A stretch of 64,000 bases of DNA from Candidatus Multivoradales bacterium (GTDB lineage Bacteria; Acidobacteriota; Thermoanaerobaculia; Multivoradales; J023): the NCBI GenBank assembly GCA_965248925.1, contig CBDFLE010000006.1:2432001-2496000 (forward strand), given 5' to 3'. This document shows positions 1 through 64,000 of this stretch, one piece after another. A program made the position numbers and the translations under genes. The number at the start of each line of letters is the position of its first letter. Position 1 is the stretch's first letter. The notes below the pieces were generated by a model. The model saw only the letters and a list, made by a program, of their open reading frames with translations. It did no database searches and had not been told where the DNA came from.

Positions 1-31
1 CGGGCGCCGCGGAATGATCGGGGGTAGCCAT
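1..31 (-). CDS. 5' end of next act operon gene (probably ActC/NrfD), runs off window
   Basis: ATG at 31-29 on minus strand with a GGAGAG RBS-like sequence, just after the actB stop; identity inferred from usual actABC order only. Confidence 0.4.
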   Translation of the reverse strand, partial: MATPDHSAAP

Positions 32-57
32 TGCGTGGGTCTCTCCGTTCTCTCTTC

Positions 58-960
58 TCAAGCGCCCGGCGCGTCGCCGACGTTACTGTGCCCGTTCTTA
101 CCGGGCTCGTTCTTGCCGGGCCCCGAGTGAGCCGCTGGCGCCGTGCGAGCAAGCCGCGGATTGGGGTTGCGGATCCGCGCCAAATAGGAAGTCCGCGGCC
201 GATTGCCGAGTTCCTCAAGCAGGGTGTAGTTCAAAGCAACCCCCTTGCGCTGAGCGACTGCCGAATGCGGATCGTTGATATCGCCAAATATAATCGCCTC
301 CGACGGGCAGGCTTGCTGGCATGCGGTGATGATCTCACCGTCGCGAATCTGACGCCCTTCGACCTTCGCCTCGATGCGCGCATGATTGATCCGCTGCACG
401 CAGTAGGTACATTTCTCCATCACCCCGTGCGAGCGCACCGTGACATCCGGATTGCGCCGCAGCTGGAGTTCCGGCGTGGTGAAATCTTGGTAGAGATAAA
501 AATTGAATCGCCGCACCTTATAGGGGCAGTTGTTGGAGCAGTAGCGAGTGCCGACACAGCGGTTGTAGACCATGTCGTTGAGCCCCTCGTCACAATGCAC
601 CGTCGCCGCCACCGGACAGACCACCTCGCAGGGTGCTTCCTCGCACTGCATGCAGGGAACCGGCTGGTGGAAGATCTCGTCGACTTGATCCGCCGACTCG
701 CCACCAAAGTAGCGGTCGATACGGATCCAATGCAGCTCCCGGCCGCGGCCGACTTGATCCTTGCCCACCACCGGAATGTTGTTCTCCGACTGGCAGGCCA
801 CCAAGCAGGCATTGCAGCCGGTGCAGGTCGACAGGTCGATGGTCAACCCCCAGGCATAGCCGTCATCGGGGTGATCCTTGCCGTCCATCAAGGAGATGTC
901 GAGCGGTCCGTGTGATGCACCGGCAGGTATTGGGCGCCCTGGCCACTGGCCGGTGCCGCC
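58..960 (-). pseudogene. actB: ActB C-terminal 4Fe-4S (NrfC/DmsB-like) domain of alternative complex III, out of frame with its upstream part
   Basis: [89 protein letters not shown] motifs in ORF 58..1266; frame change near 930-965. Confidence 0.9.
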
Positions 961-2105
961 CCCCTCTCGTCGGCCCCATGGCCACCACCAGCGACATGCT
1001 CGACGAGAAAATCGCGATAGCCGGCCAAGGTGCCCCCACGCACCAGATTGCGACCTTCCATGTTGTGGTGGTCCTGGGTCGAAGCCAGCTGATAGGTGCC
1101 GGCGATCGGCGTCACCGACACCGCCGCGCCAACATTCCAGGGGGCGCTGCTGGTGAGCAGAGGGTTGGCGTCGAAACCCAGGCCATCGGCCACCCGACCC
1201 GCCCGCCAACGGCCGTAGCCGAGGTGCAGGGTCAGGCTGTCTTCGGCTTGGCCGGGCAACACCCAAACCGGCAGTTCGAGCGCCCGCTCGGCCACCGTCA
1301 GCAGCACCCGCGGCGCATCGGCAGCCTGGTCGTCACCCTGCACCAGATCGCCGAGACCGAGGCGGCGGGCGGTAGCCGGCGCCAGCAGCAGGGCATTGTC
1401 CCAGGTCAGCTTGGTCAGCGGCTTGGGACACTCCTGCAGCCAGGTGTTGTTGGCCTGAGCGCCGTCCCCCACCGTCGGATCGGGACGGAATTGAAGCTCC
1501 AATCCCGCCGCGCCCCGTTTGGCCAGAGTCAGTGCCGCCGCCGCTGCCGCCGACCGGTCGGCAGAGGCCGTCCTCGGCGCCGCCGCGGTAGCCGGATCGA
1601 GGCCATCGTGCAGCAGCCGCCGCCAATAGCTGTCGAAGCTGCCGCTGCCGTCCCAGAAGCCGCGCCAGGTCTCGCGCACCAGCTGTTCGACCGGCTCGGT
1701 ACCACGGCCGAGCAGCAGCGCCATCATCTCGACCGGCGTCTTGCCGCCGAACAAAGGCTCGATGATCGGCTGATCGTCGCGAAAACTGGCCCGCACCGGC
1801 TCTAGCATGGGACTGTCCTGCCAGATCATCTTGTGGCAATTCATGCAGGTCTCAGTCGGCGGCATGCCCGCCGAAGCGGCGCGCTCGACCGAGGTGTGGC
1901 AGTAACGACAGTCGATGCCCATGGCCGCCGTGTGGTGGTCGTGGCTGAACGGTACCGGCTGTTCGTAGACCAAACCCTCGTTAGTCTTCAGCGGCGAACG
2001 CTCGAAACCCATCACCAGGGTAATAGCGCCGCTGGCCACGACGATCAAACCCAGCAAGCTCAGCCGGGAGAGGACATTGCTGCGAGGACTGAAGATTTGC
2101 GCCAT
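888..2105 (-). pseudogene. actA: ActA (cytochrome c3-like) N-terminus fused in frame to ActB molybdopterin-oxidoreductase-like middle region
   Basis: MAQIF..TM..EQPVPFSHDHH..DCRYCH..TCMNCH (ActA), then switch at DDQP|IIEPLFGG to ActB motifs [45 protein letters not shown]. Confidence 0.8.
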
Positions 2106-2189
2106 CTGAATGCTCTCGCCGACGCTCGACCCAGATTCGGAAAGGCGGTGACCGGCGGTCAGAATGAAGCTAGCGACCCCCAGAAATCA

Positions 2190-2209
2190 CTTGTGAAGAA
2201 TTTCACAAG
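2190..2209. promoter_or_regulatory. Rex (NADH/NAD+ redox repressor) operator upstream of act operon
   Basis: cTTGTGAA-GAAT-TTCACAAg, exact match to Rex consensus TTGTGAA-N4-TTCACAA, ~85 bp upstream of actA ATG. Confidence 0.8.
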
Positions 2210-2252
2210 CTCATTATTCGGGGAACTGCAAATGTACCGTGAGAATTGTCAA

Positions 2253-2280
2253 CAAGAAAGTCCTGAGATGGCATCCCGCC
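2253..2280 (+). repeat. 28-bp motif copy 1 upstream of AraC-TPR gene
   Basis: CAAGAAAGTCCTGAGATGGCATCCCGCC, identical at 26791-26818. Confidence 0.85.
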
Positions 2281-2311
2281 ATCCCCGGCTGCTTGAGCTT
2301 CGCAGCCGGCC

Positions 2312-4033
2312 ATGAAGACACCAGCCAGCGATCAGCGCCACCGACAACACCCCATTCATCGCCGGCTCCACCAGGCACCGGCGCGCCAACCGTGGTGGCT
2401 ACGGTTCGCCAGTGGCAGGCACTCTGCTAAAGTCCCGGCAACTCTGTATGGGGGATGCATGGATTGGGATCAAGCTCTGGTGTTGCGCCAGGCTGCGGCG
2501 CGAGAGAGTCTGCAACGGATTCGCGGTGATCAGGTCGGCGCGCCGGCCGATGTTGGGCGTGCTCTCGAGGTTATTGCAGAGCGGCTGTTCGACGCGAAGC
2601 TGAAGGTCAAGAGCCTCAAGCTAGCCTGTCAGATCCGCGACAACTCCTTCTCCCTGCGTTTTCACCAGCATTGCGGCAGGCCACCGGTGGACTACCTGGC
2701 CAAGCGGCGTATCGATACCGCGGCGGTGTTGTTGGAGAGCGAACCGATCTCAGTGGGTCAGGTCGCCGAGCTGACCGGTTTCAACTCGCTTCAAGTCTTC
2801 AGCGATGCCTTCCTGCGCTGGATGGAGGCTCGGCCGCTGGCCTATCGCCAAGGCGTGCAACGCCTAGTTTCTGTCGCCAACCTAGAGCTGCTCAATCCGG
2901 GGACTCTACGGCTGGCGTGTCTCGGTAGGTTGGAGCCCAAGCCAGCGCGGCGATTGATCGGGCATTTGCAGGATCTGTACGCCACCGACGAACCGGTCGC
3001 GGGACCGGATGCAGCGGCGTCAGAGATCTGCGACAGCGAGCAGCAGCTTGCCACTGGACATTGGCGGGTGTTGCAGGATCTGCCGCCCGGCGAGCAGCAG
3101 AACTTAGTAAAAAGCCTTCCGCTACGCTCAGCAGCGCTGTTTCACCTGCTGCTCCAGCAATGTCGCTCGGAAGGGCGCCAAGATCGCAAGCGCGGCGTAC
3201 AGATTGCTGAACTGGCTCTCGACGCATTGCATGCAACGGGTCGCTACCTACCGCCCAAGAAGCTCCTCGAGCTGAAGGCGAAAGGCTGGGCATGGCTGGG
3301 AAATGCGCAGCGGCTGAACCTGGACTTGAAGAAGGCCGAGGCTTCGTTCGCCACCTCAGCCTGGCACCTTCCAGCTCCGAACACTGATAGGCGTATCTTG
3401 GCCGAGCATTGCGAGCTACTTGCTTCTCTTCGCTGGTATCAGCGACGGATGGATACGGCGGCAGAGCTTCAAGACCGAGCTGTGGCCCTACAGCGAACAA
3501 TTGGGGATCTAGTACCGCTAGCAAAAGCACTAATAGTTCGCGGGATTCTCTCTGCCTACTCCGGTCAAACTCCGTGGCGAGACCCGAATTCCCAGGAAGC
3601 TCTGCTGCTCCTCGATCCGTCGACGCAGCCGCTCCTCTCATTTGCCGCCCAATTCAACCTCGCGGTTGGGCAACTCTGCTCAGGAGAGCATGAAGTAGTT
3701 TGGGACCTACTGCCGCAGGCTCAAGAACTCGCGAGCCAAGTGCCCGGTACCTCCGCTAGCCTCCGCTTACGATGGTTGGAGGGCCTGCTCCACCATGCTA
3801 ACGGTGACAGCACGGCGGCCGTTCGCATCCTGGACGAGGTTTGTTGCAGTTTTTTCGATGCAGAAGATACGGGGCATTTTGAGGCGGCCAGAATTGACCT
3901 GGCAGCTGCAAAGAAAAATCTCTCACAGCCCCTTATCTTGAATCTGCGAACTCGCCGCAACTTTGCCGCAGCGCATCTCGCCACACCTCCTCCATCCGCG
4001 AGTGAAGCAGGAAAACACCGGCCACCCCGGTAG
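2312..4033 (+). CDS. AraC-family HTH regulator fused to TPR-like helical domain
   Basis: FHQHCGRPPVDYLAKRRIDTAAVLL..SVGQVAELTGFNSLQVFSDAFLRW (AraC HTH); AWLGNAQRL, LLSFAAQFNLA, RLRWLEGLL helical repeats; true start may be the later Met (~2459). Confidence 0.8.
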   Translation: MKTPASDQRHRQHPIHRRLHQAPARQPWWLRFASGRHSAKVPATLYGGCMDWDQALVLRQAAARESLQRIRGDQVGAPADVGRALEVIAERLFDAKLKVKSLKLACQIRDNSFSLRFHQHCGRPPVDYLAKRRIDTAAVLLESEPISVGQVAELTGFNSLQVFSDAFLRWMEARPLAYRQGVQRLVSVANLELLNPGTLRLACLGRLEPKPARRLIGHLQDLYATDEPVAGPDAAASEICDSEQQLATGHWRVLQDLPPGEQQNLVKSLPLRSAALFHLLLQQCRSEGRQDRKRGVQIAELALDALHATGRYLPPKKLLELKAKGWAWLGNAQRLNLDLKKAEASFATSAWHLPAPNTDRRILAEHCELLASLRWYQRRMDTAAELQDRAVALQRTIGDLVPLAKALIVRGILSAYSGQTPWRDPNSQEALLLLDPSTQPLLSFAAQFNLAVGQLCSGEHEVVWDLLPQAQELASQVPGTSASLRLRWLEGLLHHANGDSTAAVRILDEVCCSFFDAEDTGHFEAARIDLAAAKKNLSQPLILNLRTRRNFAAAHLATPPPSASEAGKHRPPR

Positions 4034-4467
4034 CCGAGCAGCTTGATTCGTAAGCCTCTGACTGGCCTTGGCCTGCCGCCGCCCTGTCGCATAGCAGCAA
4101 AGCATCAGCCCTCCCACCATAGAAAAAAGCTCCGCTGCAGCGGCAGAGGTGGTTCTCCTCAGCCTCGTCCATCCTCAAAAACCTTCACCTAGACGGATTC
4201 CGAAGACAACTACCGAAATCTATTCCGCGAACGTTGGTGAAATGCCTGGTTGGAGGCTCAACCCTGGGAACTGCGGGTCAGAATCCGAAGACGTTCTCAG
4301 TAGCGGGCGGGTTGGACATCGGCGAGAGTGAGCTTCGCCATCGGGGCAGTGCAGCAGAACTGGGGTCCTTCTCATCCCATCCCGTCGGCGGTCGGAGCAG
4401 TCTCTACACCCCTCGCTAGTGCTCCGGCCGCCGCGTCTTTTTTGCTGCTGCCCCGGTTGGAGAATCC

Positions 4468-4947
4468 ATGAAGGTCTTCTCACCCAAAATCAACCACCTG
4501 GCCGACCTCCTCTACGCGGCGGAAGAACAGGACGCAGAGGTTTGCAGCCTGGCCTGGTACCTGCTGGGTCGCGATCCGCTGACCGGACCCTTGTTGAGTG
4601 AGTTATTGATGCTGGCGGCCGACGCTCAAATCAAAGTCGGCAGCCAGCATTGGAGCCTGTCCGTGGTGGCGCTCAACCAGCAGGTCGACCGCCTGCTCAG
4701 TGCGGATGGGCGCATCTGGAAGATCGCCGCCGATCTGCTCGATCCCGATCGCGAAATAGGAACCGATCACGCGGGACTGATCGCGGTGCTCGATGCCCGC
4801 ATCTGCCGTTTCCGCGGCGACAGCTCGCGAATGCGCCGCCTCCGCCGCCGGCTGATCCGGGATTTAGAAAAGGAGTGGGGAAACCGAAAAGGGCTGGTAG
4901 GGCCTAGTGCCGAGGCAAAACGACGGACAAAAGAGCAGATTGTATAA
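4468..4947 (+). CDS. hypothetical protein
   Basis: 159-aa ORF with plausible RBS and protein-like composition; no motif recognised. Confidence 0.55.
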   Translation: MKVFSPKINHLADLLYAAEEQDAEVCSLAWYLLGRDPLTGPLLSELLMLAADAQIKVGSQHWSLSVVALNQQVDRLLSADGRIWKIAADLLDPDREIGTDHAGLIAVLDARICRFRGDSSRMRRLRRRLIRDLEKEWGNRKGLVGPSAEAKRRTKEQIV

Positions 4948-5363
4948 ATAGCTACTTCTGCTCGCTCAAATACTCCGGGAACCGATTTGTCGGATTGAGA
5001 GTCCAAACAGCTATGCAACGGAACCAACTGAAGGATGAAGACATGCATCGAAGATTCTGCCTGACTACCGTATCTCTCCTGCTCTTGACCTGCCTGGCCA
5101 CGGCCCCACTCCTCGCCCAATGCGACAACAATCCGATCGCCATCGACGACGAAGTGCTGCTCGCCGCCACTCCAGTGCTGATCGACGTGCTGGCCAATGA
5201 CCAAGAGCCCGACGGCGAGGCCCTCAGCCTGACGGTCCTCTCGACCACTTGTCCACTGACCTTCGAGGTGCTTTTTGATGTCGTCCGGCTGACCCCGACC
5301 CCAGACCTCCTGACCTACCCCTCCTAACCCTCTGAAAACACAGGACCGCCCCTCAGAGGTGGT

Positions 5364-6040
5364 GCGGACCCAAAACTGTCCGCTTTTTTCGGTGCCGAGG
5401 CATGATCGAGCATGGCACTGACGAGCGAGCACACCGTCCTGTTCCCAGACCACGCCGGGGTCCCCGATGGGGTTGTGGTGATCAACGACCGCTGCCGCCT
5501 CCAGCAGAGGGGCGGCTATCGGGTGGTGGTGGTCAGCGGCATGCCGCTCGCTCACTTCGCTGCCGGCGACAGGACAGGCGAGGCCCACGCGATGGTGAGT
5601 CTCGTTGAATTGGGCTGGGCACAGCAACGCGAGGTGGCCCTTGCGTTCGCTTGTGATGTGCGGACTGTGCGCCGGAATCAGCGCCGCTTCGAAGAAGGTG
5701 GGCTGGCTGCTCTGGGCCGGCCGCGCGGTTTTCCCCGGGGTCAGTCTCGGGTAGCGCAGGGCCGCCTGGACGCGGTCAACGGCTGGAAGGCCGAGGGTGT
5801 GTCGAATCGCGAGATTGGCCGGCGGCTGGGCATCGATGAGAAGGCCGTTCGCAAGCTCGCCAAGCGCCTGGGCTGGAAAGAGCGGTCGGTAGTGCAGATG
5901 ACGATGCCCTTCGAGAGTGCGGACCCAAAACTGTCCGCCTCTGATGAGCAGCAGGTCGACGGCCCCCTGAAAACTGCGGATCTTGCGCTCGACGCTGAGG
6001 GTGGCGGTGACCCAGCGGCTGCGGACCCAAAACTGTCCGC
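5364..6040. repeat. three copies of 20-bp palindromic motif GCGGAC-CCAAAACT-GTCCGC inside the IS
   Basis: exact copies at 5364-5383, 5919-5938, 6021-6040. Confidence 0.9.
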
Positions 6041-7805
6041 TTCTGCGTCCGAGCAAGATCAGGTTCCCCTCTCGCTGGACCTCGATCCAGCGGATCGCGC
6101 CAGCGATCGGCTGCTGGCGAGGCTGGGATTCCTCGATGATGCGGCGCCGATCTTCGGAGCGGCGACCCAGCTACCGGGCGCCGGTGCTCTGCTGGCGATT
6201 CCCGCCCTGGTGGACAGCGGCGTGCTCTCCATCGCGCAGGAGCTGTACGGCAGCATCGGGCCGGCCTTCTATGGGCTGCGCACCACTCTGGTAACCCTGC
6301 TGCTGATGGCACTGTTGCGGGTCAAGCGACCCGAAGGGCTCAAGGAGCGCTCACCCCGGCATTTGGGTCAGCTTCTCGGGCTCGACCGAGCGCCGGAAGT
6401 GAAAACCTTGCGCAACAAGCTCGCTCGGCTGGCCGCGCATGGCCTGGCCGCGGATCTCGGTCGCGCCCTCGCTCAGCGCCGGGTCGCCACCAGGGGCCAT
6501 GCCATGGGCTTCCTCTACGTGGACGGGCATGTGCGCGCCTACCACGGTGGCCGAGAGATTCCCAAGACACACGTAGCGCGGATGCGGATCGCGATGCCGG
6601 CCACCACCGACTACTGGGTCAACGATGCTGAGAGCGAGCCTCTCTTCGTGGTCCCCACCGAGGCCAACAAGGGGCTTGCGACGATGCTTCCCCTCATTCT
6701 CGAAGAGGTACGAAAGCTACTCGGAGACCGGCGAGTCACCGTCGTCTTCGACCGTGGGGGTTGGAGCCCGAAGCTGTTTGCGAAGCTCATCGCCAAGAAG
6801 TTCGACATCCTCACATACCGAAAGGCCCCCTTTCGTCCGGTGCCGTTGAGCAAGTTCGGGCAGATCAAGGACACGATCCACGGGCGGAAGCTCGAGTACC
6901 TCCTCGCCGATCAGCGTATCTACCTCGAGTATGGCCCGAGGAAGAAGCGCAAGCGGCTGTACCTGCGCCAGGTCACCCGCCTCTGCGACAACGGCCACCA
7001 GACGTCCATCATCACCTCCCGCCGCGACCTCTCCACACTCGAGGTCGCCTACCGCATGTTCGATCGTTGGAGGCAAGAGAACTTCTTCAAATACCTGCGC
7101 GAAGAATTCGCACTCGATGCCCTGGTGGACTATGGCACCGAGCCAGCGGACGCTGCCCGCGATGTGCCGAATCCCGAGCGCGGCAAGATCAATGCAGAGC
7201 TGCGCAAAGCTCACGCACATCTCGAGCAGCTCCGGGCCCACATCGGGATCGCTGCTCTTGAAAACCGCGAGGATCGGCGGCGCACGATGCGCGGATTCAA
7301 GATCGCCAACGCCGCCATCTCCGCCAGGGTCCGGGCAGCGATAGAGCAGATCACCGAACTCGAGAACCAGCGCGCGACCCTCCCCGTCCGCGTCCCCGTC
7401 CAAGAGGTCGTCGAAGCGGATGTCATCAAGCTGTCCGTCGAGCGCAAGCACCTCACCGATATTCTCAAGATGGTCGCCTACCAGGCCGAAGGTGATCTTC
7501 TCCGGCTCCTATCACCCCACTACCGCCGCACCGAGCAGGAGGGACGCACCCTGATCCAAAGCGCTTTCGCGGCCGGCGGCGATATGGAGGTTACCGACAC
7601 CGTGCTGCTCCTTTCCATCGACCCGCTCAGCTCTCCCCACAAGACGGCGGCGATCGCCGCCGTCTGCGAAGAACTCAACGCTACCGCCACCCACTTCCCC
7701 GGCACCGAGCTACGGATGCGGTTCGCGATCAAGAAGGCGCCACCCCGGAGCCTGGCCTTCCCAGGGCCTCGGAACACCTCCGGAGAGGCTCAACCGGACA
7801 TTTGA
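5412..7805 (+). CDS. putative DDE transposase with N-terminal HTH domains
   Basis: HTH (QREVALAFACDVRTVRR; SNREIGRRLGIDEKAVRK), LGLDRAPEVKTLR, FLYVDGH, VVFDRGGWS, RWRQENFFKY; fills the IR-bounded element. Confidence 0.88.
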   Translation: MALTSEHTVLFPDHAGVPDGVVVINDRCRLQQRGGYRVVVVSGMPLAHFAAGDRTGEAHAMVSLVELGWAQQREVALAFACDVRTVRRNQRRFEEGGLAALGRPRGFPRGQSRVAQGRLDAVNGWKAEGVSNREIGRRLGIDEKAVRKLAKRLGWKERSVVQMTMPFESADPKLSASDEQQVDGPLKTADLALDAEGGGDPAAADPKLSASASEQDQVPLSLDLDPADRASDRLLARLGFLDDAAPIFGAATQLPGAGALLAIPALVDSGVLSIAQELYGSIGPAFYGLRTTLVTLLLMALLRVKRPEGLKERSPRHLGQLLGLDRAPEVKTLRNKLARLAAHGLAADLGRALAQRRVATRGHAMGFLYVDGHVRAYHGGREIPKTHVARMRIAMPATTDYWVNDAESEPLFVVPTEANKGLATMLPLILEEVRKLLGDRRVTVVFDRGGWSPKLFAKLIAKKFDILTYRKAPFRPVPLSKFGQIKDTIHGRKLEYLLADQRIYLEYGPRKKRKRLYLRQVTRLCDNGHQTSIITSRRDLSTLEVAYRMFDRWRQENFFKYLREEFALDALVDYGTEPADAARDVPNPERGKINAELRKAHAHLEQLRAHIGIAALENREDRRRTMRGFKIANAAISARVRAAIEQITELENQRATLPVRVPVQEVVEADVIKLSVERKHLTDILKMVAYQAEGDLLRLLSPHYRRTEQEGRTLIQSAFAAGGDMEVTDTVLLLSIDPLSSPHKTAAIAAVCEELNATATHFPGTELRMRFAIKKAPPRSLAFPGPRNTSGEAQPDI

Positions 7806-8014
7806 GAAAAAGGGTATGTCAGGAGTTCTGGACCCCGGCGGTGCGAACGGCTTGCACGGTGACCTACCGAATCGAAGATGAGTCGCAGAATGTAGCCACG
7901 GCCACTATCGAGGTGACCCCGAACGGACCCTTATTTGCCGACGGCTTCGAGACCGGGAATAGCTCGCAGTGGACCGAAACTTGCGCCAGCGCCAGCTGCT
8001 AGGGGAGAACAATC

Positions 8015-11000
8015 ATGCGAATTAGACCTCTCAGCCTCATCCTTCTCGGCCTCTGCATCGCCCTGCCGCTGACCGCACAACTCCCCCCAAGCCATCAGCG
8101 CGGAGTGACCGCCGACACTGCCTACCAAATCGGCGACCTGGATCAGATAAATCTTTTCAACGGCAGCCTAACGGTATCTCTGCCGATCGGAATCACCTAC
8201 CCCGTCGGCCCGTCGCTGAGCTTCAGCCTGACCGCCTCGTACAGCTCCGGTGGCTGGGAGTACGATGAGAATCACCAATGTCAAGACATCAATCCACCCT
8301 TCGCGCTGCGTACCTACAGCCTGCCGATCCAGGATCTCAAGACGCAGGCCGGCTTCGGCTGGAGAGTCAGCCTCGGAGAGCTGATCGCACCACGTAACAG
8401 TCCGACGACAACGCCTGAGATTTACGTCGATCCAAGTGGCGGCGAGCACAGGTTTTATACCGAGCTGCATCCCGGCGGTTTTCCAGCGACACCGCAGCCC
8501 AGCACCTGGTTCACCAACGACAGTACCTATTTGCGTCTACGCAAGCGCAATCCGGGGGTGTGCGAGCTGCCGTCTGGCACCTTTGTCGATCAGAGCTGCT
8601 ACACGGTAGAATTTTCTGGCGGCGAGTTGCATGAGTTCCATAACTACGCCTCCGTCGGCGATCTCTGGCGCCTGACTCGGATGGAGGATCGCTTCGGCAA
8701 TTGGATCAATGTGCGCTATGCCAACGATGGCGACTGGACATTGACCGACAGCCAAGGGCGCACTCACACGGTGGACTTTGTCGGTGGCAGAGTCGCCACC
8801 GTGAGGCTCGAAGCCTTCGGCAGCCAAAGCAACTCGACCTTCCTCTTTCAGTACCGCACCGAGACCCTCGAACGGCAGTTCGGTTTCCGCCCCGGCTGCG
8901 TGCCGATAGCCGAGCACACCCTCACCACCCAGGTGCTCGACCGGGTGGTGTTGCCCGATGGTTCGTTCTACGAGATGGACTACCTGACCGTCGACAACCT
9001 GCTCTCGGGCGGCTTGTCGAAGCTGCGCCTGCCCACCGGCGGCGCCTACGGCTACGACTACCAGCTCTTCCCCTTCCAGACCCAGCTGGCCGACCTCTTC
9101 CACGCTCCCGATTGGGGCACGGTGGCGCGGGGAGTCAAGAGCAAGCATCTCTTCCTCGACGACGGCGACACCACCCCCTACGCCACCTGGAGCTACACCT
9201 ACGACACCGCAAATCCGCAAGCCCCCGGCGATCCGCTGGGCCACCCCTGCTTCCACTCGATGAAAGTGACTGATCCGCTGGGCTTCGAGACGGTGAGCTA
9301 TTTCTCCACCGTTGGCGCCAACAATCGCTGGTCCTACGGCCTGCCCTACACCTACTGCGATCCCATCAGTGGCAGCTTCTCAGAAGCCGGCCCCTTCCTT
9401 TCCCAAGAACTCTTCAACGCTGGCGGAACCAAGCTCCGCTCGATCTTCGTTGAGTTCGACAGCGATGGCCGCGACGCCGGCAACTACAACGAGAAGGCCC
9501 ACCGCTTGCGCTATCGCAAGGAGACCTTCCACGACGACGGCGGCAAGTTCCGCGAAGTCACCTTCTCGGACTTCGATGGCCTGGGCCACTTCCGCACCAT
9601 GACCACCGGCGGCAACTTCGGCGCTGCTGACGTCCGCACCAGCAGCACCACCTACAACGCCAACAGCGGCACCTACATCATCGCCAACCCCGACGACAGC
9701 TCGATTGATCCGGCAACCGATTTCGTGCTGCCAAGCCACAACGCACGCTGGATCTTGGAGACCTGGGACGAGCAGTCGGTGAGCGAAGGCGGGACCACCG
9801 AGAAAGCCGAGTTCTGCTTCAGTAGCACCACCGGCTTCCTCGAACGCCGCCGCCAGCTGGCTGGCAGCAGCCGTCAGAGCCGCGACGTGGTGAGCCTCCT
9901 CACCTCGACCGACGGCTTCGTCACCGGCGAGCGGGTCTATGGCGGCGACACCCAGAACCTCGGCACCGGCTCCTTGTGCGGCCTCGGCTTGTCCGGCCCT
10001 ACTTACCGCACCGACCACGTCTACGCCAGCGGCAGCCTGCGCAAGTCGACGGCGGTGGACTGCACAGGCACCGCGATCCTCACCCTGGCCGACTACGACA
10101 TCGACTCAGACACCGGCCTGGTGGCCACCAGCCGCGACGCGGCCGGCCTGGGCACCAGCTTCACTTACGATCGCTTGGGCCGCTTGACCGGCCAGCGCCC
10201 GGCCGAGCTGGGCTGGACCCAGTGGACCTACACCCTGCCCACCACCGCCAACCCCAGTCTTGCGCCCAAGCTCACCGAGCAACAGTGCCAGCCCTTCCAG
10301 ACCTCCTGCAGCGGCACCGATCTGATGAGCTTCCGCGAGCACCGCTACGACGGCCTCGGCCGGCGGCTGCAACAGACCGTGCGCATCCCCGTCGCCAACG
10401 CTGGCCAGACCGAGCTCTGGCATCGCTACACAACCTGGAACCCCCGTCACTGGAAGACGGACGAGTCGGTGTGGACCACCGCCTCCGCGGCCGGCGAGAG
10501 CCGGCGCACGACCTACATCGCCTACGATCGCTTCGGCCGCCCCGGCCGGGTCAAGCCGCCAGAACAGCCGGCGACCTTCTTCACCTACCAAGGCGACCGG
10601 GTGCAGACCCGGCGCTTCAAAGTGCAGCTGACCAGTGGCCAGCAAGACACCCACGTCACCGAGATCATGGACGGCCAGGGCCGTCTGGCCGAGGTCTGCG
10701 AGGGCAGTTCCGCCCCCTGGTCAGGGAGCTGTGGCGGTGGCGGTCTGCTGACTCGCTACTCATATGACGATGGTGGCAGACTGACCAAAGTGTGCCAGAA
10801 CCTCGCCGGCTCGACCTGCGGCCAGACCCGCTTGTTCGACTATGACGGTCGCGGCTTCCTACTCTCCGAGACCCATCCCGAGATCGGCCCCTCGGGCAAT
10901 GGCCGCAGCGATTACCGCTATGACGCCGGCGGCAACGCCACCTCCAAAGATCTGATCGGCAGCACCGCCTTCGATCTGAGCTTCGATTTCGACGCCGCCG

Positions 11001-13033
11001 GCCGACTGATCAGAGTCCTCGAATCGAGCAATGGCGTGGGGAGCACCCCGCGCTTGCAGAAGCAGTTCCGCTACGCCCGCGCCAACTCTGGCAGCGACCA
11101 CCGGGCCGGCAAGCTGGTGCAGACCGTGCGCCACAACTGGGTCGACATCCAGAGTCCCCTGGCCCCCGAGCCCGGCTTCCTCGACGTCAAGCTCTCCGAG
11201 AGCTTCCGCTACACCGGTCGTCAGGGGCTGATGTCGGAGAAGCAGACCCGCTACCAATTCTTCGCCGGCAACTACGCCTTCACCACCGGTTTCGTCTATG
11301 ACACCCAGGGCAATTTGTCGCAACTCGACTACCCCAGCTGCCAACACGCCGACGGCGGCTGCGCCACCAACGATCCACAGCGCACAGTGAATTTCAACTA
11401 CGAGAAGGGTATGCTCAGGTCCGTGCCTGGCTTCGCCAACAACCTCACCTACCAGAGCGGTGGCATGCTGCACCAGCTCACCCACGGCGATGGTGTGGTC
11501 GACACCCAGGAAATCAGCAGCTCCAACGGCCTCGCCCGGCCGCATCAGCTGACCACCTCCGCGGGCTGGAGCACCGACATCTTTTCCTACGACGGAGCCG
11601 GCAACATCTCGGCCATCGGCAACTTGGCCTACCGTTATGACCGCCTCGGCAGATTAATCTCTGGCCAGACCTCGGTCGGTGCCACCCTCTTCACCCAGAC
11701 CGCGAGCTACGACAATTTCGGCAATATCCAGCAGCTGTCGACGCCAGGTTTCTCAGCTCTCAACCTCAACCCCAGCGCCAGCACCAACCGCCTCGGCCTC
11801 TCAGGCGCCCAGTACGACGCTGCCGGCAACCTGACCGACATCACGATCGGCAGCGAGAGCTTCGACTACGCCTTCGATGGCGCCAACATGATGAAGCACT
11901 TGCGCTCGAACACCGATCAAGCGCGGGTCTACATCTACAACGCCAGCGACGAGCGGATCCTCACCTTCGACTGCTTCGGCGCCGGCGCGACCAGCACCTG
12001 CACCACCCAGCCCGCCAGTCTCACCTGGACCCTGCGCGGGCTCGGCAACGAAGTCCTGCGAGTCTACGATCAGCCGGCTGGCGGCGCCTTCAGCTGGAGT
12101 CGAGACTACGTTCATCGCGGCGGGCAGCCGCTAGCCACCATCGAGCCCAATGGCAGCGGCGGCGAGATGACGTCGCATCTCCACCTTGATCATTTGGGTA
12201 CGCCAAGGCAGATCACTCGTGGTAGCCAACAAGTGGCGTTGCACAACTACTACCCGTTTGGTCAGGAGGCGACCAGCGCGGCCCAGGACGAGGTCGTGCT
12301 GAAGTTTACCGGGCATGAGAGGGATAAGACCGGCACAGGCAGCCGTAGCGAGTTGGACTACATGCATGCTCGGCATTGTAGCCCGGTGGTGGGGCGATTC
12401 TTGAGTGTCGATCCGGCGAAATCTTCTGCGAAGGTGATGCCGCAGAGTTGGAACCGGTATAGCTATTCCTTGAACAGCCCTCTGAAATACTACGACCCGG
12501 ACGGACAAGTTCTTAGACTTGCTTCAGACACGAAGACCCAAAAGAAGGTGCTCCCGATGTTGATTGAAACCATGAGAAGACCTGGCGGCCGAGCATCGCT
12601 CGGGGGGCTTGCCAAGTCGGACATCGTTTTTATGATAGCGAATGAGGCGCTAAATAGACCAGTCGACATTATGAGCGTAAAAAGAGGAGGCTCAAGCAGA
12701 ATAACATTTGGCAAAAACAAGAACTTGAAAGTGAAGGACGGCAGGATTGTAAGCATTGACATCGTGCTTGACACTGCTGCAATTTCGGTTCATCCAGTCG
12801 CTACTAATGGAGTAGCTACCGTGGCGCATGAAGGGTCTCACGGGAACAGTATCGCCAGCGCTCAGGCTAGAGGGATTAGCCCGTATAGCGCATGGGCAGC
12901 AGGCGTCAATGGGGACAAGCCGAAAAGCGCCACTGGCCCGGCAGCTCAGGACGGGGCCGCAGTTGCTGCTGAGAGACGGGACCTTACTGCCGTAGAGGCA
13001 GAAGCCCTTCTAATGCAAATCATTCTTCCATAA
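8015..13033 (+). CDS. Rhs/YD-repeat polymorphic toxin with N-terminal signal peptide and C-terminal HExxH metallopeptidase-like domain
   Basis: MRIRPLSLILLGLCIALPLTAQ signal; YD repeats; core HLDHLGTPR..NYYPFG..KFTGHERD..LDYMHAR..GRFLSVDP..NSPLKYYDPDG; tip contains VAHEGSH; GC drops after DPDG. Confidence 0.93.
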   Translation: MRIRPLSLILLGLCIALPLTAQLPPSHQRGVTADTAYQIGDLDQINLFNGSLTVSLPIGITYPVGPSLSFSLTASYSSGGWEYDENHQCQDINPPFALRTYSLPIQDLKTQAGFGWRVSLGELIAPRNSPTTTPEIYVDPSGGEHRFYTELHPGGFPATPQPSTWFTNDSTYLRLRKRNPGVCELPSGTFVDQSCYTVEFSGGELHEFHNYASVGDLWRLTRMEDRFGNWINVRYANDGDWTLTDSQGRTHTVDFVGGRVATVRLEAFGSQSNSTFLFQYRTETLERQFGFRPGCVPIAEHTLTTQVLDRVVLPDGSFYEMDYLTVDNLLSGGLSKLRLPTGGAYGYDYQLFPFQTQLADLFHAPDWGTVARGVKSKHLFLDDGDTTPYATWSYTYDTANPQAPGDPLGHPCFHSMKVTDPLGFETVSYFSTVGANNRWSYGLPYTYCDPISGSFSEAGPFLSQELFNAGGTKLRSIFVEFDSDGRDAGNYNEKAHRLRYRKETFHDDGGKFREVTFSDFDGLGHFRTMTTGGNFGAADVRTSSTTYNANSGTYIIANPDDSSIDPATDFVLPSHNARWILETWDEQSVSEGGTTEKAEFCFSSTTGFLERRRQLAGSSRQSRDVVSLLTSTDGFVTGERVYGGDTQNLGTGSLCGLGLSGPTYRTDHVYASGSLRKSTAVDCTGTAILTLADYDIDSDTGLVATSRDAAGLGTSFTYDRLGRLTGQRPAELGWTQWTYTLPTTANPSLAPKLTEQQCQPFQTSCSGTDLMSFREHRYDGLGRRLQQTVRIPVANAGQTELWHRYTTWNPRHWKTDESVWTTASAAGESRRTTYIAYDRFGRPGRVKPPEQPATFFTYQGDRVQTRRFKVQLTSGQQDTHVTEIMDGQGRLAEVCEGSSAPWSGSCGGGGLLTRYSYDDGGRLTKVCQNLAGSTCGQTRLFDYDGRGFLLSETHPEIGPSGNGRSDYRYDAGGNATSKDLIGSTAFDLSFDFDAAGRLIRVLESSNGVGSTPRLQKQFRYARANSGSDHRAGKLVQTVRHNWVDIQSPLAPEPGFLDVKLSESFRYTGRQGLMSEKQTRYQFFAGNYAFTTGFVYDTQGNLSQLDYPSCQHADGGCATNDPQRTVNFNYEKGMLRSVPGFANNLTYQSGGMLHQLTHGDGVVDTQEISSSNGLARPHQLTTSAGWSTDIFSYDGAGNISAIGNLAYRYDRLGRLISGQTSVGATLFTQTASYDNFGNIQQLSTPGFSALNLNPSASTNRLGLSGAQYDAAGNLTDITIGSESFDYAFDGANMMKHLRSNTDQARVYIYNASDERILTFDCFGAGATSTCTTQPASLTWTLRGLGNEVLRVYDQPAGGAFSWSRDYVHRGGQPLATIEPNGSGGEMTSHLHLDHLGTPRQITRGSQQVALHNYYPFGQEATSAAQDEVVLKFTGHERDKTGTGSRSELDYMHARHCSPVVGRFLSVDPAKSSAKVMPQSWNRYSYSLNSPLKYYDPDGQVLRLASDTKTQKKVLPMLIETMRRPGGRASLGGLAKSDIVFMIANEALNRPVDIMSVKRGGSSRITFGKNKNLKVKDGRIVSIDIVLDTAAISVHPVATNGVATVAHEGSHGNSIASAQARGISPYSAWAAGVNGDKPKSATGPAAQDGAAVAAERRDLTAVEAEALLMQIILP

Positions 13034-13059
13034 ACTGAGGCACAGGACCTGGGGTAAAC

Positions 13060-13671
13060 ATGAGTGATGAACTCTGTCGATTTCTTTCTGGCTCTGCAGT
13101 GCTCTTGCTTTGCTTGGCTTGCACAACAGATCGATATTCAACCAAAGCGAGAACGGCTGGCCGGGGGCCGCTCGAGATCTACCAGGAGCAAGATCATCCC
13201 TTGGGCGACGAGACGGCGTCCGTTAACGGGCCAAGGGCCGACTCTGAGCAAGGGAAAAACATTCAGGCGATTGGGCTCGAGCTCACGTCCTGCTATGGCT
13301 ATTGCCCAGAGTTCACGGCCCTCTTCTGCGCAGATGGTTCTGCGTGGTATTGCGGCAGAGCAAACACGAATCCTTTGGGGTGCCACTCTGGATCTGTGAC
13401 GTTAGACGAATATCGTATAGTTGCCGCTGCTATGGACGATATTGGATATTTTGAGATGAATCATACTTATGTTGCATTAGAGACCGACGAGTCTTCGGTG
13501 TTGGTGTTTGGTAAACGCTACAACAAGATAAAAATGATTCGAGACTACGCAGAGAGTGGTCCTCCCCGCCTGTGGTTGTTGGAATTCCTTCTCGGTGCGA
13601 TGGTCGATCGAATCCACTGGAGTCCGAGTGATGTCACAGGATTAGATTTGGAGCGTTGTTCTTCGCCGTAG
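13060..13671 (+). CDS. lipoprotein, putative cognate immunity (DUF6438-like)
   Basis: lipobox LLLCLAC; IGLELTSCYGYCPEFTALFCADGSAWYCG resembles DUF6438; directly after toxin; paralog at 19298. Confidence 0.75.
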   Translation: MSDELCRFLSGSAVLLLCLACTTDRYSTKARTAGRGPLEIYQEQDHPLGDETASVNGPRADSEQGKNIQAIGLELTSCYGYCPEFTALFCADGSAWYCGRANTNPLGCHSGSVTLDEYRIVAAAMDDIGYFEMNHTYVALETDESSVLVFGKRYNKIKMIRDYAESGPPRLWLLEFLLGAMVDRIHWSPSDVTGLDLERCSSP

Positions 13672-13980
13672 TTGGTTGGAACCGCTGGTGCTAGAGGCGG
13701 AGTCGATGGCGTGCCCGACTCTCGTGCCGTCAGACTACGACAGCGGGCTCAAAGCCCATAGGTGTATTCGGCCCGCCCCGAGGTGTTCGATCCTTCCAAC
13801 TCTTTGTTCTTGGCCGTGAGGCACCTCGTCCCTTACCTGGTCAAGACCAGGAGATCATAGGGCCCTCGGCCGATTCAACAGATGCAGGTCTCAGCGCACA
13901 ACCCGCCCGACGCCTCGAATCCCAGCTCAAAACGGAGTGAGAGCGGGCGCCTGTTTTCCTGTGGCCTTGGTTATACCTGG

Positions 13981-15366
13981 TACGACGATTTCGGCAACAT
14001 CCAGCAGCTATCAACACCCGGTTTCGCGGCTCTCAACCTCAACCCCAGCGCCACCACCAACCGCCTCGGCCTCTCAGGCGCTCGATACGACGCAGCCGGC
14101 AACTTGACCGACATCACAATCGGCAGCGAGAGCTTCGACTACGCCTTCGACGGCGCCACCATGATGAAGCATTTGCGCTCGAACACCGATCAAGCGCGGG
14201 TCTTCATCTACAACGCCAGCGACGAGCGGATCCTCACCTTCGACTGCTTCGGCCCCGGCGCCACCAGCACCTGCACCACCCAGCCCGCCAGCCTCACCTG
14301 GACCCTGCGTGGCTTACAGAACGAGGTTCTGCGAGTCTACGATCAGCCAGCTGGAGGTTCATTCGGCTGGACCCGAGACTATGTGCACCGAGGCGGCCAG
14401 ACGCTAGCCACCATCGAGCCCGACGGCAGCGGAGGTGAGCTGACTTCGCACCTGCACCTTGATCACCTGGGCACCCCCCTGCAGATCACGCGTGGTGGTC
14501 AGCAGGTGGCATTGCACAACTACTACCCCTTTGGTCAAGAGGCGACCAGCGCGGGGGCTGACGAGATTCAGCTGAAGTTTACCGGGCATGAGCGGGACAA
14601 GACGGGGACGGGAGTGAGGAGCGAGCTGGACTACATGCATGCTCGGTACTGTAGCCCGGTGCTAGGGCGGTTCCTGAGCGTTGATCCGGCGAAGTCTTCC
14701 GTTTTGACCCAGAGCACAACCTGGAACCGGTACTCCTACGTTTCCAACAATCCGCTGCGCTACAATGATCCTTCGGGTCTACGCCAGAACCCAGTAACTG
14801 GAAGAAAGGGAATCAGTCCAAGGCCCGCCAGCGCCGTTCTTGGGAGAATCAGGAGCAATGACAACAATCGCAGAGTTGGACTCTTTGGAATGACGCGCCA
14901 TTTCGCAGATGGGACAGAGAGATTTCACCCTGGCATCGACATCAATGCACCAGCCGGAACCCGGTTGTTTGCGGCAGAAGGGGGGACAGTCAGCCGTCGG
15001 CGAAATGCTCTCGCAGGTAACCAGATCGTAATCAAGACTTCTTCTGGAACCCAGTTGTTCTACTCTCATCTTGATAGCTTTGCGCCCGGACTGAAGAGCG
15101 GAGCAACAGTAGTTGAGGGTGAAATCATCGGAACAGCAGGGACCACAGGGAACGCAATGGGTATTCTGAGTCAAGAGGAGCATCTACACCTCACTGTTAA
15201 GAATCCAAAAGGCGTGAGGGTAGATCCGCTAATCTGGCTCAATGACCCTTTTGCAGCCGACCCCAGAATCCACTCAGAACCAGCATCCACACCATGTCAA
15301 TGCAGTTCAGGTCCGCCTAATGTTCCGGGTATGCTGATACAGCTCTATCTCAGAGGGCCATCGTGA
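13981..15366 (+). CDS. orphan Rhs-CT cassette 1: partial core + M23 peptidase toxin
   Basis: DNA homology to main Rhs from ~11708; after NDPSG: HPGIDINAP, YSHL, HLHL M23/LytM zinc motifs; no proper N-terminus. Confidence 0.87.
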   Translation, partial: YDDFGNIQQLSTPGFAALNLNPSATTNRLGLSGARYDAAGNLTDITIGSESFDYAFDGATMMKHLRSNTDQARVFIYNASDERILTFDCFGPGATSTCTTQPASLTWTLRGLQNEVLRVYDQPAGGSFGWTRDYVHRGGQTLATIEPDGSGGELTSHLHLDHLGTPLQITRGGQQVALHNYYPFGQEATSAGADEIQLKFTGHERDKTGTGVRSELDYMHARYCSPVLGRFLSVDPAKSSVLTQSTTWNRYSYVSNNPLRYNDPSGLRQNPVTGRKGISPRPASAVLGRIRSNDNNRRVGLFGMTRHFADGTERFHPGIDINAPAGTRLFAAEGGTVSRRRNALAGNQIVIKTSSGTQLFYSHLDSFAPGLKSGATVVEGEIIGTAGTTGNAMGILSQEEHLHLTVKNPKGVRVDPLIWLNDPFAADPRIHSEPASTPCQCSSGPPNVPGMLIQLYLRGPS

Positions 15367-15959
15367 ATCTTGTAATAGCAATCGTCCTTGCGTCCTTTAG
15401 TTGCTCGCAGCTCACGGGCAATTCGACCCTGCCAAACTTTCTGGAGATCGTTCAGCTCTCTGAGATGCTACTCGTTCCTCCCAATCGTCTGATCTTCGAA
15501 CTGGGCTCGCCGGAGGCGGTTTTCCTCGAAGGTGCAGACTCAGAAGGGCCACCAACACCTCAAGACGGTCTAGAGCTTCGCTACTCGATCATTCTCCGTG
15601 TTGGGAAACACTATCCGGCCACGGCGTGGTTTCACCTCGACGGACAATCTTTCCTTGTGAGGGGGATCCATCTTGATTTCCCTGGCGCAAAGCCCGAACT
15701 GGCGGAGCTGGAGCTGGCAGCTGGCGGCCCGAAGCGCCTAGTTGAGCACGTGGTGATCTGGGATGAGGGTGAGCTGGATGGGTGGTTAAGCAAATGCCAC
15801 CATTCCGGAGGCCCCATTCAAAGCTGGGTTTTTCAGGATCTTGGACTTCAAATTCGCCTAGAAGACAGTATTGGCTCAGAGAAGTCGGCCGTGGGAGGGA
15901 TCTCGTTCGTGGCGGAGATCAAGTCTGGCGATCGCAGCTTTCCACCGTGCAAAGAATAA
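15363..15959 (+). CDS. putative lipoprotein immunity to M23 toxin
   Basis: GTGA overlap with toxin stop; lipobox-like LASFSC; paralog at 25561. Confidence 0.75.
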   Translation: MNLVIAIVLASFSCSQLTGNSTLPNFLEIVQLSEMLLVPPNRLIFELGSPEAVFLEGADSEGPPTPQDGLELRYSIILRVGKHYPATAWFHLDGQSFLVRGIHLDFPGAKPELAELELAAGGPKRLVEHVVIWDEGELDGWLSKCHHSGGPIQSWVFQDLGLQIRLEDSIGSEKSAVGGISFVAEIKSGDRSFPPCKE

Positions 15960-16044
15960 TCGATTTTTTCCCATCTGCTAGCCACTACGGGGCCCAGCAG
16001 TACCGGTGGCGAAAAGATTTCCCTCTTGATGTAGTTGCTTGTAC

Positions 16045-17935
16045 CGACATTCAGAATCCCCTGGCCCCCGAGCCCGGCTCCCTCGATGTCAAACTCTCCG
16101 AGAGCTTCCGCTACACCGGTCGCCAGGGGCTGATGTCGGAGAAGCAGACTCGCTACCAATTCTTCGCCGGCAACTACGCCTTCACCACCGGCTTCGCCTT
16201 CGACACCCAGGGCAATCTGTCACAGCTCGATTACCCCAGCTGTCAGCACGCCGACGGTGGCTGCGCCACCAACGATCCGCAGCGCACGGTGAATTTCAAC
16301 TACGAGAAGGGTATGCTGAGGTCCGTGCCTGGATTCGCCAACAACCTCACCTACCAGAGCGGTGGCATGCTGCACCAGCTCACCCACGGCGATGGTGTGG
16401 TCGACACCCAAGAAGTCAGCAGCTCCAACGGCCTCGCCCGGCCGCACCAGCTGACCACCTCCGCGGGCTGGAGCACCGACATCTTTTCCTACGACGGAGC
16501 CGGCAACATCTCGGCCATCGGCAACTTGGCCTACCGTTATGACCGCCTCGGCAGATTAATCTCTGGCCAGACCTCGGTCGGTGCCACCCTCTTCACCCAG
16601 ACCGCGAGCTTCGACAATTTCGGCAATATCCAGCAGCTGTCGACGCCAGGTTTCTCAGCTCTCAACCTCAACCCCAGCGCCACCACTAACCGCCTCGGCC
16701 TCTCAGGCGCCCAGTACGACGCTGCCGGCAATCTGACCGACATCACAATCGGCAGCGAGAGCTTCGATTATGCCTTCGACGGTGCCAACATGATGAAGCA
16801 CCTGCGCTCGAACACCGATCAAGCACGGGTCTACATCTACAACGCAGAGGACGAGCGGATCCTCACCTTCGACTGCTTCGGCCCCGGCGCCACCAGCACC
16901 TGCACCACCCAACCAGCCAGCCTCACCTGGACTTTGCGCGGGCTCGGCAACGAGGTCCTGCGGGTCTACGATCAGCCAGCTGGCGGCGCCTTCAGCTGGA
17001 GCCGAGATTATGTGCACCGAGGCGGCCAGCCGCTAGCCACCATCGAGCCCGATGGCAGCGGAGGTGAGCTGACGTCGCACCTGCACCTTGATCATTTGGG
17101 TACACCTCGGCAGATCACCCGAGGCGGACAGCAGGTGGCGCTCCACAACTACTACCCGTTTGGTCAGGAAGCGACCAGCGCGGGTGCTGACGAGATCCAG
17201 CTGAAATTCACTGGTCATGAGCGGGACAAGACCGGGACCGGGGCAAGGAGCGAGCTGGACTACATGCATGCGCGGCATTGCAGCCCGGTAGTAGGGAGGT
17301 TCCTGAGTGTTGATCCAGTAGTTGGAGCTACACGGCAACCTCAGTCCTGGAACCGCTATGCCTACGTGACTAACAATCCGCTGAACCTCGTCGACCCTAA
17401 CGGTCTCGAAGCCAAATGCGTTACAACTACCCACGAAGATGGTTCTCAGGATATCGTCTGCGGCGAAAGGATTGAGGTGGTCGATGGCACGGTGGAAGAG
17501 GTCGACTCGGAAGAGCCTGCCCAGGGTTTTCCGACCCTTGTTGCATTTATCGAAGTTGCCAGTCTCCCTGCCGTTACACCCCTCTCAACTCGAGATCGAA
17601 TTCTGAGTTCTGTGCCGATTGATGGTATGGACTATGCTCGCTGTGTTCGCAAGAATAGGGCTAAACCAGTAGCAGCTCTCGTTGCCCTGGGCTCCGGAGT
17701 ACCAAAGCGCTTGGTTCCGCCGTTTCGCGTTCCAAATCCCAAGCAACCTTTGACCAATCCTGCCAGGGCCTTCGTGGGCTCTCCAATTAAGCGAGCATTC
17801 CCCAGTTCACCACTTGCCAGAAGAGTCTCTGGAAGGATCAGGATCGGCGGCAGGTTCGTTTCCAGGATCGCCACGCCCTTAACTCTCGCAGAGGGCTACT
17901 ACGACATTGCAGTCTTGGGCGCCTGCTCGTTTTGA
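16045..17935 (+). CDS. orphan Rhs-CT cassette 2: partial core + unknown toxin tip
   Basis: homology to main Rhs from 11143; core ends NNPLNLVDPNG; tip is acidic then basic/hydrophobic. Confidence 0.85.
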
Positions 17936-17960
17936 CATACAAGAACTGAGGAGAATTCCT

Positions 17961-18401
17961 GTGAACTCGTGGACGGCAACAGATTTCTTGCTTCTGGGCA
18001 TAGCTCTGGCGGCACTTGGAAAAGTATACGAAAAGGTGCGGTCGAAGAAACTCCCCGTTGTAACAGAGGATGATTTTCTGGCACACTTTCAAGGCAGCCT
18101 GGCCCAGGAACATACAGCCAATATTCTTCGAGAAAGGAGAAACATTGCGCGAACACTCGGCGTTCCCGTAGAACGACTTTCCCCCACGGCAACTTTCTCA
18201 AGCATCATAAAGAGAGTGAATTATCTTGGAAGCGCAAATCTCGCATATTCCGACTTGGTAGAGGACTTGCAGGATAATCTAATACAAGCTAACATCGATA
18301 TAGATCCCAGCGAGTTGGAAACTGTTGGGGCGTTCATTCAGGCGACTATCCAATCATTGGCGCGAGCGTCCAAGAGCGGAGCTGTTCAGGTGCCACCCTA
18401 G
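17961..18401 (+). CDS. putative immunity protein, N-terminal TM + acyl-carrier-protein-like domain
   Basis: GAGGAG RBS, GTG start; FLLLGIALAALG TM; IARTLGVPVERLSPTATF..LETVGAFIQA resembles ACP helices. Confidence 0.65.
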   Translation: MNSWTATDFLLLGIALAALGKVYEKVRSKKLPVVTEDDFLAHFQGSLAQEHTANILRERRNIARTLGVPVERLSPTATFSSIIKRVNYLGSANLAYSDLVEDLQDNLIQANIDIDPSELETVGAFIQATIQSLARASKSGAVQVPP

Positions 18402-18434
18402 TCGAATCACATATCTTCAGTAGCTTACGCCACG

Positions 18435-19282
18435 TTGATCATTCGGGCACACCGCGGCAGATCACCCGAGGTGGACAGCAGGTGGCGTTGCACAACTACT
18501 ACCCGTTTGGTCAAGAAGCCACCAGCGCCGGGCAAGATGAGGTCGGGCTGAAGTTCACTGGGCATGAGCGGGACAAGACCGGGACTGGGGTGCGGAGTGA
18601 GCTGGATTACATGCATGCTCGGCATTGCAGCCCGGTGGTGGGGCGGTTCGTGAGTGTGGATCCGGCGAGATCGGCAGAATCCAGGGCGCCACAAAGTTGG
18701 AATCGATATAGCTACGGGCTGAATAGCCCTCTCAAGTATACTGATCCAGATGGCCGGGTTCTGAAGATAGCAAAGGACAGCAAGACGCAAAGGCGCATCG
18801 TCCCTGTGCTCGTGAGAACACTGAGAAGACCCTCGGGCCGTAAACTTGTCTCGGATCTCGCGAAGTCCGATATAGTCTTCACATTTTCTGAAGGTAAATT
18901 GAATAAGCCCGTGGACATCATCAGTTTTAGAAGAGGCCGGGCCGGCTCACTACGATTCGGTGTCAATCAGAACATGAAGCATAGCAATGGGAGGATCGTG
19001 AGCATCGATATTGTCCTGGATTCAGCGGCTATATCTGCGCATCCTATCGACACGACAGGCGTGACCACTGCAGCTCATGAATCATCTCACGGGAGCAGTA
19101 TTGCTGCCGGCCAAGCCAGTGGGTTAGTTTGGCACAAAGCCTGGGCCGAGGGGGTCAGAGGTGATCAGCCCGACAGCGCAACCGGACCAGCATCCCAAGA
19201 AGCGGCATCAGTGTTAAACGAACGTCGGGATATCAGCGCCAAGGATGCGAAGGCACTTTTGATGCAGTTCCTAACGCCGTAG
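18435..19282 (+). CDS. orphan Rhs-CT cassette 3: short core + HExxH peptidase tip paralogous to main toxin
   Basis: NSPLKYTDPDG then alignable tip (LAKSDIVF, GRIVSIDIVLD, AAHESSHG, SATGPA). Confidence 0.87.
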
Positions 19283-19297
19283 CAGAAAGGAGGAGAG

Positions 19298-19906
19298 ATG
19301 CAATACGTCATGTGCCGGACCCTACTTGTGTGCTTGCTTGCTCTTGTTATTTTTGGATGTTCTCATGGGGCGAAGCGGGATGTTATCTCTGGAGGAACTG
19401 GACCTCTTGATACCTATCATCTTGAACGCCATCCATGGGGAGACGACGCTACGATATTTGGAGGACCAAGGTCAGAATCTCTGCAAGGTCAAGGGGTGGA
19501 GGGGGTTGGCTTGGAGATGACCTCCTGCTACGGATTTTGCCCTCAGTTTACAGTAATATTCTGCGTGGATGGCACGGCCTGGTACTGTGGCAGAGCAAAC
19601 ACGGAGCCGCTAGGGTGCTACACTGGCAAGGTCCCGATCTCGGAGTTTAAAATCGTTGCTGCTGCGATGGAAGATGTCGGATTCTTCGAACTCGATCATA
19701 CTTACGCTGACCTCAAGACCGACGATTCTTCCGCGCTGGTTGCAGGGCTCAAAGAGGGAAGGGTCGTTGTAGTTAGAGACTATGCGGAGAGCGCACCTCC
19801 TCGGCTGTGGCTGCTTGAGTTTCTTCTTGGTTCAATGGTCGATCGTGTCACTTGGGATCCTATCGATGCAAAGACTGTTGACTTCAACCAATGCGACTCG
19901 GGTTAG
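19298..19906 (+). CDS. lipoprotein immunity, paralog of 13060..13671
   Basis: AGGAGG RBS; lipobox VIFGC; shared SCYG.CP.FT..FC.DG.AWYCGRANT and RDYAES.PPRLWLLEFLLG. Confidence 0.8.
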   Translation: MQYVMCRTLLVCLLALVIFGCSHGAKRDVISGGTGPLDTYHLERHPWGDDATIFGGPRSESLQGQGVEGVGLEMTSCYGFCPQFTVIFCVDGTAWYCGRANTEPLGCYTGKVPISEFKIVAAAMEDVGFFELDHTYADLKTDDSSALVAGLKEGRVVVVRDYAESAPPRLWLLEFLLGSMVDRVTWDPIDAKTVDFNQCDSG

Positions 19907-20004
19907 GAGTTTAGGGACGCGATCAAGATCGTATCGAAGGAGGCTCGTGACAATGCTTGGAACAAGAGCTAAACGCTGTCTTGTGCCCGACTAGCGTTCA
20001 GATT

Positions 20005-21746
20005 ACGCCACCAACGATCCGCAGCGCACGGTGAATTTCAACTACGAGAAGGGTATGCTCAGGTCCGTGCCTGGATTCGCCAACAACCTCACCTACCAGA
20101 GCGGCGACATGCTGCATCAGCTCACCCACAGCGATGGTGTGGTCGACACCCAACAAGTCAGCAGCTCCAACGGCCTAGCCAGGCCGCACCAGCTGACCAC
20201 CTCCGCGGGCTGGAGCAGCGGTAAGTTCTCCTACGACGGAGCCGGCAACATCTCGGCCATCGGCAACCTGGCCTACCGTTATGACCGCCTCGGCCGATTA
20301 CGCTCCGGCCAGACCTCCGTCGGCGCCACCCTCTTCACCCAGACCGCGAGCTACGACAATTTCGGCAACATCCAGCAGCTGTCGACGCCAGGTTTCTCAG
20401 CTCTCAACCTCAACCCCAGCGCCACCACCAACCGCTTCGGCCTCTCAGGCGCCCAGTACGACGCTGCCGGCAACCTGACCGACATCACGATCGGCAGCGA
20501 GAGCTTCGACTACGCCTTCGATGGCGCCAACATGATGAAGCACTTGCGCTCGAACACCGATCAAGCGCGGGTCTACATCTACAACGCCAGCGACGAGCGG
20601 ATCCTCACCTTCGACTGCTTCGGCGCCGGCGCGACCAGCACCTGCACCACCCAGCCCGCCAGTCTCACCTGGACCCTGCGCGGGCTCGGCAACGAAGTCC
20701 TGCGAGTCTACGATCAGCCGGCTGGCGGCGCCTTCAGCTGGAGTCGAGACTACGTCCATCGCGGCGGGCAACCGCTAGCCACCATCGAGCCCGACGGCAG
20801 CGGCGGCGAGATGACCTCACATCTCCATCTTGATCATTTGGGCACCCCCCGGCAGATCACCCGTGGTGGTCAGCAGGTTGCGTTGCACAACTACTACCCG
20901 TTTGGTCAGGAAGCGACCAGCGCGGCCCAGGACGAGGTCGTGCTGAAGTTTACCGGGCATGAGCGGGACAAGACGGGGACGGGGGCGAGGAGCGAGCTGG
21001 ACTACATGCATGCTCGGCATTGTAGTCCGGTGGTGGGGCGGTTCTTGAGTGTCGATCCGGCGAAGTCTGCTAAGACTGGCACACCACAAGGTTGGAATCG
21101 ATATATCTATGGTGCCAACAGCCCAATGACCTTCGTAGATTCAGACGGACTGGCACCAACTGCTGCCCAAGTGGCCTCGAGTGCCAGTGAAACGGCTAAG
21201 AAGCACATAGTTGCCGCTGCTGGGTTGGGGGGAGGATTCCACCCTGGGTTCGCCAATTTCATTGTTGGCGCTACTCTCGATGTTTTTTCGATGGGCGACG
21301 CGACCGGCGAGGCGATCGGGACAGGTGAGGGCCTTGCGGGTGCCGTAGTCTCTGACACGCTGAGAGTGGCTGCTCTTGCGGGAGGTCTTGGAGCGACCGG
21401 CAGGGCCCTTTCCCGAGGCGCAGCATCAGCGCGTACATTCCTAGGGGGCAGGCTCGTCGCCAATGAAGTATTTGTTGGGGAGATCGGCACCGCCAGAAAA
21501 CCTGTTGAGATATTTGCGAAAGTCACATTCGAAGGAAAGACTCTTCGCCTGGACAAATTGGCTATCTTCCCAAAAGGAGCTGAAAGCCTTCAGTTGGGTC
21601 CACGGCAAATCTTGGCAGCAAGGAAAGCCCTTGAAGCAGAGGCAAGGCGACTAGGGTTTACGAAAATACGGCTCACGGTGAGCCGCCTAAGCGGCGCCAA
21701 CCCAGGAAGAACTTTCGACTTAGTCATTGACCTAGTGAGGCAATAA
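20005..21746 (+). CDS. orphan Rhs-CT cassette 4: partial core + Gly/Ala-rich hydrophobic linker + unknown toxin domain
   Basis: homology to main Rhs from 11361/2; core ends NSPMTFVDSDG; tip ends GFTKIRLTVSRLSGANPGRTFDLVIDL. Confidence 0.87.
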
Positions 21747-21759
21747 GAGGCGTGTTAAA

Positions 21760-21978
21760 ATGAACTACGAGAGATTACTAACAAGGCTTCGTAGCGAAGG
21801 CAATTCCAAGATTCAATCGATGAAGATACTTGTTGAAACAACAGATATTTCCATTGACGAGGTGAAGAATGTTGTTCACAGAAGTAGGACTTGGAAGGAT
21901 GTTGAGTCTCAAGATGATAACTTTCATGACGCGCTGGAAAGATCGAGCGATTTCTTAGCTCGGGTATCCACCGACTAG
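21760..21978 (+). CDS. small cytoplasmic putative immunity protein
   Basis: 72 aa directly after CT4, GAGG RBS, low GC, no signal peptide; decayed homolog at 23709. Confidence 0.72.
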   Translation: MNYERLLTRLRSEGNSKIQSMKILVETTDISIDEVKNVVHRSRTWKDVESQDDNFHDALERSSDFLARVSTD

Positions 21979-22024
21979 GTGCTGAGAAGTGCTGCCGCCG
22001 AGAGCGTGCCACCCACCTCGGCAA

Positions 22025-23048
22025 GACCCTGCGTGGGCTCGGCAACGAAATCCTGCGAGTCTACGATCAGCCAGCTGGCGGCGCATTCGGCTGGGCCCGA
22101 GACTATGTTCATCGAGGCGCACAGCTGCTAGCCACCATCGAGCCCGACGGCAGCGGCGGCGAGATGACCTCGCACCTGCACCTTGATCATTTGGGTACGC
22201 CTCGGCAGATCACTCGGGGTGGTCAGCAGGTGGCGTTGCACAGCTACTACCCCTTTGGTCAGGAGGCGACCAGCGCGGGTGCTGATGAGATTCAGCTTAA
22301 GTTCACCGGCCATGAGCGAGACAAGACCGGAACCGGGGCGAGGAGCGAGCTGGACTATATGCACGCACGGTATTGCAGTCCGGTGCTGGGGCGGTTCTTG
22401 AGTGTCGATCCTGTAGCCAAGGGTGAGGAGAGCAGACCACAGAGCTGGAATCTGTTTTCATACGCAGGGAATAGTCCGACAAACAGACTCGATCCCGATG
22501 GTAGAAAGGATCGAAGGACAAGCCAAGAAGTAGTGCTGACGGAGGACGCGGACGTTCAGATTGCGATTTTAGAGATTCTTAGGCAGACGCTCTTAGATAG
22601 GCCGGTGCTCCAGCGTCAAGAGGCTGGCGTAGTAGTCACAGAGGATGGTCCAAATGACTTCGGGCTAGACACGGGTGGAGTAAAGACAGATGGGAACCTT
22701 ACTCAAATTACCTTTCGTCTTCGCAAGAAAGCAGACGGCGCGATCGTTGGATTGAATAACAATCGGGTAGCTGCAACGATCCATAGTCATGTAGGAACAG
22801 CTAGAGTGGTCATAGATGGGCAGAGAAAAACGTTGGCCGGAGGGATTCCCAGCCCAGCAGATCGAAGTCAAGCCAAGGCGATCGGCGTGCCAGTTCTGAT
22901 TCTCAACGGGGAGAGGAGTATCATCAAGGTCGAGTCTGTTGGAAACAGCACGCGGTCTACGGTGATCCTCTCTGGTCGAGACATGAGGAGCTACCTACAA
23001 CGAGCGCGTGCCGCTGCCGCACCGCCAACTGGAGACCTAAATGATTGA
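22025..23048 (+). CDS. orphan Rhs-CT cassette 5: partial core (5' part frameshifted) + JAB/MPN-like toxin
   Basis: core ends NSPTNRLDPDG; QEAGVVV..ATIHSH..PSPAD = JAMM-like E..HSH..SxxD. Confidence 0.8.
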
Positions 23049-23544
23049 TTCGAGAATTGTCTTTCTGGCTCTAGCTCTAGTGGCTTTCCAGTCTTGGCCT
23101 TGCTTTCTCTCCGCGACCGAGGAAGAGAGCATCGGCGACCCAGGGTGCCCTGTCAGGTTCGGTCGAGTTTATAGAAATGAGGGCGCCACCATACTGGAAG
23201 TATTACCTTCAGATCTGCCAGAAACAATCGAGATTCTCGACCAGCCAGATGGTGCCGCGATCTTCAGAGCAGAGTCCGAAGACCCCACCGCAGTCTACGG
23301 CACCTTTTTCCTAGAACCACCAGTTGCAACCAAGACAAGCTTCTTTCCGAGATCAGGACTGAGCGCAGCGACTTGGGTCACGGTAACGTCAAATATTGGT
23401 CTTGTGGAACAGATTCCAGCAGGGATCTACCGACTGAAATTACAATATATAGGTCGTCATGAAAATGGAAGCAAGATCAAAGTTTGCCTTGCAATCTCCC
23501 CGACATTTGTCGAAGACGAGGAGTCGTTATATACGTTTCACTGA
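23041..23544 (+). CDS. secreted putative immunity protein
   Basis: overlaps toxin stop; hydrophobic N-terminal signal IVFLALALVAFQSW. Confidence 0.7.
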   Translation: MIDSRIVFLALALVAFQSWPCFLSATEEESIGDPGCPVRFGRVYRNEGATILEVLPSDLPETIEILDQPDGAAIFRAESEDPTAVYGTFFLEPPVATKTSFFPRSGLSAATWVTVTSNIGLVEQIPAGIYRLKLQYIGRHENGSKIKVCLAISPTFVEDEESLYTFH

Positions 23545-23589
23545 AGCGGGGTGGCAGCAAGCACGAAGACGGAGATGCCGATCGCGGGT

Positions 23590-23885
23590 CAGAGCTTTTG
23601 GCCTGTGCTAGTCTTGAAATGAAGGCGTCAGGGGAGATCAGGAGGATATAACCAGGAAGAGCCCTCGGTCTGGTCGTTGACATTGTCAAGCAAGGGAAGC
23701 ATATCCACATGAAGGATGAAAAACTTCGGAGGCAACTCAGGGCGAAGATAAATTCAACGATTCAATCCATGAATATACTCTTCGGGACAAGTAAGTGCCT
23801 CGTTTGGCGAAGTTAAGGGCATGGTTCACAGAAGTGGAGATTGGCAAGAAGTCGAGCCTCAAGTGATAGTTCTAACGGCCATCAG
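23590..23885 (+). pseudogene. decayed copy of CT4 3' end and its immunity gene
   Basis: PGRALGLVVDIVKQ vs PGRTFDLVIDLVRQ; MKDEKLRRQLRAKINSTIQSMNIL../GEVKGMVHRSGDWQEVEPQ vs MNYERLLTRLRSEGNSKIQSMKIL..DEVKNVVHRSRTWKDVESQ, with frameshift. Confidence 0.75.
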
Positions 23886-24141
23886 AAACCGGTGTAGTTT
23901 GGCCACTTCGCTCTTTTTTCCCAAGAACGGACTATGGTCTACGGCCATAGCAAACGCTGGCGGGCGGCCTCAATGACGAAGGTGGATCAGAGGCCGGAGC
24001 ATCGAAAAGTCCAAGATTTTCGGCGTCTTGGGAACTCTGAAAGGAAGAATTCGCGCCTGACCAACTTGCATCGAGCTGAACGAACTGAACCGAGCATGTA
24101 TGGGAGGGTCCAATCTTGGCTCGCCAGTTGCGTAGAAACCC

Positions 24142-25561
24142 CTCAGTCGGTGCCACCCTCTTCACCCAGACCGCGAGCTACGACAATTTCGGCAACATCC
24201 AGCAGCTGTCGACGCCAGGTTTCTCAGCTCTCAACCTCAACCCCAGCGCCACCACCAACCGCCTCGGCCTCTCAGGCGCCCAGTACGACGCTGCCGGCAA
24301 CCTGACCGACATCACGATCGGCAGCGAGAGCTTCGACTACGCCTTCGATGGCGCCAACATGATGAAGCACTTGCGCTCGAACACCGATCAAGCGCGGGTC
24401 TACATCTACAACGCCAGCGACGAGCGGATCCTCACCTTCGACTGCTTCGGCGCCGGCGCGACCAGCACCTGCACCACCCAGCCCGCCAGTCTCACCTGGA
24501 CCCTGCGCGGGCTCGGCAACGAAGTCCTGCGAGTCTACGATCAGCCGGCTGGCGGCGCCTTCAGCTGGAGTCGAGACTACGTCCATCGCGGCGGGCAACC
24601 GCTAGCCACTATCGAGCCCGATGGCAACGGCGGCGAGATGACCTCACAGTTGCACCTTGATCATTTGGGCACTCCCCGGCAGATCACGCGTGGTGGTCAG
24701 CAGGTGGCATTGCACAACTATTACCCGTTTGGTCAAGAGGCGACCAGCGCGGGGGCTGACGAGATTCAGCTGAAGTTTACCGGGCATGAGCGGGACAAGA
24801 CGGGGACGGGAGTGAGGAGCGAGCTGGACTACATGCATGCTCGGTACTGTAGCCCGGTGCTAGGGCGGTTCCTGAGCGTTGATCCGGCGAAGTCTTCCGT
24901 TTTGACCCAGAGCACAACCTGGAACCGGTACTCCTACGTTTCCAACAATCCGCTGCGCTACAATGATCCTTCGGGTCTACGCCAGAACCCAGTGACTGGA
25001 GGCAGGGGGATCAACTCAAAACCTGCCAACGGCGTTTTTGGAAGGATCAGGAGAAATAGCTCAAACCCGAGAATCGGTCTCTTCGGGAGAACACGGCGTT
25101 TCGCAAGTGGGAAACCTCGCCCTCACTCTGGCCTCGACATCAACGCGCCTGTTGGAACCCGCTTGTTCGCGGCAGAGGGGGGAACAGTCAGTCTCCGAAC
25201 GAATGTTCTTGCTGGTAACCAGCTCGTGATCAGGACATCCTCGGGTACCCAATTGTTCTATTCTCATCTCAATGGCTTCGCACCAGGATTGAAGAACGGA
25301 GCTACCGTGCTCGAGGGTGAAGTCATCGGAGCGTCAGGCACCACGGGAAACGCAATGGGTATAGCAACTTCGGAGGAGCATCTACATTTCACAGTCAAGG
25401 GTCCTGGTGGCGTAAGAGTAGATCCGTTGATCTGGCTCAATGACCCATACGAGGCCGATCCTAGAATCTCTTCAGAGCCACCGCCTGCACCATGTCAATG
25501 CAGTACAAACCCTCCAGACCTTCAAGGAGCGCTGATCCAGCTCTATCTCCAGGAGCCATAG
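24142..25561 (+). CDS. orphan Rhs-CT cassette 6: partial core + M23 peptidase toxin (paralog of cassette 1)
   Basis: HSGLDINAP, YSHL, HLHF motifs; homology to main Rhs from ~11670. Confidence 0.87.
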
Positions 25562-26157
25562 TGAGACATTTGGCAATAATCGTCCTCGCGGCCTTTGGCT
25601 GCTCACAAATCTTGGGCCAGTCTACGTCGCCGACTAGTTTGGACATCCATCAACTCTCAGAATTGTTACTTGTACCTCCCAACCGACTGGTCTACGAGCT
25701 GGGTTCCCCAGAGTTGGTTTTTCTCGATGGAGCTGACTCAGAAGGCCCTCCAACGCCTCATGATGGTCTTGAATTTCGCTACTCGATTGTTCTCTGGGCA
25801 AAGAGGCCCTATCCGGCCACGGTGTGGGTTCACCTTGACGCAAACTCCTTTCTTGTGAAGGCGATCAACCTTGAATTCTCCGGCCCAAGACCCGAGTTAG
25901 CAGAGTTGGAGACAGCAGCTGATGCACCAAAGCGCATAGTAGAGCATGTGATGATCTGGGATGAAGGCGAGCTGGAGGGCTGGCTGAGCGAGTGCCACCA
26001 TCCTGGCGGCCCAATTCAGAGCTGGGTGTTTCAGGATCTCGGGCTTCAGGTTCTGTTGGAAGAGGGTGCTGGCTCTGAGAAGCCGGTCGTAGACCTACTC
26101 TCGTTCTCGGCGCAGATCAAGTCTGGCGGACTTAGCTTTCCACCCTGCGACGACTAA
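25561..26157 (+). CDS. lipoprotein immunity, paralog of 15363..15959
   Basis: GTG overlapping toxin TAG; lipobox LAAFGC; shared LLVPPNRL.(F/Y)ELGSPE, GGPIQSWVFQDLGLQ. Confidence 0.8.
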   Translation: MRHLAIIVLAAFGCSQILGQSTSPTSLDIHQLSELLLVPPNRLVYELGSPELVFLDGADSEGPPTPHDGLEFRYSIVLWAKRPYPATVWVHLDANSFLVKAINLEFSGPRPELAELETAADAPKRIVEHVMIWDEGELEGWLSECHHPGGPIQSWVFQDLGLQVLLEEGAGSEKPVVDLLSFSAQIKSGGLSFPPCDD

Positions 26158-26186
26158 GGGCCCGCGAAAAGACAACTTCCGAGTAC

Positions 26187-26404
26187 CGACATCCAGAATC
26201 CCCTGGCCCCCGAGCCCGGCTCCCTCGACGTCAAGCTCTCAGAGAGCTTCCGCTACACCGGTCGTCAGGGCCTGATGTCGGAGAAGCAGACCCGCTATCA
26301 GTTCTTCGCCGGCAACTACGCCTTCACCACTGGCTTTGGCTATGACACCCAGGGCAACTTGTCGCAACTCGACTACCCCGACTGCCAGCAGGCCGATGGC
26401 GGCT
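26187..26404 (+). pseudogene. truncated Rhs core fragment (cassette 7, no toxin tip)
   Basis: matches main Rhs 11143-11360 then homology stops abruptly. Confidence 0.85.
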
Positions 26405-26431
26405 TAGGGGTTCTTCGGAGGGTCAAACGAA

Positions 26432-26734
26432 GTGAAACGACTTATCCTCGTCATAACACTGCTCGCGTTTTCACTTGTAGCGTATGCCGAGCACACACCG
26501 GTTGCGGAGTGGCTGAAGACATACAACAACTCGGTCGATCAGCCCTTCTTGACTGCGGTCGAGCTGAGGGCAGAGCAAGCGCTGACTATTCTCGAACGGC
26601 TGGGTATCGAGCCCGGTAAGGCTCAGACACCTAACTCTACGTCGATACGGGCGACTGCCGATGCCTGGGAAACAACGTTCCAATCTCCCTTTCGTCGAGC
26701 TGGATGGCCAGCGGCCAGCGGAAACCGCTGGTGA
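26432..26734 (+). CDS. small secreted protein, possible orphan immunity (may be truncated)
   Basis: GGAGG RBS, GTG start, signal peptide KRLILVITLLAFSLVAYA. Confidence 0.55.
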   Translation: MKRLILVITLLAFSLVAYAEHTPVAEWLKTYNNSVDQPFLTAVELRAEQALTILERLGIEPGKAQTPNSTSIRATADAWETTFQSPFRRAGWPAASGNRW

Positions 26735-26790
26735 GATTATTCACCAGCTCGTCTGTTGGGAGACGTAGTCCCGTACGTGAGACCCGTTGG

Positions 26791-26818
26791 CAAGAAAGTC
26801 CTGAGATGGCATCCCGCC
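26791..26818 (+). repeat. 28-bp motif copy 2, originally upstream of XRE gene 29766
   Basis: identical to 2253-2280. Confidence 0.85.
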
Positions 26819-27019
26819 GACTCCGGCTACTCGCCGTCCTTCGGTAGAGTTGCCTATTCCGACGAAACTGACCAGCCATTCCGATCGAAACCGACCACTT
26901 GTCGGAGCGAAGCGACGCTGGCGCTCTCCTCAGTTGTAGGTGTCCACTTTCGCTGTAGCTGGAGCCCTCCTTCCGGTTCTTCTTCTTGGTTGATTGTATT
27001 CAAATAACCCGTCGTCGGG

Positions 27020-27123
27020 GCTGTGCGTAGCTGTGGGAAACGCGGGTGGGTGGCCGGGGGGCGTTTTCCAAGCGGCTGTGGGAATCGCAGAGCGATTTCC
27101 ACAGCCGCGGCAGCTTCCACAGT
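27020..27123. other. structured non-coding element (two hairpins in an enclosing stem) in IS21 end downstream of istB
   Basis: GGAAACGC/GCGTTTTCC hairpin; GCGGCTGTGGGAATCGC-aga-GCGATTTCCACAGCCGC hairpin; outer CTGTG..AGCTG / CAGCT..CACAG. Confidence 0.6.
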
Positions 27124-27204
27124 CCATCTTGGGTCGGGTCCGGATCGGGCCGCAGGCCCGCTGATGGGTCAGGATCGGCGATCGCTTCAGCATGCTCTTG
27201 GATC

Positions 27205-27969
27205 TCACCTTGCCTCTCGCTGGGCGGCCTTGCGAATACCGCCGGCTCTCTTCGCCCGCATGGAGTCACCGTCCACCGCGAGCTTGTAGGCGCCGTGGAC
27301 AATGCGATCGAGGATGGCGTCGGCCAAGGTCGGATCGCCGATGACCTCGTACCAGCTCTCAACCGGTAGCTGGGAGGTCACCAGCGTGGAGCGGTTGCCG
27401 TAGCGGTCCTCAAGAATCTCGAGCAGGTCGCGCCGCTCGCTGGCCCCGATCGGCGCCAGCCCCCAGTCGTCGAGGATGAGCAGGTCTGTGCGAGCATAGC
27501 TCTTGAGCAGCTTCTCGTAGCTACCATCACCCCGCGCGATGGCGAGCTGGCGAAACAGCCTCGGCACCCGCAGGTACAAAGCGGTGTAACCCTCCCGACA
27601 TGCCTTGTGCGCGAAGGCGCAGGCGAGAAAGGTCTTGCCCACCCCGGCCTTGCCGGTGATCAGCACGTTGAGATGCTCGGCGATCCACTGGCACGAGGCC
27701 AGGCGCAGGATCTGGCCTTTGTCCAGGCCCCTCTTGGCTCGCCAGTCGATGTCTTCGATGGCCGCCTGCTCGCGCAGCTTGGCTTTTCGCAACCGCGCTA
27801 TCAAGCGGCGGCTGGATCGCTCGGTCGCTTCGCGCTCGACCAGCAGCCCGAGGCGCTCTTCGAAGGAGAGCTCTGAGACATCGACCATCGACAGCTGCTC
27901 CTCAAAGGCTTTGGCCATACCGTGGAGCTTGAGCGCGGCGAGTTGATCGAGCGTCGCGTGCCTCAGCAT
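27205..27969 (-). CDS. istB: IS21 helper AAA+ ATPase
   Basis: LSFEERLGLLVERE, GKAGVGKT, LLILDDWG, TSQLP..W..IGDPTLADAILDR. Confidence 0.95.
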   Translation of the reverse strand: MLRHATLDQLAALKLHGMAKAFEEQLSMVDVSELSFEERLGLLVEREATERSSRRLIARLRKAKLREQAAIEDIDWRAKRGLDKGQILRLASCQWIAEHLNVLITGKAGVGKTFLACAFAHKACREGYTALYLRVPRLFRQLAIARGDGSYEKLLKSYARTDLLILDDWGLAPIGASERRDLLEILEDRYGNRSTLVTSQLPVESWYEVIGDPTLADAILDRIVHGAYKLAVDGDSMRAKRAGGIRKAAQREAR

Positions 27970-29537
27970 GGCGGCGTCTCCTCGCGGCGCGCGGCACTGT
28001 AGTAGCTGGCGCCGCGGACGTTGTGGTGCTCGATCGGCGCCGTCACTTCGGTGGGCTCGGGCGCTGCTTGCTGGTCCAGGCCGCTCTTCAGGATCGACTT
28101 CACGCTCTTGTAGGACAGGCCGTGAATGGCGAGCGCGCGGCGGCACGCAGCCTCCAAACGATTGGCACCATAGGTCTTGCCCAGGCGCATCAGCCCCAGA
28201 CACGAGCGAAAGCCGTGCTGAGGATGGGAGCGGTTAAGCATGATGGTCTCCACCAGTTCGGCCGTCGCCTGGCCTGTTTTCGCCGCCCAGCTGATCAGCC
28301 GTGTCGGTGTCCACTCCAGGTACGCCTGGTGCGCTTTGGGCATGTGCTCGCTCTGGGTCGTGTGCCGACCCCGACACCGATTGCGACGATGAGCAGCCAC
28401 ACGCTTGCCGCGATCGAGCACCTCCACCAGTTGCGCCGTCGCCCGCAGATCGAGCTGCTTCTTGATCAGCTGGTACGGCACACTGTAATAGTGGCCCTCG
28501 AACTCGACGTGGTAGTCCGGGGCAACGCGTACCTTCTTCCATTCGGCAAGCTCGTAGGGCTGGAGCGGCAAAGCACCCAGAGCAGGACGATCGACCTGCT
28601 CGAACAGCGCTCGGCGCGAGACGCCCAACACCTTCAGCGGACGGTCGTTAAGCTCGACCAGAAGCTTCGCGATGCTCTCGTTGAGCTCTCGCAGGCTGAA
28701 GAACTGCTGGTTACGCAGCCGGGCCAGAATCCAGCGCTCCACTTGCAATACACCGTTTTCGACCTTCGCCTTGCCTTGGGGCTTCCTCACCCGCGCCGGC
28801 ACCACCGCCACGCCGTAGTGCTCGGCCAACTCCGCGTAGGTGCGATTGATCTCCGGCTCGTAGCGGCACGGGCTGGTCACGCCGCTCTTCAGATTGTCCG
28901 GCACCACCAGCTCGCTCACCCCGCCCAGAGCCGCGAAGGTCCGCACATGAGAGCCGATCCAGTCCTCCAGGCCCTGGCTCCACGTTGATTCGGCATAGGT
29001 GTAGTTGCTCGCCCCCAGCACCGCCACGAAGATCTGCGCTTCGCGCGCTTTGCCAGTCGCCGGGTCGATCACCCTCACGGTCTGTCCGGCATAGTCGACG
29101 AACAGCTTCTCGCCCGCCCGGTAGGCTTGGCGCAGGCACACATCCAGGCGCCCTTCCCAGATCCGGTACAGCTGACAGAAGCGGCTGAAACCGTAGCCGT
29201 CAGGATGGTCCTCCCGGTACTCTTGCCACAGCAGCGACAGGGTTACGCCCTTCTTCTTCAGCTCGCCATGCACCTTGGTCCAGTCGGGCAAGGCTCGCTG
29301 ACCACCCCTCCGAAGCGGCTGCGGCCGAGGGTACAGGCGTTGCTCCAGCTCAGCGTCGCTCAAAGCTGCTACTTGCTCCCAGCTCAGGCCTTCAACCTTG
29401 GCTCGCAGCAGGTAGTTGCACACCGTCCCGTGGCCCAGCCGAACCGACCGTCCGATCTGGCGGTGCGACAGGCCATGCTGCCATTTCAGTCTCAGTACCT
29501 CGCGTATCTTGCGCATCGATGTCCTCACTCTCGGCAT
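27963..29537 (-). CDS. istA: IS21 transposase
   Basis: MRKIREVLRL HTH, GEKLFVDYAG, VPDNLKSGV, KAKVENGV, HYYSVPY. Confidence 0.95.
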   Translation of the reverse strand: MPRVRTSMRKIREVLRLKWQHGLSHRQIGRSVRLGHGTVCNYLLRAKVEGLSWEQVAALSDAELEQRLYPRPQPLRRGGQRALPDWTKVHGELKKKGVTLSLLWQEYREDHPDGYGFSRFCQLYRIWEGRLDVCLRQAYRAGEKLFVDYAGQTVRVIDPATGKAREAQIFVAVLGASNYTYAESTWSQGLEDWIGSHVRTFAALGGVSELVVPDNLKSGVTSPCRYEPEINRTYAELAEHYGVAVVPARVRKPQGKAKVENGVLQVERWILARLRNQQFFSLRELNESIAKLLVELNDRPLKVLGVSRRALFEQVDRPALGALPLQPYELAEWKKVRVAPDYHVEFEGHYYSVPYQLIKKQLDLRATAQLVEVLDRGKRVAAHRRNRCRGRHTTQSEHMPKAHQAYLEWTPTRLISWAAKTGQATAELVETIMLNRSHPQHGFRSCLGLMRLGKTYGANRLEAACRRALAIHGLSYKSVKSILKSGLDQQAAPEPTEVTAPIEHHNVRGASYYSAARREETPPC

Positions 29538-29765
29538 CCAATTCTCCTTTCAAGGAGGCTGGAATACCCCAATTGTGAGGAGCGCGCTACCGTCGAACTC
29601 CGCCGTGGCCAGGATTCCGATCCAATCTGACCACCCATTCCGATCGACCCGGAAAAGTGGTCACTTTCGATCGGAATCGATGGTCAGATTCCGTTGGAAT
29701 CACTGGTCACTTTCAATCGGAATCGGTGGTCGGTTTCCGTCGGTGCAGGCAGTAGAGTAGGCCGC

Positions 29766-30191
29766 ATGAAGGCCGAACAGGAAACCCAGCGGGTTCTTGC
29801 TGCACTCCGCGGGAGAATCAAGGGCTCGCCCTACAGCCAACGCCAGATAGAAATCAGCGTCGGATTCTCGCGCGGTTACCTGTCCCAGCTTCTGGCGGCC
29901 AGCGTGGAACTCAAGTTCCGGCATCTGATCGCCATCCTCAATGGTTTGGGTGAGGCCCCCAAGAACTTCTTTGCCGAACTCTATCCGCCAGGACGACTGG
30001 CTAGTTTGGAGCAGTTCAAAGCGAACTCCAAGCCCCTACCCGAGTCCATGGACCGCCTGCTGGGTAGCCTCTATGAACTCGGCCTCGACTCATTGGCCGA
30101 CTTGCGCCAGCGGGTAGAGTCCTGCGAGAGCAACATTGAGCGGCTAAAAAAGCGGCGGATCGCTGGCGACCGCGACTCCGGGGGCGGCTGA
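29766..30191 (+). CDS. XRE-family HTH regulator with C-terminal coiled coil
   Basis: SQRQIEISVGFSRGYLSQLLAASVELKFRHL; ATG 29766 (ORF extension into the IS is spurious). Confidence 0.82.
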   Translation: MKAEQETQRVLAALRGRIKGSPYSQRQIEISVGFSRGYLSQLLAASVELKFRHLIAILNGLGEAPKNFFAELYPPGRLASLEQFKANSKPLPESMDRLLGSLYELGLDSLADLRQRVESCESNIERLKKRRIAGDRDSGGG

Positions 30192-30193
30192 AA

Positions 30194-31204
30194 GTGGAGC
30201 CACTCAACGTCGATGGGTGCCGGCGGCTACTCGGCGAGGTCGAGGAGGTACGCCAGCATAGCCCCGGTCTGAGCTTGCAGATGGCGACGGAAGTGCGCCA
30301 ACTGGCGGCCGGACTGGATCGGTCCGAGGCCGGAGAGAGCAGTTGGTTGGAACTCCAGGCTGAAGTGTGGATCGTGCTGGCCGGGATCTACCGCTCGCTC
30401 GACGACCTCGGGCAAACCGAAGCGGCCCTCAACGTGGCGCTTGCCTTCCTCGATCAACGGCAGCAGCCGGCCAGCTGCTCGCCAATCCACGCTCGCCTGG
30501 CCTGTCGCGCCGCCTACCTGCGGTGCGACCAGGGCAGAACGGCCGAAGCCCTGGCTTTGATCGATGAAGCGATCGGCATCTACCGGCGACTGGGTTTGCT
30601 GGTGTCCGCGGCTCGGGTCGACCGGGCGGTCATCTTGACTCGGGCGGGGCGACCCACGGCAGCGATCGACGCCTTATGTAGCGCCCTCGACACCCCTGGA
30701 ATCGGCTCCCAACCCCTCATTTTTCTGGCCGCCATCCACAATATGTCCTGGCTGTTGCAGCAGCTGGCCAGCACCACCGCCGAGACCCGCGAGGCACTCG
30801 GTTGGCTGCGCTTGGCGGTGAGATTGCACACCTTAGTGCCTGAGAAGCTCAACCTGTTCAAGCTGCATGGATTGCTCGGCATCACCGCCTTCAAGCTCGG
30901 AGCGGTCGACGAGGCCACCGAGCACCTATGGTTGGCCCACGGCGGTTTCCGCCGTCTGGGAGCCACCCGCGAACAGGCAGGGGCGTTGCTCGAGATCGCC
31001 GCCATTGAACTGTCGCGGGGTGCGGCTCAAGCGGTCAAACGGCTGGCTGGGCACCTGTTCTCGATCCTCCGTCACCCAGCTCTTCCCCGCGACTGCGCTG
31101 CCGGCCTACTGCTCTTTGCCCGCGCCGCCCAAGCAGAGCGCGCCACTCCCGAACTGGTCCGTGGAGTCCAAGCGCGACTCGATCGCTGGGACGATCCGGG
31201 CTGA
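30194..31204 (+). CDS. TPR-like helical repeat protein
   Basis: EALALIDEAIGIYRRLG, LAAIHNMSWLL repeats; resembles the TPR part of 2312..4033. Confidence 0.75.
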   Translation: MEPLNVDGCRRLLGEVEEVRQHSPGLSLQMATEVRQLAAGLDRSEAGESSWLELQAEVWIVLAGIYRSLDDLGQTEAALNVALAFLDQRQQPASCSPIHARLACRAAYLRCDQGRTAEALALIDEAIGIYRRLGLLVSAARVDRAVILTRAGRPTAAIDALCSALDTPGIGSQPLIFLAAIHNMSWLLQQLASTTAETREALGWLRLAVRLHTLVPEKLNLFKLHGLLGITAFKLGAVDEATEHLWLAHGGFRRLGATREQAGALLEIAAIELSRGAAQAVKRLAGHLFSILRHPALPRDCAAGLLLFARAAQAERATPELVRGVQARLDRWDDPG

Positions 31205-31384
31205 GGACGACTCCGGGTAGGGAGTGAAGAGTTCGGGCCACGGACCGCCGTGGCCCGAACTCCACTCCGAGGGCTCAACCGCCTGGTTCGATCATGAACG
31301 GATGTTTCATCGACTGCTCCTCGTGGTTGGTTGATAGATCTCTGGAAACCCGCTGCGAGTTGCCAAAACCTAGTCACCCAGAGC

Positions 31385-31480
31385 CAAATTTGCGACGGAA
31401 GAACCTATTAAATAAGAAATATTTGGTTTATTCAGAGATTATCTTGAAATACTTAATTCTCTCGCCTATGATCCGAGCAG
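31385..31480. promoter_or_regulatory. AT-rich promoter/regulator-binding region
   Basis: very AT-rich stretch (ATTAAATAAGAAATATTTGGTTTATT..) in a GC-rich context between regulator genes. Confidence 0.45.
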
Positions 31481-31614
31481 GCCAACCAAGCAATATTGAG
31501 ACGCACTATTTGGCCAGCGTCTTGGAGCGGACAACGTCTTGGATCGAGTGGGATGGTGAAGCGTGCGGGGGTTGCAGTTCAACCGCCGGCTTCAGCCCCC
31601 GAAGGAGGGATGAG

Positions 31615-32187
31615 ATGCCGGAATCCGGCCGCCTGTGGGTCGATCGGAACTTTGTATCGAGGCTGCTGCTCGGAGCTCTTAGCGAGCACGAACAGCGCCT
31701 CCTGGTAACCCGCCTACTGCCCCACGACGCTCAGCTTCGGCAACAGATCCTGTCGCTCGTCGGCCCCTTTCAGAGTTTCGATGGCGACCTGATGGAGCGC
31801 TTCTCCACCAGCCTGACAGAGGATTTGGACTCCACCGAAGTGCGCCGCGAACTGATTGACCTAGGCCGCGCCCGAGCGCCGGACTTGGAAAGGTTGCTAC
31901 GCGACTTCTCCTTTGGCGACCTGTTCCGACTCGGCCCGGCCACCCAGCGCATCTTCTCCTGGACGACGGCCGAGCTTCTGCTGAGCCGCAGCTGCGAGCA
32001 TCCCGCCGGAGACCCGCGCCGAGAAACCGATCTCTACCTCGCCCTGATGGTGATCGATGTCCTCGACATCCTTTGCGCGAGTGGCGAACGAAGTTATTTC
32101 CCGCAAGTGATCGAAGACGTTCGCCAGAGAATCGACCGCGCTGCCGCCAACTTTGTGCAGCGCCCCAAGGAACGGTCTGACCCCTAG
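31615..32187 (+). CDS. hypothetical protein
   Basis: AGGAGG RBS before ATG 31615; helical; no family recognised. Confidence 0.65.
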   Translation: MPESGRLWVDRNFVSRLLLGALSEHEQRLLVTRLLPHDAQLRQQILSLVGPFQSFDGDLMERFSTSLTEDLDSTEVRRELIDLGRARAPDLERLLRDFSFGDLFRLGPATQRIFSWTTAELLLSRSCEHPAGDPRRETDLYLALMVIDVLDILCASGERSYFPQVIEDVRQRIDRAAANFVQRPKERSDP

Positions 32188-32229
32188 CCCACCGGTGCCC
32201 GGCCGAACCGCGCCCGGCGCCGCGTCACC

Positions 32230-32703
32230 ATGACCCGAGCGGAATCTCAACGAGGTCGCCACCACCGCGAAGCAGCACGAATCCTGCGCCGCCTGAAGCT
32301 GCTCATCCACCTCTCCAAGCCTACCCAGCGGGAGGTCGAAGAGCGGGCGGGAATGTCCCGTGGTTATTTGTCGCAGATCCTCGGTGGCAACGTCGAACTG
32401 AAACTTCGGCATCTTTTCTCAGTCCTCGAAGCCCTGGCCATCGAGCCGCGAGAGTTCTTCTCCCAGGTCTATCCCGGTCAGCGTTTCGACGCCTTCCAAG
32501 CTATTGAAAAGCTGTGGGTTCGGGGCTCGCGACCCAGCGACCGACAGCTGCGGCTCGAGCTCGCCCGCCTCTACGGCTTCGGCATCGAGACGGTTCTTGA
32601 ACTGCGCTACCGACTGGAGACCTGCGAAGCCGCTCTGCGGGAACTCGAACAACTCGGTATCCTGCCTCCCAACCCTGACGACCGAGGCTTGGGCGACGGC
32701 TGA
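32230..32703 (+). CDS. XRE-family HTH regulator, paralog of 29766
   Basis: TQREVEERAGMSRGYLSQILGGNVELKLRHL..FFSQVYP..LYGFG. Confidence 0.82.
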   Translation: MTRAESQRGRHHREAARILRRLKLLIHLSKPTQREVEERAGMSRGYLSQILGGNVELKLRHLFSVLEALAIEPREFFSQVYPGQRFDAFQAIEKLWVRGSRPSDRQLRLELARLYGFGIETVLELRYRLETCEAALRELEQLGILPPNPDDRGLGDG

Positions 32704-32820
32704 ACTGGACGGGCCCCTTAGACGACTCCCGCCGCTTGGCCGTTTGCCTCAAATAGAGCCCGGTGGTCAGCACCACCGGGTGAACAACACCACATGGTTA
32801 ACAGCACCGCCGGAGATCGA

Positions 32821-33573
32821 ATGGGCAGCACAGAGCAGATGATCCACACTGCCGGTCTAGGCAAGACCTTTGGCAGTACCACCGCGGTCGAGCACCTGGA
32901 CCTGGAGGTGGCGGCGGGAGAGATTTTCTGTTTTCTCGGCCCCAACGGTGCCGGCAAGACCACCACTATCAAGATGCTTACTGGCTTGGTCAGGCCGAGC
33001 CGCGGATACGTCCGGATCGGTGGCTTCGACGTCGTCAAGCAGCCCCTCGAAGCCAAACGGGTGGTGGGCTACGTGCCGGACACGCCAATGCTCTACGACA
33101 AGCTCACCGGCCGTGAGCTGATGCGCTTCGTCGCCGGCCTACACCGCTTGCCTGAAGACCGCTTCCAAGCCCGCTGCGAGCCGCTGCTCGATGCTTTCGA
33201 GGTACTCGAAGTCGCTGACCGCTTGATCGAAGGCTACAGCCACGGCATGCGGCAGAAGCTGTCCTTTGCCATCTGCTTCTTGAACGACCCGCGGCTGGTG
33301 GTGGTGGACGAGCCCTGGGTGGGCTTGGACCCCAAGAACATCCGCCGGATCAAAGACGATCTGCGAACGCGCTGTCGCGCCGGCCTGACCGTCTTCATGT
33401 CGACCCACACCTTGTCGATCGCCGAAGAAATGGCCGACCGGGTGGGGATTATCCATCGCGGTCGCCTGCTGCACACCGGCACAGTGGCCGAGATCAAGGC
33501 CCTGGCAAGTTCGCCAGGATCGTTGGAAGATGTCTTTCTGCAACTCACCAGCGACCTTGGAGAGAGCGCTTGA
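32821..33573 (+). CDS. ABC transporter ATP-binding protein
   Basis: GPNGAGKTT, YSHGMRQK, VVDEP, STH. Confidence 0.95.
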   Translation: MGSTEQMIHTAGLGKTFGSTTAVEHLDLEVAAGEIFCFLGPNGAGKTTTIKMLTGLVRPSRGYVRIGGFDVVKQPLEAKRVVGYVPDTPMLYDKLTGRELMRFVAGLHRLPEDRFQARCEPLLDAFEVLEVADRLIEGYSHGMRQKLSFAICFLNDPRLVVVDEPWVGLDPKNIRRIKDDLRTRCRAGLTVFMSTHTLSIAEEMADRVGIIHRGRLLHTGTVAEIKALASSPGSLEDVFLQLTSDLGESA

Positions 33574-35255
33574 GTATGGGCCAGCTGCGACACATCTGGT
33601 GGGCCCAGCGACGCATGTCGTGGCATCGCCTGGTAGCTATCAGCCAACAGTCGAAGCTCAAGGTAGCTTTCGTCTCGATCTCGGCAACCCTGTTGTGGGT
33701 AGGTTTCTTTTTCGCCGCTATCCTTGTGCTGCGATTGATCGAGATTTTGGGCAACACGGCGAGCGGTCAGGGAGCCGGCATGGTGCAGCTTCTGATGGGT
33801 CGTCTACTGGCGGCCATGGCCATGGCCCTGTCGCTGATGTTGGTGATCTCGAATTTGCTGATCTCCTTTTCCTCTCTCTACCGGGCCAAGGATCTGGGGT
33901 TCTATCTGCAACGCCCGGTCTCCCTGCGAGTGTTTTTCTTGGCGCGCTTCGCTGAGAACGTCTGGATGAGTTCGTGGGCCACCGCCTATCTGGCCTCGCC
34001 GTTGGTGCTGGCCTATGGTTGGAGCAGCCGAACACCGCTGCTGTTTTATCTGGCGGCGCTGGTCTTCTACGGCGCCTTCGTCACCCTGCCAGCGGCCCTG
34101 GGCGCTCTGCTGGTGATTCTGGCGGCACCCCTGGCACGCTACTTCCGCTGGCTCGCCTGGCCGGCCTTCGCGGTCTTCGCGGTGGCCATTTTCAGGCTCT
34201 TTCGCCGCGGCCTCACAGTGCCCGATCTGACCTCGGGAACCAATCTCCAGGCCGCGGTGGAGAAAGTCGGCTTCAGCCAATCGCCCTTGCTGCCCAGCCA
34301 CTGGCTCAGCGTCGGCATTCAACAAGCTGCCAGCGGCGATTTCGCGGCGGCGGGCCTGCGTCTGCTGCTGTTGTTGACCACTGCCGCGGTGCTACTCGGG
34401 CTCGCCACCGTCGCGATGCAGCTGTGTTATGACCGTGGCCGCGCCGCCATCGAGGAAGCCGTGGACGGCCGGAAGCGCCGTTCCGGCGGCTTGCTGGATA
34501 AGCTCACCGTACCCCTCCAGGTGCTACCGCAGCCATGGCGAGCCTTGGTGGTCAAGGACATCAAGCAGTTCTGGCGCGACCCGGCCCAGTGGTCACAGTT
34601 CGTGATCTTCTTCGGCCTGCTGGCCTTCTACCTCGCCAGCTCCGGGCAGGCACTTGCCGATCCCCTGTGGCGCTCTTGGCGAGCTGTGCTCAACTCGACG
34701 GCGGGGCTGTTGATCCTGGCCACCCTGACCACCCGCTTTATTTTTCCGCTGGTCAGTCTCGAAGGGAGGCGTTTCTGGATCCTCGGCCTTTCCCCGGTCA
34801 CCCGGCGCCAGTTGGTGTTGCAGAAGATGGGCACTAGCGTCGGCCTGACGGGCATCTTCACCCTCGGCCTGGCGGCTCTTTCGGCCCACCGCCTGGATCT
34901 CGAAGCGCCAGCCTTGGTGCTGACCCTAGGCTGTTCGGCGGTCGGCACCCTGGCCTTGTCGGGGCTGGCGGTGGGCCTGGGTAGCCTTTACGTCAACCTC
35001 GATGAAGACAGTCCGGCGCGCATTGTCTCGGGGCTTGGCGGCACCCTGACCTTCCTGCTCAGCGTGGCCTACATCGCTCTCCTCTGCGCCGGCCTGGGAC
35101 TGCTGTTGCATTGGCCGCGGCTGAGTGCCCCGAGCGAGCTGGGGCCGGGGTGGATTCCCTGGCTGGTCGGCGTCGCCATGCTGGCTCTGAGTGGCCTGGC
35201 TTGCGGGCTGCCCTTGTGGCTGGGTAGCCGCCATCTCGCGCAGCTTGAGTTCTGA
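33570..35255 (+). CDS. ABC-2-type exporter permease
   Basis: ~12 TM segments, KDIKQFWRDPAQWSQ, FPLVSLEG..FWIL; coupled to ATPase. Confidence 0.85.
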   Translation: MSMGQLRHIWWAQRRMSWHRLVAISQQSKLKVAFVSISATLLWVGFFFAAILVLRLIEILGNTASGQGAGMVQLLMGRLLAAMAMALSLMLVISNLLISFSSLYRAKDLGFYLQRPVSLRVFFLARFAENVWMSSWATAYLASPLVLAYGWSSRTPLLFYLAALVFYGAFVTLPAALGALLVILAAPLARYFRWLAWPAFAVFAVAIFRLFRRGLTVPDLTSGTNLQAAVEKVGFSQSPLLPSHWLSVGIQQAASGDFAAAGLRLLLLLTTAAVLLGLATVAMQLCYDRGRAAIEEAVDGRKRRSGGLLDKLTVPLQVLPQPWRALVVKDIKQFWRDPAQWSQFVIFFGLLAFYLASSGQALADPLWRSWRAVLNSTAGLLILATLTTRFIFPLVSLEGRRFWILGLSPVTRRQLVLQKMGTSVGLTGIFTLGLAALSAHRLDLEAPALVLTLGCSAVGTLALSGLAVGLGSLYVNLDEDSPARIVSGLGGTLTFLLSVAYIALLCAGLGLLLHWPRLSAPSELGPGWIPWLVGVAMLALSGLACGLPLWLGSRHLAQLEF

Positions 35256-35310
35256 GTCGGCGACCCGCGGCTGCAATCAACCCCGGGGATGAGATAGTCT
35301 GCGCCCGCCG

Positions 35311-35883
35311 ATGCGAAAGAACACCTCTGTACTCGACCTCCTGCTAGAACTTCAGGCCCTCGACCGAGTGCCCAGGAGCGGCTACTCGCTGCGTGGCATC
35401 GCGGTGCCCGAGAGCGTTGCCGAGCACTCCTTCCACCTCGCCATGCTGGTCTGGGCATTGTCCCCTGAGGTGCCGGAAGTCGACCGCGAGCGCGCCGTTG
35501 AGCTGGCCCTGGTGCACGACTTGGCCGAGGTCAGGACCGGCGATTTTCCGCGCTCGGCTAGTGGCTACTTTCCCCCCGGCGCCAAGCGCGCCACCGAAGC
35601 CGCCGTCGCCCGCGACCTGCTCCACCCCTTGGGGGACCGGGCGCTGGAGCTATTTGCCGAATATCAAGCCAAGAGCACCACCGAGGCGCGATTCGTCGGC
35701 GCTTGCGACCGCCTACAGCTGCTGATCAAGACCCGTACCTATGAGAGTTCGGGCGCCACGGGGCTGGATGAGTTCTGGCACAAGGACTTCCCGGACGGGG
35801 GTTTCGAACCGATTAGGCAAATGCTCGACGAACTCCAACGCCGCCACGCCGCACAGCCTGGGTCCAAGCCCGGTCGAAAGTAG
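35311..35883 (+). CDS. HD-domain hydrolase (YfbR/HDDC2-like 5'-deoxynucleotidase)
   Basis: RSGY..ESVAEHSF, ALVHDLAEVRTGD, EARFV..CDRLQ. Confidence 0.88.
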   Translation: MRKNTSVLDLLLELQALDRVPRSGYSLRGIAVPESVAEHSFHLAMLVWALSPEVPEVDRERAVELALVHDLAEVRTGDFPRSASGYFPPGAKRATEAAVARDLLHPLGDRALELFAEYQAKSTTEARFVGACDRLQLLIKTRTYESSGATGLDEFWHKDFPDGGFEPIRQMLDELQRRHAAQPGSKPGRK

Positions 35884-35889
35884 GCAGCC

Positions 35890-36429
35890 TCAGTCGGCCA
35901 CGACAGATCCACCAGCCCGGTCGAGATCGATGCCTCGCTTGGCCAGCATCGCCCGCAAACGATCATAGACATTGTCACCGACCAGTGAGTGGGCACTGCC
36001 CAGAACATCACCCATCACCGTACGCAGCCGGCGAGTACCACTCCAGTGCTTCTCGGCAAAGGGCTCCATGTCGCGGCCGAGAACTTCGGTCAGCACCGCC
36101 ACGCTGAGCAGTAGATCGTCGAGAAACCCCATCGGGCCGAGCACCAACTCGGGCATCAGATCCAGCGGCATGATGAAGTAGGCCAAGGCACCCCCCACCA
36201 ACATGCGGGTCGAGCGCGGCACTTCTTTGTCGAGCGACAGTCGGACCAGGAGGATAAACACATCGGGCGCCAGCAGCAGCGCTTGTGCCGCTCCCGGACC
36301 CAGCTTACCGCCGCGCTTCTCCACCGTGTTTGCCACCCGTTCGCGCAGCCGGTCATAGAAGCTCAGCAAGCCAGCGGACGGCAGCTGATCGTCTTCGGCA
36401 TCGACAAAGGGCGTCGGTTCATTGCTCAT
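35890..36429 (-). CDS. DUF1232/YkvA family membrane protein
   Basis: ALAYFIMPLDLMPE..GFLDD. Confidence 0.88.
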   Translation of the reverse strand: MSNEPTPFVDAEDDQLPSAGLLSFYDRLRERVANTVEKRGGKLGPGAAQALLLAPDVFILLVRLSLDKEVPRSTRMLVGGALAYFIMPLDLMPELVLGPMGFLDDLLLSVAVLTEVLGRDMEPFAEKHWSGTRRLRTVMGDVLGSAHSLVGDNVYDRLRAMLAKRGIDLDRAGGSVVAD

Positions 36430-36442
36430 GGTGCTCTCCCGG

Positions 36443-37426
36443 TCAAATCAGGTAGGCGACGGCAAAACCGATTTGGGCAAACATCATCATCAAATACATG
36501 TGTACCCAAGACGGATGATTCTCGGTCTCGGTCAGCGAATCGGGATCCCGCACTAGTAGGTAGACGGTGTAGGCACCCCAGATCGTCAACAGAACTCCGA
36601 GCCAGATCAGCAGAGTGCTATTGCCAGTGAGGATCGGATGGGCCGGGTTCTGCGGATCCGGCAAGCGCGCCCCCAGCGGTAAGAGCAGCCAGGGCAGGAC
36701 GAAAAAAGGAGCGATCATCCAGGCTGCTTTCTTTGGCCCGTAGACGATCGGCAGCGTCTTGCAGCCACCGGCCAGGTCCCCCTCGATGTCGGCGAAGTCC
36801 TTGGTCGAAGAAGCACCGATGATGAACAAGGTGAAGATCAAGCCGATAAACCAGGGCTCGGCGTGCCAGACATGGGCCACCATCGCCCAACCCGCCGACT
36901 TGAGCAAGAAACCCCGCGGAATCGCCATTGTCAAACTAGCCAGCACCCCTCGCGCCTTGGTGCGACCCAGCGCCGGCGCCGAGTAGGCGAAGGTGAAGAG
37001 CATGCCGGCCAGGTAGATGAAGAAGGTCTCGTGAAATTGCAGCGGCGCCAGCCACTTCTCGCCCCAGCCGGTGAAGGGATAGACCACCACGCCCCAGGTA
37101 GGCACCAGGGCAAGAGCATAGAACACCCAGGTGAAGATCCACGCCTGACGCAGCGACAGCGCGCCGGTGACCAGCGGTCGATCGGGCTTGTTCAGCCGAT
37201 CGATTTCGAGGTCGTAGATCTGGTTGATCGCGTTCGAAGCCGCGTTCATGAAGCTGGCGCAGAGGGAACCCAGAACGACGGTGAAGATCACCGAAGCGGT
37301 CAGCGCCCGGCTCGGATCGGGATTGTGGATCGAGCCAAAGGCGCAGATCGCTCCCGAGAGGATGCCAAAGAGGGGCGGCAGCAGGGTAAAAGGTCGCGCC
37401 AGTTTGAGGTAGGAAGACAAGCTCAT
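36443..37426 (-). CDS. UbiA-family prenyltransferase (homogentisate-PT/DGGGPS-like motifs)
   Basis: ARPFTL, NQIYDLEIDRLNKPDRPL, YSAP, KDFADIEGD..KTLPI. Confidence 0.9.
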   Translation of the reverse strand: MSLSSYLKLARPFTLLPPLFGILSGAICAFGSIHNPDPSRALTASVIFTVVLGSLCASFMNAASNAINQIYDLEIDRLNKPDRPLVTGALSLRQAWIFTWVFYALALVPTWGVVVYPFTGWGEKWLAPLQFHETFFIYLAGMLFTFAYSAPALGRTKARGVLASLTMAIPRGFLLKSAGWAMVAHVWHAEPWFIGLIFTLFIIGASSTKDFADIEGDLAGGCKTLPIVYGPKKAAWMIAPFFVLPWLLLPLGARLPDPQNPAHPILTGNSTLLIWLGVLLTIWGAYTVYLLVRDPDSLTETENHPSWVHMYLMMMFAQIGFAVAYLI

Positions 37427-38781
37427 CGGCTCAGCACCATCGCCAGCAGCGCCGCGACCAACGCTCCGACCAGCGTGTTGAAAAAGTTAATCGCTTCGTT
37501 ATCGAGCAAGCCATGCTCTTCGAGGGTCGCCCCGGCGAGACTCTCGACCACCGTGCCTACAAAGCCGGCGACGGTGACGATCAGCACCCCCGCGAGGCCA
37601 TAGAAACCCACCGCCGAACCCAGTAGTGCAAGCAGCAAGGTAGCCCCCAGGCCGGCCACGGTTCCTTCCAAGGAAACCGCCCCCTCAGTGCCCCGGGGCA
37701 CTGGCTTCAAAGTGGTCAGCAAGAAGGTGCGCCGGCCCCACAGCTGCCCCAGCTCAGAGCTCACCGTGTCACCCGCGGCGGTGGCGAAAGCAGCGGCAAA
37801 GGCCAGCAAGTAGATCTCTTGCTGGCCGGTGGTCGCCGCGAAAACCGCTGCCACCGCGGCGACACCCGCATTGGCCACCGCGTGCTTCGCGCTGCGCCGG
37901 CCGCCCCCCTCCTGGGCCAGCTTGGCCGCCGCCTTCTTGGCATAGCCGATCTTGGTGGTACCGGTGCCGAGGACAAAGAAAGCGACCAGCAGGAGAAAGC
38001 CGCGCCAATCCAGAAAAGCATAAATCGCGGTGCCGAGCACAAAGCCCATCACCGCCCCCGACAAATCCACCGAGCGGGCGGCGTAGGCGGCACCGGCCAA
38101 GAGCAAATTGACCCCGGCGCCGATCGCCGCGATCTCGATCAAACCATCGGCCAGTCCAGCGCACCAGTACGCCTCACCGGAAAGCACGCCGAGCAAGACC
38201 AAGCCAGCCAAGAAAGGCACCGAGACGTTGTCGTCGATACCCTGCGGCTGCGATTCGATGAAGGCGGCGAAAAGGGCGGTCACTAAACACGCCAAGGCGG
38301 CAAAACCCAGCTCGATCTCGCCGCCGCCGGCTTGCCGGGCAACCGTCCAGCAGAGCAAAGTCGTAGCACCGAGGGTGCCAAAAATCACGTAGGCCAAGCT
38401 TCCCGACCAGGTCTTGCGCGGGTTCCACGGCAAGCGCGGCCCGCCCACCGTCATCCCCACCAGCGAGGCCATGCCGTCGCCAAAAGCGAGAATTCCCCAA
38501 ATCGCCGCGGCGATTTCTAGCCGCCGCCAGAAAACCAAGATCAGCAGCAGCACCGCCAGCGGATAGAGCACGATGCCGAGCGAGCGACCGCTAGCGGTCT
38601 CATGTTCGCGCCACATCTTCTTGCCGCCGATCCTGGGTAGGACGAAGACGTTGCTCAGCACCGCCGCCAGGGCGCACAGCGCGCCACCCAGCGGCCCAAG
38701 ATAGGCCAGGAGAAAGGCCAGCAAGCCAACCGCCATATGCACCAGCTTGCGCAGCAACTCACCTGGGGAAAGAGCACTCAT
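37423..38781 (-). CDS. fusion: CTP-dependent prenol (phytol/dolichol-type) kinase + DUF92 domain
   Basis: ELLRKLVH, FGDGMASLVG, KTWSGS, DDNVSVP (kinase); GGRRSAKHAVAN, DTVSSELGQ, GTEGAVSLEGT, NEAINF (DUF92). Confidence 0.88.
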   Translation of the reverse strand: MSALSPGELLRKLVHMAVGLLAFLLAYLGPLGGALCALAAVLSNVFVLPRIGGKKMWREHETASGRSLGIVLYPLAVLLLILVFWRRLEIAAAIWGILAFGDGMASLVGMTVGGPRLPWNPRKTWSGSLAYVIFGTLGATTLLCWTVARQAGGGEIELGFAALACLVTALFAAFIESQPQGIDDNVSVPFLAGLVLLGVLSGEAYWCAGLADGLIEIAAIGAGVNLLLAGAAYAARSVDLSGAVMGFVLGTAIYAFLDWRGFLLLVAFFVLGTGTTKIGYAKKAAAKLAQEGGGRRSAKHAVANAGVAAVAAVFAATTGQQEIYLLAFAAAFATAAGDTVSSELGQLWGRRTFLLTTLKPVPRGTEGAVSLEGTVAGLGATLLLALLGSAVGFYGLAGVLIVTVAGFVGTVVESLAGATLEEHGLLDNEAINFFNTLVGALVAALLAMVLSR

Positions 38782-39782
38782 CCGCTCCAAGCTCCGGTTT
38801 CCTTGAGCCAAGCGATGGTCTCCCCCAGGCCTTGCTCCAAAGTTCGCGGATCGTAGCCCAGGTCGTTCTGCGCCTTATACGACGACAGAGCCCAATCGTG
38901 GCGGTAGATCTCGATCAAGTCGGGAGTCAGCTTGGGAGTACCGCCGAACACTCGGGCCCAGGTTTTCATCAAGGCGCCGGATAAGGTCGCGACGCTGTCA
39001 GGAAACCGCAGCCCCGGCGGTTTGACCCCGGTCAGCCGATGGACCAGGGCGTAGAAATCGCCCTGCGAGATATTCTCGCCCCCCAGCACATAGCGCTCCC
39101 CGGCAGCCGCTTGCTCGAGCACCAGAACCACACCCTGCGCCACGTCGTCGACAAACGAGTAGTTCCAGCGCCGCGCCGGCTTGCCGACCAGGCCCGGCAG
39201 TTTGCGCCCCACCAAGTCGAGCAGGTGGCGGACCACGATATTGCCTTCAGTGAGTTCGCCAGGCCCGTAGATCACTCCCGGATAGACCACGTTCATCGGC
39301 ACCCCCTCGGCGATGGCCATGCGGGCGTGGCGATCTGACAGGGTCTTGGTGCGTTCGTAAGAGTTGATCCAAGGCCGGTCGTCCGGTGGCGCCGACTCAT
39401 CCAGCATGCCGCCGGGACCGTTCTCCGTCGGCCCCAACGCCATGAAGCTCGAAACATAGACCAGCTTAGCGACGCCCGCCTCCACCACCGCCTTGATGAC
39501 TTTCGCCGTACCGCCCACATTGATCCGATCAAAGTCGCCATCCGGCGCCATGATCTTGACCAAGGCAGCGGCATGAATCACCGCCTCACAGCCCTCGACC
39601 GCACGCCGCAGACTCTCCAGATCGGTGACATCTCCATCGGCGAACTCCACCCCCTCCGGAAGGCGCGAGCGATCAGAGGTCGGCCGCACCAGCAGCCTGA
39701 GCGAGTGGCCCTTCTGGTGCAATAGCGCGACCGTCTTACGGCCCAGAAACCCGGTGCCACCGGTGATCAGGATCTTCATCAT
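38778..39782 (-). CDS. extended SDR / NAD-dependent epimerase-dehydratase (farnesol dehydrogenase/HpnA-like)
   Basis: ILITGGTGFLG, YERTK, VYPGVIYGPGELTEGN, GERYVLGGEN. Confidence 0.85.
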   Translation of the reverse strand: MMKILITGGTGFLGRKTVALLHQKGHSLRLLVRPTSDRSRLPEGVEFADGDVTDLESLRRAVEGCEAVIHAAALVKIMAPDGDFDRINVGGTAKVIKAVVEAGVAKLVYVSSFMALGPTENGPGGMLDESAPPDDRPWINSYERTKTLSDRHARMAIAEGVPMNVVYPGVIYGPGELTEGNIVVRHLLDLVGRKLPGLVGKPARRWNYSFVDDVAQGVVLVLEQAAAGERYVLGGENISQGDFYALVHRLTGVKPPGLRFPDSVATLSGALMKTWARVFGGTPKLTPDLIEIYRHDWALSSYKAQNDLGYDPRTLEQGLGETIAWLKETGAWSG

Positions 39783-39976
39783 GGGGTCCTTAATTGCAAA
39801 GCGGGCAAAGCTGGAGAGACCGGCGATCAAGGGCCGCGTCGAGCCGCCTCAAAGGCAGTGAAACCACGTCATCCCAAGCCCTGTCACGAGCACCTACCCT
39901 ACCAGCAGGCGCCGTTTCGAGCGAGTCTCCATCCCCTTGCTGAGCAAGGAAGTGGGTGATGTTCACTGGCTTGGAC

Positions 39977-40294
39977 TCAGCGATCTGAGCCAAAGGGGCG
40001 CGACCGCTTTGGTGAGCGTTTCTGGCGCCCCTTGCGGTAGACGTCTTTGCGGTCAGCGATCCGAACCACGATCACCAGCAACCGATTGTCTTCGACGAAG
40101 TAGACGATCCGATAGGGTCCCTGGCGGATCCGGTACAACTTCGCTGCGCCCGAGAGCTTGACGCAACCGCGCGGCCGAGGCTCCTCTGCAAGCGCCAAGA
40201 TTCGGTCGACCAGCGTCCGGCGATCCTTCTTCCGAGTTACGCCATCAAGTTCCTTGGCCGCCGCCGCGGCGATACGGATTTCATATACGGCCAC
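39977..40294 (-). CDS. RelE/ParE family toxin
   Basis: PRPRGCVKLSG..YRIRQGPYRIVY..VVRIADRKDVY. Confidence 0.92.
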   Translation of the reverse strand: MAVYEIRIAAAAAKELDGVTRKKDRRTLVDRILALAEEPRPRGCVKLSGAAKLYRIRQGPYRIVYFVEDNRLLVIVVRIADRKDVYRKGRQKRSPKRSRPFGSDR

Positions 40295-40511
40295 GACGCC
40301 TCAGATCCCGGACGACTCCTTCAAAGCTAAGCTGTGGCCCATCGCGCCTCTCCCGGAAAGCCTCAAGATCTTCCGCGTCCTCGCCGAGGGAGAGTTCCAC
40401 CGCTTCGTTGACAAGCTCCGAGACCGACCGCTCGGTTGAGGCCGCCTTGAGCCGCAGAGCGCGGTGGAGTTCCGGGTCAAAGTAAACAGTGGCGCGCTTT
40501 GATGCTTGCAT
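40281..40511 (-). CDS. RHH/CopG antitoxin
   Basis: KRATVYFDPELHRALRLKAA..SVSELVNEAV..EDAEDLEAFRER. Confidence 0.9.
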   Translation of the reverse strand: MQASKRATVYFDPELHRALRLKAASTERSVSELVNEAVELSLGEDAEDLEAFRERRDGPQLSFEGVVRDLRRRGRI

Positions 40512-40615
40512 GGACCAAGGCTAGCCCCAAGTCGTTAAAACGTCAAGACGTCACTCCCTTTGGACTACCTGCCCGCAGCTTGACCCCAGTCGTTCTAGCC
40601 TTCCATACTCGATCC

Positions 40616-41278
40616 ATGACGGACTCCGCCTGGGAACAGCCAGAAGCGGTCGCGAAGTTTGCCGGTCGCGATCCTGACCACCGCCTGCTCGAGCTGATCG
40701 AGGACTACGAGGACCCCAGCACCGTGCGGGTGCTGGACCTGGGATGCGCCGGTGGGCGCAACAGCGAGTTGCTGGCGCGTTGTGGTTTCGATCTAACGGC
40801 ACTCGATGCATCACGAGCCATGGTGGCCCACAGCCGAGAGAGGCTGGCGCCAGTCCTCGACGATGAACAGGCGCAGCGTCGGGTGCGCCATGGACGGATG
40901 GACGACCTGGGCGAGTTGGCGGATGGTTCGTTCGATCTGGTGGTCGCCCTGGGAGTCTATCACTGTGCTGAGAGCCGTGCCGAGTGGCAGTCTGCGCTCA
41001 GCGAAACCGCTCGGGTGCTGCGCAACGACGGCCATCTGCTTCTGGCGTTGTTCACTCCCGAAACCGATTTGACCGGCGATGGGATCCGCCCTGTGCCGGG
41101 GCAACCCGACGTCTATGAGGGGTTTCCTTCGGGACGATCGGTGTTGGTCGATCAGCAAGCCCTTGATGCTGAGATGGCGCGTCTCGGGCTGAAACCAGCA
41201 GTGCCCAGCCGCACGGTGCGAGTCGAGATGGATTCCGGACGCCGGGTGACGGTCAACGCCCTTTATCGTCGAGCGTAG
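40616..41278 (+). CDS. class I SAM-dependent methyltransferase
   Basis: VLDLGCAGGRN, SFDLVVALG, ARVLRNDG. Confidence 0.88.
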   Translation: MTDSAWEQPEAVAKFAGRDPDHRLLELIEDYEDPSTVRVLDLGCAGGRNSELLARCGFDLTALDASRAMVAHSRERLAPVLDDEQAQRRVRHGRMDDLGELADGSFDLVVALGVYHCAESRAEWQSALSETARVLRNDGHLLLALFTPETDLTGDGIRPVPGQPDVYEGFPSGRSVLVDQQALDAEMARLGLKPAVPSRTVRVEMDSGRRVTVNALYRRA

Positions 41279-41405
41279 AGCCAGGGACGAGAAGCCGACC
41301 GAACCACCCTGCGCTTCCACGAGGGTTTGAAAGCCCTCGCTATGGTGTGACGTCCCTGTTGGGGTGAAGAGTAATATGCCTGTTTTCAGTCGTTTGTGTG
41401 AAGAC

Positions 41406-41639
41406 TTACGCTATTCGCTGGAGTTTGCGAACGGTAATCAGGTCGGTGTCGTCTACAGGTCGTACATCGCCCGGTTTCAGGGTCACCAATGCGCCGGTTC
41501 GGCCCGAGGCAGTAACAAATTCGACCTCTATACCGTCCGGCTCATAGGTTTCCACCACGGCGCCCAGATCACCCGCGCAGAGACCCTTGGAGGGTAAGTC
41601 GCGAGCCAGAACAACAGTGTCGAAGGACTTGTGGTCCAT
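41406..41639 (-). CDS. DUF4926 family protein (putative antitoxin/immunity)
   Basis: DTVVLARDLP..GLCAGDLGAVVE..EVEFV..GRT.ALVTL. Confidence 0.85.
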   Translation of the reverse strand: MDHKSFDTVVLARDLPSKGLCAGDLGAVVETYEPDGIEVEFVTASGRTGALVTLKPGDVRPVDDTDLITVRKLQRIA

Positions 41640-41641
41640 GA

Positions 41642-41977
41642 TCAATTCTCCGGATACACGGTAACGAAGCGGGGAATCCCCTCGCCCACCAGTACGATCC
41701 ACACGGTCACAACTTCGGCAGTCCGCCCCATCTTACCGACCATCCTACCGCGAACTACGTACTTTTGCCCATAGGCGCTGCGGTCGCCGACTTCCGCACT
41801 GCCTTGGACAGCGATCCTCTTGAGTTCGGCCGCGAATTCCTGCGAGGTCTCGCGACTGAACCCGAGCTTCGCAAAGAAGAGGGCTTTGAACCGGCCGACG
41901 GGATGTTCAAGCGAGAGTATGTAGTCACGGATCTTCTGCGGTGCAATGGTGACGTGCTCAGCTTGTGGGAGCTTCAT
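41642..41977 (-). CDS. DUF6883 family protein (putative toxin)
   Basis: KIRDYILSLEHPVGRFKA.FF..LGF..YGQKY..TVWI..PRFVT. Confidence 0.8.
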   Translation of the reverse strand: MKLPQAEHVTIAPQKIRDYILSLEHPVGRFKALFFAKLGFSRETSQEFAAELKRIAVQGSAEVGDRSAYGQKYVVRGRMVGKMGRTAEVVTVWIVLVGEGIPRFVTVYPEN

Positions 41978-42214
41978 CGGCTAACACTCCAGAGGAACGC
42001 GCGAACATCTGCCAACCCACCGGCCTCAAATGTGACATGACTATTGGGAAGATCTCTGGCATTGCTCTTGCTGGATTTCGACTGGTACCTCCCATTCCTT
42101 CTAGGAGATATCCAGAAAAGCGGACCACTTCTAAAGACCTTCGCAGAGCCCCTCGGATCCCGACACCGCGAACTTCAGATTCTAGCACATCCAAGGCACT
42201 CTCTTCGCCGCTCC

Positions 42215-44341
42215 TTATCTCCCCTCCGCACCGCCAAATATTCCACGAAAGATTGCTTCAAACTCGGGCACGTACTCGCCGCAGTCATCGATCTTCTCAC
42301 CCAGACTTCGCGCATCTTGCGTGCATGAAATCTCTTTGCACAGCGACTGAGCCCTCGTCGGCTTGTCAGAGCCCGTGACGCTGACCGGGTAATACGCCTC
42401 GATCGCGCCTTTCTCCAAGACATAGATGCTGCAAGACCTGAGTTCGGCGAGCAACTCTCTCTTTCTCCGCTGTATCTCGACTTTAGAGCTGTCCTTAAGC
42501 ACTGCCAGCCTCGGATTCGTCTTCTCAAAGACAAAGAGATCGCCCAGCAGACCCACCACCTTATCGTGCTCCCTGACCTCGCGCGCGCATAGGATTTTGT
42601 CGTATATCTGTCTCGCACGACCACGCTGCAATTCTCTCTGGAGTAACTTTACATCGGGCTTTGGAAGATCGTCTTCCCTCTTGATGATGGCGTCAACATC
42701 CCGCAGCAGACTGTCGCGAATCCTTCTCGCGCTATCAGACGGCTCGAGCTGTGCAAATCCGTCCACCAGAACATCAAGATCGGCGACAATAGCCACGTCC
42801 ACGCCGAAGCGCCTGAAGAAATTCGCATAGCGCCGGAAACTACCCTTACCAGAAGTCTTTATCAAACTCGTAGATGTGGACTTAAAATCCCAGCGCGAAT
42901 CCAGCAACTGCGCAATGTGGGGCAGCACGATCAACTCACTGTCACCCTCAACGAGGACGATCCGATCTGAAAAGAAAGCTAAATTACTACTCTCGAAACA
43001 GATGAGTTGAAACTTGTCCTTCTCCTTCAAATCTCCTAGATCTATAACGGAGCAGCTGCTCGCGGGCCGAGAGAAGCCCTCGTCTTGCTTCTTCTGAATC
43101 TTCACGAACATTGTTGTTTCACCCGCGGAGAAAAAGAACGGCGAGTGGGTTGTCACGATCACCTGATGCTCGCTTGAAATCAAGACCAATGCGTCAAAGA
43201 GAATATTCTGAGCACTGGGATGAAGGTAGAGTTCGGGCTCCTCGAAAAGGAAAATGAACTTCTCCCGCTGGCGTCTTGCGCTATCGCCATCCTCCCCCCA
43301 GACGGCATCATGCGATAACTGAACGTAGCTTCGGAGGATGCTGAACGCCACCGCTCTCTTGAACCCATCCCCCTTATTGTCAACGGGGCCGCGCACGCCA
43401 TCATCGGCCACAATTGTCGCGCTCGAGAGAACTGTCTTGATCTCAGGAGGCGGAATCTCCAATTCGATCTTAACATCACGAAACGTCTCACTCAGATTCT
43501 CCTGAATCCTCCTCTCGATCATTTTGACTTTACTCAACCGCTCATCCACAACCGTGCCATCATCTTGATAGATGCGGTTCAGTTTCTTCCTGAGATCATC
43601 AAACGTCTTCGCCTCTTCTCCCAGTTCTCCCGCGATCATATCGAGAAGAATGCTAATCAACTTTCCAAACGACGCACCACTTCTTGTCTTGAGATCATCA
43701 GAAAGATCTTTGACTGCGGGGATGTAAATGGGCTCGGGCAGCAGAGACCGGATGCTGTTGTCAATACCAGTTGGCAACGAGATATCGTCCTTTGTCAACT
43801 GGCTTGGCGGCAAGCTGTCGACATACTTCTCAACAACATCTTTTGCCGCCTTCTGCGTCTTTATGTTAGCCGCATCTTCGCGCGTCGTCGTGCTCGGGTA
43901 GCGTTCGAGTAGCGCTTTGCCGTTCTCGGCCCCCTTCTTTCCTTTGAAAGTGAGCCCGACTTCTTCGCTACGGTACTTTTTGTCGCGAGGAACTAACGTT
44001 ACGACTTTTAGCTTGGAGGACCCGCTGGTAGCATAGCGGCGCGCGAGCACCAGCGTCCCACCTGACACATACTGCGCAAGTTTATCCCGGTGTTCATCTG
44101 TGAGAGAGGAGAGTATTTCTGCGGTCACTCCCGCCAAAGTGACAGTGATGAGGATTTCTTGATCAGGATCATAGTACTCAGCCGGGCTGAGCTTCGTACC
44201 ATTCACGAAGAGTAGCAGTGCCTGCAGAAGAGAAGATTTGCCTGCATTGTTTTGCCCAACAACACAGACAAAATTAGACATCCCGCATTCAGCTTCTCGC
44301 AACCCCTTATAGTTCTCAACCTTCAAATGCGTAATATTCAC
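42215..44341 (-). CDS. OLD-family ATP-dependent nuclease (ABC ATPase + TOPRIM)
   Basis: VENYKG, GQNNAGKS, KGDGFKR, FEEPELYLHP, TTHSP, VLVEGDSE, ADLD. Confidence 0.9.
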   Translation of the reverse strand: MNITHLKVENYKGLREAECGMSNFVCVVGQNNAGKSSLLQALLLFVNGTKLSPAEYYDPDQEILITVTLAGVTAEILSSLTDEHRDKLAQYVSGGTLVLARRYATSGSSKLKVVTLVPRDKKYRSEEVGLTFKGKKGAENGKALLERYPSTTTREDAANIKTQKAAKDVVEKYVDSLPPSQLTKDDISLPTGIDNSIRSLLPEPIYIPAVKDLSDDLKTRSGASFGKLISILLDMIAGELGEEAKTFDDLRKKLNRIYQDDGTVVDERLSKVKMIERRIQENLSETFRDVKIELEIPPPEIKTVLSSATIVADDGVRGPVDNKGDGFKRAVAFSILRSYVQLSHDAVWGEDGDSARRQREKFIFLFEEPELYLHPSAQNILFDALVLISSEHQVIVTTHSPFFFSAGETTMFVKIQKKQDEGFSRPASSCSVIDLGDLKEKDKFQLICFESSNLAFFSDRIVLVEGDSELIVLPHIAQLLDSRWDFKSTSTSLIKTSGKGSFRRYANFFRRFGVDVAIVADLDVLVDGFAQLEPSDSARRIRDSLLRDVDAIIKREDDLPKPDVKLLQRELQRGRARQIYDKILCAREVREHDKVVGLLGDLFVFEKTNPRLAVLKDSSKVEIQRRKRELLAELRSCSIYVLEKGAIEAYYPVSVTGSDKPTRAQSLCKEISCTQDARSLGEKIDDCGEYVPEFEAIFRGIFGGAEGR

Positions 44342-44706
44342 TGGATAACTTCTCAGTGTTGGTTAGTTGGCGCTAGTGCCCCCTTGGGGGATGGGTCGAA
44401 ACCTCCAAGACAAGGGAACCGCCAGCCTGCGCGACCAGTCCCCAGTTCGCACTCGCAACGCCGTTCGTGATCGAGTCTGGTGCACTGAAGACACGCCCCA
44501 GCCAGCGCTCTGAGCAACACAACTACGCAGATTTTGCTCTTCTTGGCAGGGCGAAAGGCAACCACTGGCTTCTCCAAGTCGGAATTCTTGACCTCGATTA
44601 TCAAGGTTACCAGGGCGACCTTACCCTCCGTCACACATCAGCATGAACTCCTGCCACTGCGTGTCCATGCACAATTATTCAAGAGTAGTGGCCACTTCGC
44701 CGCACG

Positions 44707-44964
44707 TCAAGACAGCCGGAGACGAATATTGCGGCTTGTAACGAGGAGCAGCTTCAACGGTTCGCCGCGAATATGCAGCGAGTCGACGAAGTCGGAATCC
44801 TTGGTTGCGACAACCCTGGTTTCGCGGATAGAGAGTTCGTTGATCTCGCGATCCGTGATCCCGTTGGCCCGTTTCAGGTCTGGGGTGTGGATGGCATCGT
44901 GCCTGCGTTCGCGGAGTCGGAACACGAGACGGCGGGGAAGGTGGGCGTCGATCAGGAAATCCAA
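44707..44964 (-). pseudogene. DUF5615 PIN-like toxin, apparently C-terminally truncated
   Basis: FLIDAHLP, DAIHT, D.EI, VATKDSDF, KLLLV; stops at 85 aa. Confidence 0.72.
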
Positions 44965-45191
44965 CCAGCTGCCGGATCGATGCGTTTGAGGCGCACTACC
45001 CGTGCCGCGTATGCCAAAGCAGCGAGGATGTCGTCTTGTTCGAGATCCTCGTAGTCTGCGAGTATCTCCTCTAACGTCATGCCTGAACTCAACAGCTCAA
45101 GCACCATCTCCACGGTATAGTGCAATCCGCGAAGCGTCGGTCTGCCGTGGCAAATATCCGGGTCAATCGCTATACGGTCAAGCTGTTCCAT
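44952..45191 (-). CDS. DUF433 family antitoxin
   Basis: RIAIDPDICHGRPTLRG..LELLSSGMT.EEILADY.DLE.DDI.AAL.YA. Confidence 0.92.
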   Translation of the reverse strand: MEQLDRIAIDPDICHGRPTLRGLHYTVEMVLELLSSGMTLEEILADYEDLEQDDILAALAYAARVVRLKRIDPAAGWIS

Positions 45192-45253
45192 GAACTCACC
45201 TCACTGCGATCCTACTACTCCGCAGACCGCTCTTTCCTACCAACCGCATCCTC

Positions 45254-46174
45254 TCAGCGCTTCGCCACCGCCTGCCAGAGATCGCGCAAGGCTTCGTCCA
45301 GCGAGCGCTCCGGCTTCCAGCCCAGCGCTCGCAGACGAGCGCTGTCACCACAGAGCACCGGCACGTCGATCGGGCGTACGCGGCTTTCTTCGCGTTCGAT
45401 CTCGGCGGTGACCCCTGAGATCGAACGCAGTCGATCCAAGACTTCGGCAATCGAATGTGCCTTGCCGGTGGCCAGGTTGTAGACCTCGCCGGGCTCGCCG
45501 CGTTCTAGCAAGATGCAGTAGCCGCGGGCGTAATCGGCGATGTGGACAAAGTCTCGTCGCGGGCTCAGATCACCCACCCGGATCACCGGTTCGGCTTCGC
45601 CGCGATCGATCGCCGCGAGCTGGGCGGCGAAGGAGGGCAGGGCAAACTGCGGCGACTGGCCCGGACCGATGGCGTTGAACGACCGGGCCACCAGCGCCCC
45701 ATGATCCTGTGCCACCACTTCGGCACAGGCCTTGGTCATGGCATAGGGAGTGCGCGGATCGAGGGGTCGGTTTTCTGCAATCGGCTGCTGGTCTTCGGGC
45801 ACCGAGCCATAGACCTCGGCGCTCGAAGCGAACAGCACTTTGCAGTCGATACCCCGGTGCAGGCGCACCGCCCGCACCAAGTTACGGGTGCCAACGAAAT
45901 TGACCCGCTGGTAGTCGCCCGGACGCTGCCACGATTCACCAACATGGGACAGGCCGGCGAGGTGGACGACGGCGTCGGGACGGCAGGACTCGATGACCTC
46001 GTTCAACCGCTCGGGGTCGAGCACGTCGGCAACGTGGATCTGGATATCCGCCAGCGCGCCACCACGGCCATTGGTGTCGCTGGTCAAGCCCTCGACTGAG
46101 TGCCCGGCGGCCTGTAGCTCTGGGGCTAGCTGGCCGCCGACGAAACCGGTGATGCCAGTGATCAGAATTCGCAT
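45254..46174 (-). CDS. GDP-4-keto-6-deoxy-mannose reductase (Rmd)-like SDR
   Basis: ITGITGFVG, HLAG.SHV, SSAEVYG, YAMTK, FNAIGPGQSPQF, VGDL..RRDF. Confidence 0.8.
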   Translation of the reverse strand: MRILITGITGFVGGQLAPELQAAGHSVEGLTSDTNGRGGALADIQIHVADVLDPERLNEVIESCRPDAVVHLAGLSHVGESWQRPGDYQRVNFVGTRNLVRAVRLHRGIDCKVLFASSAEVYGSVPEDQQPIAENRPLDPRTPYAMTKACAEVVAQDHGALVARSFNAIGPGQSPQFALPSFAAQLAAIDRGEAEPVIRVGDLSPRRDFVHIADYARGYCILLERGEPGEVYNLATGKAHSIAEVLDRLRSISGVTAEIEREESRVRPIDVPVLCGDSARLRALGWKPERSLDEALRDLWQAVAKR

Positions 46175-46180
46175 CGCGGC

Positions 46181-47140
46181 TCAGGCAACCCGCTCGAGCC
46201 AGTAGTCGAAGGTGTCGCGCAAGGTCTTGTCGAACGGCACCTTGGGCTCCCAACCGGTATCGGCCCGCAGTTTCGAGCTGTCGCCGATCAGAATCTCGAC
46301 GTCTGAGGGTCGCAGACGGTCCGGGTCGGTCTGCACGTCGACCTCGACCTCGGCCAGCACGATCAGGCGGTCGAGCAACTCGCGGATGGTGATGCCCACC
46401 CCGGTGCAGATGTTGTAGACCTCGCCCGGCTTGCCAAGCTGGGTGGCCAACCAGTAGGCGCGCACGGTGTCGCGCACGTCGGTGAAGTCACGGATCGCAT
46501 CGAGATTGCCCACTCGCATCACCGGTTTGGCCAGGCCTTTCTTGATCCGCGCCAGCTGACGGGCGAAGTTGGAGGTGACGAAAACTTCTCCGCGCCGCGG
46601 TCCGGTGTGATTGAAACCGCGGGTACGCAGGGTCTTCAGACCATAGCTCTGGAAGTATTGGTAGGCCAGATAATCCTGACCGACCTTGGACACCGCGTAG
46701 GGGGACAGCGGGCGTAGCGGATTGGTCTCTTTGATCGGCGTCTCATCAGAATGCACCAGGCCGTACTCCTCGCTCGAGCAGGCGATCTGAATCACCGGAT
46801 CGAGACCCAGATCACGTACCGCCTCGAAGATGTGAGTCTGGCCGAGGATGTTGCCACTCAGGGTATCCATCGGCGCGCTCCAGCTGGTCGGCACGAAACT
46901 CTGCGCCGCCAGGTGGAAAATCAAATCCGGCCGCACCGCCGCCAGGGTGCGATGGACCGATTGATAATCGCGCAATTCGGTCTCGTGCAAGGTAACCTGA
47001 TCAAGGATGCCCTCGATGTTGTCTAGCGGACTGCGCCAGCGGCGAGTGCCGTGAATCTCGACCTGCGGTTGCTCGGCGAGCAGCAGCTCGGCCAAGTGCG
47101 AACCGGCAAAGCCGGTAATGCCAGTGATCAATGCTTTCAT
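46181..47140 (-). CDS. GDP-mannose 4,6-dehydratase / Rmd-like SDR
   Basis: HLAAQSFV, SSEEYG, SPYAVSK, FNHTGPRRGEVFVTS, GNLDAIRD. Confidence 0.85.
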   Translation of the reverse strand: MKALITGITGFAGSHLAELLLAEQPQVEIHGTRRWRSPLDNIEGILDQVTLHETELRDYQSVHRTLAAVRPDLIFHLAAQSFVPTSWSAPMDTLSGNILGQTHIFEAVRDLGLDPVIQIACSSEEYGLVHSDETPIKETNPLRPLSPYAVSKVGQDYLAYQYFQSYGLKTLRTRGFNHTGPRRGEVFVTSNFARQLARIKKGLAKPVMRVGNLDAIRDFTDVRDTVRAYWLATQLGKPGEVYNICTGVGITIRELLDRLIVLAEVEVDVQTDPDRLRPSDVEILIGDSSKLRADTGWEPKVPFDKTLRDTFDYWLERVA

Positions 47141-47985
47141 GCTATTCCTCTTGAATCATCCAAGTAGGCCACCAGCCCTGCTTCCCAGGATTCGGCGGGC
47201 CGGCCGACAGCGGCCTCGAAACGTTCAACACCGAGCACCGAGTAGGGCGGTCGGCAAGCAGGTCGTGGAAACTCCTCGGTGGGCACCGGGCTGATCTCGT
47301 GCCCGGGCCGCACATGGCTTGAGATGGCGACGGCGAAGCCGTGCCAGGACACCGCCTGGCGATTGCGATAGTGCATCACCCCATGGCTGCCACGCTGCGC
47401 TAGATCCCAAATGGCGCGCGCCAAATAAGGGGTGTAGGTGGGACAACCCGTCTGGTCGTCCACCACTCGCAAAGGGGTGCCGGCAAGCATCAAGCGTCGC
47501 ATGGTGAGAACAAAATTCGGGCCACCCGGCCCAAAAAGCCAACTCGAACGCAGCACCAAGGCGCGTCGATAGCGCAAAGCGCTCTGCTCACCGAGCAACT
47601 TGCTCTCGCCATAGACCGACAACGGGCCGGTGTCGGCATCCTCAGGGTAGGGCTCGCTGCCGCCGCCAGCAAAAACATAGTCGCTCGACACCTGGACCAA
47701 CGCCGCGTCGTGTAGCTCGGCCGCCGCCACCGCGTTCTCGACCGCTCGGCCATTGATCTCCAAAGCGTGCTCGCGCTGTTCTTCGCAGGCATCGACCTGG
47801 GTGAAGGCGGCACAATTGACGATCAGTTGCGGACGGAAGGTATCGGCCCAGTAGAGCAGCCGTTGGCGGTCGGTCAAATCGGCTTGCGAACTTGACAGCG
47901 CGAGCACCGCCACATCCCGCCGCCGCCACTCGGCAGCCACCGCTTGGCCCAACATGCCTGTACCGCCCAACACCAAAGCACGCAT
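47137..47985 (-). CDS. rmlD: dTDP-4-dehydrorhamnose reductase
   Basis: GGTGMLG, NCAAFTQVDACE, SSDYVF, YGESK, VVDDQ.GCPT. Confidence 0.92.
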   Translation of the reverse strand: MRALVLGGTGMLGQAVAAEWRRRDVAVLALSSSQADLTDRQRLLYWADTFRPQLIVNCAAFTQVDACEEQREHALEINGRAVENAVAAAELHDAALVQVSSDYVFAGGGSEPYPEDADTGPLSVYGESKLLGEQSALRYRRALVLRSSWLFGPGGPNFVLTMRRLMLAGTPLRVVDDQTGCPTYTPYLARAIWDLAQRGSHGVMHYRNRQAVSWHGFAVAISSHVRPGHEISPVPTEEFPRPACRPPYSVLGVERFEAAVGRPAESWEAGLVAYLDDSRGIA

Positions 47986-47996
47986 CGACTGCCTCC

Positions 47997-49067
47997 TCAG
48001 GCTATGCCCACCTCGGAGTTGTCTCCGAGCATGAAGCGATAGGCCTTGGGCTTGATGTCGGGGCGAGCGATGCGCACGTTGCGGCCGATCAACGAGCCGT
48101 CGATGCGGAGCGGCACATCGCTGATCTCGCTGTCGGCGAGGACGATCGAGTTCTCGATCTCGCAATGGGACAGCCGGCAGCCATCGCCGATCGAAGTGTA
48201 GGGGCCGACGAAGGTGTGGCTCAGCCGCACCCCATTGCCGATCACCGCCGGCCCGCGCACCACGCAATCGTGCAATTCGGTATTGGCGCCAAGCTGCACC
48301 CGCCCTTCAATCCGATTACCGGCGCTGGTGGCATGCCCACCATGGGGGATATTCATCGATTCGAGCACGATGTGGTTGGCTTCGAGCATGTCTTCCAGTT
48401 TGCCGGTGTCTTTCCACCATCCCCGGATTTTGTGCGGATGCACACTGAGCCCGCGATCGATCAGGTCCTGAATCGCATCGGTGATCTCCAGCTCGCCCCG
48501 CGCCGAGGGCCTGATCCGGTGCACCGACTCGAAAATCTTGGCGTCGAACATGTAGACCCCAACCAGGGCCAGGTTGGAGCGCGGTTCGGCGGGTTTCTCG
48601 ACCAAACGCTCGACCCGGCCGTCGGCGGTCAGCTCGGCAACCCCGAACTGCTGCGGATTGGGTACTTCGGCAAGCAAGATCTCGCTGTTGCAACCCAGTT
48701 CCTGGAACTCCTCCACCAGCGAAGTGATGCCACCCGCGATCAGATTGTCGCCCAGGTACATGACGAAGGAATCGTCGCCGATGAAGTCCTCGGCGATCAT
48801 CACCGCATGGGCCAAACCGCGGGGTGCGTCTTGCTCGATGTAAGTCACGCGGGCGCCGAATTGACTGCCATCGCCCACCGCTGCCTTGATCTCGTCTTTG
48901 GTCTCACCGACGATGATGCCGATCTCGGTGATGCCGGCGGCAACAATCGACTCGATGCCGAAAAAGAGCACCGGCTTGTTGGCCACCGGCACCAGCTGTT
49001 TGGCCGAGGTGTAGGTCAGCGGTCTGAGCCGTGTACCTTTGCCACCGGAAAGAATCAATCCTTTCAT
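47997..49067 (-). CDS. rmlA: glucose-1-phosphate thymidylyltransferase (long form)
   Basis: LSGGKGTRLRPLT..AKQLVPVANKP, YLGDN, EKP, PSARGELEIT, WWKDTG. Confidence 0.92.
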   Translation of the reverse strand: MKGLILSGGKGTRLRPLTYTSAKQLVPVANKPVLFFGIESIVAAGITEIGIIVGETKDEIKAAVGDGSQFGARVTYIEQDAPRGLAHAVMIAEDFIGDDSFVMYLGDNLIAGGITSLVEEFQELGCNSEILLAEVPNPQQFGVAELTADGRVERLVEKPAEPRSNLALVGVYMFDAKIFESVHRIRPSARGELEITDAIQDLIDRGLSVHPHKIRGWWKDTGKLEDMLEANHIVLESMNIPHGGHATSAGNRIEGRVQLGANTELHDCVVRGPAVIGNGVRLSHTFVGPYTSIGDGCRLSHCEIENSIVLADSEISDVPLRIDGSLIGRNVRIARPDIKPKAYRFMLGDNSEVGIA

Positions 49068-49126
49068 TTCTTTTCTACTCTGGACCGCGCCAAGGTCCCG
49101 CGGTCACGGGTCACGGAGCCCGGCGC

Positions 49127-51571
49127 TCAGGAGGAACCGAGCCTGCCGGTGAGGTCCAAGAAAGTGCCCACGTTCTTGAGCGTGAACGAGAAGCGGTAAT
49201 CGCGGTCGGTGTCACGCTGGGGGCTGTTCACCCCACCTTGGCGCAACTTCGATTCGCGGTATTCGAGTTCCAAGCTGTAGCAACTGCCGATATAACGAAT
49301 GAAGTGACGCTGTTGCAGCAGCTCTTTTGCCAGCAAGTCGTAGCTGACCCCCGAATCGAGATAGAGCCGTTCCGGTAGCAACGAGAAACTGGTGCTGAAG
49401 CGCAACTGATCACTGCGCCGACGCTTCACCTCCTCATTATCGGTCAAGCGGAAGCGGGTGAACCAGCTGACTCCGAAACCATGGTTGCCGATCTTGCTAC
49501 CACCGCTCAAGGAGAAATTCTCCACCTGGCTGAAGAGGGTGCTGTACCGGGTTTCGAGCTTGAAGCTGGTTTCGGGATTAGGATTGAAGCGAAACAAGCC
49601 GTTGATCGGCCCCGCCGAACGGGTCGCCGGCATCCCATCCAGAGTTCCCCGCTGACCGGGAAGGTCGTCGTCGAGGCTAACGCCCTGGCTGAAGCTCAGC
49701 GAGGCGATTTCGAATGCGCTGCCTTCATTGCCATCTTCATCCGGCGGTGGCTTGGCGAGGATCCGATTGGTCAGAGTGAAGAACAGTCCGTTGACCGAAA
49801 ATAGCGGATCAACCTCGTCGAAGAGGAAGATCCGGTCTTGGTCAGAAGGACCGTCGCCGCCGTCGGTGGCATTCATACTGCCATCAACGAAGGCATATTG
49901 AATCCGCGGCTCGATGATGTGCTTGAGCTTGCCTTTCTTCTTTTTGCCGCCTTCACGATCGTAAATCCGCGAGAAGCTTGGCCCGATTAGCTCCAAGCTG
50001 GCGGTAGGAAAGGTACGTACCAGGCTGTCACCGGTAAACTTGGTGCGCGCCGCGTCGACGACCTCGCCATCGTCGTCGAGAATGTCGGCTCCATTCAGGC
50101 TGTCGGAATACCAGGTGAATCGCTGTCCCAGCTTCAGTTCGGCCGACAACCATGGCAGACGGCTCAAGGGAATCGATATTTCCGGCAGCAGGTCGGCGCG
50201 CTGGTAGGCGTAATTGAACTCTTCAAACTTCGCTTCGCGACCGCTGCCGTCGGTAAGAACTTCGAGATCGATTTCAAAACTACTCACCGAACTCAGCACA
50301 CTGAGATAGATCGGCAGCTTGCCCAGCTTGTTGTTGCGCAACCGGTATTCGACCTCGGGCAGCTGGCGACGCACGTCCAGAGTGCCGGTGCCGCTAGTGG
50401 GACGAATGATCTCACGCTGGTCGACCTGGAAATTCAGCGAGTGGTTGCCAAAACTACGACTCAGATGCCCTACTGAGTAGACTTCGGCCCGGGTCTGGCG
50501 TGACACATCGCGCTCGTACTCTTGCTGGAAATCGAGATCGGAGTAGTCTTCGAAATGCAAGATACCCCGCCAGCCCCCCCACAGGTTGTTGCTTTGGTGG
50601 TCGTAGCGAATTCGCCACCGATTGCGGGTGACTCCTGGCTCGTAGTTACGTGGATCGAAGAAGGCGAAGATGCCATCTTCTTCGAGGCCCTCCAGACCGC
50701 TGGGCTCGTTGAGCAGGTAGCCGCTAAAGCTACCGCTCGAATCCTCGGAAAAGCGGTAGCGATATTCGGCACCGAAGCCATAAAACTGCTTGCTGTAGAG
50801 ATCGAGAAAGAAGGTGGCGTCGGCACTGCGGCCGAGGGTCTTGAAGTAAGCCAAGCCGAGGTAGCCACCGCGGCGGTTCGAATAGCCGGGCTTGGGAATC
50901 AGCATGCCGCTGCTGCGCTCGGTCTTCGCCGGCCACAGGATGTAGGGAAAATACATCGCCGGAATGTTGCCGAAGCGCATTCGCGCGTTGCGGATCCGCG
51001 CATAGCCGCCGACGGTGATCGAAGCCTTGGTCAAGGCTAGAGACCAGGGCGGTTTGTCCTCGTCGTCACAGGAGGTGAAGACACCGTCGGTGATGAGGTA
51101 CTCGTCGGGGCCCACTTTGGCGATGGTGTCACCGGTGAAGTAATACCCGGGATCGACGAAGGCCTTGCCGTTGGTGATCTTGCCGGTGCGGGTTTCGAGG
51201 TCCCATTCGAGGCTGTCGCCGGACATCCGTCGCGGCCCCTCGTCAATGATCACGTTGCCTTCGGCGGTGAGCAGGTGGGTGGCGATGTCGTAACGAGCGC
51301 GATCGGCCTGCACCTTGGTGTCGCCATACTTCAACCGCAGCCCTTCGGTGGCGAGGAAATACTCCCCCGCTTGGTACTGAAACTGGCCGGCCGAGCCCTC
51401 GATCTGGCCACCCTGTTCGAGCTTGATGTCGAAAGAGGTGCGGTCGCTGGTGTCTGCGGCCACGTCTTCTTCGGCGGCATCGGTCCGGGCGGACTGCTGG
51501 GCCTGCAACGGCAGCCCACCGGCCAGCAGGCCGAAAAGCAACAACGGAGTCACGAATAACGATCGAATCAT
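49127..51571 (-). CDS. lptD: LPS-assembly outer membrane protein LptD
   Basis: signal peptide, OstA-like N-domain, FTSC..PPW, PYILWP..R.SG.LIP, KHIIEP; beta-barrel C-terminus. Confidence 0.85.
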   Translation of the reverse strand: MIRSLFVTPLLLFGLLAGGLPLQAQQSARTDAAEEDVAADTSDRTSFDIKLEQGGQIEGSAGQFQYQAGEYFLATEGLRLKYGDTKVQADRARYDIATHLLTAEGNVIIDEGPRRMSGDSLEWDLETRTGKITNGKAFVDPGYYFTGDTIAKVGPDEYLITDGVFTSCDDEDKPPWSLALTKASITVGGYARIRNARMRFGNIPAMYFPYILWPAKTERSSGMLIPKPGYSNRRGGYLGLAYFKTLGRSADATFFLDLYSKQFYGFGAEYRYRFSEDSSGSFSGYLLNEPSGLEGLEEDGIFAFFDPRNYEPGVTRNRWRIRYDHQSNNLWGGWRGILHFEDYSDLDFQQEYERDVSRQTRAEVYSVGHLSRSFGNHSLNFQVDQREIIRPTSGTGTLDVRRQLPEVEYRLRNNKLGKLPIYLSVLSSVSSFEIDLEVLTDGSGREAKFEEFNYAYQRADLLPEISIPLSRLPWLSAELKLGQRFTWYSDSLNGADILDDDGEVVDAARTKFTGDSLVRTFPTASLELIGPSFSRIYDREGGKKKKGKLKHIIEPRIQYAFVDGSMNATDGGDGPSDQDRIFLFDEVDPLFSVNGLFFTLTNRILAKPPPDEDGNEGSAFEIASLSFSQGVSLDDDLPGQRGTLDGMPATRSAGPINGLFRFNPNPETSFKLETRYSTLFSQVENFSLSGGSKIGNHGFGVSWFTRFRLTDNEEVKRRRSDQLRFSTSFSLLPERLYLDSGVSYDLLAKELLQQRHFIRYIGSCYSLELEYRESKLRQGGVNSPQRDTDRDYRFSFTLKNVGTFLDLTGRLGSS

Positions 51572-52755
51572 GCCGAGAGCCGCTCCACGATGACCGCGGT
51601 GGCCTCGCCGCCACCGAGACAAATTGCCGCCAAGCCGCGACGCACACCGCGTTCCTGCATGGCATGTAAGAGGGTCACTACAATGCGCGCGCCGGAGGCG
51701 CCGATCGGATGCCCCAGAGCTACCGCCCCGCCCCGCACATTGAGCCTCTCTTCGGCAATGCCCAGATCCTTCATGCAGGCCAGGGCAACCACCGAGAAAG
51801 CCTCGTTGATCTCGAACAAATCAATCTCGTCAATCTGCAAACCAGCGCGTTCCAACACCCGCTGGGCAGCACCCACCGGCGCGGTGGTAAACCACTCCGG
51901 CTGCTGCGCGAAGGTGGCCTGAGCGACTAGCCGAGCCAACGGCCGACATCCCAGTTCGGCGGCTCGCTCCGCAGTGCTCAGCACCAGCGCGGCGGCGCCG
52001 TCGTTGATGGTGCTGGCATTGGCGGCGGTCACCGTCCCGCCATCGCGCTTGAATGCCGGCCGCAAGCGGGCCATCTTCTCGAAGTTCGCCCGCGAGGGCT
52101 CCTCGTCGGCCTCGACGATCCGTAGATCACCGCGGCGCTGCGGCACCTCGACAGGCACGATCTCCTGCGCTGTCAGACCCGCTTCCATCGCCGCTTGTGC
52201 CCGCTCGTAGCTGCGCTGGGCGAAAGCGTCCTGCGACTCACGGCCGAAACCGTATTCGGCGGCACAGATCTCGGCGCAGTTGCCCATGTGGAAGTCGTTC
52301 TTGGCATCCCACAAGCCGTCGTGAACCAGTGAGTCGAGCAACTGGCTGTGGCCGAGTCGCAGACCGCTGCGGGCCTTGGGCAGTAGGTAGGGTGCATTTG
52401 ACATGCTCTCCATGCCACCGGCGGCGACCAGGCCGAAGTCGCCACAGCGGAGATCGTTGGCGGCGCCCATTAGCGCCCACATGCCGGAGCCGCAAACCTT
52501 GTTCAGGGTAATGGCACCGGTAGCAGGCGGGCAGCCGGCGCCGAGAGCCGCCTGGCGAGCCGGTGCTTGGCCAACGCCGGCCGGCAGGACGCAGCCCATG
52601 TAGACCTGATCGACCTGTCCGGGATCCACACCAGCCCGTTCGACGGCCCCGCGCAGCGCTACACTGCCTAACTCGGGGCCGGTTTGACTGGCCAATGCAC
52701 CCTGAAAAGCACCGATCGGAGTCCGAGCGGCACTCAAGATGACGACGTCCTGCAT
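51568..52755 (-). CDS. acetyl-CoA acetyltransferase (thiolase)
   Basis: RTPIG, NKVCGSG, GGMESMS, EINEAF, GHPIGASG, CLGGG. Confidence 0.95.
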   Translation of the reverse strand: MQDVVILSAARTPIGAFQGALASQTGPELGSVALRGAVERAGVDPGQVDQVYMGCVLPAGVGQAPARQAALGAGCPPATGAITLNKVCGSGMWALMGAANDLRCGDFGLVAAGGMESMSNAPYLLPKARSGLRLGHSQLLDSLVHDGLWDAKNDFHMGNCAEICAAEYGFGRESQDAFAQRSYERAQAAMEAGLTAQEIVPVEVPQRRGDLRIVEADEEPSRANFEKMARLRPAFKRDGGTVTAANASTINDGAAALVLSTAERAAELGCRPLARLVAQATFAQQPEWFTTAPVGAAQRVLERAGLQIDEIDLFEINEAFSVVALACMKDLGIAEERLNVRGGAVALGHPIGASGARIVVTLLHAMQERGVRRGLAAICLGGGEATAVIVERLSA

Positions 52756-52944
52756 AAAATGTCTCCCGAGGGCCTATCGCTTCCTTCACGTCCTGGATGG
52801 CTGGAGCGGGTCGTTCGATCAGAGCATGGCGGCGGGGCTGGGGCCGACGGGCCGGCGCCCTTAATAGACCGGTGAATTGCTTTACCGCGAGTGCCGATGT
52901 TAACACAGCAGAAAGCCGCTCGCAGCGGCCAGACAAGGAGCTTC

Positions 52945-53424
52945 ATGCGGGTACTAGGGATAGATTTTGGCGAGCGCCGCATTGGTTTGGCGATCTCTGA
53001 GGAGAGTGGCGGCTGGGCTCTGCCACTGGACGCTATCGAACGCACCACCGACCGTCGCGCTATCTATCAACTGGCGGCGCTGGCCCGCTCGCGGGAAGTC
53101 GGCATGGTGGTGCTCGGCGAGCCCCGTCTGCTGGACGGTCAGCCCAGCGCCAACGCGGCGCGCATCCGACGCTTTGGCGAGCGCTTGGGCAAGGTCTGCG
53201 GCTTGCCAATTCGCCGGATCGAAGAGACCCTGACCACCGTCGAAGCCGGCGAGCGACTGCGTCAGGCCGGCTTGACGTTGCGCGGCCAGCGCCAGCGCCG
53301 TGACTCGCTGGCCGCCCAGATCCTGCTCCAGGAGTTCCTCGACCAGGCCGGACCAACCAGCGCCGATGAGGCAACTGCCAACGATCCGACCGGTCGCGAC
53401 ACGGCCGATGGCGATTTTGCATAG
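52945..53424 (+). CDS. yqgF: YqgF/RuvX pre-16S rRNA nuclease
   Basis: RVLGIDFGERRIGLAIS, EETLTT.EA, DSLAAQILLQEFL. Confidence 0.9.
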   Translation: MRVLGIDFGERRIGLAISEESGGWALPLDAIERTTDRRAIYQLAALARSREVGMVVLGEPRLLDGQPSANAARIRRFGERLGKVCGLPIRRIEETLTTVEAGERLRQAGLTLRGQRQRRDSLAAQILLQEFLDQAGPTSADEATANDPTGRDTADGDFA

Positions 53425-53433
53425 GATGGTCCG

Positions 53434-54477
53434 ATGAACCGCTGGATTCTCCGCCTGCTACTCTTGCTGCTGGTCGCCACCGCGGCCGTCGCCGGTGCTG
53501 GCATCTGGGCTTGGCGCCACATCCACCAGCCCTTTGGCACTGGCCAGCGCACGGTCGCAGTGGCCCCAGGCACCGGTGCTAGCAGAATCCTCAAGCAACT
53601 CGAACAAGAGGCGGTGATCGTCGATGCTCGGCTGGCACGAGCCTACTTGGTCTACCACCTGGGCGACCCGCCTTTGCGCGCCGGCGAGTACCTCTTCGAT
53701 GGCGAAATATCCACCCCTCAGGCACTCGCCAAGCTGATCCGCGGCGAAGTGGTGACCTACCCCCTGGTGCTGATCGAAGGACTGACCCGGCGGGAGATCG
53801 CCAGTTCGGTGGCGGCGCAAGGTTTCGGTGATGTCGATGTGCTGTTGCGCGAGACTGAGCGCAGCAGTTTGATCGCCGATCTGGATCCACTGGCCAGCGA
53901 TCTGGAAGGTTATCTGTATCCCGACACCTACCACTTCGCCCGCGGCACCGCCGAGGGGGAGATCATTGCCACTCTGGTGCGCACCTTCCGTCTTCGTTTC
54001 GAACAGCAGGTGGCGCCGCTGCTGACGCAACGCCCGGACCCGCCATCGATTCGCGAGCTGGTCAGTCTGGCAGCGATCATCGAGAAGGAAGCGCAGTTGG
54101 AGGAAGAGCGGCCGCTGATCGCCGCGGTCTACACCAACCGTCTGCGCCGCGGCATTGCCCTCTACGCCGACCCAACAGTGATTTTCGCCCTCAAGCAACT
54201 CGGTCGGTGGGACGGCAATATTCGCCGCCGTGACTTGCAGCTCGACTCGCCCTACAACACCTATCTTTATCCTGGATTGCCGCCGGGGCCGATCTGCTCG
54301 CCGCGCGCCGCCAGCCTGGCCGCGGCAGCAGCGCCTGCGAATCAGCCATTCTTGTATTTCGTCAGCCGTAACGACGGCAGCCACGTATTTGCCAACACCC
54401 TCGCCGAACACAACCGCAACGTCGAGCAGTGGCAGCGGCGCTACTGGCGGCGTAAATGGGCTGAGAAGAAGCGTTAG
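53434..54477 (+). CDS. mltG: endolytic transglycosylase MltG
   Basis: LEGYLYPDTY, AAIIEKE, L.ADPTV, SPYNTY..GLPPGPI, LYFV. Confidence 0.95.
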   Translation: MNRWILRLLLLLLVATAAVAGAGIWAWRHIHQPFGTGQRTVAVAPGTGASRILKQLEQEAVIVDARLARAYLVYHLGDPPLRAGEYLFDGEISTPQALAKLIRGEVVTYPLVLIEGLTRREIASSVAAQGFGDVDVLLRETERSSLIADLDPLASDLEGYLYPDTYHFARGTAEGEIIATLVRTFRLRFEQQVAPLLTQRPDPPSIRELVSLAAIIEKEAQLEEERPLIAAVYTNRLRRGIALYADPTVIFALKQLGRWDGNIRRRDLQLDSPYNTYLYPGLPPGPICSPRAASLAAAAAPANQPFLYFVSRNDGSHVFANTLAEHNRNVEQWQRRYWRRKWAEKKR

Positions 54478-54674
54478 AAACAGCTCCCTGGCGAGATCCA
54501 AGCGCTGGACATCCTCCGCCAGGCTGATTGGCTGGCGAATCTTGCTGGATTATCCACAGCGGTCGGAGTAGGATAAGCCTCTATATCTCTTATGAGTTAT
54601 CGCTAATTACCTATGCCATCAGGGGACCCGGAAACGTCGTTTCCCCGCGCCACGCTTTGTTTTCTGGAGCCGTG

Positions 54675-56795
54675 ATGAATACTCGCGAACAGTTCGGCAA
54701 GTACCTCCTCTTGAAGAAGCTGACCGAAGACTCGCTGGGCGAGTCTTTTCGCGCCGGCATGCTCGGCAACCAGGGGATGGAGCGAGTGGTCTTGCTACGC
54801 GTCTTCAACGGCCAGCCGATCAGCGGTGAACGGCTGTGGGAAGCAGTCGCGGATAGAGCCGGAGTGCAGCAAGTGCTGCGCAGCCCCAACATCGGTGAGG
54901 GGGTCGAACTCGGCAAAGTCCAGGGCATCCCTTACGCCGCCTACGATTACGTCTCCGGCAAGAACCTGGCCAACTTGCTGCAACAGGCCGCCAAGCGGCA
55001 GAGTTTCATCCCTACCGAGCACGCCATATTGATCACCGAGCGCATCGCTCTAGCCCTCGCCCTGGCGGGCGAAAGCCGCTTTCAAGGCGCACGGGTCCTG
55101 CATGGCTTCTTGGTGCCGCAGCTGGTGATGATCTCCAACGAAGGAGAGACCCGGCTGGTGGGCTTTGAAGTTGCTCCCGGTCTGCGCGGTTTCTCCGCCA
55201 ACCCGGTAATTCGCCAGCACTTTGGTCGCTACCTCTCGCCCGAAGCAATGGCCGGCGCGGCGACCGAAGCCTCGGACGACATCTATTCGCTCGGGGTACT
55301 GCTCTACGAGCTGCTGACCGGAGCACCACTGCCAGCACCGGCGGAAGACGGCTACAGCTCGATCATCGAACAAGCCAAACTAGCGACCGAGGGCACCCCT
55401 TTTCCGGCAGAACTCAAGGAGCTGCTCAGCCGCAGCCTGGTCACCCGCGATAACCGGCTGCAGGATGTTGTCGCCTGGCACAAGAGCCTCAACCGGTGGA
55501 TGTTCGAGGGGCAGTACAACCCGACCACCTTCAACCTGGCTTTCTTCATGCACAACCTGTTCCGTCAGGAGATTGAGCGCGAGAGCCAGGAGATCGAGGT
55601 CGAGAAGACCCTCCCCCTTCCTGTGGTGCAGGCCGGTAAGGTGCAAACCGGCACCCTGGAGATTCCCACCAACACCGAGTTGGCCGCGACTTCTGAGCAC
55701 ACCTCAGGAGCCATTCCGCTGCCTGCCGTGGCAGCAGCGGAGGCTGAAGGGCAACTCACCAGCGGCTCGACTCCAACGGTGGCCGCGGACGAGGGCAAGA
55801 AGTCGAAGACCGGATTATGGCTGCTGCTGGCGGCGTTGCTATTGGCCGCGCTGGCCGCCGGGTACTTTTTCTTCCCCCGACCCGGTCAAGACAACGAACC
55901 AGCCGCCTCGACCGCCACCCCTTTGGCGATGCAGCTGCCGGCGGAGGAATCACCCTCAGAGCTGGCCGATGGCGAAATGGTCGATGGCGAAATGGGTGAT
56001 GACGGGCTGGGCGATGGCGGATTGGCCACCGGCGAGCTGGCCGACGGCGAGAGTGCCACGGATGCTATTGCGGCCGCGGCGGCGCCAGCCGATGTGCAAG
56101 CACAAATCGACGCCATGATCGAGCAGAAAGCCACCGCCATGGAGGCACAGCTGCGCAAGAAATTCGATCAAGAACTCGCCAAGCTGCAATCAGAACTCGA
56201 AACCGCCAAGCAGGCCACCGCCAAGCGTGAAGAAGAACTCCTCGCCCAGCAGCTAGCCGAACAGCAAGAGCAGGAGGCGGCCCAGGAAGCGGAACGTCTA
56301 GCCCAGGAGGAAGCGGCGAAGCAAACCACGGCTGCTGTGGAGCAAGCCGCCGCATCCCCCACCGACCCCGCCAGCGGACCGGCCAGTGGCCCGGACGCCA
56401 CCCAGACCGCGGCAGCCTCTACACAACCAGCAGCGCAGGGTGCCACCTCTGCTCCGCCACCCAAGACCAACGTCGAAACCGTTCGTCCGAAAGTACGTCG
56501 TGGCGACTTGGTGAAAATGGGCAAAGGAGTCGTAGAACCCAAAGTGCTCCGTCGCGCCAGCCCGCGTTTCCCCGAGGTGGCTCGCCGCATGGGCAAGCCG
56601 GGCGGCACCGTCAAAGTGCGGGTACTGATCGACGAAAACGGCAAGGTGCTGCGAACGGAGCTGCTCAACAAGCTTGGCTTCGGCTTCGATGGCGAGGCCT
56701 TGAACGCCGCTAAACGAGCCACCTGGGCTCCGGCCACTAAATACGGCGTACCGGTGAAGATGTGGAAGGAACTGAGCGTCACCTTCCAGAAATAG
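54675..56795 (+). CDS. Ser/Thr pseudokinase - TM - coiled coil - TonB C-terminal domain fusion
   Basis: FGKYLLLKKL, YLSPE, DIYSLGVLLYELLTG kinase fold with degenerate catalytic motifs; TM; FPEVARR..GTVKVRVLIDENGKV..ALNAAK..WAPA..GVPV TonB_C. Confidence 0.85.
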   Translation: MNTREQFGKYLLLKKLTEDSLGESFRAGMLGNQGMERVVLLRVFNGQPISGERLWEAVADRAGVQQVLRSPNIGEGVELGKVQGIPYAAYDYVSGKNLANLLQQAAKRQSFIPTEHAILITERIALALALAGESRFQGARVLHGFLVPQLVMISNEGETRLVGFEVAPGLRGFSANPVIRQHFGRYLSPEAMAGAATEASDDIYSLGVLLYELLTGAPLPAPAEDGYSSIIEQAKLATEGTPFPAELKELLSRSLVTRDNRLQDVVAWHKSLNRWMFEGQYNPTTFNLAFFMHNLFRQEIERESQEIEVEKTLPLPVVQAGKVQTGTLEIPTNTELAATSEHTSGAIPLPAVAAAEAEGQLTSGSTPTVAADEGKKSKTGLWLLLAALLLAALAAGYFFFPRPGQDNEPAASTATPLAMQLPAEESPSELADGEMVDGEMGDDGLGDGGLATGELADGESATDAIAAAAAPADVQAQIDAMIEQKATAMEAQLRKKFDQELAKLQSELETAKQATAKREEELLAQQLAEQQEQEAAQEAERLAQEEAAKQTTAAVEQAAASPTDPASGPASGPDATQTAAASTQPAAQGATSAPPPKTNVETVRPKVRRGDLVKMGKGVVEPKVLRRASPRFPEVARRMGKPGGTVKVRVLIDENGKVLRTELLNKLGFGFDGEALNAAKRATWAPATKYGVPVKMWKELSVTFQK

Positions 56796-56801
56796 TCCTG
56801 G

Positions 56802-56845
56802 CAGAACGAAAGCGGCCGACTTCAGAGCCGGCCGCTTTCGTTCTG
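56802..56845. terminator. hairpin terminator between convergent genes
   Basis: 17-bp perfect stem CAGAACGAAAGCGGCCG / CGGCCGCTTTCGTTCTG. Confidence 0.8.
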
Positions 56846-56882
56846 GACTCTCTCCAGATAGGCTCCAGGAGCCTGCTCAAGC

Positions 56883-57506
56883 CTAGAGATCGGCTGCCTT
56901 GAGGCTCGCCATCAACTCGCTGATCATCGGCTTGAGGACTTTGTCGAACATCTTGTTGTCGTCGACGCCACCACCAATCCCACTGACGAAGACCTTAGAG
57001 GTTTTCTCCATCTTGCGCGACTCGTCGGCCCATAGGATCTCGCCGGTCTCGGTATCGATGATGCGGGCGTTCATGGCGGCGGTGAAGGTTTTTTTCTTGA
57101 CTGAGAACGACGGCAAGCCGCGGATCGACCTGGCGCGGGCACCAGAAGTCGAGGTGCCGTATTCGGTCAACGCGCCGGTCAGGAAATACTGCACACCCAA
57201 CAATCGGCCGGCTTTGACGGCGGTGGCTGTGCTGACATCGCCGGATAGCGACAAATTCTTTTCGCGCATCAGATCAGCGAGACGTTCACGATCGATGACC
57301 CGGAACTTACCGCTCTTGACCAACTCGGTGACGAAGACATCTTGTGCCGCCGCGCCACCGCGCGAGTGCCACCAGCTGTAGTCGGCCTTATTCTCGAACT
57401 GTAGTACCGCGATACGAGGCTTCTCGCTCGCGCCACCGACCGCGGGTGCCAGGGCTACCGTCGCGACCAAGATCGCGAGCATCACTAAACCTGTTTTCTT
57501 CATCAT
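56883..57506 (-). CDS. CsgG/HfaB family protein
   Basis: signal peptide, KPRIAVLQFEN, LVKSGKFRVIDRERL, A.KAGRLLG, RIIDTETGEI. Confidence 0.85.
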   Translation of the reverse strand: MMKKTGLVMLAILVATVALAPAVGGASEKPRIAVLQFENKADYSWWHSRGGAAAQDVFVTELVKSGKFRVIDRERLADLMREKNLSLSGDVSTATAVKAGRLLGVQYFLTGALTEYGTSTSGARARSIRGLPSFSVKKKTFTAAMNARIIDTETGEILWADESRKMEKTSKVFVSGIGGGVDDNKMFDKVLKPMISELMASLKAADL

Positions 57507-57760
57507 TGCTACCTCCTTCGGGCACGCTCTCATCACCCTTCAAACCAGACCAAACGTGCCTTGCGTGGTGTTGGACTCTCGACAAATTGCGCGGAGGATT
57601 TGACTAAAACTCCCCGTGGCTGAGCGTGAACCCATCCGCACCTCAAATCTGGTACCGACCTTCGGTACCACGGCGACAGGCCGCCGCTTGAATCGCTAGG
57701 ATCTGTCAGCTCTTGGCTGAACATTCACCATTGTAGCGCGATTTCAGCCGCTGGCCGCCG

Positions 57761-60052
57761 CTACTCCTCTTCCATGGCACGCGGGGCATCGGCCCGCTCC
57801 TGCGCATCGACCACACAGATCGCCGCCATGTTGACGATGTCGGTGACTTCGACCCCGCGCTGCAGCACATGCACCGGCTTGTCCATACCGAGCAAAATCG
57901 GCCCGATGGCCTCGACATCGGCCAGCCGCCAGAGCAGCTTGTAGGCGATGTTCGCCGACTGTAGCTCGGGGAAGATCAACACGTTGGCAGGCTCTTTCAA
58001 TCGACTCCAAGGGTAGTTTTCATCGAGAATCGAGCCCAACACCGCCGTGTCTGCCTGCATTTCGCCGTCGATCGTCAGCTGGGGATCACGCGCCGAGGCC
58101 AGCTCTACAGCCCGGCGCACCCGGGCCGCGGCGGGATGGGCGTTGGAGCCGAAATTCGAGAACGACAGCATGGCAACCCGCGGCTCAATGCCGAATCGCC
58201 GGGCGAAGCGGGCGGTCAACAGGGCGATTTCGGCCAGCTCCTCGGCCGTCGGCTCGATGTTGACCGTGGTGTCGGCGAGAAAGAGCAGACGCTCGCGGAA
58301 AACCAGAATGTAAGCACCGGAAACCCGCTCCACTCCTGGCTCGGTGCCGATCACCTGCAACGCTGGCCGGATGGTCTGGTTGTAGTACTGGGTCAAGCCT
58401 GAGATCAGACCGTCAGCATCGCCCTGCTCGACCATCATCGAGCCGAAGAAGTTGCGCGACAGCATCTCCTGGTGGGCATCTTCCTGGGTGACCCCACGGC
58501 GGCGGCGAGCGCGAAAGTACGCTGCGGCATAGCGCTCGTGCATGTCGCCCGGCGGGTCAGCAACATGGATCACCGTTAGCTTTTCGATCGGCAGGTCGAG
58601 TTGCTCCAGGATGGGCTCGATTTTCTCGCGCCGCGCCAGCAACACTGGATGGGCGATACCGCGGTCGACCAAAATCTTCGCCGCGCGCAGGATCTTGTCG
58701 TGTTCGCCCTCGGGAAACACCACCCGCTTGGGATCGCGACGCGCCTGGTCGATGACTCCATGCATCAATTCCAGACGGCGTGAGATCAACCGCTCCAAGC
58801 GCCGCCGATAGTCGCGGAAGTCGGTAATCGGCAGCTGCGCCACCCCACTGTCCATGGCCGCCTTGGCCACCGCAGGTGCCACCCGCAGCAGCACCCGATG
58901 GTCGAAGGGTTTGGGGATCAGGTACTCTGTGCCGAAGGATAGGCTGGCCAAATCGTAGGCTTTGAGCACCGCGTCCGGCACATCTTCGCGCGCCAGCCCG
59001 GCCAGAGCGTGCACGGCGGCCATTTTCATCTCCTCGTTGATGTCGGTGGCACGGACGTCTAGGGCTCCACGAAAAATGAACGGAAAACCGAGCACATTGT
59101 TGACCTGATTGGGAAAGTCGCTACGCCCGGTGGCCACGATGACGTCGGGCCGCGCCGCCTTCGCCGCCTCGTAGCCGATCTCTGGATCCGGATTGGCCAT
59201 GGCAAAGACGATCGGCTTCTGCGCCATCGGCAGCAGCATCTCGGGCTTGACCACTCCACCGATCGACAAACCGATGAAAACATCGGCACCCACCAATGCT
59301 GCCGCCAGGGAACGGGCCTCGGTCTCCGCAGCGTATTTTGCTTTTAGTGGATTCATACCGGCCTCGCGACCGACGTAGACCGGCCCCTTGCTGTCGCAGA
59401 GCACGATATTGCTCTGCTCGACCCCCAGCTGTACGTAGAGCTTCATGCAGGCGATCGCCGCCGCGCCAGCGCCGGAGATCACCAGCCGTACCGCTTGCGG
59501 CTGCTTGCCGGCAATCTCCAAGGCGTTGACCAGCGCCGCCGCTGAGATGATCGCCGTGCCATGCTGATCGTCGTGAAAAACTGGGATCGACAACTCTTCC
59601 TTGAGCCGCGCCTCGACCTCGAAGCACTCTGGCGAACGAATGTCTTCAAGGTTGATGCCGCCAAAGGTAGGTTCGAGCAACTTGACCGTGCGCACCAACT
59701 CATCCACGTCCTCAGTGGCGACCTCGAGGTCGAAGACATCGATGTCGGCAAAGCGTTTGAACAGCACCGCCTTGCCTTCCATCACCGGCTTGCCGGCCAA
59801 AGCACCGATATTGCCCAGGCCGAGCACCGCGGTACCGTTCGAGATCACCGCCACCAAGTTGCCCTTGGCGGTGTAGTCGTAAGCCAGCAGCGGATCGTGA
59901 TGGATTTCGCGGCAGGGCGCGGCCACCCCGGGAGTGTAGGCTAGCGACAGATCGTCCTGGGTCAAGGTAGGCTTGGTCGGTACGACCTGTATCTTTCCCC
60001 GGCGCTCGCGCGAGTGGTATAGCAGCGCTTCATGATCGTAGTTTTTCGTCAT
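57761..60052 (-). CDS. maeB: NADP-dependent malic enzyme with PTA-like domain
   Basis: [43 protein letters not shown]; PTA domain SFSNFGS, DGEMQAD, NIAYKL. Confidence 0.96.
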
Positions 60053-60077
60053 CGTCGAGACAGTCTATATTGAGCCT

Positions 60078-60875
60078 ATGATCGTAGTCGCCCAGAATGG
60101 CATGTTGCGGGTCATCACCCAGAATGACCACGCCCACCTGGCGGCCGAGATGCTGACCTTGTGGCGTGCCGACCAGCTACCCGCGAACCCACGTCGGCGT
60201 GACCTGCTTCTTGCTGCCCGCGAGCATGACAACGGTTGGCGAGAAACCGACGCCGCTCCCCGCTTCGACGCTGCCACCGGGCGACCCCACGATTTCATCT
60301 CCCTACCCCAGGCCGAACGTCGAGAACTCTGGCAACGCGGCACCGAGCGCTTTGTCGACGCTGAGCCCTACGCCTCTCTCCTGATCCTGCAACATGCCCG
60401 CAACCTGCACCACAGTCTGAGTGAGCAGCAGGGCTGGCGGCCGCTCTTCGCCCGTTGGCAAGAGCTCGAAATCCAGTTGCTCGACCGCACCGGGGCCAGC
60501 CGGGAACGACTGGCCGGGGACTATCGCTGGATTGAACTCAGCGACCTCTTCTCGCTGTCACTGTGCAGATCTCGGTGCAGTTCACTGTGCGGATCACGAC
60601 GCGGATCACGACGCGGATCACGATCAGAATCGGCAGCCGCGGAACCGGGCCACCGCATCACCGAGCCACTCGCTGGCCACGGCTACCGCGGCCACCTACT
60701 AGGCAACACTCTGCACCTCGATCCTCTACCATTGGCCGGCGCCACCACCTTCAGTGTGCCCAGCCGGCTGATTGCTGATCGCCCATACCGCAGTAACATC
60801 GATGTGGCCATGGAACTGGCTACCGCCCGCTGGGGGCAAACCTCATTGCGGCTGGCTCCCTGCGACAGCGAGTAA
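60078..60875 (+). CDS. DUF3891 family protein
   Basis: ITQNDHAHLA..W..A.EHDNGWRETD..P.DF. Confidence 0.78.
   Translation: MIVVAQNGMLRVITQNDHAHLAAEMLTLWRADQLPANPRRRDLLLAAREHDNGWRETDAAPRFDAATGRPHDFISLPQAERRELWQRGTERFVDAEPYASLLILQHARNLHHSLSEQQGWRPLFARWQELEIQLLDRTGASRERLAGDYRWIELSDLFSLSLCRSRCSSLCGSRRGSRRGSRSESAAAEPGHRITEPLAGHGYRGHLLGNTLHLDPLPLAGATTFSVPSRLIADRPYRSNIDVAMELATARWGQTSLRLAPCDSE
60589..60623 (+). repeat. 12-bp in-frame tandem repeat x3
   Basis: GCGGATCACGAC GCGGATCACGAC GCGGATCACGA, encodes GSRR-GSRR-GSR. Confidence 0.85.
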
Positions 60876-60991
60876 TAGGAAAAAGCCGCACTCCCCAAGC
60901 CACTCACCGTGGCGTGCGGTAATACCGTAACGTGCGGTAAGATCGATGTGCCGCACCTTGCATACTCGCGGATCGAGGAACAACAGCAACC

Positions 60992-61921
60992 ATGAGCCAA
61001 GAAACAAACTGGACCCAGAGGCGTCGAAGACTGGTCCGCTGCAAGAAACATGACCTTCATTTCGACCCCGGCATGACTTCCGGCTGCGCTCTATGCCGCA
61101 AGGAAGAGCCCCTGGCCCATCATAAGGGGCCGCAGATCTTGGTCCTGCTACTGGCCTTACTAGGCGTAGCCGTCGCCGCCTACCAGATGTTCAAGCCTCG
61201 ACCAGGGGAGCCGGGCCCGGCAAGAGCACCGAGCATTGTCGCTTTGGAACGCGGTTCACAAGTTCTCGATCCAGAGAAGTACCGTGTCCCCCTGATGGAG
61301 TTCGAATCGGTTCTGTTCAGCGCCGACAGCGCGAACTTCGACCAACTAACCCTCCGCCTCGGCGATGCGGCCAACAGCCTGAGTAGCGCTCTGCATCGTC
61401 AAGGCAACCGCCACAGTGAGAGCGTGGCCGGGCAGATCGAGTCGCTGACCGCTGATTTTGACTCCACGCCCATGAATCTGACTCGTTTGCAATCCACCCG
61501 CCAACGCTGGCGTAGCTTGCGCCAGCGGCACTTCGACTATGCCCCTTGGCTGCACAACGCCAAGACTGCCCGCCGCGACAGCGAGCAAACCCAGCTTCTG
61601 GCTTTGCGCAATACCGCCGAACAGCTTCTAGATCTGGCTTGGGAAGGAAACTCTCAAGCCACCGATGGCGACAATTGGGCGACCTGGAGCAGCGATTGGC
61701 GGCAGCGTATTGTTGACCTGCGCCAAGACATGCCCGATCGCCCTGGACCTAGTTCTGCCGCCAGCACCCTGCTCGGCTTCCAGGAACTCAGCCGCAGCAT
61801 TGCTCAGCTTCTGGCTCTTGCCGAGGACCCGGAGCTACCGAGCCGCGGCGATTTCGAGGCCCGGTTTTCCTCGGTGACGACTTCAATCCAGTCTGCTCAG
61901 CGTTCGTTCGACGGCGCTTAG
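60992..61921 (+). CDS. membrane-anchored hypothetical protein with N-terminal CxxH..CxxC zinc-knuckle
   Basis: CKKHDL..GCALCRK, TM LVLLLALLGVAVAAY, helical C-terminal domain. Confidence 0.7.
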   Translation: MSQETNWTQRRRRLVRCKKHDLHFDPGMTSGCALCRKEEPLAHHKGPQILVLLLALLGVAVAAYQMFKPRPGEPGPARAPSIVALERGSQVLDPEKYRVPLMEFESVLFSADSANFDQLTLRLGDAANSLSSALHRQGNRHSESVAGQIESLTADFDSTPMNLTRLQSTRQRWRSLRQRHFDYAPWLHNAKTARRDSEQTQLLALRNTAEQLLDLAWEGNSQATDGDNWATWSSDWRQRIVDLRQDMPDRPGPSSAASTLLGFQELSRSIAQLLALAEDPELPSRGDFEARFSSVTTSIQSAQRSFDGA

Positions 61922-61985
61922 GCGCCCTAGTTATTCTTCTCGAAGATTACCCCAACGCCTGACTGGCCTGCTCCGCGGCTGCTAG

Positions 61986-62948
61986 CTAGCGGCTCTCCAG
62001 CTGCAACTCGACTTCGAGGTTGCCTTCCTCGGCAATCGTCACCAGCTGGCGCTGGGTGGCGTAGCCTGGCCGCACGACTTCGAGACGGTGCTCGCCCGGC
62101 TCTACCACCAAACCCGCGCTGAGCCCGGCCAACTCATCGGCGATACCGAGAAAATGACCGTCGAGATAGATCGCGGCATCCGCCGGCCGAATATCGAGCA
62201 ACAAGCGGCCGACCGGGCGGGCGGCTCCGCGCCGCGGCTCCGCCGTTGCCTGGCGCTGGCGCTCGCGACGCTCGCGGCGCTCACGATTGACGGTCGATTT
62301 CGACACCAGATCTTCGGGCCGCACCGACTCTCCGGCCTCCATTCGATCCTCGATATCGATCACCACGCCGGGATAGATCGTCATCTGGCGTGCCAGGGTC
62401 TTGTAACCCTCTTTGTAGATCACCAGGTCATACGTGCCCTTGGGCAACCACAGAAACTCGGGAAAACCATCGAAGTTGTCGGCAATTCCAAGGCGATTGC
62501 CGTCGAGATAGACTTCGGCTTTCTCCGGCCGCACGTCAAGATCCAAGGCGCCTTTTCCCTCACCGCTGGCATAGCGACCTCGGCCAAGAACGTAGGGACC
62601 GTAGCCATAGCCGCTGGAGTACGGCGAGTAGTGGTAGTAGCTGCTGTGGTGCGGACCGTAGTAGGAGAAATAGGGATAGCCCACACCATAGTGGCGGTAG
62701 TGGCGGTAAGTTCGATAACCGCGGTAGTTCCGGCTGCTGTGGTGAGACCTGTAGTGGGAACGGGTGCCATGCTGAGCCCGCGCGGTGCCTCGCTCAACCG
62801 AGGTTCGAGTGCGTGCCGCCTGGCGACTGCCCGCGGCGGCCAAAGCCGTACCCGCCAGCGAGCCGGCGAGCAGGAACATCGCCGCCAGCGGCCCCAGAAA
62901 TCTTGGTTGGCGCCGGCGGCGCTTCGTTGCAGTGCCCATCGTCGTCAT
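61986..62948 (-). CDS. secreted PEGA-domain protein with Tyr/His/Gly/Arg-rich N-region
   Basis: two PEGA-like domains (LDLDVRPEKAEVYLDG..GY; LLLDIRPADAAIYLDG..PGY). Confidence 0.82.
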   Translation of the reverse strand: MTTMGTATKRRRRQPRFLGPLAAMFLLAGSLAGTALAAAGSRQAARTRTSVERGTARAQHGTRSHYRSHHSSRNYRGYRTYRHYRHYGVGYPYFSYYGPHHSSYYHYSPYSSGYGYGPYVLGRGRYASGEGKGALDLDVRPEKAEVYLDGNRLGIADNFDGFPEFLWLPKGTYDLVIYKEGYKTLARQMTIYPGVVIDIEDRMEAGESVRPEDLVSKSTVNRERRERRERQRQATAEPRRGAARPVGRLLLDIRPADAAIYLDGHFLGIADELAGLSAGLVVEPGEHRLEVVRPGYATQRQLVTIAEEGNLEVELQLESR

Positions 62949-62951
62949 CGG

Positions 62952-63887
62952 TCAATCTCCTTCGACCAGCCTTTCCCGTTCCGGCCAAGCCCGGTGGAGG
63001 CCGCTCAAGTAGTGGTAGCGAAGCACCTCCTGCCACAAGCTAGGGGTGTGAAGAGGCATGCGTTGCAAGGCGCGCGCCAAACCCTCGAGCAGGCCCTGGC
63101 GGTGGGCGGACGGAAACGGCGGCGGGCCCTCGGGGCCCAGTCCTAGAAATGGCCCCAGCTCGGGATGCAAACGGTGAAAAACCACCGCCGAGTAGCCCGC
63201 CTTCTCCTGTCGGCCGGTGAAGCGCTCAAGGTCCGTCGGATGATCGTGGAACACCTCCGCGGCTGGCTCGTATATCAACCTCAAGCCTCTCTTCTGCAAG
63301 CGATAGCTGAGTTCGATGTCCTCCCAAGCGGCATACGGAAAGCGCAAATCGAAGGGCTCTTGTAACAAAAGCTGCCGTTCCAACGACAAGTTAGAAGTGT
63401 AGAAGAAGTTGAACGGCACATTTTCACGGTCGTCGATCAGAGCATAGCCGAATTGCAGACCATACTCATTGATGTAGCGCAGGAAGGGATTGAGGTGCAT
63501 GCGCGAATGCCAAGCGGTATAGCCGATCACCGCCAGATCTTCCCCCGGCCGTTGGAGATGGGCCTGATGGTGGGCGGCAAGCCATCCAGCGGACGGGACG
63601 GTATCGTCCCCGAGAAAGGCCACCCAGCGCCCCTGAGCTGCTTCTACGCCGCGGTTGCGAGCCGCTGCAGGTCCACCGTTGGGCTGCGACAAGATCCGGG
63701 CAGGCATCTGCCACGAACGCTCGGCAAGCCATTCTCCGGTGCCGTCCCGAGAGCCGTCATCAACCACCACAATCTCAAAGGGGGGCGCCTTTTGCTGCTG
63801 CTCGATCGCCAGCAGAACCTCGGCCAGCACTTCCAAGCGGTCGAAGGTCGGCACGACGACCGAGAACAGTGGCTGTTGCTTCGGCAC
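62952..63887 (-). CDS. GT2 family glycosyltransferase
   Basis: SVVVPTF, VVDDGSRDGT, GPAAARN, FLGDD, WEDIEL.YRL. Confidence 0.92.
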   Translation of the reverse strand: MPKQQPLFSVVVPTFDRLEVLAEVLLAIEQQQKAPPFEIVVVDDGSRDGTGEWLAERSWQMPARILSQPNGGPAAARNRGVEAAQGRWVAFLGDDTVPSAGWLAAHHQAHLQRPGEDLAVIGYTAWHSRMHLNPFLRYINEYGLQFGYALIDDRENVPFNFFYTSNLSLERQLLLQEPFDLRFPYAAWEDIELSYRLQKRGLRLIYEPAAEVFHDHPTDLERFTGRQEKAGYSAVVFHRLHPELGPFLGLGPEGPPPFPSAHRQGLLEGLARALQRMPLHTPSLWQEVLRYHYLSGLHRAWPERERLVEGD

Positions 63888-64000
63888 CTATTTTTCTCCA
63901 GCTTCGAATAACCCGCGGCACATGCCGTATAGCATAGTGTGGAACACCAGATGATTTTCTCCAAGCCCGCTATGACTCCATTGTCGGCAAATCCAGAAGC

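Follow-up and report, generated by a model that had tools for sequence, protein, structure and literature searches.

A putatively signal-peptide-bearing Rhs toxin locus with orphan cassettes and a split upstream accessory gene in a diderm bacterium

The window, that is, the whole stretch of 64,000 nucleotides that was analyzed, carries a locus whose main gene, as judged from its sequence, encodes a signal-peptide-bearing Rhs toxin accompanied by orphan cassettes. The genes follow each other in the order accessory, Rhs, immunity, and then six putatively silent cassettes, each made of a core, a tip, and an immunity gene. We consider it probable that the locus is a member of a large set of paralogous Rhs polymorphic-toxin loci that function without a T6SS in this diderm, and that its tips act on the envelope. 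New here are the upstream accessory gene, its splitting by an insertion sequence (IS), and the confinement of metallo-enzyme tips to this locus. Apart from the accessory gene and the tip family, the locus is an ordinary Rhs orphan array.

The Main Rhs Protein and Its Export Signal

The main Rhs gene (8015..13033, plus strand) encodes a protein of 1672 aa composed of a leader of ~21 residues, a shell, a core at residues 1412-1498, and a tip. Its N-terminus reads MRIRPLSLILLGLCIALPLTAQ. The leader is defined by sequence features only: a basic n-region, a hydrophobic core whose best 19-residue Kyte-Doolittle window reaches 1.94 at residues 6-24, and an LTA/Q site; here and throughout, leaders were scored solely by hydrophobicity, charge, and AxA-like sites. 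We identified 150 homologues at E<=1e-3, and 116 of the 120 listed have a similarly leader-like hydrophobic N-terminus, followed by the conserved mature start HPNxxRGF..VNLFNGNL. These features are consistent with the signal peptide proposed in the initial annotation. The protein matches RHS_repeat (E=2.4e-16) and YD_repeat_2x, and Rhs_assc_core (TIGR03696) is above its cut-off at the core. It contains 21 cysteines, 20 of them beyond the leader. The many Cys pairs reported earlier correspond to six closely spaced ones (183/195, 758/765, 895/906, 927/935, 1109/1116, and 1320/1329), among which C1109 and C1116 are kept in at least 90% of 50 homologues.

No PAAR match was found in the protein at E<=0.01, and the domain search matched no VgrG, prePAAR, SpvB, beta-propeller, or DUF1020 part. 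The same search revealed no SLH, wall-binding, or other anchor domain, and the protein has no lipobox. The leader leads directly into the conserved start of the shell, and the N-terminus is thus not that of a T6SS prePAAR/TMD protein. The genome is 96.9% complete and gave no match to TssC or to Hcp. TssC was also without a match in the nine relatives that carry the Rhs family, each of them 98-100% complete. Judged from these gene inventories, the Rhs family is independent of the T6SS.

By sequence, the best matches among solved structures are Tse5 (8cp6) and RhsP (8h8a/8h8b), with E values from 1e-31 to 6e-29. T6SS-delivered Rhs effectors have the C-terminal shell, the core, and the DPxG boundary in common with this protein, but the alignment to them covers profile positions from ~1100 onward only. 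We ruled out an assignment to these effectors on the absence of a PAAR, prePAAR, or VgrG part and of TssC and Hcp in the genome. Could a contractile machine nevertheless deliver the Rhs protein, whether a T6SS missed in the assembly or an encoded phage-tail-like system? The genome is not closed, and contig C5 carries three PAAR matches, one of them 15 kb from a phage-type sheath gene. However, these PAAR genes lie on a different contig from the locus, the Rhs protein has no PAAR or VgrG part, TssC and Hcp gave no match in the genome nor TssC in the nine relatives, and a cleavable Sec leader would place the protein in the periplasm, beyond cytoplasmic loading. Delivery by a contractile machine is therefore extremely improbable.

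Orphan Cassettes, Toxin Tips, and Partner Genes

The 3' end of the core is present in seven copies, in the main gene and in six 5'-truncated orphans, all on the plus strand. The Rhs_assc_core match exceeds its cut-off in all seven ORFs, main gene and six orphans alike, and in each of them the core is closed by the boundary WNRY..P..DPxG (PxxxxDPxG), after which the variable tip begins. A leader and a full shell are missing from all six orphans. Orphan 1 (13981..15366, ORF 13882-15366) shares 719 bp with the main core at 86% identity, orphan 2 (16045..17935, ORF 15782-17935) 1272 bp at 92%, and orphan 4 (20006..21746, ORF 20031-21746) 1105 bp at 93%. Orphan 3 (18430..19282, ORF 18482-19282), orphan 5 (22025..23048, ORF 22164-23048), and orphan 6 (24141..25561, ORF 24116-25561) have the same layout of a core followed by a tip. 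The six core-plus-tip cassettes recognized in the initial annotation, each with its own downstream gene, are thus all recovered. Its description of the cores as near-identical holds for their 5' 300-bp stretches (93-99% identity) and not for the whole homologous spans, which are 79-93% identical to the main gene across 337-1272 bp. The tips are indeed of low GC content (0.52-0.56), compared with 0.58-0.62 in the preceding 600 bp of core and 0.62-0.64 in the contigs. On the right, the array ends with a tipless Rhs core remnant (26187..26404, plus strand) of 218 bp, 93% identical to main-gene positions 11143-11360, and its limit is an IS21-type element on the minus strand (27205..29537; IstB 27205-28203, IstA 27963-29537), which matches IstB_IS21 (E=3.5e-76) as well as Mu-transpos_C_2 and rve domains. 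The orphan cassettes would constitute a reserve, from which recombination across 0.3-1.3 kb of shared core could shift one onto the expressed gene.

The main-gene tip (12506..13033) is 175 aa long and carries HEGSH at 12827-12841; the tip of orphan 3 (18755-19282), 57% identical to it, carries the HExxH motif as HESSH. The main tip belongs to no Pfam or NCBIfam family; for the orphan 3 tip, the best Pfam match was Peptidase_M91 at E=0.17, and NCBIfam gave none. Among 1.84 billion proteins, we found 72 representatives of this tip family, 62 of which contain the HExxH string, and they sit mostly behind Rhs core ends. An alignment of 37 rows shows no variation at E109 and H112 and at least 90% conservation at H108 and D137. 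The structural model (pLDDT 97.4) places the motif within the helix at residues 103-121. Nearly all of its top 50 structural matches are zincins, the best VIA-align Z being 7.4 (126 residues, rmsd 3.3), where the best values expected by chance are typically 7-8; Foldseek returned nothing for the model at E<=1e-3. The nearest folds are those of proteases that target eukaryotic proteins. The main and orphan 3 tips form an HExxH family without prior description, for which the model predicts a zincin-like fold.

The tips of orphan 1 (14779-15366; E=2.2e-19) and orphan 6 (24977-25561; E=2.8e-17) are Peptidase_M23 domains, both above the cut-off and 72% identical to each other. Both contain the zinc ligands HxxxD (HPGID in orphan 1; HPGID/HSGLD in the pair) and HxH (HLH), and they match NCBIfam peptidoglycan endopeptidases. 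Four of the five zinc-type tips claimed in the initial annotation, two M23 and two HExxH, are thereby confirmed. The fifth, the JAB-like tip of orphan 5 (22503-23048), is a lead only: it displays the motif E40..H94-S-H96..S117-P-A-D120, and in a language-model search its neighbors were DUF4329, Toxin-JAB1, and Prok-JAB clusters (0.92-0.95), whereas searches for an HMM match, relatives, or a PDB match found none. The tips of orphan 2 (17405-17935), which has four cysteines, and orphan 4 (21150-21746), in which a Gly-rich stretch precedes the domain, matched no family in profile searches that included NCBIfam. The whole genome encodes 85 Rhs core domains. Among the 40 core-end tips found in it by regular expression, the HExxH, M23, JAB-like, and orphan 4 types are confined to this locus, and 17 form a single unrelated cluster; the orphan 2 type occurs in three ORFs of the genome. 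The proposed bias toward metallo-enzymes therefore applies to this locus and is absent elsewhere among these tips.

Directly 3' of each of the seven tips lies a separate ORF on the plus strand, which we presume, from its position, to be the cognate immunity gene. The partner of the main tip (i0, 13060..13671) encodes a DUF6438 protein (E=5e-15) with a lipobox-like leader (hydrophobicity 1.74), and that of orphan 3 (i3, 19298..19906), 50% identical to it, also has a lipobox-like leader and matches DUF6438 at E=7e-18. DUF6438 is thus a candidate lipoprotein immunity partner of HExxH tips. Among the partners without a family match, those of orphan 1 (i1, 15363..15959, 198 aa) and orphan 5 (i5, 23041..23544, 167 aa, hydrophobicity 1.94) have leader-like N-termini, and that of orphan 6 (i6, 25492..26157, 221 aa) has a lipobox-like leader. 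The partner of orphan 2 (i2, 17907..18401, 164 aa, no family) shows a weak hydrophobic segment at residues 22-40 (1.43), and that of orphan 4 (i4, 21760..21978, 72 aa, GC 0.42) has no leader. An N-terminal hydrophobic window of at least 1.65 is therefore found in five of the seven partners (i0, i1, i3, i5, and i6), the same five that had been described as having leaders next to the zinc-type tips. Five exported-looking partners are consistent with an action of the tips in the envelope, as suggested earlier. Since i2 and i4 lack clear leaders, periplasmic action is not required of every tip. Among relatives, nuclease and deaminase tips occur (precomputed Pfam), and such tips must enter the cytoplasm.

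Tips and partners vary in step, with identities of 57% and 50% for the main gene and orphan 3, and 72% and 68% for orphans 1 and 6 (i1 and i6). The presence of a small gene for each tip, diverging together with it, is the self-protection signature of an antibacterial toxin, and M23 tips, by family, cut bacterial peptidoglycan. Both observations speak against the view that prey or eukaryotic cells are the targets and that the putative immunity genes serve another purpose. Such targets would fit the resemblance of the zincin-like tip to proteases acting on eukaryotic proteins and the enrichment of teneurin-like relatives in predatory and social bacteria (PMC13018210), but we regard them as very unlikely.

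The Upstream Accessory Gene and the Insertion Sequence

Four features come in addition to those of the initial annotation: the split accessory gene, the IS between its halves, the 218-bp core remnant, and the IS21 element at the right end. Further upstream lies a gene coding for an AraC-type HTH_18 (Pfam, E=4e-13) and TPR regulator (2312..4033, plus strand), homologues of which (cluster 7) are found near three of the genome's 17 full-length Rhs loci; it possibly regulates the locus. The 5' part of the accessory gene (4995..5302, plus strand) encodes a hydrophobic leader (residues 22-40) and a Big_9/cadherin-like Ig domain (E=3.2e-5, profile 2-62 of 89); as found, its ORF extends to 5327, within the IS. 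The 3' part (7831..8002, plus strand) covers Big_9 profile positions 68-89 and an accessory-specific C-terminal tail, which is present in 12 ORFs of the genome, and ends with a TAG located 12 nt before the Rhs ATG. Comparison by blastn with the intact paralogous locus L007 accounts for both parts: its positions 292-575 align with 5022-5302 of the window at 91% identity, and 570-1001 with 7831-8262 at 94%. The flanking alignments overlap by 6 bp, which suggests a target duplication.

The IS (~2532 bp, 5302..7831, plus strand) carries a Transposase_29 ORF (5412-7805, E=2.5e-76) and has at least 25 copies in the genome at 99.8-100% identity. Contig depth is ~450 for the IS, compared with ~21 for the unique flank. 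The insertion looks very recent. Just within its left end, at 5364-5383, the IS contains a hairpin resembling a terminator. The transposase gene and rhs are codirectional, and the stretch from the former to the start of the latter showed no terminator-like site; read-through is therefore possible, and rhs may be transcribed in this way. The locus probably functions poorly or without its accessory protein.

These observations raise the question of whether the locus is decaying and mostly silent, its immunity genes being kept as an island against kin toxins while the intact paralogues are the active loci. The cause would be the separation of the native promoter and accessory gene by the IS, which is 100% identical to other copies and contains the terminator-like hairpin. 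The core remnant and IS21 element at the right end, the truncation of all six orphans, and the retention of the accessory gene at ten other loci point in the same direction. Conversely, the main gene is intact in its ORF, leader, and core, read-through could maintain expression, and an insertion this recent implies that decay is not advanced. We consider decay possible, if on the unlikely side, and continue to favor a toxin locus with envelope-acting tips.

A Big_9 gene lies 13-15 bp upstream in 10 of the 17 full-length paralogues of the genome. In relatives, the accessory is of a different type, AccL, an unannotated protein of ~215 aa that appears to be a small secreted beta-sandwich. AccL is encoded directly upstream of the Rhs N-terminus, on the same strand, for 60 of 76 matches, and outside the window's genome an AccL match is missing upstream of 26 of 86 Rhs matches. 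In the class sample, the Rhs family is present in 34/34 genomes with AccL, and AccL in 0/75 genomes without Rhs. We also found a single natural leader-AccL-Rhs fusion of 1938 aa, and an AccL-like module flanked by TIG and Calx-beta domains in two large proteins with multiple Ig domains. No relationship between the Big_9 accessory and AccL was detectable by hhalign (probability 0.3%). A shared role is therefore proposed from position. The association of a Big_9-type accessory in this genome, and of AccL in relatives, with the Rhs family appears from gene context to be new.

Outer-Membrane Passage and Relation to Known Systems

The genome encodes five Omp85 matches, indicative of a diderm, and the host is a soil-type bacterium whose relatives are labelled Thermoanaerobaculia (Acidobacteriota). 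With Omp85 proteins present, delivery involves passage through two outer membranes, that of the producer and that of the target. In line with the earlier remark that this route is unexplained, none of the three secretins reaches the GspD cut-off, and GspG has no match in the genome. Under the explanation that we favor, Sec would take the Rhs protein to the periplasm, where it would fold as a disulfide-stabilized shell enclosing the tip of ~175 aa, released by cleavage at the DPxG boundary. Once released or displayed on the surface, the tip would attack the envelope of neighboring bacteria, M23 tips cutting the cell wall and zincin tips an envelope protein or peptide, while lipoprotein or secreted partners would protect kin cells. 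The beta-sandwich accessory encoded upstream would associate physically with the shell and serve, most likely, in adhesion or targeting. A more specific proposal, which we put forward as doubtful, is a two-component delivery in which a secreted accessory of calcium-binding-type beta-sandwich fold docks to the Rhs shell and tethers it to the producer or binds a receptor on the target.

Alternatively, the Rhs protein might stay in the envelope of the producer, either bound to the wall in the periplasm or tethered to the surface by the accessory, and act on contact, lysis, or vesicle shedding, after the models of WapA, MafB in vesicles, and outer-membrane exchange toxins. SLH, a wall-polymer-binding domain that occurs in some relatives, sits within the shell in 5/5 SLH-bearing homologues examined, the accessory families are adhesin-type beta-sandwich modules, and release in OMVs has been proposed for MafB (PMC4287609). 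The results for GspG and the secretins agree with such retention. Against it, the window's protein is devoid of SLH, any other anchor domain, and a lipobox, and the two secretin-plus-ATPase clusters of the genome could serve as exporters. We give retention less than an even chance, and release or surface display of an envelope-acting toxin is the reading we keep in the comparisons below.

WapA of Bacillus subtilis is a Sec-dependent Rhs/YD contact-dependent toxin. WapA of Streptococcus suis is likewise of this kind (PMC12704120). WapA is exported by a signal peptide independently of the T6SS, as this Rhs probably is, and both consist of an Rhs shell with a polymorphic tip, followed by an immunity gene. 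They differ in that the hosts of WapA are monoderms, to whose wall it is anchored, whereas this Rhs comes from an Omp85-containing diderm and has no wall-binding domain.

The initial annotation regarded the locus as a candidate for an undescribed antagonism system, which is overstated. Table 1 of Zhang, de Souza, Anantharaman, Iyer, and Aravind (2012) gives "T2SS/Sec-dependent: signal peptide; repeats RHS" among its standard trafficking classes (PMC3482391). As in that class, a putative signal peptide is here the sole N-terminal trafficking signal, and RHS repeats, a variable tip, an adjacent immunity gene, and orphan cassettes are all present. HExxH metallopeptidase tips and JAB tips also appear there on Rhs scaffolds. 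That work is a catalogue, with no mechanism for outer-membrane crossing; passages from its Table 1 and toxin tables do not mention the upstream accessory genes, the class-wide Rhs family, or the DUF6438 partner (PMC3482391). Moreover, published work already raises the same outer-membrane question for MafB (PMC4287609) and teneurin-like proteins (PMC13018210).

Neisseria MafB likewise belongs to a T6SS-less diderm and has an unexplained outer-membrane route; the adhesin-like mafA directly upstream of mafB in the operon and the orphan tip/immunity cassettes downstream parallel the present arrangement (PMC4287609). MafB secretion is reported to need the signal peptide and not PilQ, and to continue when mafA is deleted (PMC4287609). 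Nevertheless, MafB lacks an Rhs shell and carries a DUF1020 N-domain, the accessories here show SPase-I-type leaders in place of the lipoprotein nature of MafA, and the two systems are unrelated by sequence; the parallel is functional only.

Bacterial teneurin-like proteins, reported from Acidobacteriota and other phyla with their delivery stated to be unknown (PMC13018210), are Sec-leader YD-shell toxins with immunity genes, as this Rhs is predicted to be. Their structures 9pt5 and 9ifo match the profile at E=2e-23, over the C-terminal shell only (933 onward), and the sequence of this Rhs gave no sign of their TTR, FN-plug, NHL, or TIP parts. In the BC components of Tc toxins (YenC2, 4igl/9c4k), an Rhs cocoon similarly surrounds a cleaved tip, but the SpvB/beta-propeller match is absent here. 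BC also needs a separate TcA, a pore former of 280 kDa, for targeting and translocation, whereas the accessories here are beta-sandwich proteins of 115-220 aa.

How signal-peptide polymorphic toxins exit from diderms and enter their targets is a question posed for MafB in 2015 and for teneurin-like proteins in 2026. The locus defines a rare HExxH tip family, seemingly restricted to Rhs proteins, whose confident structural model resembles zincins. The conserved and tightly coupled accessory, naturally fused to the Rhs protein in one case and replaced by a different fold in another, offers a handle on the delivery question, as do the many paralogous loci in a single genome and the natural insertion mutant of the accessory at this locus. 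If the two-component reading were true, Rhs proteins would pass two outer membranes in a way not described before, with the accessory doing what the T6SS, TcA, or CdiA do elsewhere.

The Main Rhs Protein and Its Family

In the window (C6:2432001–2496000), the main Rhs gene (8015–13033, + strand) encodes a protein of 1672 aa whose N-terminus, MRIRPLSLILLGLCIALPLTAQ, combines a basic n-region with a hydrophobic core reaching a Kyte–Doolittle maximum of 1.94 at residues 6–24 (19-residue window). Leaders of the main Rhs, accessory, and partner proteins were all judged from N-terminal hydrophobicity (Kyte–Doolittle), charge, and AxA-like sites. The protein contains an RHS_repeat match (E = 2.4e-16) and an Rhs_assc_core at residues 1412–1498. 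Of its 21 cysteines, 20 follow the leader, and there are six close pairs; at least 90% of the 50 homologues compared retain C1109 and C1116.

Using the first 600 residues as a query, we retrieved 150 proteins at E ≤ 1e-3, and the named members carry chiefly Thermoanaerobaculia or Acidobacteriota labels. By a crude test, 116 of the 120 homologues listed have a leader-like N-terminus; among the misses are two truncated proteins and one that the regex failed to catch. After the leader, the mature start is conserved as HPNxxRGF..VNLFNGNL. The family was found in 10 of 301 genomes of the phylum sample (9 of 26 further members of the class to which the window's organism belongs, and none of the 274 outside it) and in 46 of the 121 genomes of the class sample. 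In the contig collection, the Rhs N-terminus retrieved only three distant Xanthomonadales-type loci. A 50-row profile of the family matched the solved structures of Tse5, RhsP, teneurin-like proteins, and YenC2, over the C-terminal third only. In all five SLH-bearing relatives examined, the SLH domain is inserted within the shell.

The 8-Mb genome has 85 Rhs_assc_core matches and 17 full-length paralogues of the family. The 85 include giant Rhs-core frames of 2500–5100 aa on contigs C4 and C5 (e.g., C4:161449, C5:35098, and C5:2327704–2355518). Outside the window, at C5:921076–974450 and C6:3503207–3519638, at least twelve core+tip ORFs of 351–367 aa, spaced by ~7.7 kb, share the leader-like N-terminus MRQAAKGRSTWTMALGLVVALLAV and seem to be orphan-sized cassettes carrying their own export signal. 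Two paralogous Rhs genes (C4:77912–83062 and C6:3491606–3496768) have rearranged-looking 5′ ends: the upstream frame opens like an accessory leader (...NQRKGEEMHRK...), with an internal TGA in one copy.

Accessory Genes Upstream of rhs

Ten of the genome's 17 full-length Rhs loci are preceded, on the same strand and after a gap of 13–15 bp, by an ORF of 141–176 aa. Besides its leader, this accessory protein has a Big_9/cadherin-like domain (E = 1e-11 to 2e-12) and five conserved cysteines; its own C-terminal tail is confined to the 12 accessory copies. In the window, the gene is split into a 5′ part (4995–5302) and a 3′ part (7831–8002) by a 2532-bp IS carrying a Transposase_29 gene, of which the genome contains at least 25 copies at 99.8–100% identity. 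Contig depth is ~450 across the IS vs. ~21 across the unique flank. A terminator-like hairpin lies just within the IS (5364–5383); the stretch from the transposase gene to the rhs start showed none. One contig links 5296 to 7831 without the IS; its depth is 62 vs. 22 for the unique flank, and it shows four differences. Rather than representing an empty-site allele, it most likely derives from paralogous intact accessory copies. The window copy is an insertion mutant of its own accessory gene, apparently a fresh one. Complex prediction for the accessory of an intact paralogue (residues 27–142) with Rhs residues 23–890, the N-terminal half of the shell only, gave a score of 0.00, which weighs neither way.

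Two other neighbors lie further upstream. The product of 2312–4033, an AraC-type HTH and TPR protein of 573 aa, is possibly a dedicated regulator, as three of the 17 full-length Rhs loci have a homologue nearby. A 404-aa ORF (888–2105, − strand) weakly resembles multihaem cytochromes c (Cytochrom_CIII, E = 1.8e-5).

In the relatives, the gene upstream of rhs encodes a distinct leader-bearing protein of ~215 aa, AccL, with no Pfam match and no detectable relationship to the Big_9 accessory. AccL is found in 34 genomes of the class sample, all 34 of which have the Rhs family, and in none of the 75 lacking it. Of the 76 AccL matches, 60 immediately precede a same-strand Rhs N-terminus, and an upstream AccL accompanies 60 of the 86 Rhs matches outside the window's genome; as related genomes are not independent, these counts overstate the coupling. 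In one genome, leader, AccL, linker, and Rhs form a single frame of 1938 aa. AccL-like modules also occur between TIG and Calx-beta domains in two large multi-Ig proteins, and the window's genome itself employs AccL for a third Rhs subfamily. A word-index search with the AccL profile returned only six proteins, all unnamed or "hypothetical." In 3 of 15 relatives' loci examined (L016, L022, and L033; genomes G070 and G040), AccL is preceded by an ORF of ~220–230 aa with no Pfam match that ends in ...GEILVLLSLQ and has, in one copy, a repetitive Gly/Ser/Thr-rich N-terminal part.

Orphan Cassettes, Tips, and Partner Proteins

The core 3′ end is present in seven copies within the window. Rhs_assc_core is matched by the main gene and all six downstream orphans, and in each the core closes with the boundary WNRY..P..DPxG, followed by a tip of 175–198 aa. 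None of the six orphan ORFs starts with a leader. The initial annotation described the cores as near-identical, which holds for the 5′ 300-bp stretches of the orphans (up to 93–99% identity to the main gene); over whole spans of 337–1272 bp, identity is 79–93%. The tips are indeed low in GC (0.52–0.56 vs. 0.58–0.62 in the adjoining upstream core and 0.62–0.64 for the contigs). A 218-bp Rhs core remnant (26187–26404) precedes the IS21 element (IstA/IstB, 27205–29537) that borders the array. The array is flanked by two unlike insertion sequences, the Transposase_29 IS (5302–7831) and this IS21, whose type also adjoins another Rhs locus of the genome (clusters 18–22).

Zn-type motifs had been noted in five tips. 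The tips of orphans 1 and 6 match Peptidase_M23 (E = 2.2e-19 and 2.8e-17), with HxxxD and HxH present. The main tip (12506–13033) and that of orphan 3, 57% identical, match no Pfam or NCBIfam family, and the main tip had no usable match in the protein atlas. Searched against 1.84 billion representatives, a profile of these two tips retrieved 72 proteins at E ≤ 1e-3, the majority starting with Rhs core-end sequence and 62 containing an HExxH string. In an alignment of 37 rows (35 of the 72 relatives and the two window tips), D89, G102, E109, H112, and A165 are invariant and H108 and D137 at least 90% conserved; D137 is a possible third ligand. The AlphaFold2 model from this alignment reached a pLDDT of 97.4 and superseded an unusable one from two rows (31.6). 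Foldseek found nothing in the PDB at E ≤ 1e-3, the weak matches being mainly zincins. Of 48,161 chains compared by VIA-align, 20 matched at Z ≥ 5 (best 7.4, a value insufficient by itself); almost all of these are HExxH metallopeptidases, with the aspzincins deuterolysin and AsaP1 among them. We read these two tips as a putative zincin-like peptidase.

The fifth tip, that of orphan 5, shows the motif E40..H94-S-H96..S117-P-A-D120 and lies near DUF4329, Toxin-JAB1, and Prok-JAB clusters (0.92–0.95) in a language-model search. It has no HMM (Pfam/NCBIfam) or PDB sequence match and a word-index search finds only itself, so JAB-like remains a lead. Orphan 2 and 4 tips match no Pfam or NCBIfam family. 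The proposed metallo-enzyme bias applies to the window locus and not genome-wide: among 40 regex-found core-end tips of the genome, the HExxH, M23, JAB-like, and orphan 4 types are confined to this locus.

Among the presumed immunity partners (i0 with the main tip, i1–i6 with the orphans), i0, i1, i3, i5, and i6 have an N-terminal hydrophobic window of at least 1.65, with a lipobox-like Cys in four; i2 has a single weaker hydrophobic segment and i4 none. These leader-like N-termini and the M23 and HExxH tips fit the suggestion of envelope-directed tips with exported partners. Tips and partners diverge in parallel (57% with 50% for main/orphan 3; 72% with 68% for orphans 1/6). Both i0 and i3 contain DUF6438 (PF20033), on which our literature search found no publication.

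Export and Relation to Known Systems

No T6SS is apparent: the domain search found no PAAR match in the main Rhs protein, neither TssC nor Hcp was detected in the genome (96.9% complete), and TssC was found in none of the nine tested genomes carrying the family. Another contig holds three PAAR matches, one of them 15 kb from a phage-type sheath gene (C5:1884485–1900369). This fits a phage-tail-like element unconnected with the window locus; it may be a prophage tail or an extracellular contractile injection system. Five Omp85 matches indicate a diderm organism. Two of its three secretins adjoin T2SSE-type ATPases. All three score below the GspD cut-off (best 211.8 bits vs. 351), and GspG has no match in the genome; these searches therefore establish no outer-membrane route, which the initial annotation had called unexplained. 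A C-terminal sorting strand tag (PVEL..F[ST][VI][DE]) was rejected as a candidate, being carried by five ORFs, none of them Rhs, accessory, or partner.

Our literature search found no publication on Rhs in Thermoanaerobaculia and nothing on a T6SS-independent signal-peptide Rhs system; the available part of the Kielkopf preprint contains nothing on leader-bearing Rhs. The claim of an undescribed antagonism system is overstated: Zhang 2012 (PMC3482391) already catalogues Sec-dependent Rhs toxins of this kind. The supplementary tables of that study and of the teneurin-like protein paper may list members of the family. Teneurin-like proteins pose the same unsettled delivery question (PMC13018210). 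MafA–MafB (PMC4287609) is the nearest parallel to accessory and Rhs: the outer-membrane route is unsettled in both, and mafA is dispensable for MafB secretion. Judged from its sequence, the locus is predicted to encode a Sec-dependent Rhs toxin that does not rely on a T6SS, together with a library of orphan cassettes, and most simply, the accessory would be a physical partner of the Rhs shell with a role in adhesion or targeting.

Follow-up and report, generated by a model that had tools for sequence, protein, structure and literature searches.

The window, a stretch of 64,000 nucleotides, contains an Rhs C-terminal-displacement array in which seven core fragments, A to G, lie behind a full-length main gene (Table 1). 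The main Rhs protein carries a signal-peptide-like leader at its N-terminus, together with YD repeats and an Rhs-associated core (PF05593, E 2.4e-16; TIGR03696, E 1.1e-14), and TIGR03696 is also matched in cassettes D and E. Fragments A to F, six of the seven, reach the end of the core at main 12414-12513 and then diverge into unrelated C-terminal domains (all core coordinates, written as ‘main’, are positions in the main rhs gene, 8015-13033). G is the sole fragment in the array that lacks the 3' part. Behind each toxin tail lies a small ORF, two of which belong to DUF6438; these are candidate immunity genes, recognised from their sequence. The C-terminal domain of cassette C is related to that of the main gene, and the immunity candidates of the two match at 67% in DNA (13228-13610 and 19463-19845). 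Cassette F is a paralogue of cassette A, their immunity proteins being 68% identical, and a decayed version of D's 72-aa ORF lies in the spacer preceding F (23751-23868 versus 21802-21919, 70%). In the genome of 8 Mb there are many partial copies of the main rhs gene, and eight copies are full-length, at 94-95% identity. An insertion sequence of 2532 bp, present in 25 full-length copies genome-wide, is inserted approximately 180 bp ahead of where the main rhs gene begins, and an IS21-family element begins 446 bp past the right junction described below. Both lie outside the 6.4-kb block that runs from D to G.

Table 1. Features of the Rhs array and its surroundings (positions in the window)
Feature	Position	Strand	Remarks
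Insertion sequence, 2532 bp	5301..7832	+	797-aa Transposase_29/HTH_29 protein at 5412-7805 (Pfam)
Main full-length Rhs gene, 1672 aa	8015..13033	+	RHS_repeat, TIGR03696
Candidate immunity gene of main toxin	13060..13671	+	DUF6438 (Pfam); paralogue of C immunity gene
Cassette A	13882..15959	+	core fragment 13981-14699 (main 11708-12426); Peptidase_M23 C-terminal domain
Cassette A candidate immunity gene	15363-15959	+	
Cassette B	16045..18401	+	unbroken core fragment 16045-17316 (main 11143-12414); own C-terminal domain
ORF downstream of cassette B tail	17907-18401	+	
Cassette C	18430..19906	+	core fragment 18430-18762 (main 12181-12513)
Cassette C immunity candidate	19298-19906	+	DUF6438
Spacer X	19907..20005	+	behind C immunity gene; left junction at its end
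Cassette D	20006..21978	+	core fragment 20006-21110, starts at main 11362; unique C-terminal domain (ORF 20031-21746)
72-aa ORF downstream of D	21760-21978	+	
Cassette E	22025..23544	+	core fragment 22025-22411 (main 12028-12414); C-terminal domain (ORF 22164-23048)
167-aa ORF of cassette E	23041-23544	+	signal-like leader
Spacer preceding F	23545..24140	+	
Cassette F	24141..26157	+	core fragment 24141-24897 (main 11670-12426); Peptidase_M23 C-terminal domain (ORF 24116-25561)
Cassette F immunity candidate	within 25492-26157	+	
Fragment G	26187..26404	+	218 bases of core (main 11143-11360); lacks 3' part and toxin domain
Right flank Y	26405..26850	+	100-aa ORF with signal-like leader at 26432-26734
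IS21-family element	26851..29751	-	istA 29537-27963, istB 28203-27205; 7-bp target duplication

The array was compared with the main rhs gene by BLASTN and the bases at the junctions were then read directly. G (26187-26404) matches main 11143-11360 at 92.7% over 218 bases, while D (20006-21110) matches main 11362-12466 at 93.0% over 1105 bases. G tracks the core as far as the T in ...GGCGGCT (26404, main 11360) and D tracks it from CGCCACC (20006, main 11362). Main base 11361, a G, is absent from both, and base 20005 is an A, a mismatch. The original prediction that the end of G abuts the start of D is thus borne out, with this one core base missing between them, as is its report of a TTA at the left (20003-20005) and right (26404-26406) junctions. 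The breakpoint lies midway within an inverted repeat of 4+4 bases, GGCG..CGCC, around main 11360, and all 11 other core copies found with an anchor motif are continuous through it, reading GGCTG[C/T]GCC. The junctions are without homology, sharing one base of microhomology at most. The right junction lies 27 bases ahead of the start of the ORF in Y.

An intact counterpart of the divided core is present in the same array. An alignment of 2285 columns, at 80%, links 13981-16262, which extends from A into the first 218 bases of B, with 24179-26404, which extends from F to the end of G; 16045-16262 of B falls on G. One base on, the alignment of B resumes in D (16264-17316 versus 20006-21058, 90.9%). 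As A-B aligns to F-G and then to D, the natural continuation of G would be a D-like core, and since A-B is in this way an unbroken paralogue of F-G·D, G and D most likely formed a single cassette at one time. B and G share the 5' boundary at main 11143, each behind homologous immunity genes, and the unit of M23 tail, immunity gene, spacer and core from 11143 precedes two different tails, those of B and D. G is 88.5% identical to B and the first 210 bases of D are 96.2% identical to it. Private changes number nine in the 218 bases of G and nine in 1053 bases of D (locally nine versus four per ~210 bases), a contrast that could mean different histories for the two, but which is locally small, in cores that are visibly mosaic from gene conversion. 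This mosaicism also made a nearest-neighbour comparison of G and D with the other paralogues uninformative. Six of the nine private substitutions in G are synonymous, which suggests that G diverged inside a working gene and fits an origin outside the present array copy.

Contigs of short reads from four runs, all on a single sample that is possibly the source, served as a check on the assembly, not as independent biology. Both junctions, X to D and G to Y, are real in these reads, occurring in contigs of all four runs at single-copy depth. In run X1 their depths are 9.47 and 8.85, compared with 9.6-9.85 in neighbouring unique sequence. The G-Y junction is bridged by a 579-base contig, and the X-D contig reaches 30 bases into D. 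The contigs of these runs contain neither an empty site nor the joint of a circle (26404 to 20006); as contigs lose rare forms, this absence is silence and not refutation. An apparent joint of 21067 to 26188, skipping 5120 bases, is most simply read as an F contig (24815-26217) that in its first bases fits D as well. X, Y, the D tail and the E tail have no second copy in the 8-Mb genome, which excludes a simple tandem duplication. The latter needs two adjacent copies and one new junction, whereas here there are single copies and two new junctions.

A DNA search of 60 relatives gave only core matches of ~70%, with no same-genus genome, empty site or donor array among them. The ORF in Y was matched in none of 299 other genomes of the order, and nothing was found in metagenome scans with Y or with an alignment of the A and F immunity proteins. 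The F immunity protein drew just two matches, at 27%, and a search with the toxin tail of D returned only its own protein among scored candidates of 314-1000 aa. Neither an empty site nor an intact F-G·D-E array occurred in any related genome or metagenome contig searched, and the donor arrangement considered below is consequently a matter of inference.

Breakage at a site-specific hotspot, which had been proposed as one route to the abutment, is not supported in the present genome. Among 26 partial fragments of the Rhs family of the main gene, only D has a boundary at main 11360-11362, and none of the other 25 breaks there. G is one of two of the 26 that lack the 3' part, and in a second Rhs family of the genome none of 13 partial fragments is 3'-truncated. 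The block ends carry no terminal inverted or direct repeats. The first 80 bases score 10 against the reverse complement of the last 80, a score reached by 498 of 500 shuffles; for the X end against the end of G, 120 of 500 shuffles did as well, and for the Y start against the D start 497 of 500. Pfam scans detected no transposase or recombinase domain in the ORFs of the block and no integrase among the 17 ORFs scanned. The transposase of the resident 2532-bp element was considered as the agent and rejected: the ends of the element are unlike those of the block, and its target, GA-NT-C, in which two bases are duplicated in 23 of 25 copies, is only loosely like the GATTA site. Ku-dependent end-joining was likewise set aside, as a search of the genome (96.9% complete) found no member of the Ku family.

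Breakpoints in such exact abutment are most simply accounted for by a single insertion of D-E-F-G in circular or circle-length form, with the unbroken A-B paralogue as indirect support. The preferred reading is that a 6.4-kb circle, or a molecule one circle in length, entered between the C immunity gene and the right flank in a single non-homologous event, a proposal for which belief and doubt are evenly balanced. In the donor array F would have been followed by an intact G·D cassette and this by E, the F-to-G·D part of the layout being paralleled by the present A-B pair. Homologous recombination between two core repeats would have looped out the F-G·D-E stretch as a circle, which would then have opened inside the G·D core at main 11360/11361. 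The opened circle (20006-26404) would have been joined without homology into the chromosome between X and Y, with duplication of two to three target bases (TA or TTA) and loss of one to two core bases. The outcome would be a silent block of three toxin tails and candidate immunity genes, together with a dead 218-base core stub, G. The TTA pair fits a small target duplication around the whole block and would be unexpected if D-E or F-G alone had moved. What is inferred from this arrangement is the circle itself, its formation through recombination between cores, and the sequence of events.

The suggestion that the block is a permuted circle stands as far as the permutation goes, which is real in the end of G, the start of D and the A-B paralogue, while its circle joint was absent from the contigs of the four runs. 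The accompanying suggestion that circles loop out between core repeats and re-integrate fits the permuted order, except that entry was not homologous in this case. More tentatively, and with rather less confidence than is given to the insertion as such, the block may be the scar of the long-hypothesised episomal Rhs circle, here a three-cassette molecule of 6.4 kb looped out by core-core recombination and recaptured non-homologously at the end of the array.

The abutment would be explained equally well by a three-break rearrangement in place, in which D-E or F-G was moved past its neighbour in an array whose earlier order was C - X - F - G·D - E - Y, with no circle from outside. The order in the first half of the array, main tail, M23 cassette and core from 11143, is mirrored by C, F and G, as expected if F first stood directly behind C. 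The mirrored order is also explained if the unit of M23 tail, immunity gene, spacer and core from 11143 is a recurrent transfer unit, and an ancestral adjacency of X and F was rejected since the spacers are without similarity: the one preceding F (23545-24140) is unlike X and unlike the corresponding spacer at 13672-13980, with scores within those of shuffles. Such a rearrangement also needs three new junctions versus two, and the TTA pair surrounds the D-G block as a whole, and neither D-E nor F-G by itself; the rearrangement is considered unlikely. Much the same low probability is given to coincidence, whereby D would be an ordinary 5'-truncated orphan from displacement and G the stub of another cassette that lost its 3' core and toxin domain by deletion, perhaps leaving its immunity gene in Y. 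Every orphan has some 5' boundary, deletions that remove a toxin are plausible, and the right junction is placed ahead of the Y ORF about where a toxin gene would end. G and D are moreover unlike in private divergence and in similarity to B. In a simulation with a uniform model, the chance that a fragment starting at main 11143, as G does, ends within one base of any of the five other 5' boundaries is 1.2% per array, so that the abutment alone could arise by chance over hundreds of Rhs arrays and is not overwhelming evidence. Against coincidence, this figure is to be multiplied by ~1/64 for the additional TTA match at fixed positions (an arithmetic estimate), and G, with a truncation so rare in its family, shares its array with its exact complement.

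A slightly less probable course is that F-G·D-E was duplicated in tandem by unequal core recombination and then suffered two deletions ending at the same fragile point in the core. Duplications of rhs loci through core-core recombination are documented, according to the summary given in PMC4927057, and the palindrome-like GGCG..CGCC, in the middle of which the break lies, is a candidate for the fragile point. This course requires three events and leaves the TTA pair unexplained, and the other 25 partial fragments do not break at this point, nor is any of the 13 partial fragments of the second family 3'-truncated. An assembly artefact might be suspected in a region so rich in repeats, given the full-length and partial rhs copies in the genome, but is highly improbable: at each of the odd junctions it is unique sequence, not a second repeat, that meets the core, and both were recovered at single-copy depth in every run of the sample.

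If the block did arise by recapture of a circle, that circle would be the reciprocal product released when an orphan fuses with the main gene, and recapture would be favoured because it rescues immunity genes that the fusion otherwise deletes. As homologous re-entry is traceless, rare scars of this kind would be the sole genomic footprint of a common process. They would also have a searchable signature, a 3'-truncated core stub that ends where a 5'-truncated cassette of the same array starts, and counts of it over thousands of genomes could put the circle model to the test. One case, with no relatives to compare, is suggestive only; it fits the proposed mode of array growth and does not prove it.

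DDE transposases make small target duplications. The block resembles a product of such transposition in being flanked by a two- to three-base repeat (TTA), although three bases can match by chance (~1/64), and differs from one in lacking terminal inverted repeats and a transposase gene. Arrays associated with integrons and other recombinases consist of promoter-less cassettes that could move as circles. The Rhs array is likewise made up of promoter-less cassettes, possibly mobile as circles; unlike integrons, it has no integrase among its ORFs in Pfam scans and no repeat structure at the ends of the block.

Work by Koskiniemi and colleagues from 2014 is said to have found that orphan Rhs toxins in Salmonella are used through duplication and recombination. 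As in that system, recombination between a main and an orphan core would reshuffle the array (as outlined in PMC4927057). A deletion of the Salmonella type would, as its reciprocal product, yield a circle resembling the one proposed here. The events in that summary are deletions and duplications in place, and excised DNA captured where homology is lacking is not among them.

Circles were proposed by Jackson et al. 2009 (BMC Genomics 10:584, PMC2935791), in whose model, as given in the sections drawn on here, Rhs tips loop out between core repeats. Each circle would contain a tip with a core fragment and whatever genes lie between, and would re-enter by a single homologous crossover in the core, leaving no scar (PMC2935791). 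These authors term the model hypothetical, yet from these sections it is still what explains the gain and shuffling of cassettes in Rhs/CDI arrays (PMC2935791). A search of the literature returned no report of an Rhs circle, and a preprint on the mobilome of E. coli K-12 gives, in the portion covered here, rhs regions without sign of circular DNA (10.1101/2024.07.17.603846). In keeping with the same sections of Jackson et al., dissociated tips stand here behind an rhs gene of full length, and the proposed circle would have the same make-up. Also as predicted there, a unit with a fixed 5' core boundary, 11143, precedes different tails (A immunity gene to B, F immunity gene to G). In contrast to the model in that form, entry would have taken place outside homology, at the far end of the array and not in the main gene, with the circle broken within its own core and a 3'-truncated stub left behind. 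Circular intermediates of Rhs elements are thus already published as a hypothesis, and what the present locus would add is the scar of a non-homologous integration.

The main Rhs gene (8015-13033) lies in an 8.0 Mb genome of six contigs. It encodes a protein of 1672 amino acids with YD repeats, an Rhs-associated core domain and, like this genome's Rhs proteins generally, a signal-peptide-like leader (encoded at 8015-8080). Seven pieces of its core, A to G, follow downstream, all on the same strand. Fragments A to F each reach the core end and continue into a distinct C-terminal domain of their own, followed by a small ORF; cassettes A and F contain Peptidase_M23 domains, and the ORFs behind the main tail and behind C encode DUF6438 proteins. 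Fragment G is the only one of the seven without a 3' part and without a toxin domain. The locus is a classical C-terminal-displacement array. Because Pfam scans of 17 ORFs around the array and 10 in the flanks (633-4947 and 29694-35255) detected neither VgrG nor PAAR, Rhs delivery here may be other than by a type VI system. The spacer before F holds (at 23751-23868) a decayed copy, at 70% identity, of the 72-aa ORF behind D (21802-21919), which hints that an older D-like cassette once lay upstream of F.

Core fragments and nearby insertion sequences, with core positions numbered on the main Rhs gene
Feature	Window	Main gene	Details
Fragment A	13981-14699	11708-12426	
Fragment B	16045-17316	11143-12414	
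Fragment C	18430-18762	12181-12513	
Fragment D	20006-21110	11362-12466	
Fragment E	22025-22411	12028-12414	
Fragment F	24141-24897	11670-12426	
Fragment G	26187-26404	11143-11360	
Insertion sequence	5301-7832		2532 bp; Transposase_29/HTH_29 protein, 797 aa; ~180 bp upstream of main rhs start codon
IS21-family element	26851-29751		minus strand; istA/istB; 7-bp target duplication GTAGAGT

The original prediction held that the block D-E-F-G is circularly permuted, its two ends abutting in the core and TTA standing at both junctions. G matches the core up to the T at 26404 (main 11360), and D resumes it with the C at position 20006 (main 11362), so that the ends do abut to within a base, the lone intervening base (a G at main 11361) being absent from both pieces. 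TTA is indeed present at 20003-20005 and again at 26404-26406. The 11 further copies of this part of the core found in the genome all run uninterrupted through the break point.

The array itself provides an intact counterpart, and with it the strongest evidence that G and D once formed a single cassette. A, its immunity gene and the opening 218 bases of B (13981-16262) align at 80% identity over 2285 columns with F, its immunity gene and G (24179-26404). The alignment picks up again one base on, where the remainder of B (16264-17316) matches D (20006-21058) at 90.9%. The entry point into the core is main 11143 for B and G alike, and the A and F immunity proteins are 68% identical. From these alignments and the shared entry base, A-B is an unbroken paralogue of F-G·D (G·D being the presumed former single cassette), with a D-type start the expected continuation of G. 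A unit of M23 tail, immunity gene, spacer and core from 11143 has thus landed before two different tails, those of B and D; the two stretches aligned at 80% are its two occurrences, and it looks like a recurrent transfer unit. G is less similar to B (88.5%) than are D's first 210 bases (96.2%), and has more private changes than D, nine in total. Both points speak against a recent common history, but are weak evidence either way since the cores are clearly mosaic. As six of the nine changes in G are synonymous, the block may derive from a diverged lineage.

Four public runs, all from one sample that is possibly the source sample, contain the stretch and were compared as contigs. The junction between G and the right flank (26405-26850) is bridged in all four by a contig of 578-579 bases (26301-26879). 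At the junction between D and the spacer after the C immunity gene (19907-20005), coverage comes in every run from a 1416-base contig whose last 30 bases lie in D; a 31-mer graph has to halt there as it meets the repeat, and the contig misses the bridging rule by one base. Junction depths equal those of neighbouring unique parts, and the contigs of the four runs, where rare circles or empty sites would be invisible, include none that connects 26404 with 20006 or bypasses the block. The assembly is thus sound, and essentially the whole population carries the block. Among the genomes searched, even the nearest have only ~70% identity in the core. The right flank, the F immunity protein and the D tail lack informative relatives across the order's 300 genomes (this one included), two metagenome scans and the protein collection (314-1000 aa). 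A 100-aa ORF with a signal-like leader (26432-26734) comes immediately after the right junction and has no relative in the 299 other genomes of the order or in a metagenome scan; it could be an immunity gene of the orphan type.

The simplest account is that D-E-F-G was inserted once, without homology, as a circular or circle-length molecule, a reading that has about an even chance of being right. Recombination between two core repeats is expected to give such a circle as its reciprocal product, and recapture of the circle would presumably be selected because immunity genes are preserved. The permuted order predicted originally is confirmed, and a circle is the best available explanation of it, though an unproven one. 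The end of the left spacer shows no homology to the end of G, nor the start of the right flank to that of D, with scores within those of shuffles; the same is true when the two ends of the block are compared with one another, in direct or inverted orientation, and when its left flank is compared with its right. At most one base (T) is common at the crossover. Relative to a single-TTA target, 2-3 target bases are duplicated and 1-2 core bases lost. The ORFs of the block contain no recombinase or transposase domains, and no Ku gene was found in the genome.

A site-specific hotspot, the other mechanism proposed, is unsupported in this genome. Among the 26 partial fragments of the family (8 full-length copies; identity at least 78%), D alone has a boundary at 11360-11362, and only G and a 250-base 5' stub at C6:3684990 (~175 bp from an IS21 copy) lack the 3' part. 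None of the 13 partial fragments of a second Rhs family, which has 6 full-length copies, is 3'-truncated. At C5:921-989 kb and C6:3491-3519 kb, where other arrays follow paralogues of the Rhs gene, the fragments consist of just the last ~200 core bases (boundary main 12213) and lie 7.5-12 kb apart. Two very active insertion sequences lie near the block, and neither touches a junction. The 2532-bp element has 25 full-length genome copies, 23 of them with a 2-base duplication inside a GA-NT-C (GANTC) target, which bears only a loose resemblance to the block site. The genome contains a further 20 full-length copies of the IS21-family element that are at least 99% identical, so this element has been active very recently.

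Simple tandem duplication is excluded, since the block has two new junctions, and both flanks and the D and E tails occur only once. Duplication followed by two independent deletions ending at a shared fragile site would need three events, and such a site has no support. A swap in place, by three breaks, is possible and would account for the order C (related to the main tail), F, G mirroring main tail, A, B; however, it requires one extra junction, finds no trace of an old adjacency between the left spacer and F, and does not explain the TTA pair flanking the whole block. That G's end and D's start are adjacent by chance is unlikely but not negligible. In simulation, a random 3' end (G start 11143) fell within one base of any of five downstream 5' boundaries in 1.2% of trials, and across many inspected arrays abutment alone could occur somewhere by chance; the TTA pair contributes a further factor of roughly 1/64 and, together with the abutment and the intact paralogue, makes chance improbable.

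Searches of the open-access literature yielded neither a permuted orphan block nor an Rhs circle that had been observed directly. According to an E. coli K-12 mobilome preprint, rhsA-E are without discordant-read signs of circular DNA (10.1101/2024.07.17.603846). Displacement and duplication-recombination models are summarised by Ruhe et al. 2016 (PMC4927057), and for the cassettes of meningococcal TpsA a model with circular intermediates is mentioned in one paper (PMC3848433). In the model of Jackson et al. (PMC2935791), which they term hypothetical, the circle carries a core fragment, a tip and any genes in between, and one crossover returns it to the chromosome. In its general form, the circle reading is an already published hypothesis. 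The new element in this single case is the type of trace: non-homologous entry would have left a scar that exposes circular topology, and such scars merit systematic survey.

Follow-up and report, generated by a model that had tools for sequence, protein, structure and literature searches.

The window, which is the whole 64,000-nucleotide stretch of DNA that was analysed, comes from a soil-type acidobacterium (Candidatus Multivoradales bacterium). It carries a tightly packed and widely conserved set of genes on the minus strand, which is listed below together with the genes that formerly preceded it.

38778..39782 (-): extended SDR, 334 aa (Pfam Epimerase/3Beta_HSD/NAD_binding_4)
37423..38781 (-): two-domain membrane protein (the kinase fusion)
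38107..38781 (-): N-terminal half of the fusion, residues 1-225, putatively polyprenol/dolichol/phytol-kinase-like, of the CTP-transferase superfamily
37423..38106 (-): C-terminal half of the fusion, DUF92 (COG1836, VTE6 family)
36443..37426 (-): UbiA-superfamily prenyltransferase, 327 aa (Pfam UbiA)
35890..36429 (-): DUF1232 small membrane protein, an optional fourth gene (Pfam DUF1232)
45254..51622 (-): former upstream neighbours (Pfam), now separated by an island, which comprise the following
49127-51622 (-): lptD
47997-49067 (-): RmlA-like nucleotidyltransferase
within 45254..51622 (-): RmlD-like reductase
46181-47140 and 45254-46174 (-): two 4,6-dehydratase/epimerase-type SDRs

The stop codon of the SDR (TGA, 38778-38780) overlaps the start codon of the fusion (ATG, 38779-38781) as ATGA, and the same ATGA overlap joins the fusion stop (37423-37425) to the UbiA ATG (37424-37426). 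The coordinates, the minus strand and both overlaps of the three-gene operon described in the initial annotation were all verified. The ATG of DUF1232 (36429) is located 13 nt past the UbiA stop, and the gap holds a Shine-Dalgarno-like run, GGGAGAG.

Conservation was assessed in 80 related Thermoanaerobaculia/Holophagales loci, with ratios calculated from the loci with room. UbiA is directly downstream of the fusion in 70 of 73 such loci, and the SDR directly upstream of it in 67 of 74. This arrangement, which recurs across the 80 related loci, is far beyond chance. The initial annotation had named a lack of synteny elsewhere as a finding against its reading; instead, the same gene set is adjacent elsewhere. 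It had also suggested that DUF1232 might belong to the operon, which is in line with its orientation and with its position: of 65 loci with room, 32 have it immediately after UbiA, five have it at another place in the locus, and in 28 it was not found. The window copy matches the Pfam model with 45.3 bits (E 7.1e-12).

The association extends to the phylum. Among 301 Acidobacteriota genomes, of which 98 have the UbiA clade and 203 do not, DUF92 is present in 96 of the clade-positive genomes vs 36 of the clade-negative ones (33 over the cut-off), counts that are inflated because kin are not independent. DUF92 is located directly upstream of the clade UbiA, on the same strand, in 62 genomes, while UbiA and the kinases are found on different contigs in 28 of the 96, so the co-occurrence survives lost linkage. 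As well, both the UbiA clade and DUF92 are missing from one same-order family (5/5 genomes), and of the 59 phylum genomes in which the SDR was found, 50 have it immediately before the kinase fusion, including genomes with UbiA elsewhere. Natural DUF92-UbiA fusion proteins also exist (P0029, 785 aa, and P0408). In metagenome loci, where the UbiA relatives are mostly 44-55% and up to 75% identical to the window protein, DUF92 is directly upstream of UbiA in 26 of 46 loci with room, and no DUF92 was found within 5 kb in 19 of the 46, three of which are the loci nearest to a Planctomycetota representative. In 22 of 38, the SDR lies upstream together with the N-terminal kinase domain.

The SDR matches Epimerase with 108.9 bits (E 3.4e-31), as well as 3Beta_HSD and NAD_binding_4 in Pfam, and carries TGGTGFLG (residues 7-14) and YERTK (residues 142-146), which correspond to TGxxGxxG and YxxxK. 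It has no hydrophobic segment by hydropathy, indicating a soluble protein. Its best NCBIfam model is HpnA ('hopanoid-associated sugar epimerase'), with 220.1 bits, below the cut-off of 367.65, and the gene is putatively assigned to the HpnA/SdmB/OleD-like lipid-type reductases or dehydrogenases. The nearest Atlas clusters, which were matched by a language model (score 0.99 each) with no alignment, are one of mostly Streptophyta members and another named 'dihydroflavonol-4-reductase/farnesol dehydrogenase'. Of the earlier description as an extended SDR resembling farnesol dehydrogenase, the first part is borne out, and the second is a lead only, provided by these clusters.

The C-terminal half of the fusion, which is the sole DUF92 gene of the genome, belongs to the family by Pfam (191.8 bits vs a gathering threshold of 27.5, E 1.7e-56) and falls 15 bits short of the TIGR00297 cut-off (191.1 vs 205.85), the protein having an additional domain. 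Its D338 and D427-N428-E429 are invariant in the alignment of relatives. The N-terminal half has zero Pfam or NCBIfam matches, even at E 10, and PF01148 was missed by this half in 18 of 18 aligned members, so evidence for a kinase domain had to come from profile and fold comparisons, and these supplied it. An hhalign comparison with 27 acidobacterial CdsA proteins gave a probability of 95.2 (E 2.7e-8) over 88 columns, spanning the GDG...K-x-W-x-G...ES core, and D102, G127, E176, D184 and N185 are invariant among relatives. Among the matches listed, the JGI names of these relatives are dolichol kinase (11) and phytol kinase (4). For the AF2 model of this half (pLDDT 89.8), CdsA (4q2e) and CarS (5guf) tie at the top among the best structural rows, with Z only 6.5, a value that the de novo designed protein 9lni_A shares. 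Both kinase-like halves keep conserved aspartates that are predicted to bind metal. The middle gene, which had been read as a phytol/farnesol-kinase domain fused to DUF92, thus appears to combine a dolichol/phytol-kinase-like domain, suggested by the CdsA profile and fold, with a VTE6-type DUF92 domain, recognized by Pfam.

The UbiA protein is a member of its superfamily (PF01040, 110.6 bits vs a gathering threshold of 34.2, E 9.9e-32), and it reaches the cut-off of no curated NCBIfam model. Motif 1, NQIYDLEIDRLNKPDRPL, begins at residue 68, with NQIYDLEID at residues 68-76, and motif 2, KDFADIEGD, occupies residues 209-217. Among 49 members of the UbiA clade, N68, D76 and D210 are invariant, while Q69, D72, K209, D213, G216 and D217 are each retained by 90% or more. 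A PDB sequence search placed ChlG best (E 5.9e-16) and MjDGGGPS second (E 2.6e-14). The AF2 model (pLDDT 95.2) matches DGGGPS, AfUbiA, UBIAD1 and ApUbiA at E 2e-10 to 2e-5, with MjDGGGPS 6m31_A as the best fold match (E 2.3e-10, TM 0.75 on target). The clade of this UbiA is uncharacterised and falls between DGGGPS, ChlG/BchG, HPT and PRK12884.

A (bacterio)chlorophyll synthase was considered and rejected, because all curated ChlG/BchG cut-offs were missed (PRK07566, the second-best NCBIfam match, 94.8 vs 313; TIGR01476, 77.8 vs 212.3; TIGR02056, 62.7 vs 436) and the best match to the BchL model in the genome has 44 bits vs 345. With this DPOR marker not above its cut-off in the genome, the host is apparently non-phototrophic, as had been proposed. 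Some UbiA relatives (P0387, P0482) are fused to alkaline-phosphatase-type phosphodiesterase domains. In one same-order genome, an FPP synthase gene lies directly upstream of the unlinked UbiA, so a donor other than salvaged phytol is conceivable.

The gene order, translational coupling, domain families, conserved aspartates of both kinase-like halves, co-occurrence and fusion of DUF92 with UbiA, and the lack of an HppD association are consistent with a dedicated prenyl-activation and transfer module, in which a free prenol would be converted to its diphosphate and transferred by UbiA to a non-homogentisate acceptor; we consider the case for this reading to be evenly balanced. The soluble extended SDR would interconvert isoprenoid aldehyde and alcohol, and the N-terminal domain of the fusion would phosphorylate the free prenol to prenyl phosphate with CTP, like VTE5, FOLK and dolichol kinase. 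The DUF92 domain would then add a second phosphate, like VTE6, and the resulting prenyl diphosphate would be the donor for the downstream UbiA, which would place the chain on a non-homogentisate acceptor, with a precursor of membrane or envelope lipids as the likeliest candidate. Counting against this module are the missed PF01148 and TIGR00297 models and the low Z of the N-half, the 28 genomes with UbiA and the kinases on different contigs, and the 19 metagenome loci in which DUF92 was not found nearby. In addition, six polyprenyl synthases are encoded in the genome, which leaves the need for salvage-type activation unexplained.

In the initial annotation, UbiA was assigned to the homogentisate prenyltransferase type, a reading in which scavenged phytol or farnesol would be built into a prenylquinone that resembles tocochromanols or plastoquinone. 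The motifs it quoted are present, and both fit the HPT-type definitions NQxxDxxxD and KD(I/L)xDx(E/D) given in PMC8226212, with the Q of motif 1 widely kept in the clade. Some clade members reach 104-111 bits on the HPT model. However, motif 2 (KDxxDxEGD) and NKP are also present in MjDGGGPS, so that only NQ discriminates an HPT/flavonoid-PT-like protein, and PMC8226212 describes the NQxxDxxxD form for plant flavonoid PTs alongside VTE2 sequences. The window protein itself scores 53.1 bits vs a cut-off of 226 on the HPT model (NF009525), which ranks nine, below PRK12884, ChlG, BchG and DGGGPS, and 0 of 17 clade representatives reach this cut-off (top score 111.4); HPT identity is thus not upheld. 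The proposed search for hppD and tocopherol cyclase recovered HppD in the genome (453.8 bits), about 155 kb from the module, and no match to Tocopherol_cycl in the same genome. HppD is rarer with the clade (23 of 98 clade-positive vs 72 of 203 clade-negative genomes), and at least 21 of the clade-positive genomes without it are at least 98% complete. These results argue against a tocochromanol-like product, and we regard the homogentisate reading as highly improbable. A DGGGPS-like UbiA, which would O-prenylate a glycerol-phosphate-based lipid and so yield an isoprenoid ether lipid in a bacterium, fits the structural ranking of MjDGGGPS and the shared motifs, and the phosphodiesterase-domain fusions of UbiA relatives would suit a phosphorylated acceptor. 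The DGGGPS models score 74-76 bits on UbiA, but their cut-offs are all missed (76.4 vs 296, 74.3 vs 353), and NQ stands in motif 1 where MjDGGGPS has ND. Moreover, a PcrB/GGGPS gene was not found in the 96.9%-complete genome, which leaves the usual acceptor, GGGP, without a known source, and this archaeal-type route is considered unlikely.

The former upstream neighbourhood could point to a different chemistry, since in relatives (e.g., the gene order in locus L016) the module forms the 3' end of a longer lptD-deoxysugar operon. Among 61 related loci with a full upstream flank, 55 have an RmlA-like gene and 52 the LptD C-terminus upstream in the same orientation. Accordingly, the kinase-like domains might re-phosphorylate a polyprenol carrier in the manner of dolichol or undecaprenol kinase, and UbiA might act like the mycobacterial decaprenyl-phosphate phosphoribosyltransferase, building an envelope glycolipid with the deoxysugar enzymes. 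The dolichol kinase names of the N-half relatives and the HpnA match of the SDR, although below its cut-off, agree with such a role. However, the DPPR-synthase model gives 15.7 bits on UbiA, while a separate genomic paralogue has 294.6 vs a cut-off of 234, and recharging a carrier takes one phosphate rather than a two-domain kinase. In the window, a 5.4-kb defence island splits the lptD and deoxysugar genes from the module, and UbiA and DUF92 still occur together in genomes in which they have been relocated, so we think a lipid-linked sugar improbable. The DUF92 half could also be a cytidylyltransferase making a CDP-activated prenol, as DUF92 is described as distantly related to CdsA-type cytidylyltransferases (PMC5898192) and the two fusion halves show a weak alignment to each other over one common motif (hhalign E 3.3e-4, probability 38); or UbiA could be an acceptor-free UbiA-type terpene cyclase, given that no acceptor-pathway gene recurs beside UbiA. 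Either is very unlikely, because PMC13415981 describes VTE6, the one cited DUF92 protein with a characterised function, as a kinase of phytyl phosphate, and UbiA retains both aspartate-rich motifs and the transferase fold.

Going beyond the prenyl-activation and transfer module itself, we tentatively suggest, as a possibility more doubtful than probable, that it makes an unseen class of isoprenoid envelope lipid in about one third of Acidobacteriota and in relatives from other phyla. In such a lipid, a prenyl chain would be O-linked (ether or ester, cf. DGGGPS and ChlG) to a glycerolipid or glycolipid precursor, and the source of the chain would be re-activation of a free prenol, which might be modified, instead of diphosphate made de novo. 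If true, this lipid could be a bacterial source of soil and sediment isoprenoid biomarkers that are now credited to archaea.

Among known systems, ChlG (PDB 9sau, 9sas) is the best solved sequence relative of UbiA (residues 7-238), while it has NDFYD and NDFKSVEGD where the window protein has NQIYD and KDFADIEGD. MjDGGGPS of Methanocaldococcus jannaschii (PDB 6m31) shares DxEIDRxNKP and KDFxDxEGD with the window UbiA at 24% identity; it differs in the ND of motif 1 and in being normally supplied by GGGPS, for which no gene was found in the window genome, and its curated cut-offs are missed by the window protein. The same order of chemistry as in plant and cyanobacterial prenol salvage (FLDH, VTE5/FOLK, VTE6 and UbiA phytyltransferases) appears to be encoded here; in plants, FLDH is described as a farnesal/farnesol SDR, VTE5 and FOLK as phytol and farnesol kinases, and VTE6 as the phytyl-phosphate kinase (PMC13415981). 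In contrast to that salvage pathway, no curated cut-off identifies the UbiA as HPT, ChlG or MenA, the module has no HppD link, and both putative kinases are one polypeptide within one operon of a non-phototroph. The two-domain kinase fusion itself has already been known from archaea since 2015, when Makarova et al. (PMC5898192) reported COG0170-COG1836 fusions, in which arCOG02245 carries an N-terminal Sec59-like domain (e.g., Mbar_A3310), and predicted them to be a kinase step of isoprenoid metabolism. The archaeal proteins have the same two domains and conserved aspartate pairs in both halves as the one found here. In contrast to the archaeal fusions, for which PMC5898192 describes uppS as the single conserved context, the fusion in the window is bacterial and shares its operon with an SDR and a UbiA.

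The operon lies on the minus strand of the window, where the genes for an extended SDR, a two-domain membrane protein (the fusion), a UbiA prenyltransferase and a DUF1232 protein are arranged head to tail:

38778-39782, minus strand: extended SDR, 334 aa from the ATG at 39782 (Pfam Epimerase, 3Beta_HSD and NAD_binding_4)
37423-38781, minus strand: fusion membrane protein, 452 aa (Pfam DUF92, in the C-half only)
36443-37426, minus strand: UbiA protein, 327 aa (Pfam UbiA)
35890-36429, minus strand: DUF1232 protein, 179 aa (Pfam DUF1232)

Both the SDR/fusion and the fusion/UbiA junctions are ATGA overlaps, and the UbiA and DUF1232 genes are separated by a 13 nt spacer containing a GGGAGAG run. 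The gene arrangement noted in the initial annotation is thus confirmed. A promoter and terminator scan gave no sigma-70-like site and four terminator-like sites, versus 5.3 expected. The source genome comprises 7.98 Mb in 6 contigs and is 96.9% complete; the window is G000:C6:2432001-2496000 of it, and named homologues assign it to the class Thermoanaerobaculia of the Acidobacteriota.

The operon genes were sought by tblastn in 80 related loci with a fusion identity of 57-67%, all from Thermoanaerobaculia or Holophagales MAGs. The fusion was matched in 80 of the 80 loci, the UbiA in 75, the SDR in 72 and the DUF1232 protein in 39, and the window's methyltransferase and its ABC_tran_2 gene in none of the 80. 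Counting only loci with room for a neighbor, the UbiA gene lies directly downstream of the fusion in 70/73 and the SDR gene directly upstream in 67/74, so that the suggested synteny is borne out, and the DUF1232 gene directly follows the UbiA gene in 32/65. As well, an HD_3 protein of the YfbR-like 5'-deoxynucleotidase type (35311-35883, plus strand) is convergent to the operon end, and an HD-domain homologue is found near the module in 26 of the 80 loci, mostly on the opposite strand. For a phosphohydrolase, a place next to prenyl-phosphate genes could be either meaningful or fortuitous.

The association extends across the phylum. Among 301 sampled Acidobacteriota genomes, the UbiA clade (the uncharacterized group of the window UbiA, between DGGGPS, ChlG/BchG, HPT and PRK12884) was present in 98 and DUF92 in 132, with DUF92 in 96/98 clade-positive versus 36/203 clade-negative genomes (33 over the cut-off); related genomes and loci are not independent, and these figures are to be read as counts rather than statistics. 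In 62 genomes the DUF92 gene immediately precedes the UbiA gene on the same strand; in four the two are divergent, in two they are far apart on one contig, and in 28 they are on different contigs. The SDR was detected at E 1e-50 or better in at least 59 genomes, a lower bound as seven candidates were scored per genome, and directly precedes the DUF92 domain in 50/59, with a median gap of 684 nt, as long as the N-terminal domain itself. The order also holds in genomes with the UbiA gene elsewhere. Two of the genomes counted, G024 and G152, are unpublished; both are UbiA-positive with an adjacent DUF92, and G152 additionally carries HppD and the SDR. Excluding this pair gives 94/96 for DUF92, 60 for adjacency, 49/58 for the SDR and 22/96 for HppD. 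In one same-order family, the UbiA clade and DUF92 are both absent from 5/5 genomes, all five of which carry HppD. Natural DUF92-UbiA fusion proteins (P0029 and P0408) were also identified. In 80 metagenome loci, whose UbiA relatives are mostly 44-55% (up to 75%) identical to the window protein, DUF92 is directly upstream of UbiA in 26/46 with room, and 22/38 have the SDR and N-terminal kinase domain upstream. The three metagenome loci nearest a Planctomycetota representative showed no partner genes within 5 kb.

The C-half of the fusion is a DUF92 domain (COG1836, the VTE6 family), and the N-half (residues 1-225) had zero Pfam or NCBIfam matches, even at E 10. PF01148 was likewise absent from the Pfam results of 18/18 aligned N-half relatives, and a PDB sequence search with the N-half profile returned just one chance match (E 1.1). 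The search for shorter relatives yielded 123 proteins, some of which are stand-alone genes on long contigs, and the JGI names among the N-half matches listed include 'dolichol kinase' 11 times and 'phytol kinase' four times. The N-half profile aligned to that of 27 acidobacterial CdsA with an hhalign probability of 95.2 (E 2.7e-8), spanning the GDG...K-x-W-x-G...ES core. Foldseek with the AlphaFold model of the N-half (pLDDT 89.8) gave nothing at E 0.001 or better, and TmCdsA ranked first as a weak match (E 0.19). VIA-align matched the model to CdsA (4q2e_A, Z 6.5, 172 residues aligned) and archaeal CarS (5guf_A, Z 6.5, rmsd 3.0, 106 residues), a top score which is shared with a de novo designed protein and is only moderate for helical proteins. 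D102, E176, D184 and N185 are invariant in the N-half alignment, and the DUF92 half retains the corresponding D338 and D427-N428-E429. Taken together, the names of the relatives, the alignment to CdsA, the fold and the invariant residues place the N-half within the CTP-transferase superfamily, to which CdsA, CarS and the polyprenol kinases belong.

Passages of Makarova et al. 2015 describe the same architecture in archaea, with a Sec59-like domain before arCOG02245/DUF92, note conserved aspartate pairs and predict a kinase step in isoprenoid synthesis (PMC5898192). A prediction from 2011, as worded in part of PMC3223725, has DUF92 acting in phytol-phosphate metabolism, and a passage of PMC13415981 cites VTE6 as the phytyl-phosphate kinase that partners VTE5. 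The kinase-DUF92 fusion described in the initial annotation therefore holds at the superfamily level, by profile, fold, invariant residues and archaeal precedent.

The UbiA protein falls below every curated NCBIfam cut-off.

NCBIfam models on the window UbiA protein, with scores and cut-offs in bits
PRK12884: 100.5 (cut-off 269)
ChlG (PRK07566): 94.8 (cut-off 313)
BchG (TIGR01476): 77.8 (cut-off 212)
DGGGPS, two models: 76.4 and 74.3 (cut-offs 296 and 353)
HPT: 53.1 (cut-off 226)

Exhaustive searching recovered 3684 relatives (E 0.001 or better), 173 of which matched at E 1e-30 or better, and none of 17 clade representatives reached any NCBIfam cut-off. Named members of the clade come from MAGs of Acidobacteriota, Planctomycetota and 'Deltaproteobacteria'. 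By sequence, the nearest solved structures are chlorophyll synthase (E 5.9e-16) and DGGGPS of Methanocaldococcus jannaschii (MjDGGGPS, E 2.6e-14), and MjDGGGPS is also the best structural match of the UbiA model (pLDDT 95.2; E 2.3e-10). ChlG and DGGGPS, the closest relatives of the UbiA protein, perform O-prenylation. All clade members share N68, and at least 90% of them have Q69; NQxxDxxxD is the form reported in a passage on plant flavonoid prenyltransferases aligned with VTE2 (PMC8226212). The motifs that had been read as HPT-type are thus present and clade-conserved, but only the Q is HPT-like, as MjDGGGPS also has IDRINKP and KDFEDMEGD. Some of the UbiA relatives P0366, P0502, P0387 and P0482 carry an N-terminal FA_desaturase-family di-iron domain and others a C-terminal type I phosphodiesterase/alkaline-phosphatase-type domain, which may hint at later product steps.

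The homogentisate-type UbiA of the initial annotation was not borne out, given the low HPT score and the distribution of HppD, the marker of homogentisate supply. The source genome does encode HppD (453.8 bits), about 155 kb from the operon, but a tocopherol cyclase was not found in it. At E 1e-30 or better, HppD occurs in 23/98 clade-positive versus 72/203 clade-negative genomes of the 301 sampled, and at least 21 of the clade-positive genomes without HppD are 98% or more complete, so that a homogentisate acceptor is unsupported for the clade. PcrB/GGGPS was not found in the 96.9% complete source genome either, and BchL had no match over the cut-off there. The acceptor is not homogentisate and, judging from gene content, not GGGP or chlorophyllide either. 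Other UbiA paralogues of the genome are a heme O synthase, a MenA in a men operon, an unclassified protein and one of the DPPR-synthase type (G000:C6:2814626-2815297, G000 being the source genome), which scored 294.6 bits against the decaprenyl-phosphate phosphoribosyltransferase cut-off of 234; this type is unusual outside Actinobacteria. Moreover, the geranylgeranyl-reductase superfamily model (cut-off 158.8) had three full-length matches just below cut-off in the genome (150.2, 122 and 121.8 bits), which could bear on saturation of the prenyl chain:

G000:C5:1042454-1043416, geranylgeranyl-reductase-like match
G000:C6:2592051-2592896, geranylgeranyl-reductase-like match
G000:C6:3704849-3705790, geranylgeranyl-reductase-like match

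The SDR possesses TGGTGFLG (residues 7-14) and YERTK (residues 142-146) and lacks any hydrophobic segment. Its best NCBIfam models, HpnA (220 bits, cut-off 368), sterol demethylase SdmB (142) and OleD (107), are all lipid-acting or lipid-associated. Its protein Atlas neighbors at a score of 0.99, a lead without alignment, are a mostly Streptophyta cluster and a cluster auto-named 'dihydroflavonol-4-reductase/farnesol dehydrogenase'. At4g33360 presumably belongs to the SDR subgroup of the window protein. Plant FLDH is described in part of PMC13415981 as the farnesal/farnesol enzyme, acting in the step before FOLK.

In the relatives, the module closes a longer run of genes on one strand, made up of lptD, an RmlA-like nucleotidyltransferase, RmlD, two dehydratase/epimerase SDRs and then SDR-fusion-UbiA. 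Where the full flank is available, the RmlA-like gene is upstream in 55/61 loci and the LptD C-terminus in 52/61. The same lptD-deoxysugar genes are present in the window at 45254-51622. Some 5.4 kb (39831-45253) lie between them and the SDR, an interval that is absent from the relatives. This island has a GC content of 0.51-0.55 versus 0.60-0.66 around it and contains:

39977-40294: ParE-type toxin ORF, a small ORF upstream
40499-41278, plus strand: SAM methyltransferase, with a weak PADLOC mad2 match
42215-44341: OLD-family ATPase-TOPRIM nuclease (PADLOC Old, 322 bits)

No integrase or clear flanking repeats were found, and a direct-repeat search around the island gave only short, imperfect matches. 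Among 18 unlinked UbiA genes, no acceptor-pathway gene recurred in the neighborhood; the neighbors vary from genome to genome, and the only isoprenoid-related ones are an FPP synthase and a divergent polyprenyl synthase, in one genome each. The FPP synthase (NF045485, 276.4 bits versus 275), in a same-order genome (L100, G005:C40, 6068-6943), is directly upstream of the UbiA gene on the same strand and is preceded by a PagL lipid A deacylase gene. At five loci of one same-class family (L101, L102, L107, L111 and L112), the unlinked UbiA gene shows a local arrangement: close by on the same strand is a gene for a 350-420 aa membrane protein with no assigned family, and in 3/5 a DUF2157 membrane protein is encoded in between.

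The best-supported reading is that the module is dedicated to activating the donor of one particular UbiA transferase, its enzyme steps being predicted: the SDR would act first, followed by the predicted prenol kinase and then the predicted prenyl-phosphate kinase, to supply the donor for UbiA. The O-prenylating closest relatives, the phosphodiesterase and desaturase/hydroxylase fusions, and the ancestral position near lptD and sugar-nucleotide genes suggest that the product is a membrane or envelope lipid. The genome encodes six polyprenyl synthases, and one possible reason for a salvage-type activation despite them is that the prenol is modified or recycled. Acidobacteriota is one of the most abundant soil phyla, and the module is common in it, as the UbiA clade occurs in 98 of the 301 sampled genomes. 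If its product were identified, the phylum would gain a lipid class, and bacterial DUF92 proteins and two-step prenol activation beyond plastids would become open to biochemical study for the first time.

All parts of the module are known enzyme kinds, namely an SDR, VTE5-like and VTE6-like kinases and a UbiA transferase. The novelty lies in the conserved coupling of the kinase fusion to the SDR and one uncharacterized UbiA clade in non-phototrophic bacteria, which is not in print: the literature search found no description of these three coupled in such bacteria, and the supplementary tables of PMC5898192 may list bacterial contexts. The kinase fusion itself is not new, since the archaeal fusion was published in 2015; going by passages of that paper (PMC5898192), the archaeal Sec59-like/DUF92 fusions have a two-domain architecture identical to that of the window fusion.
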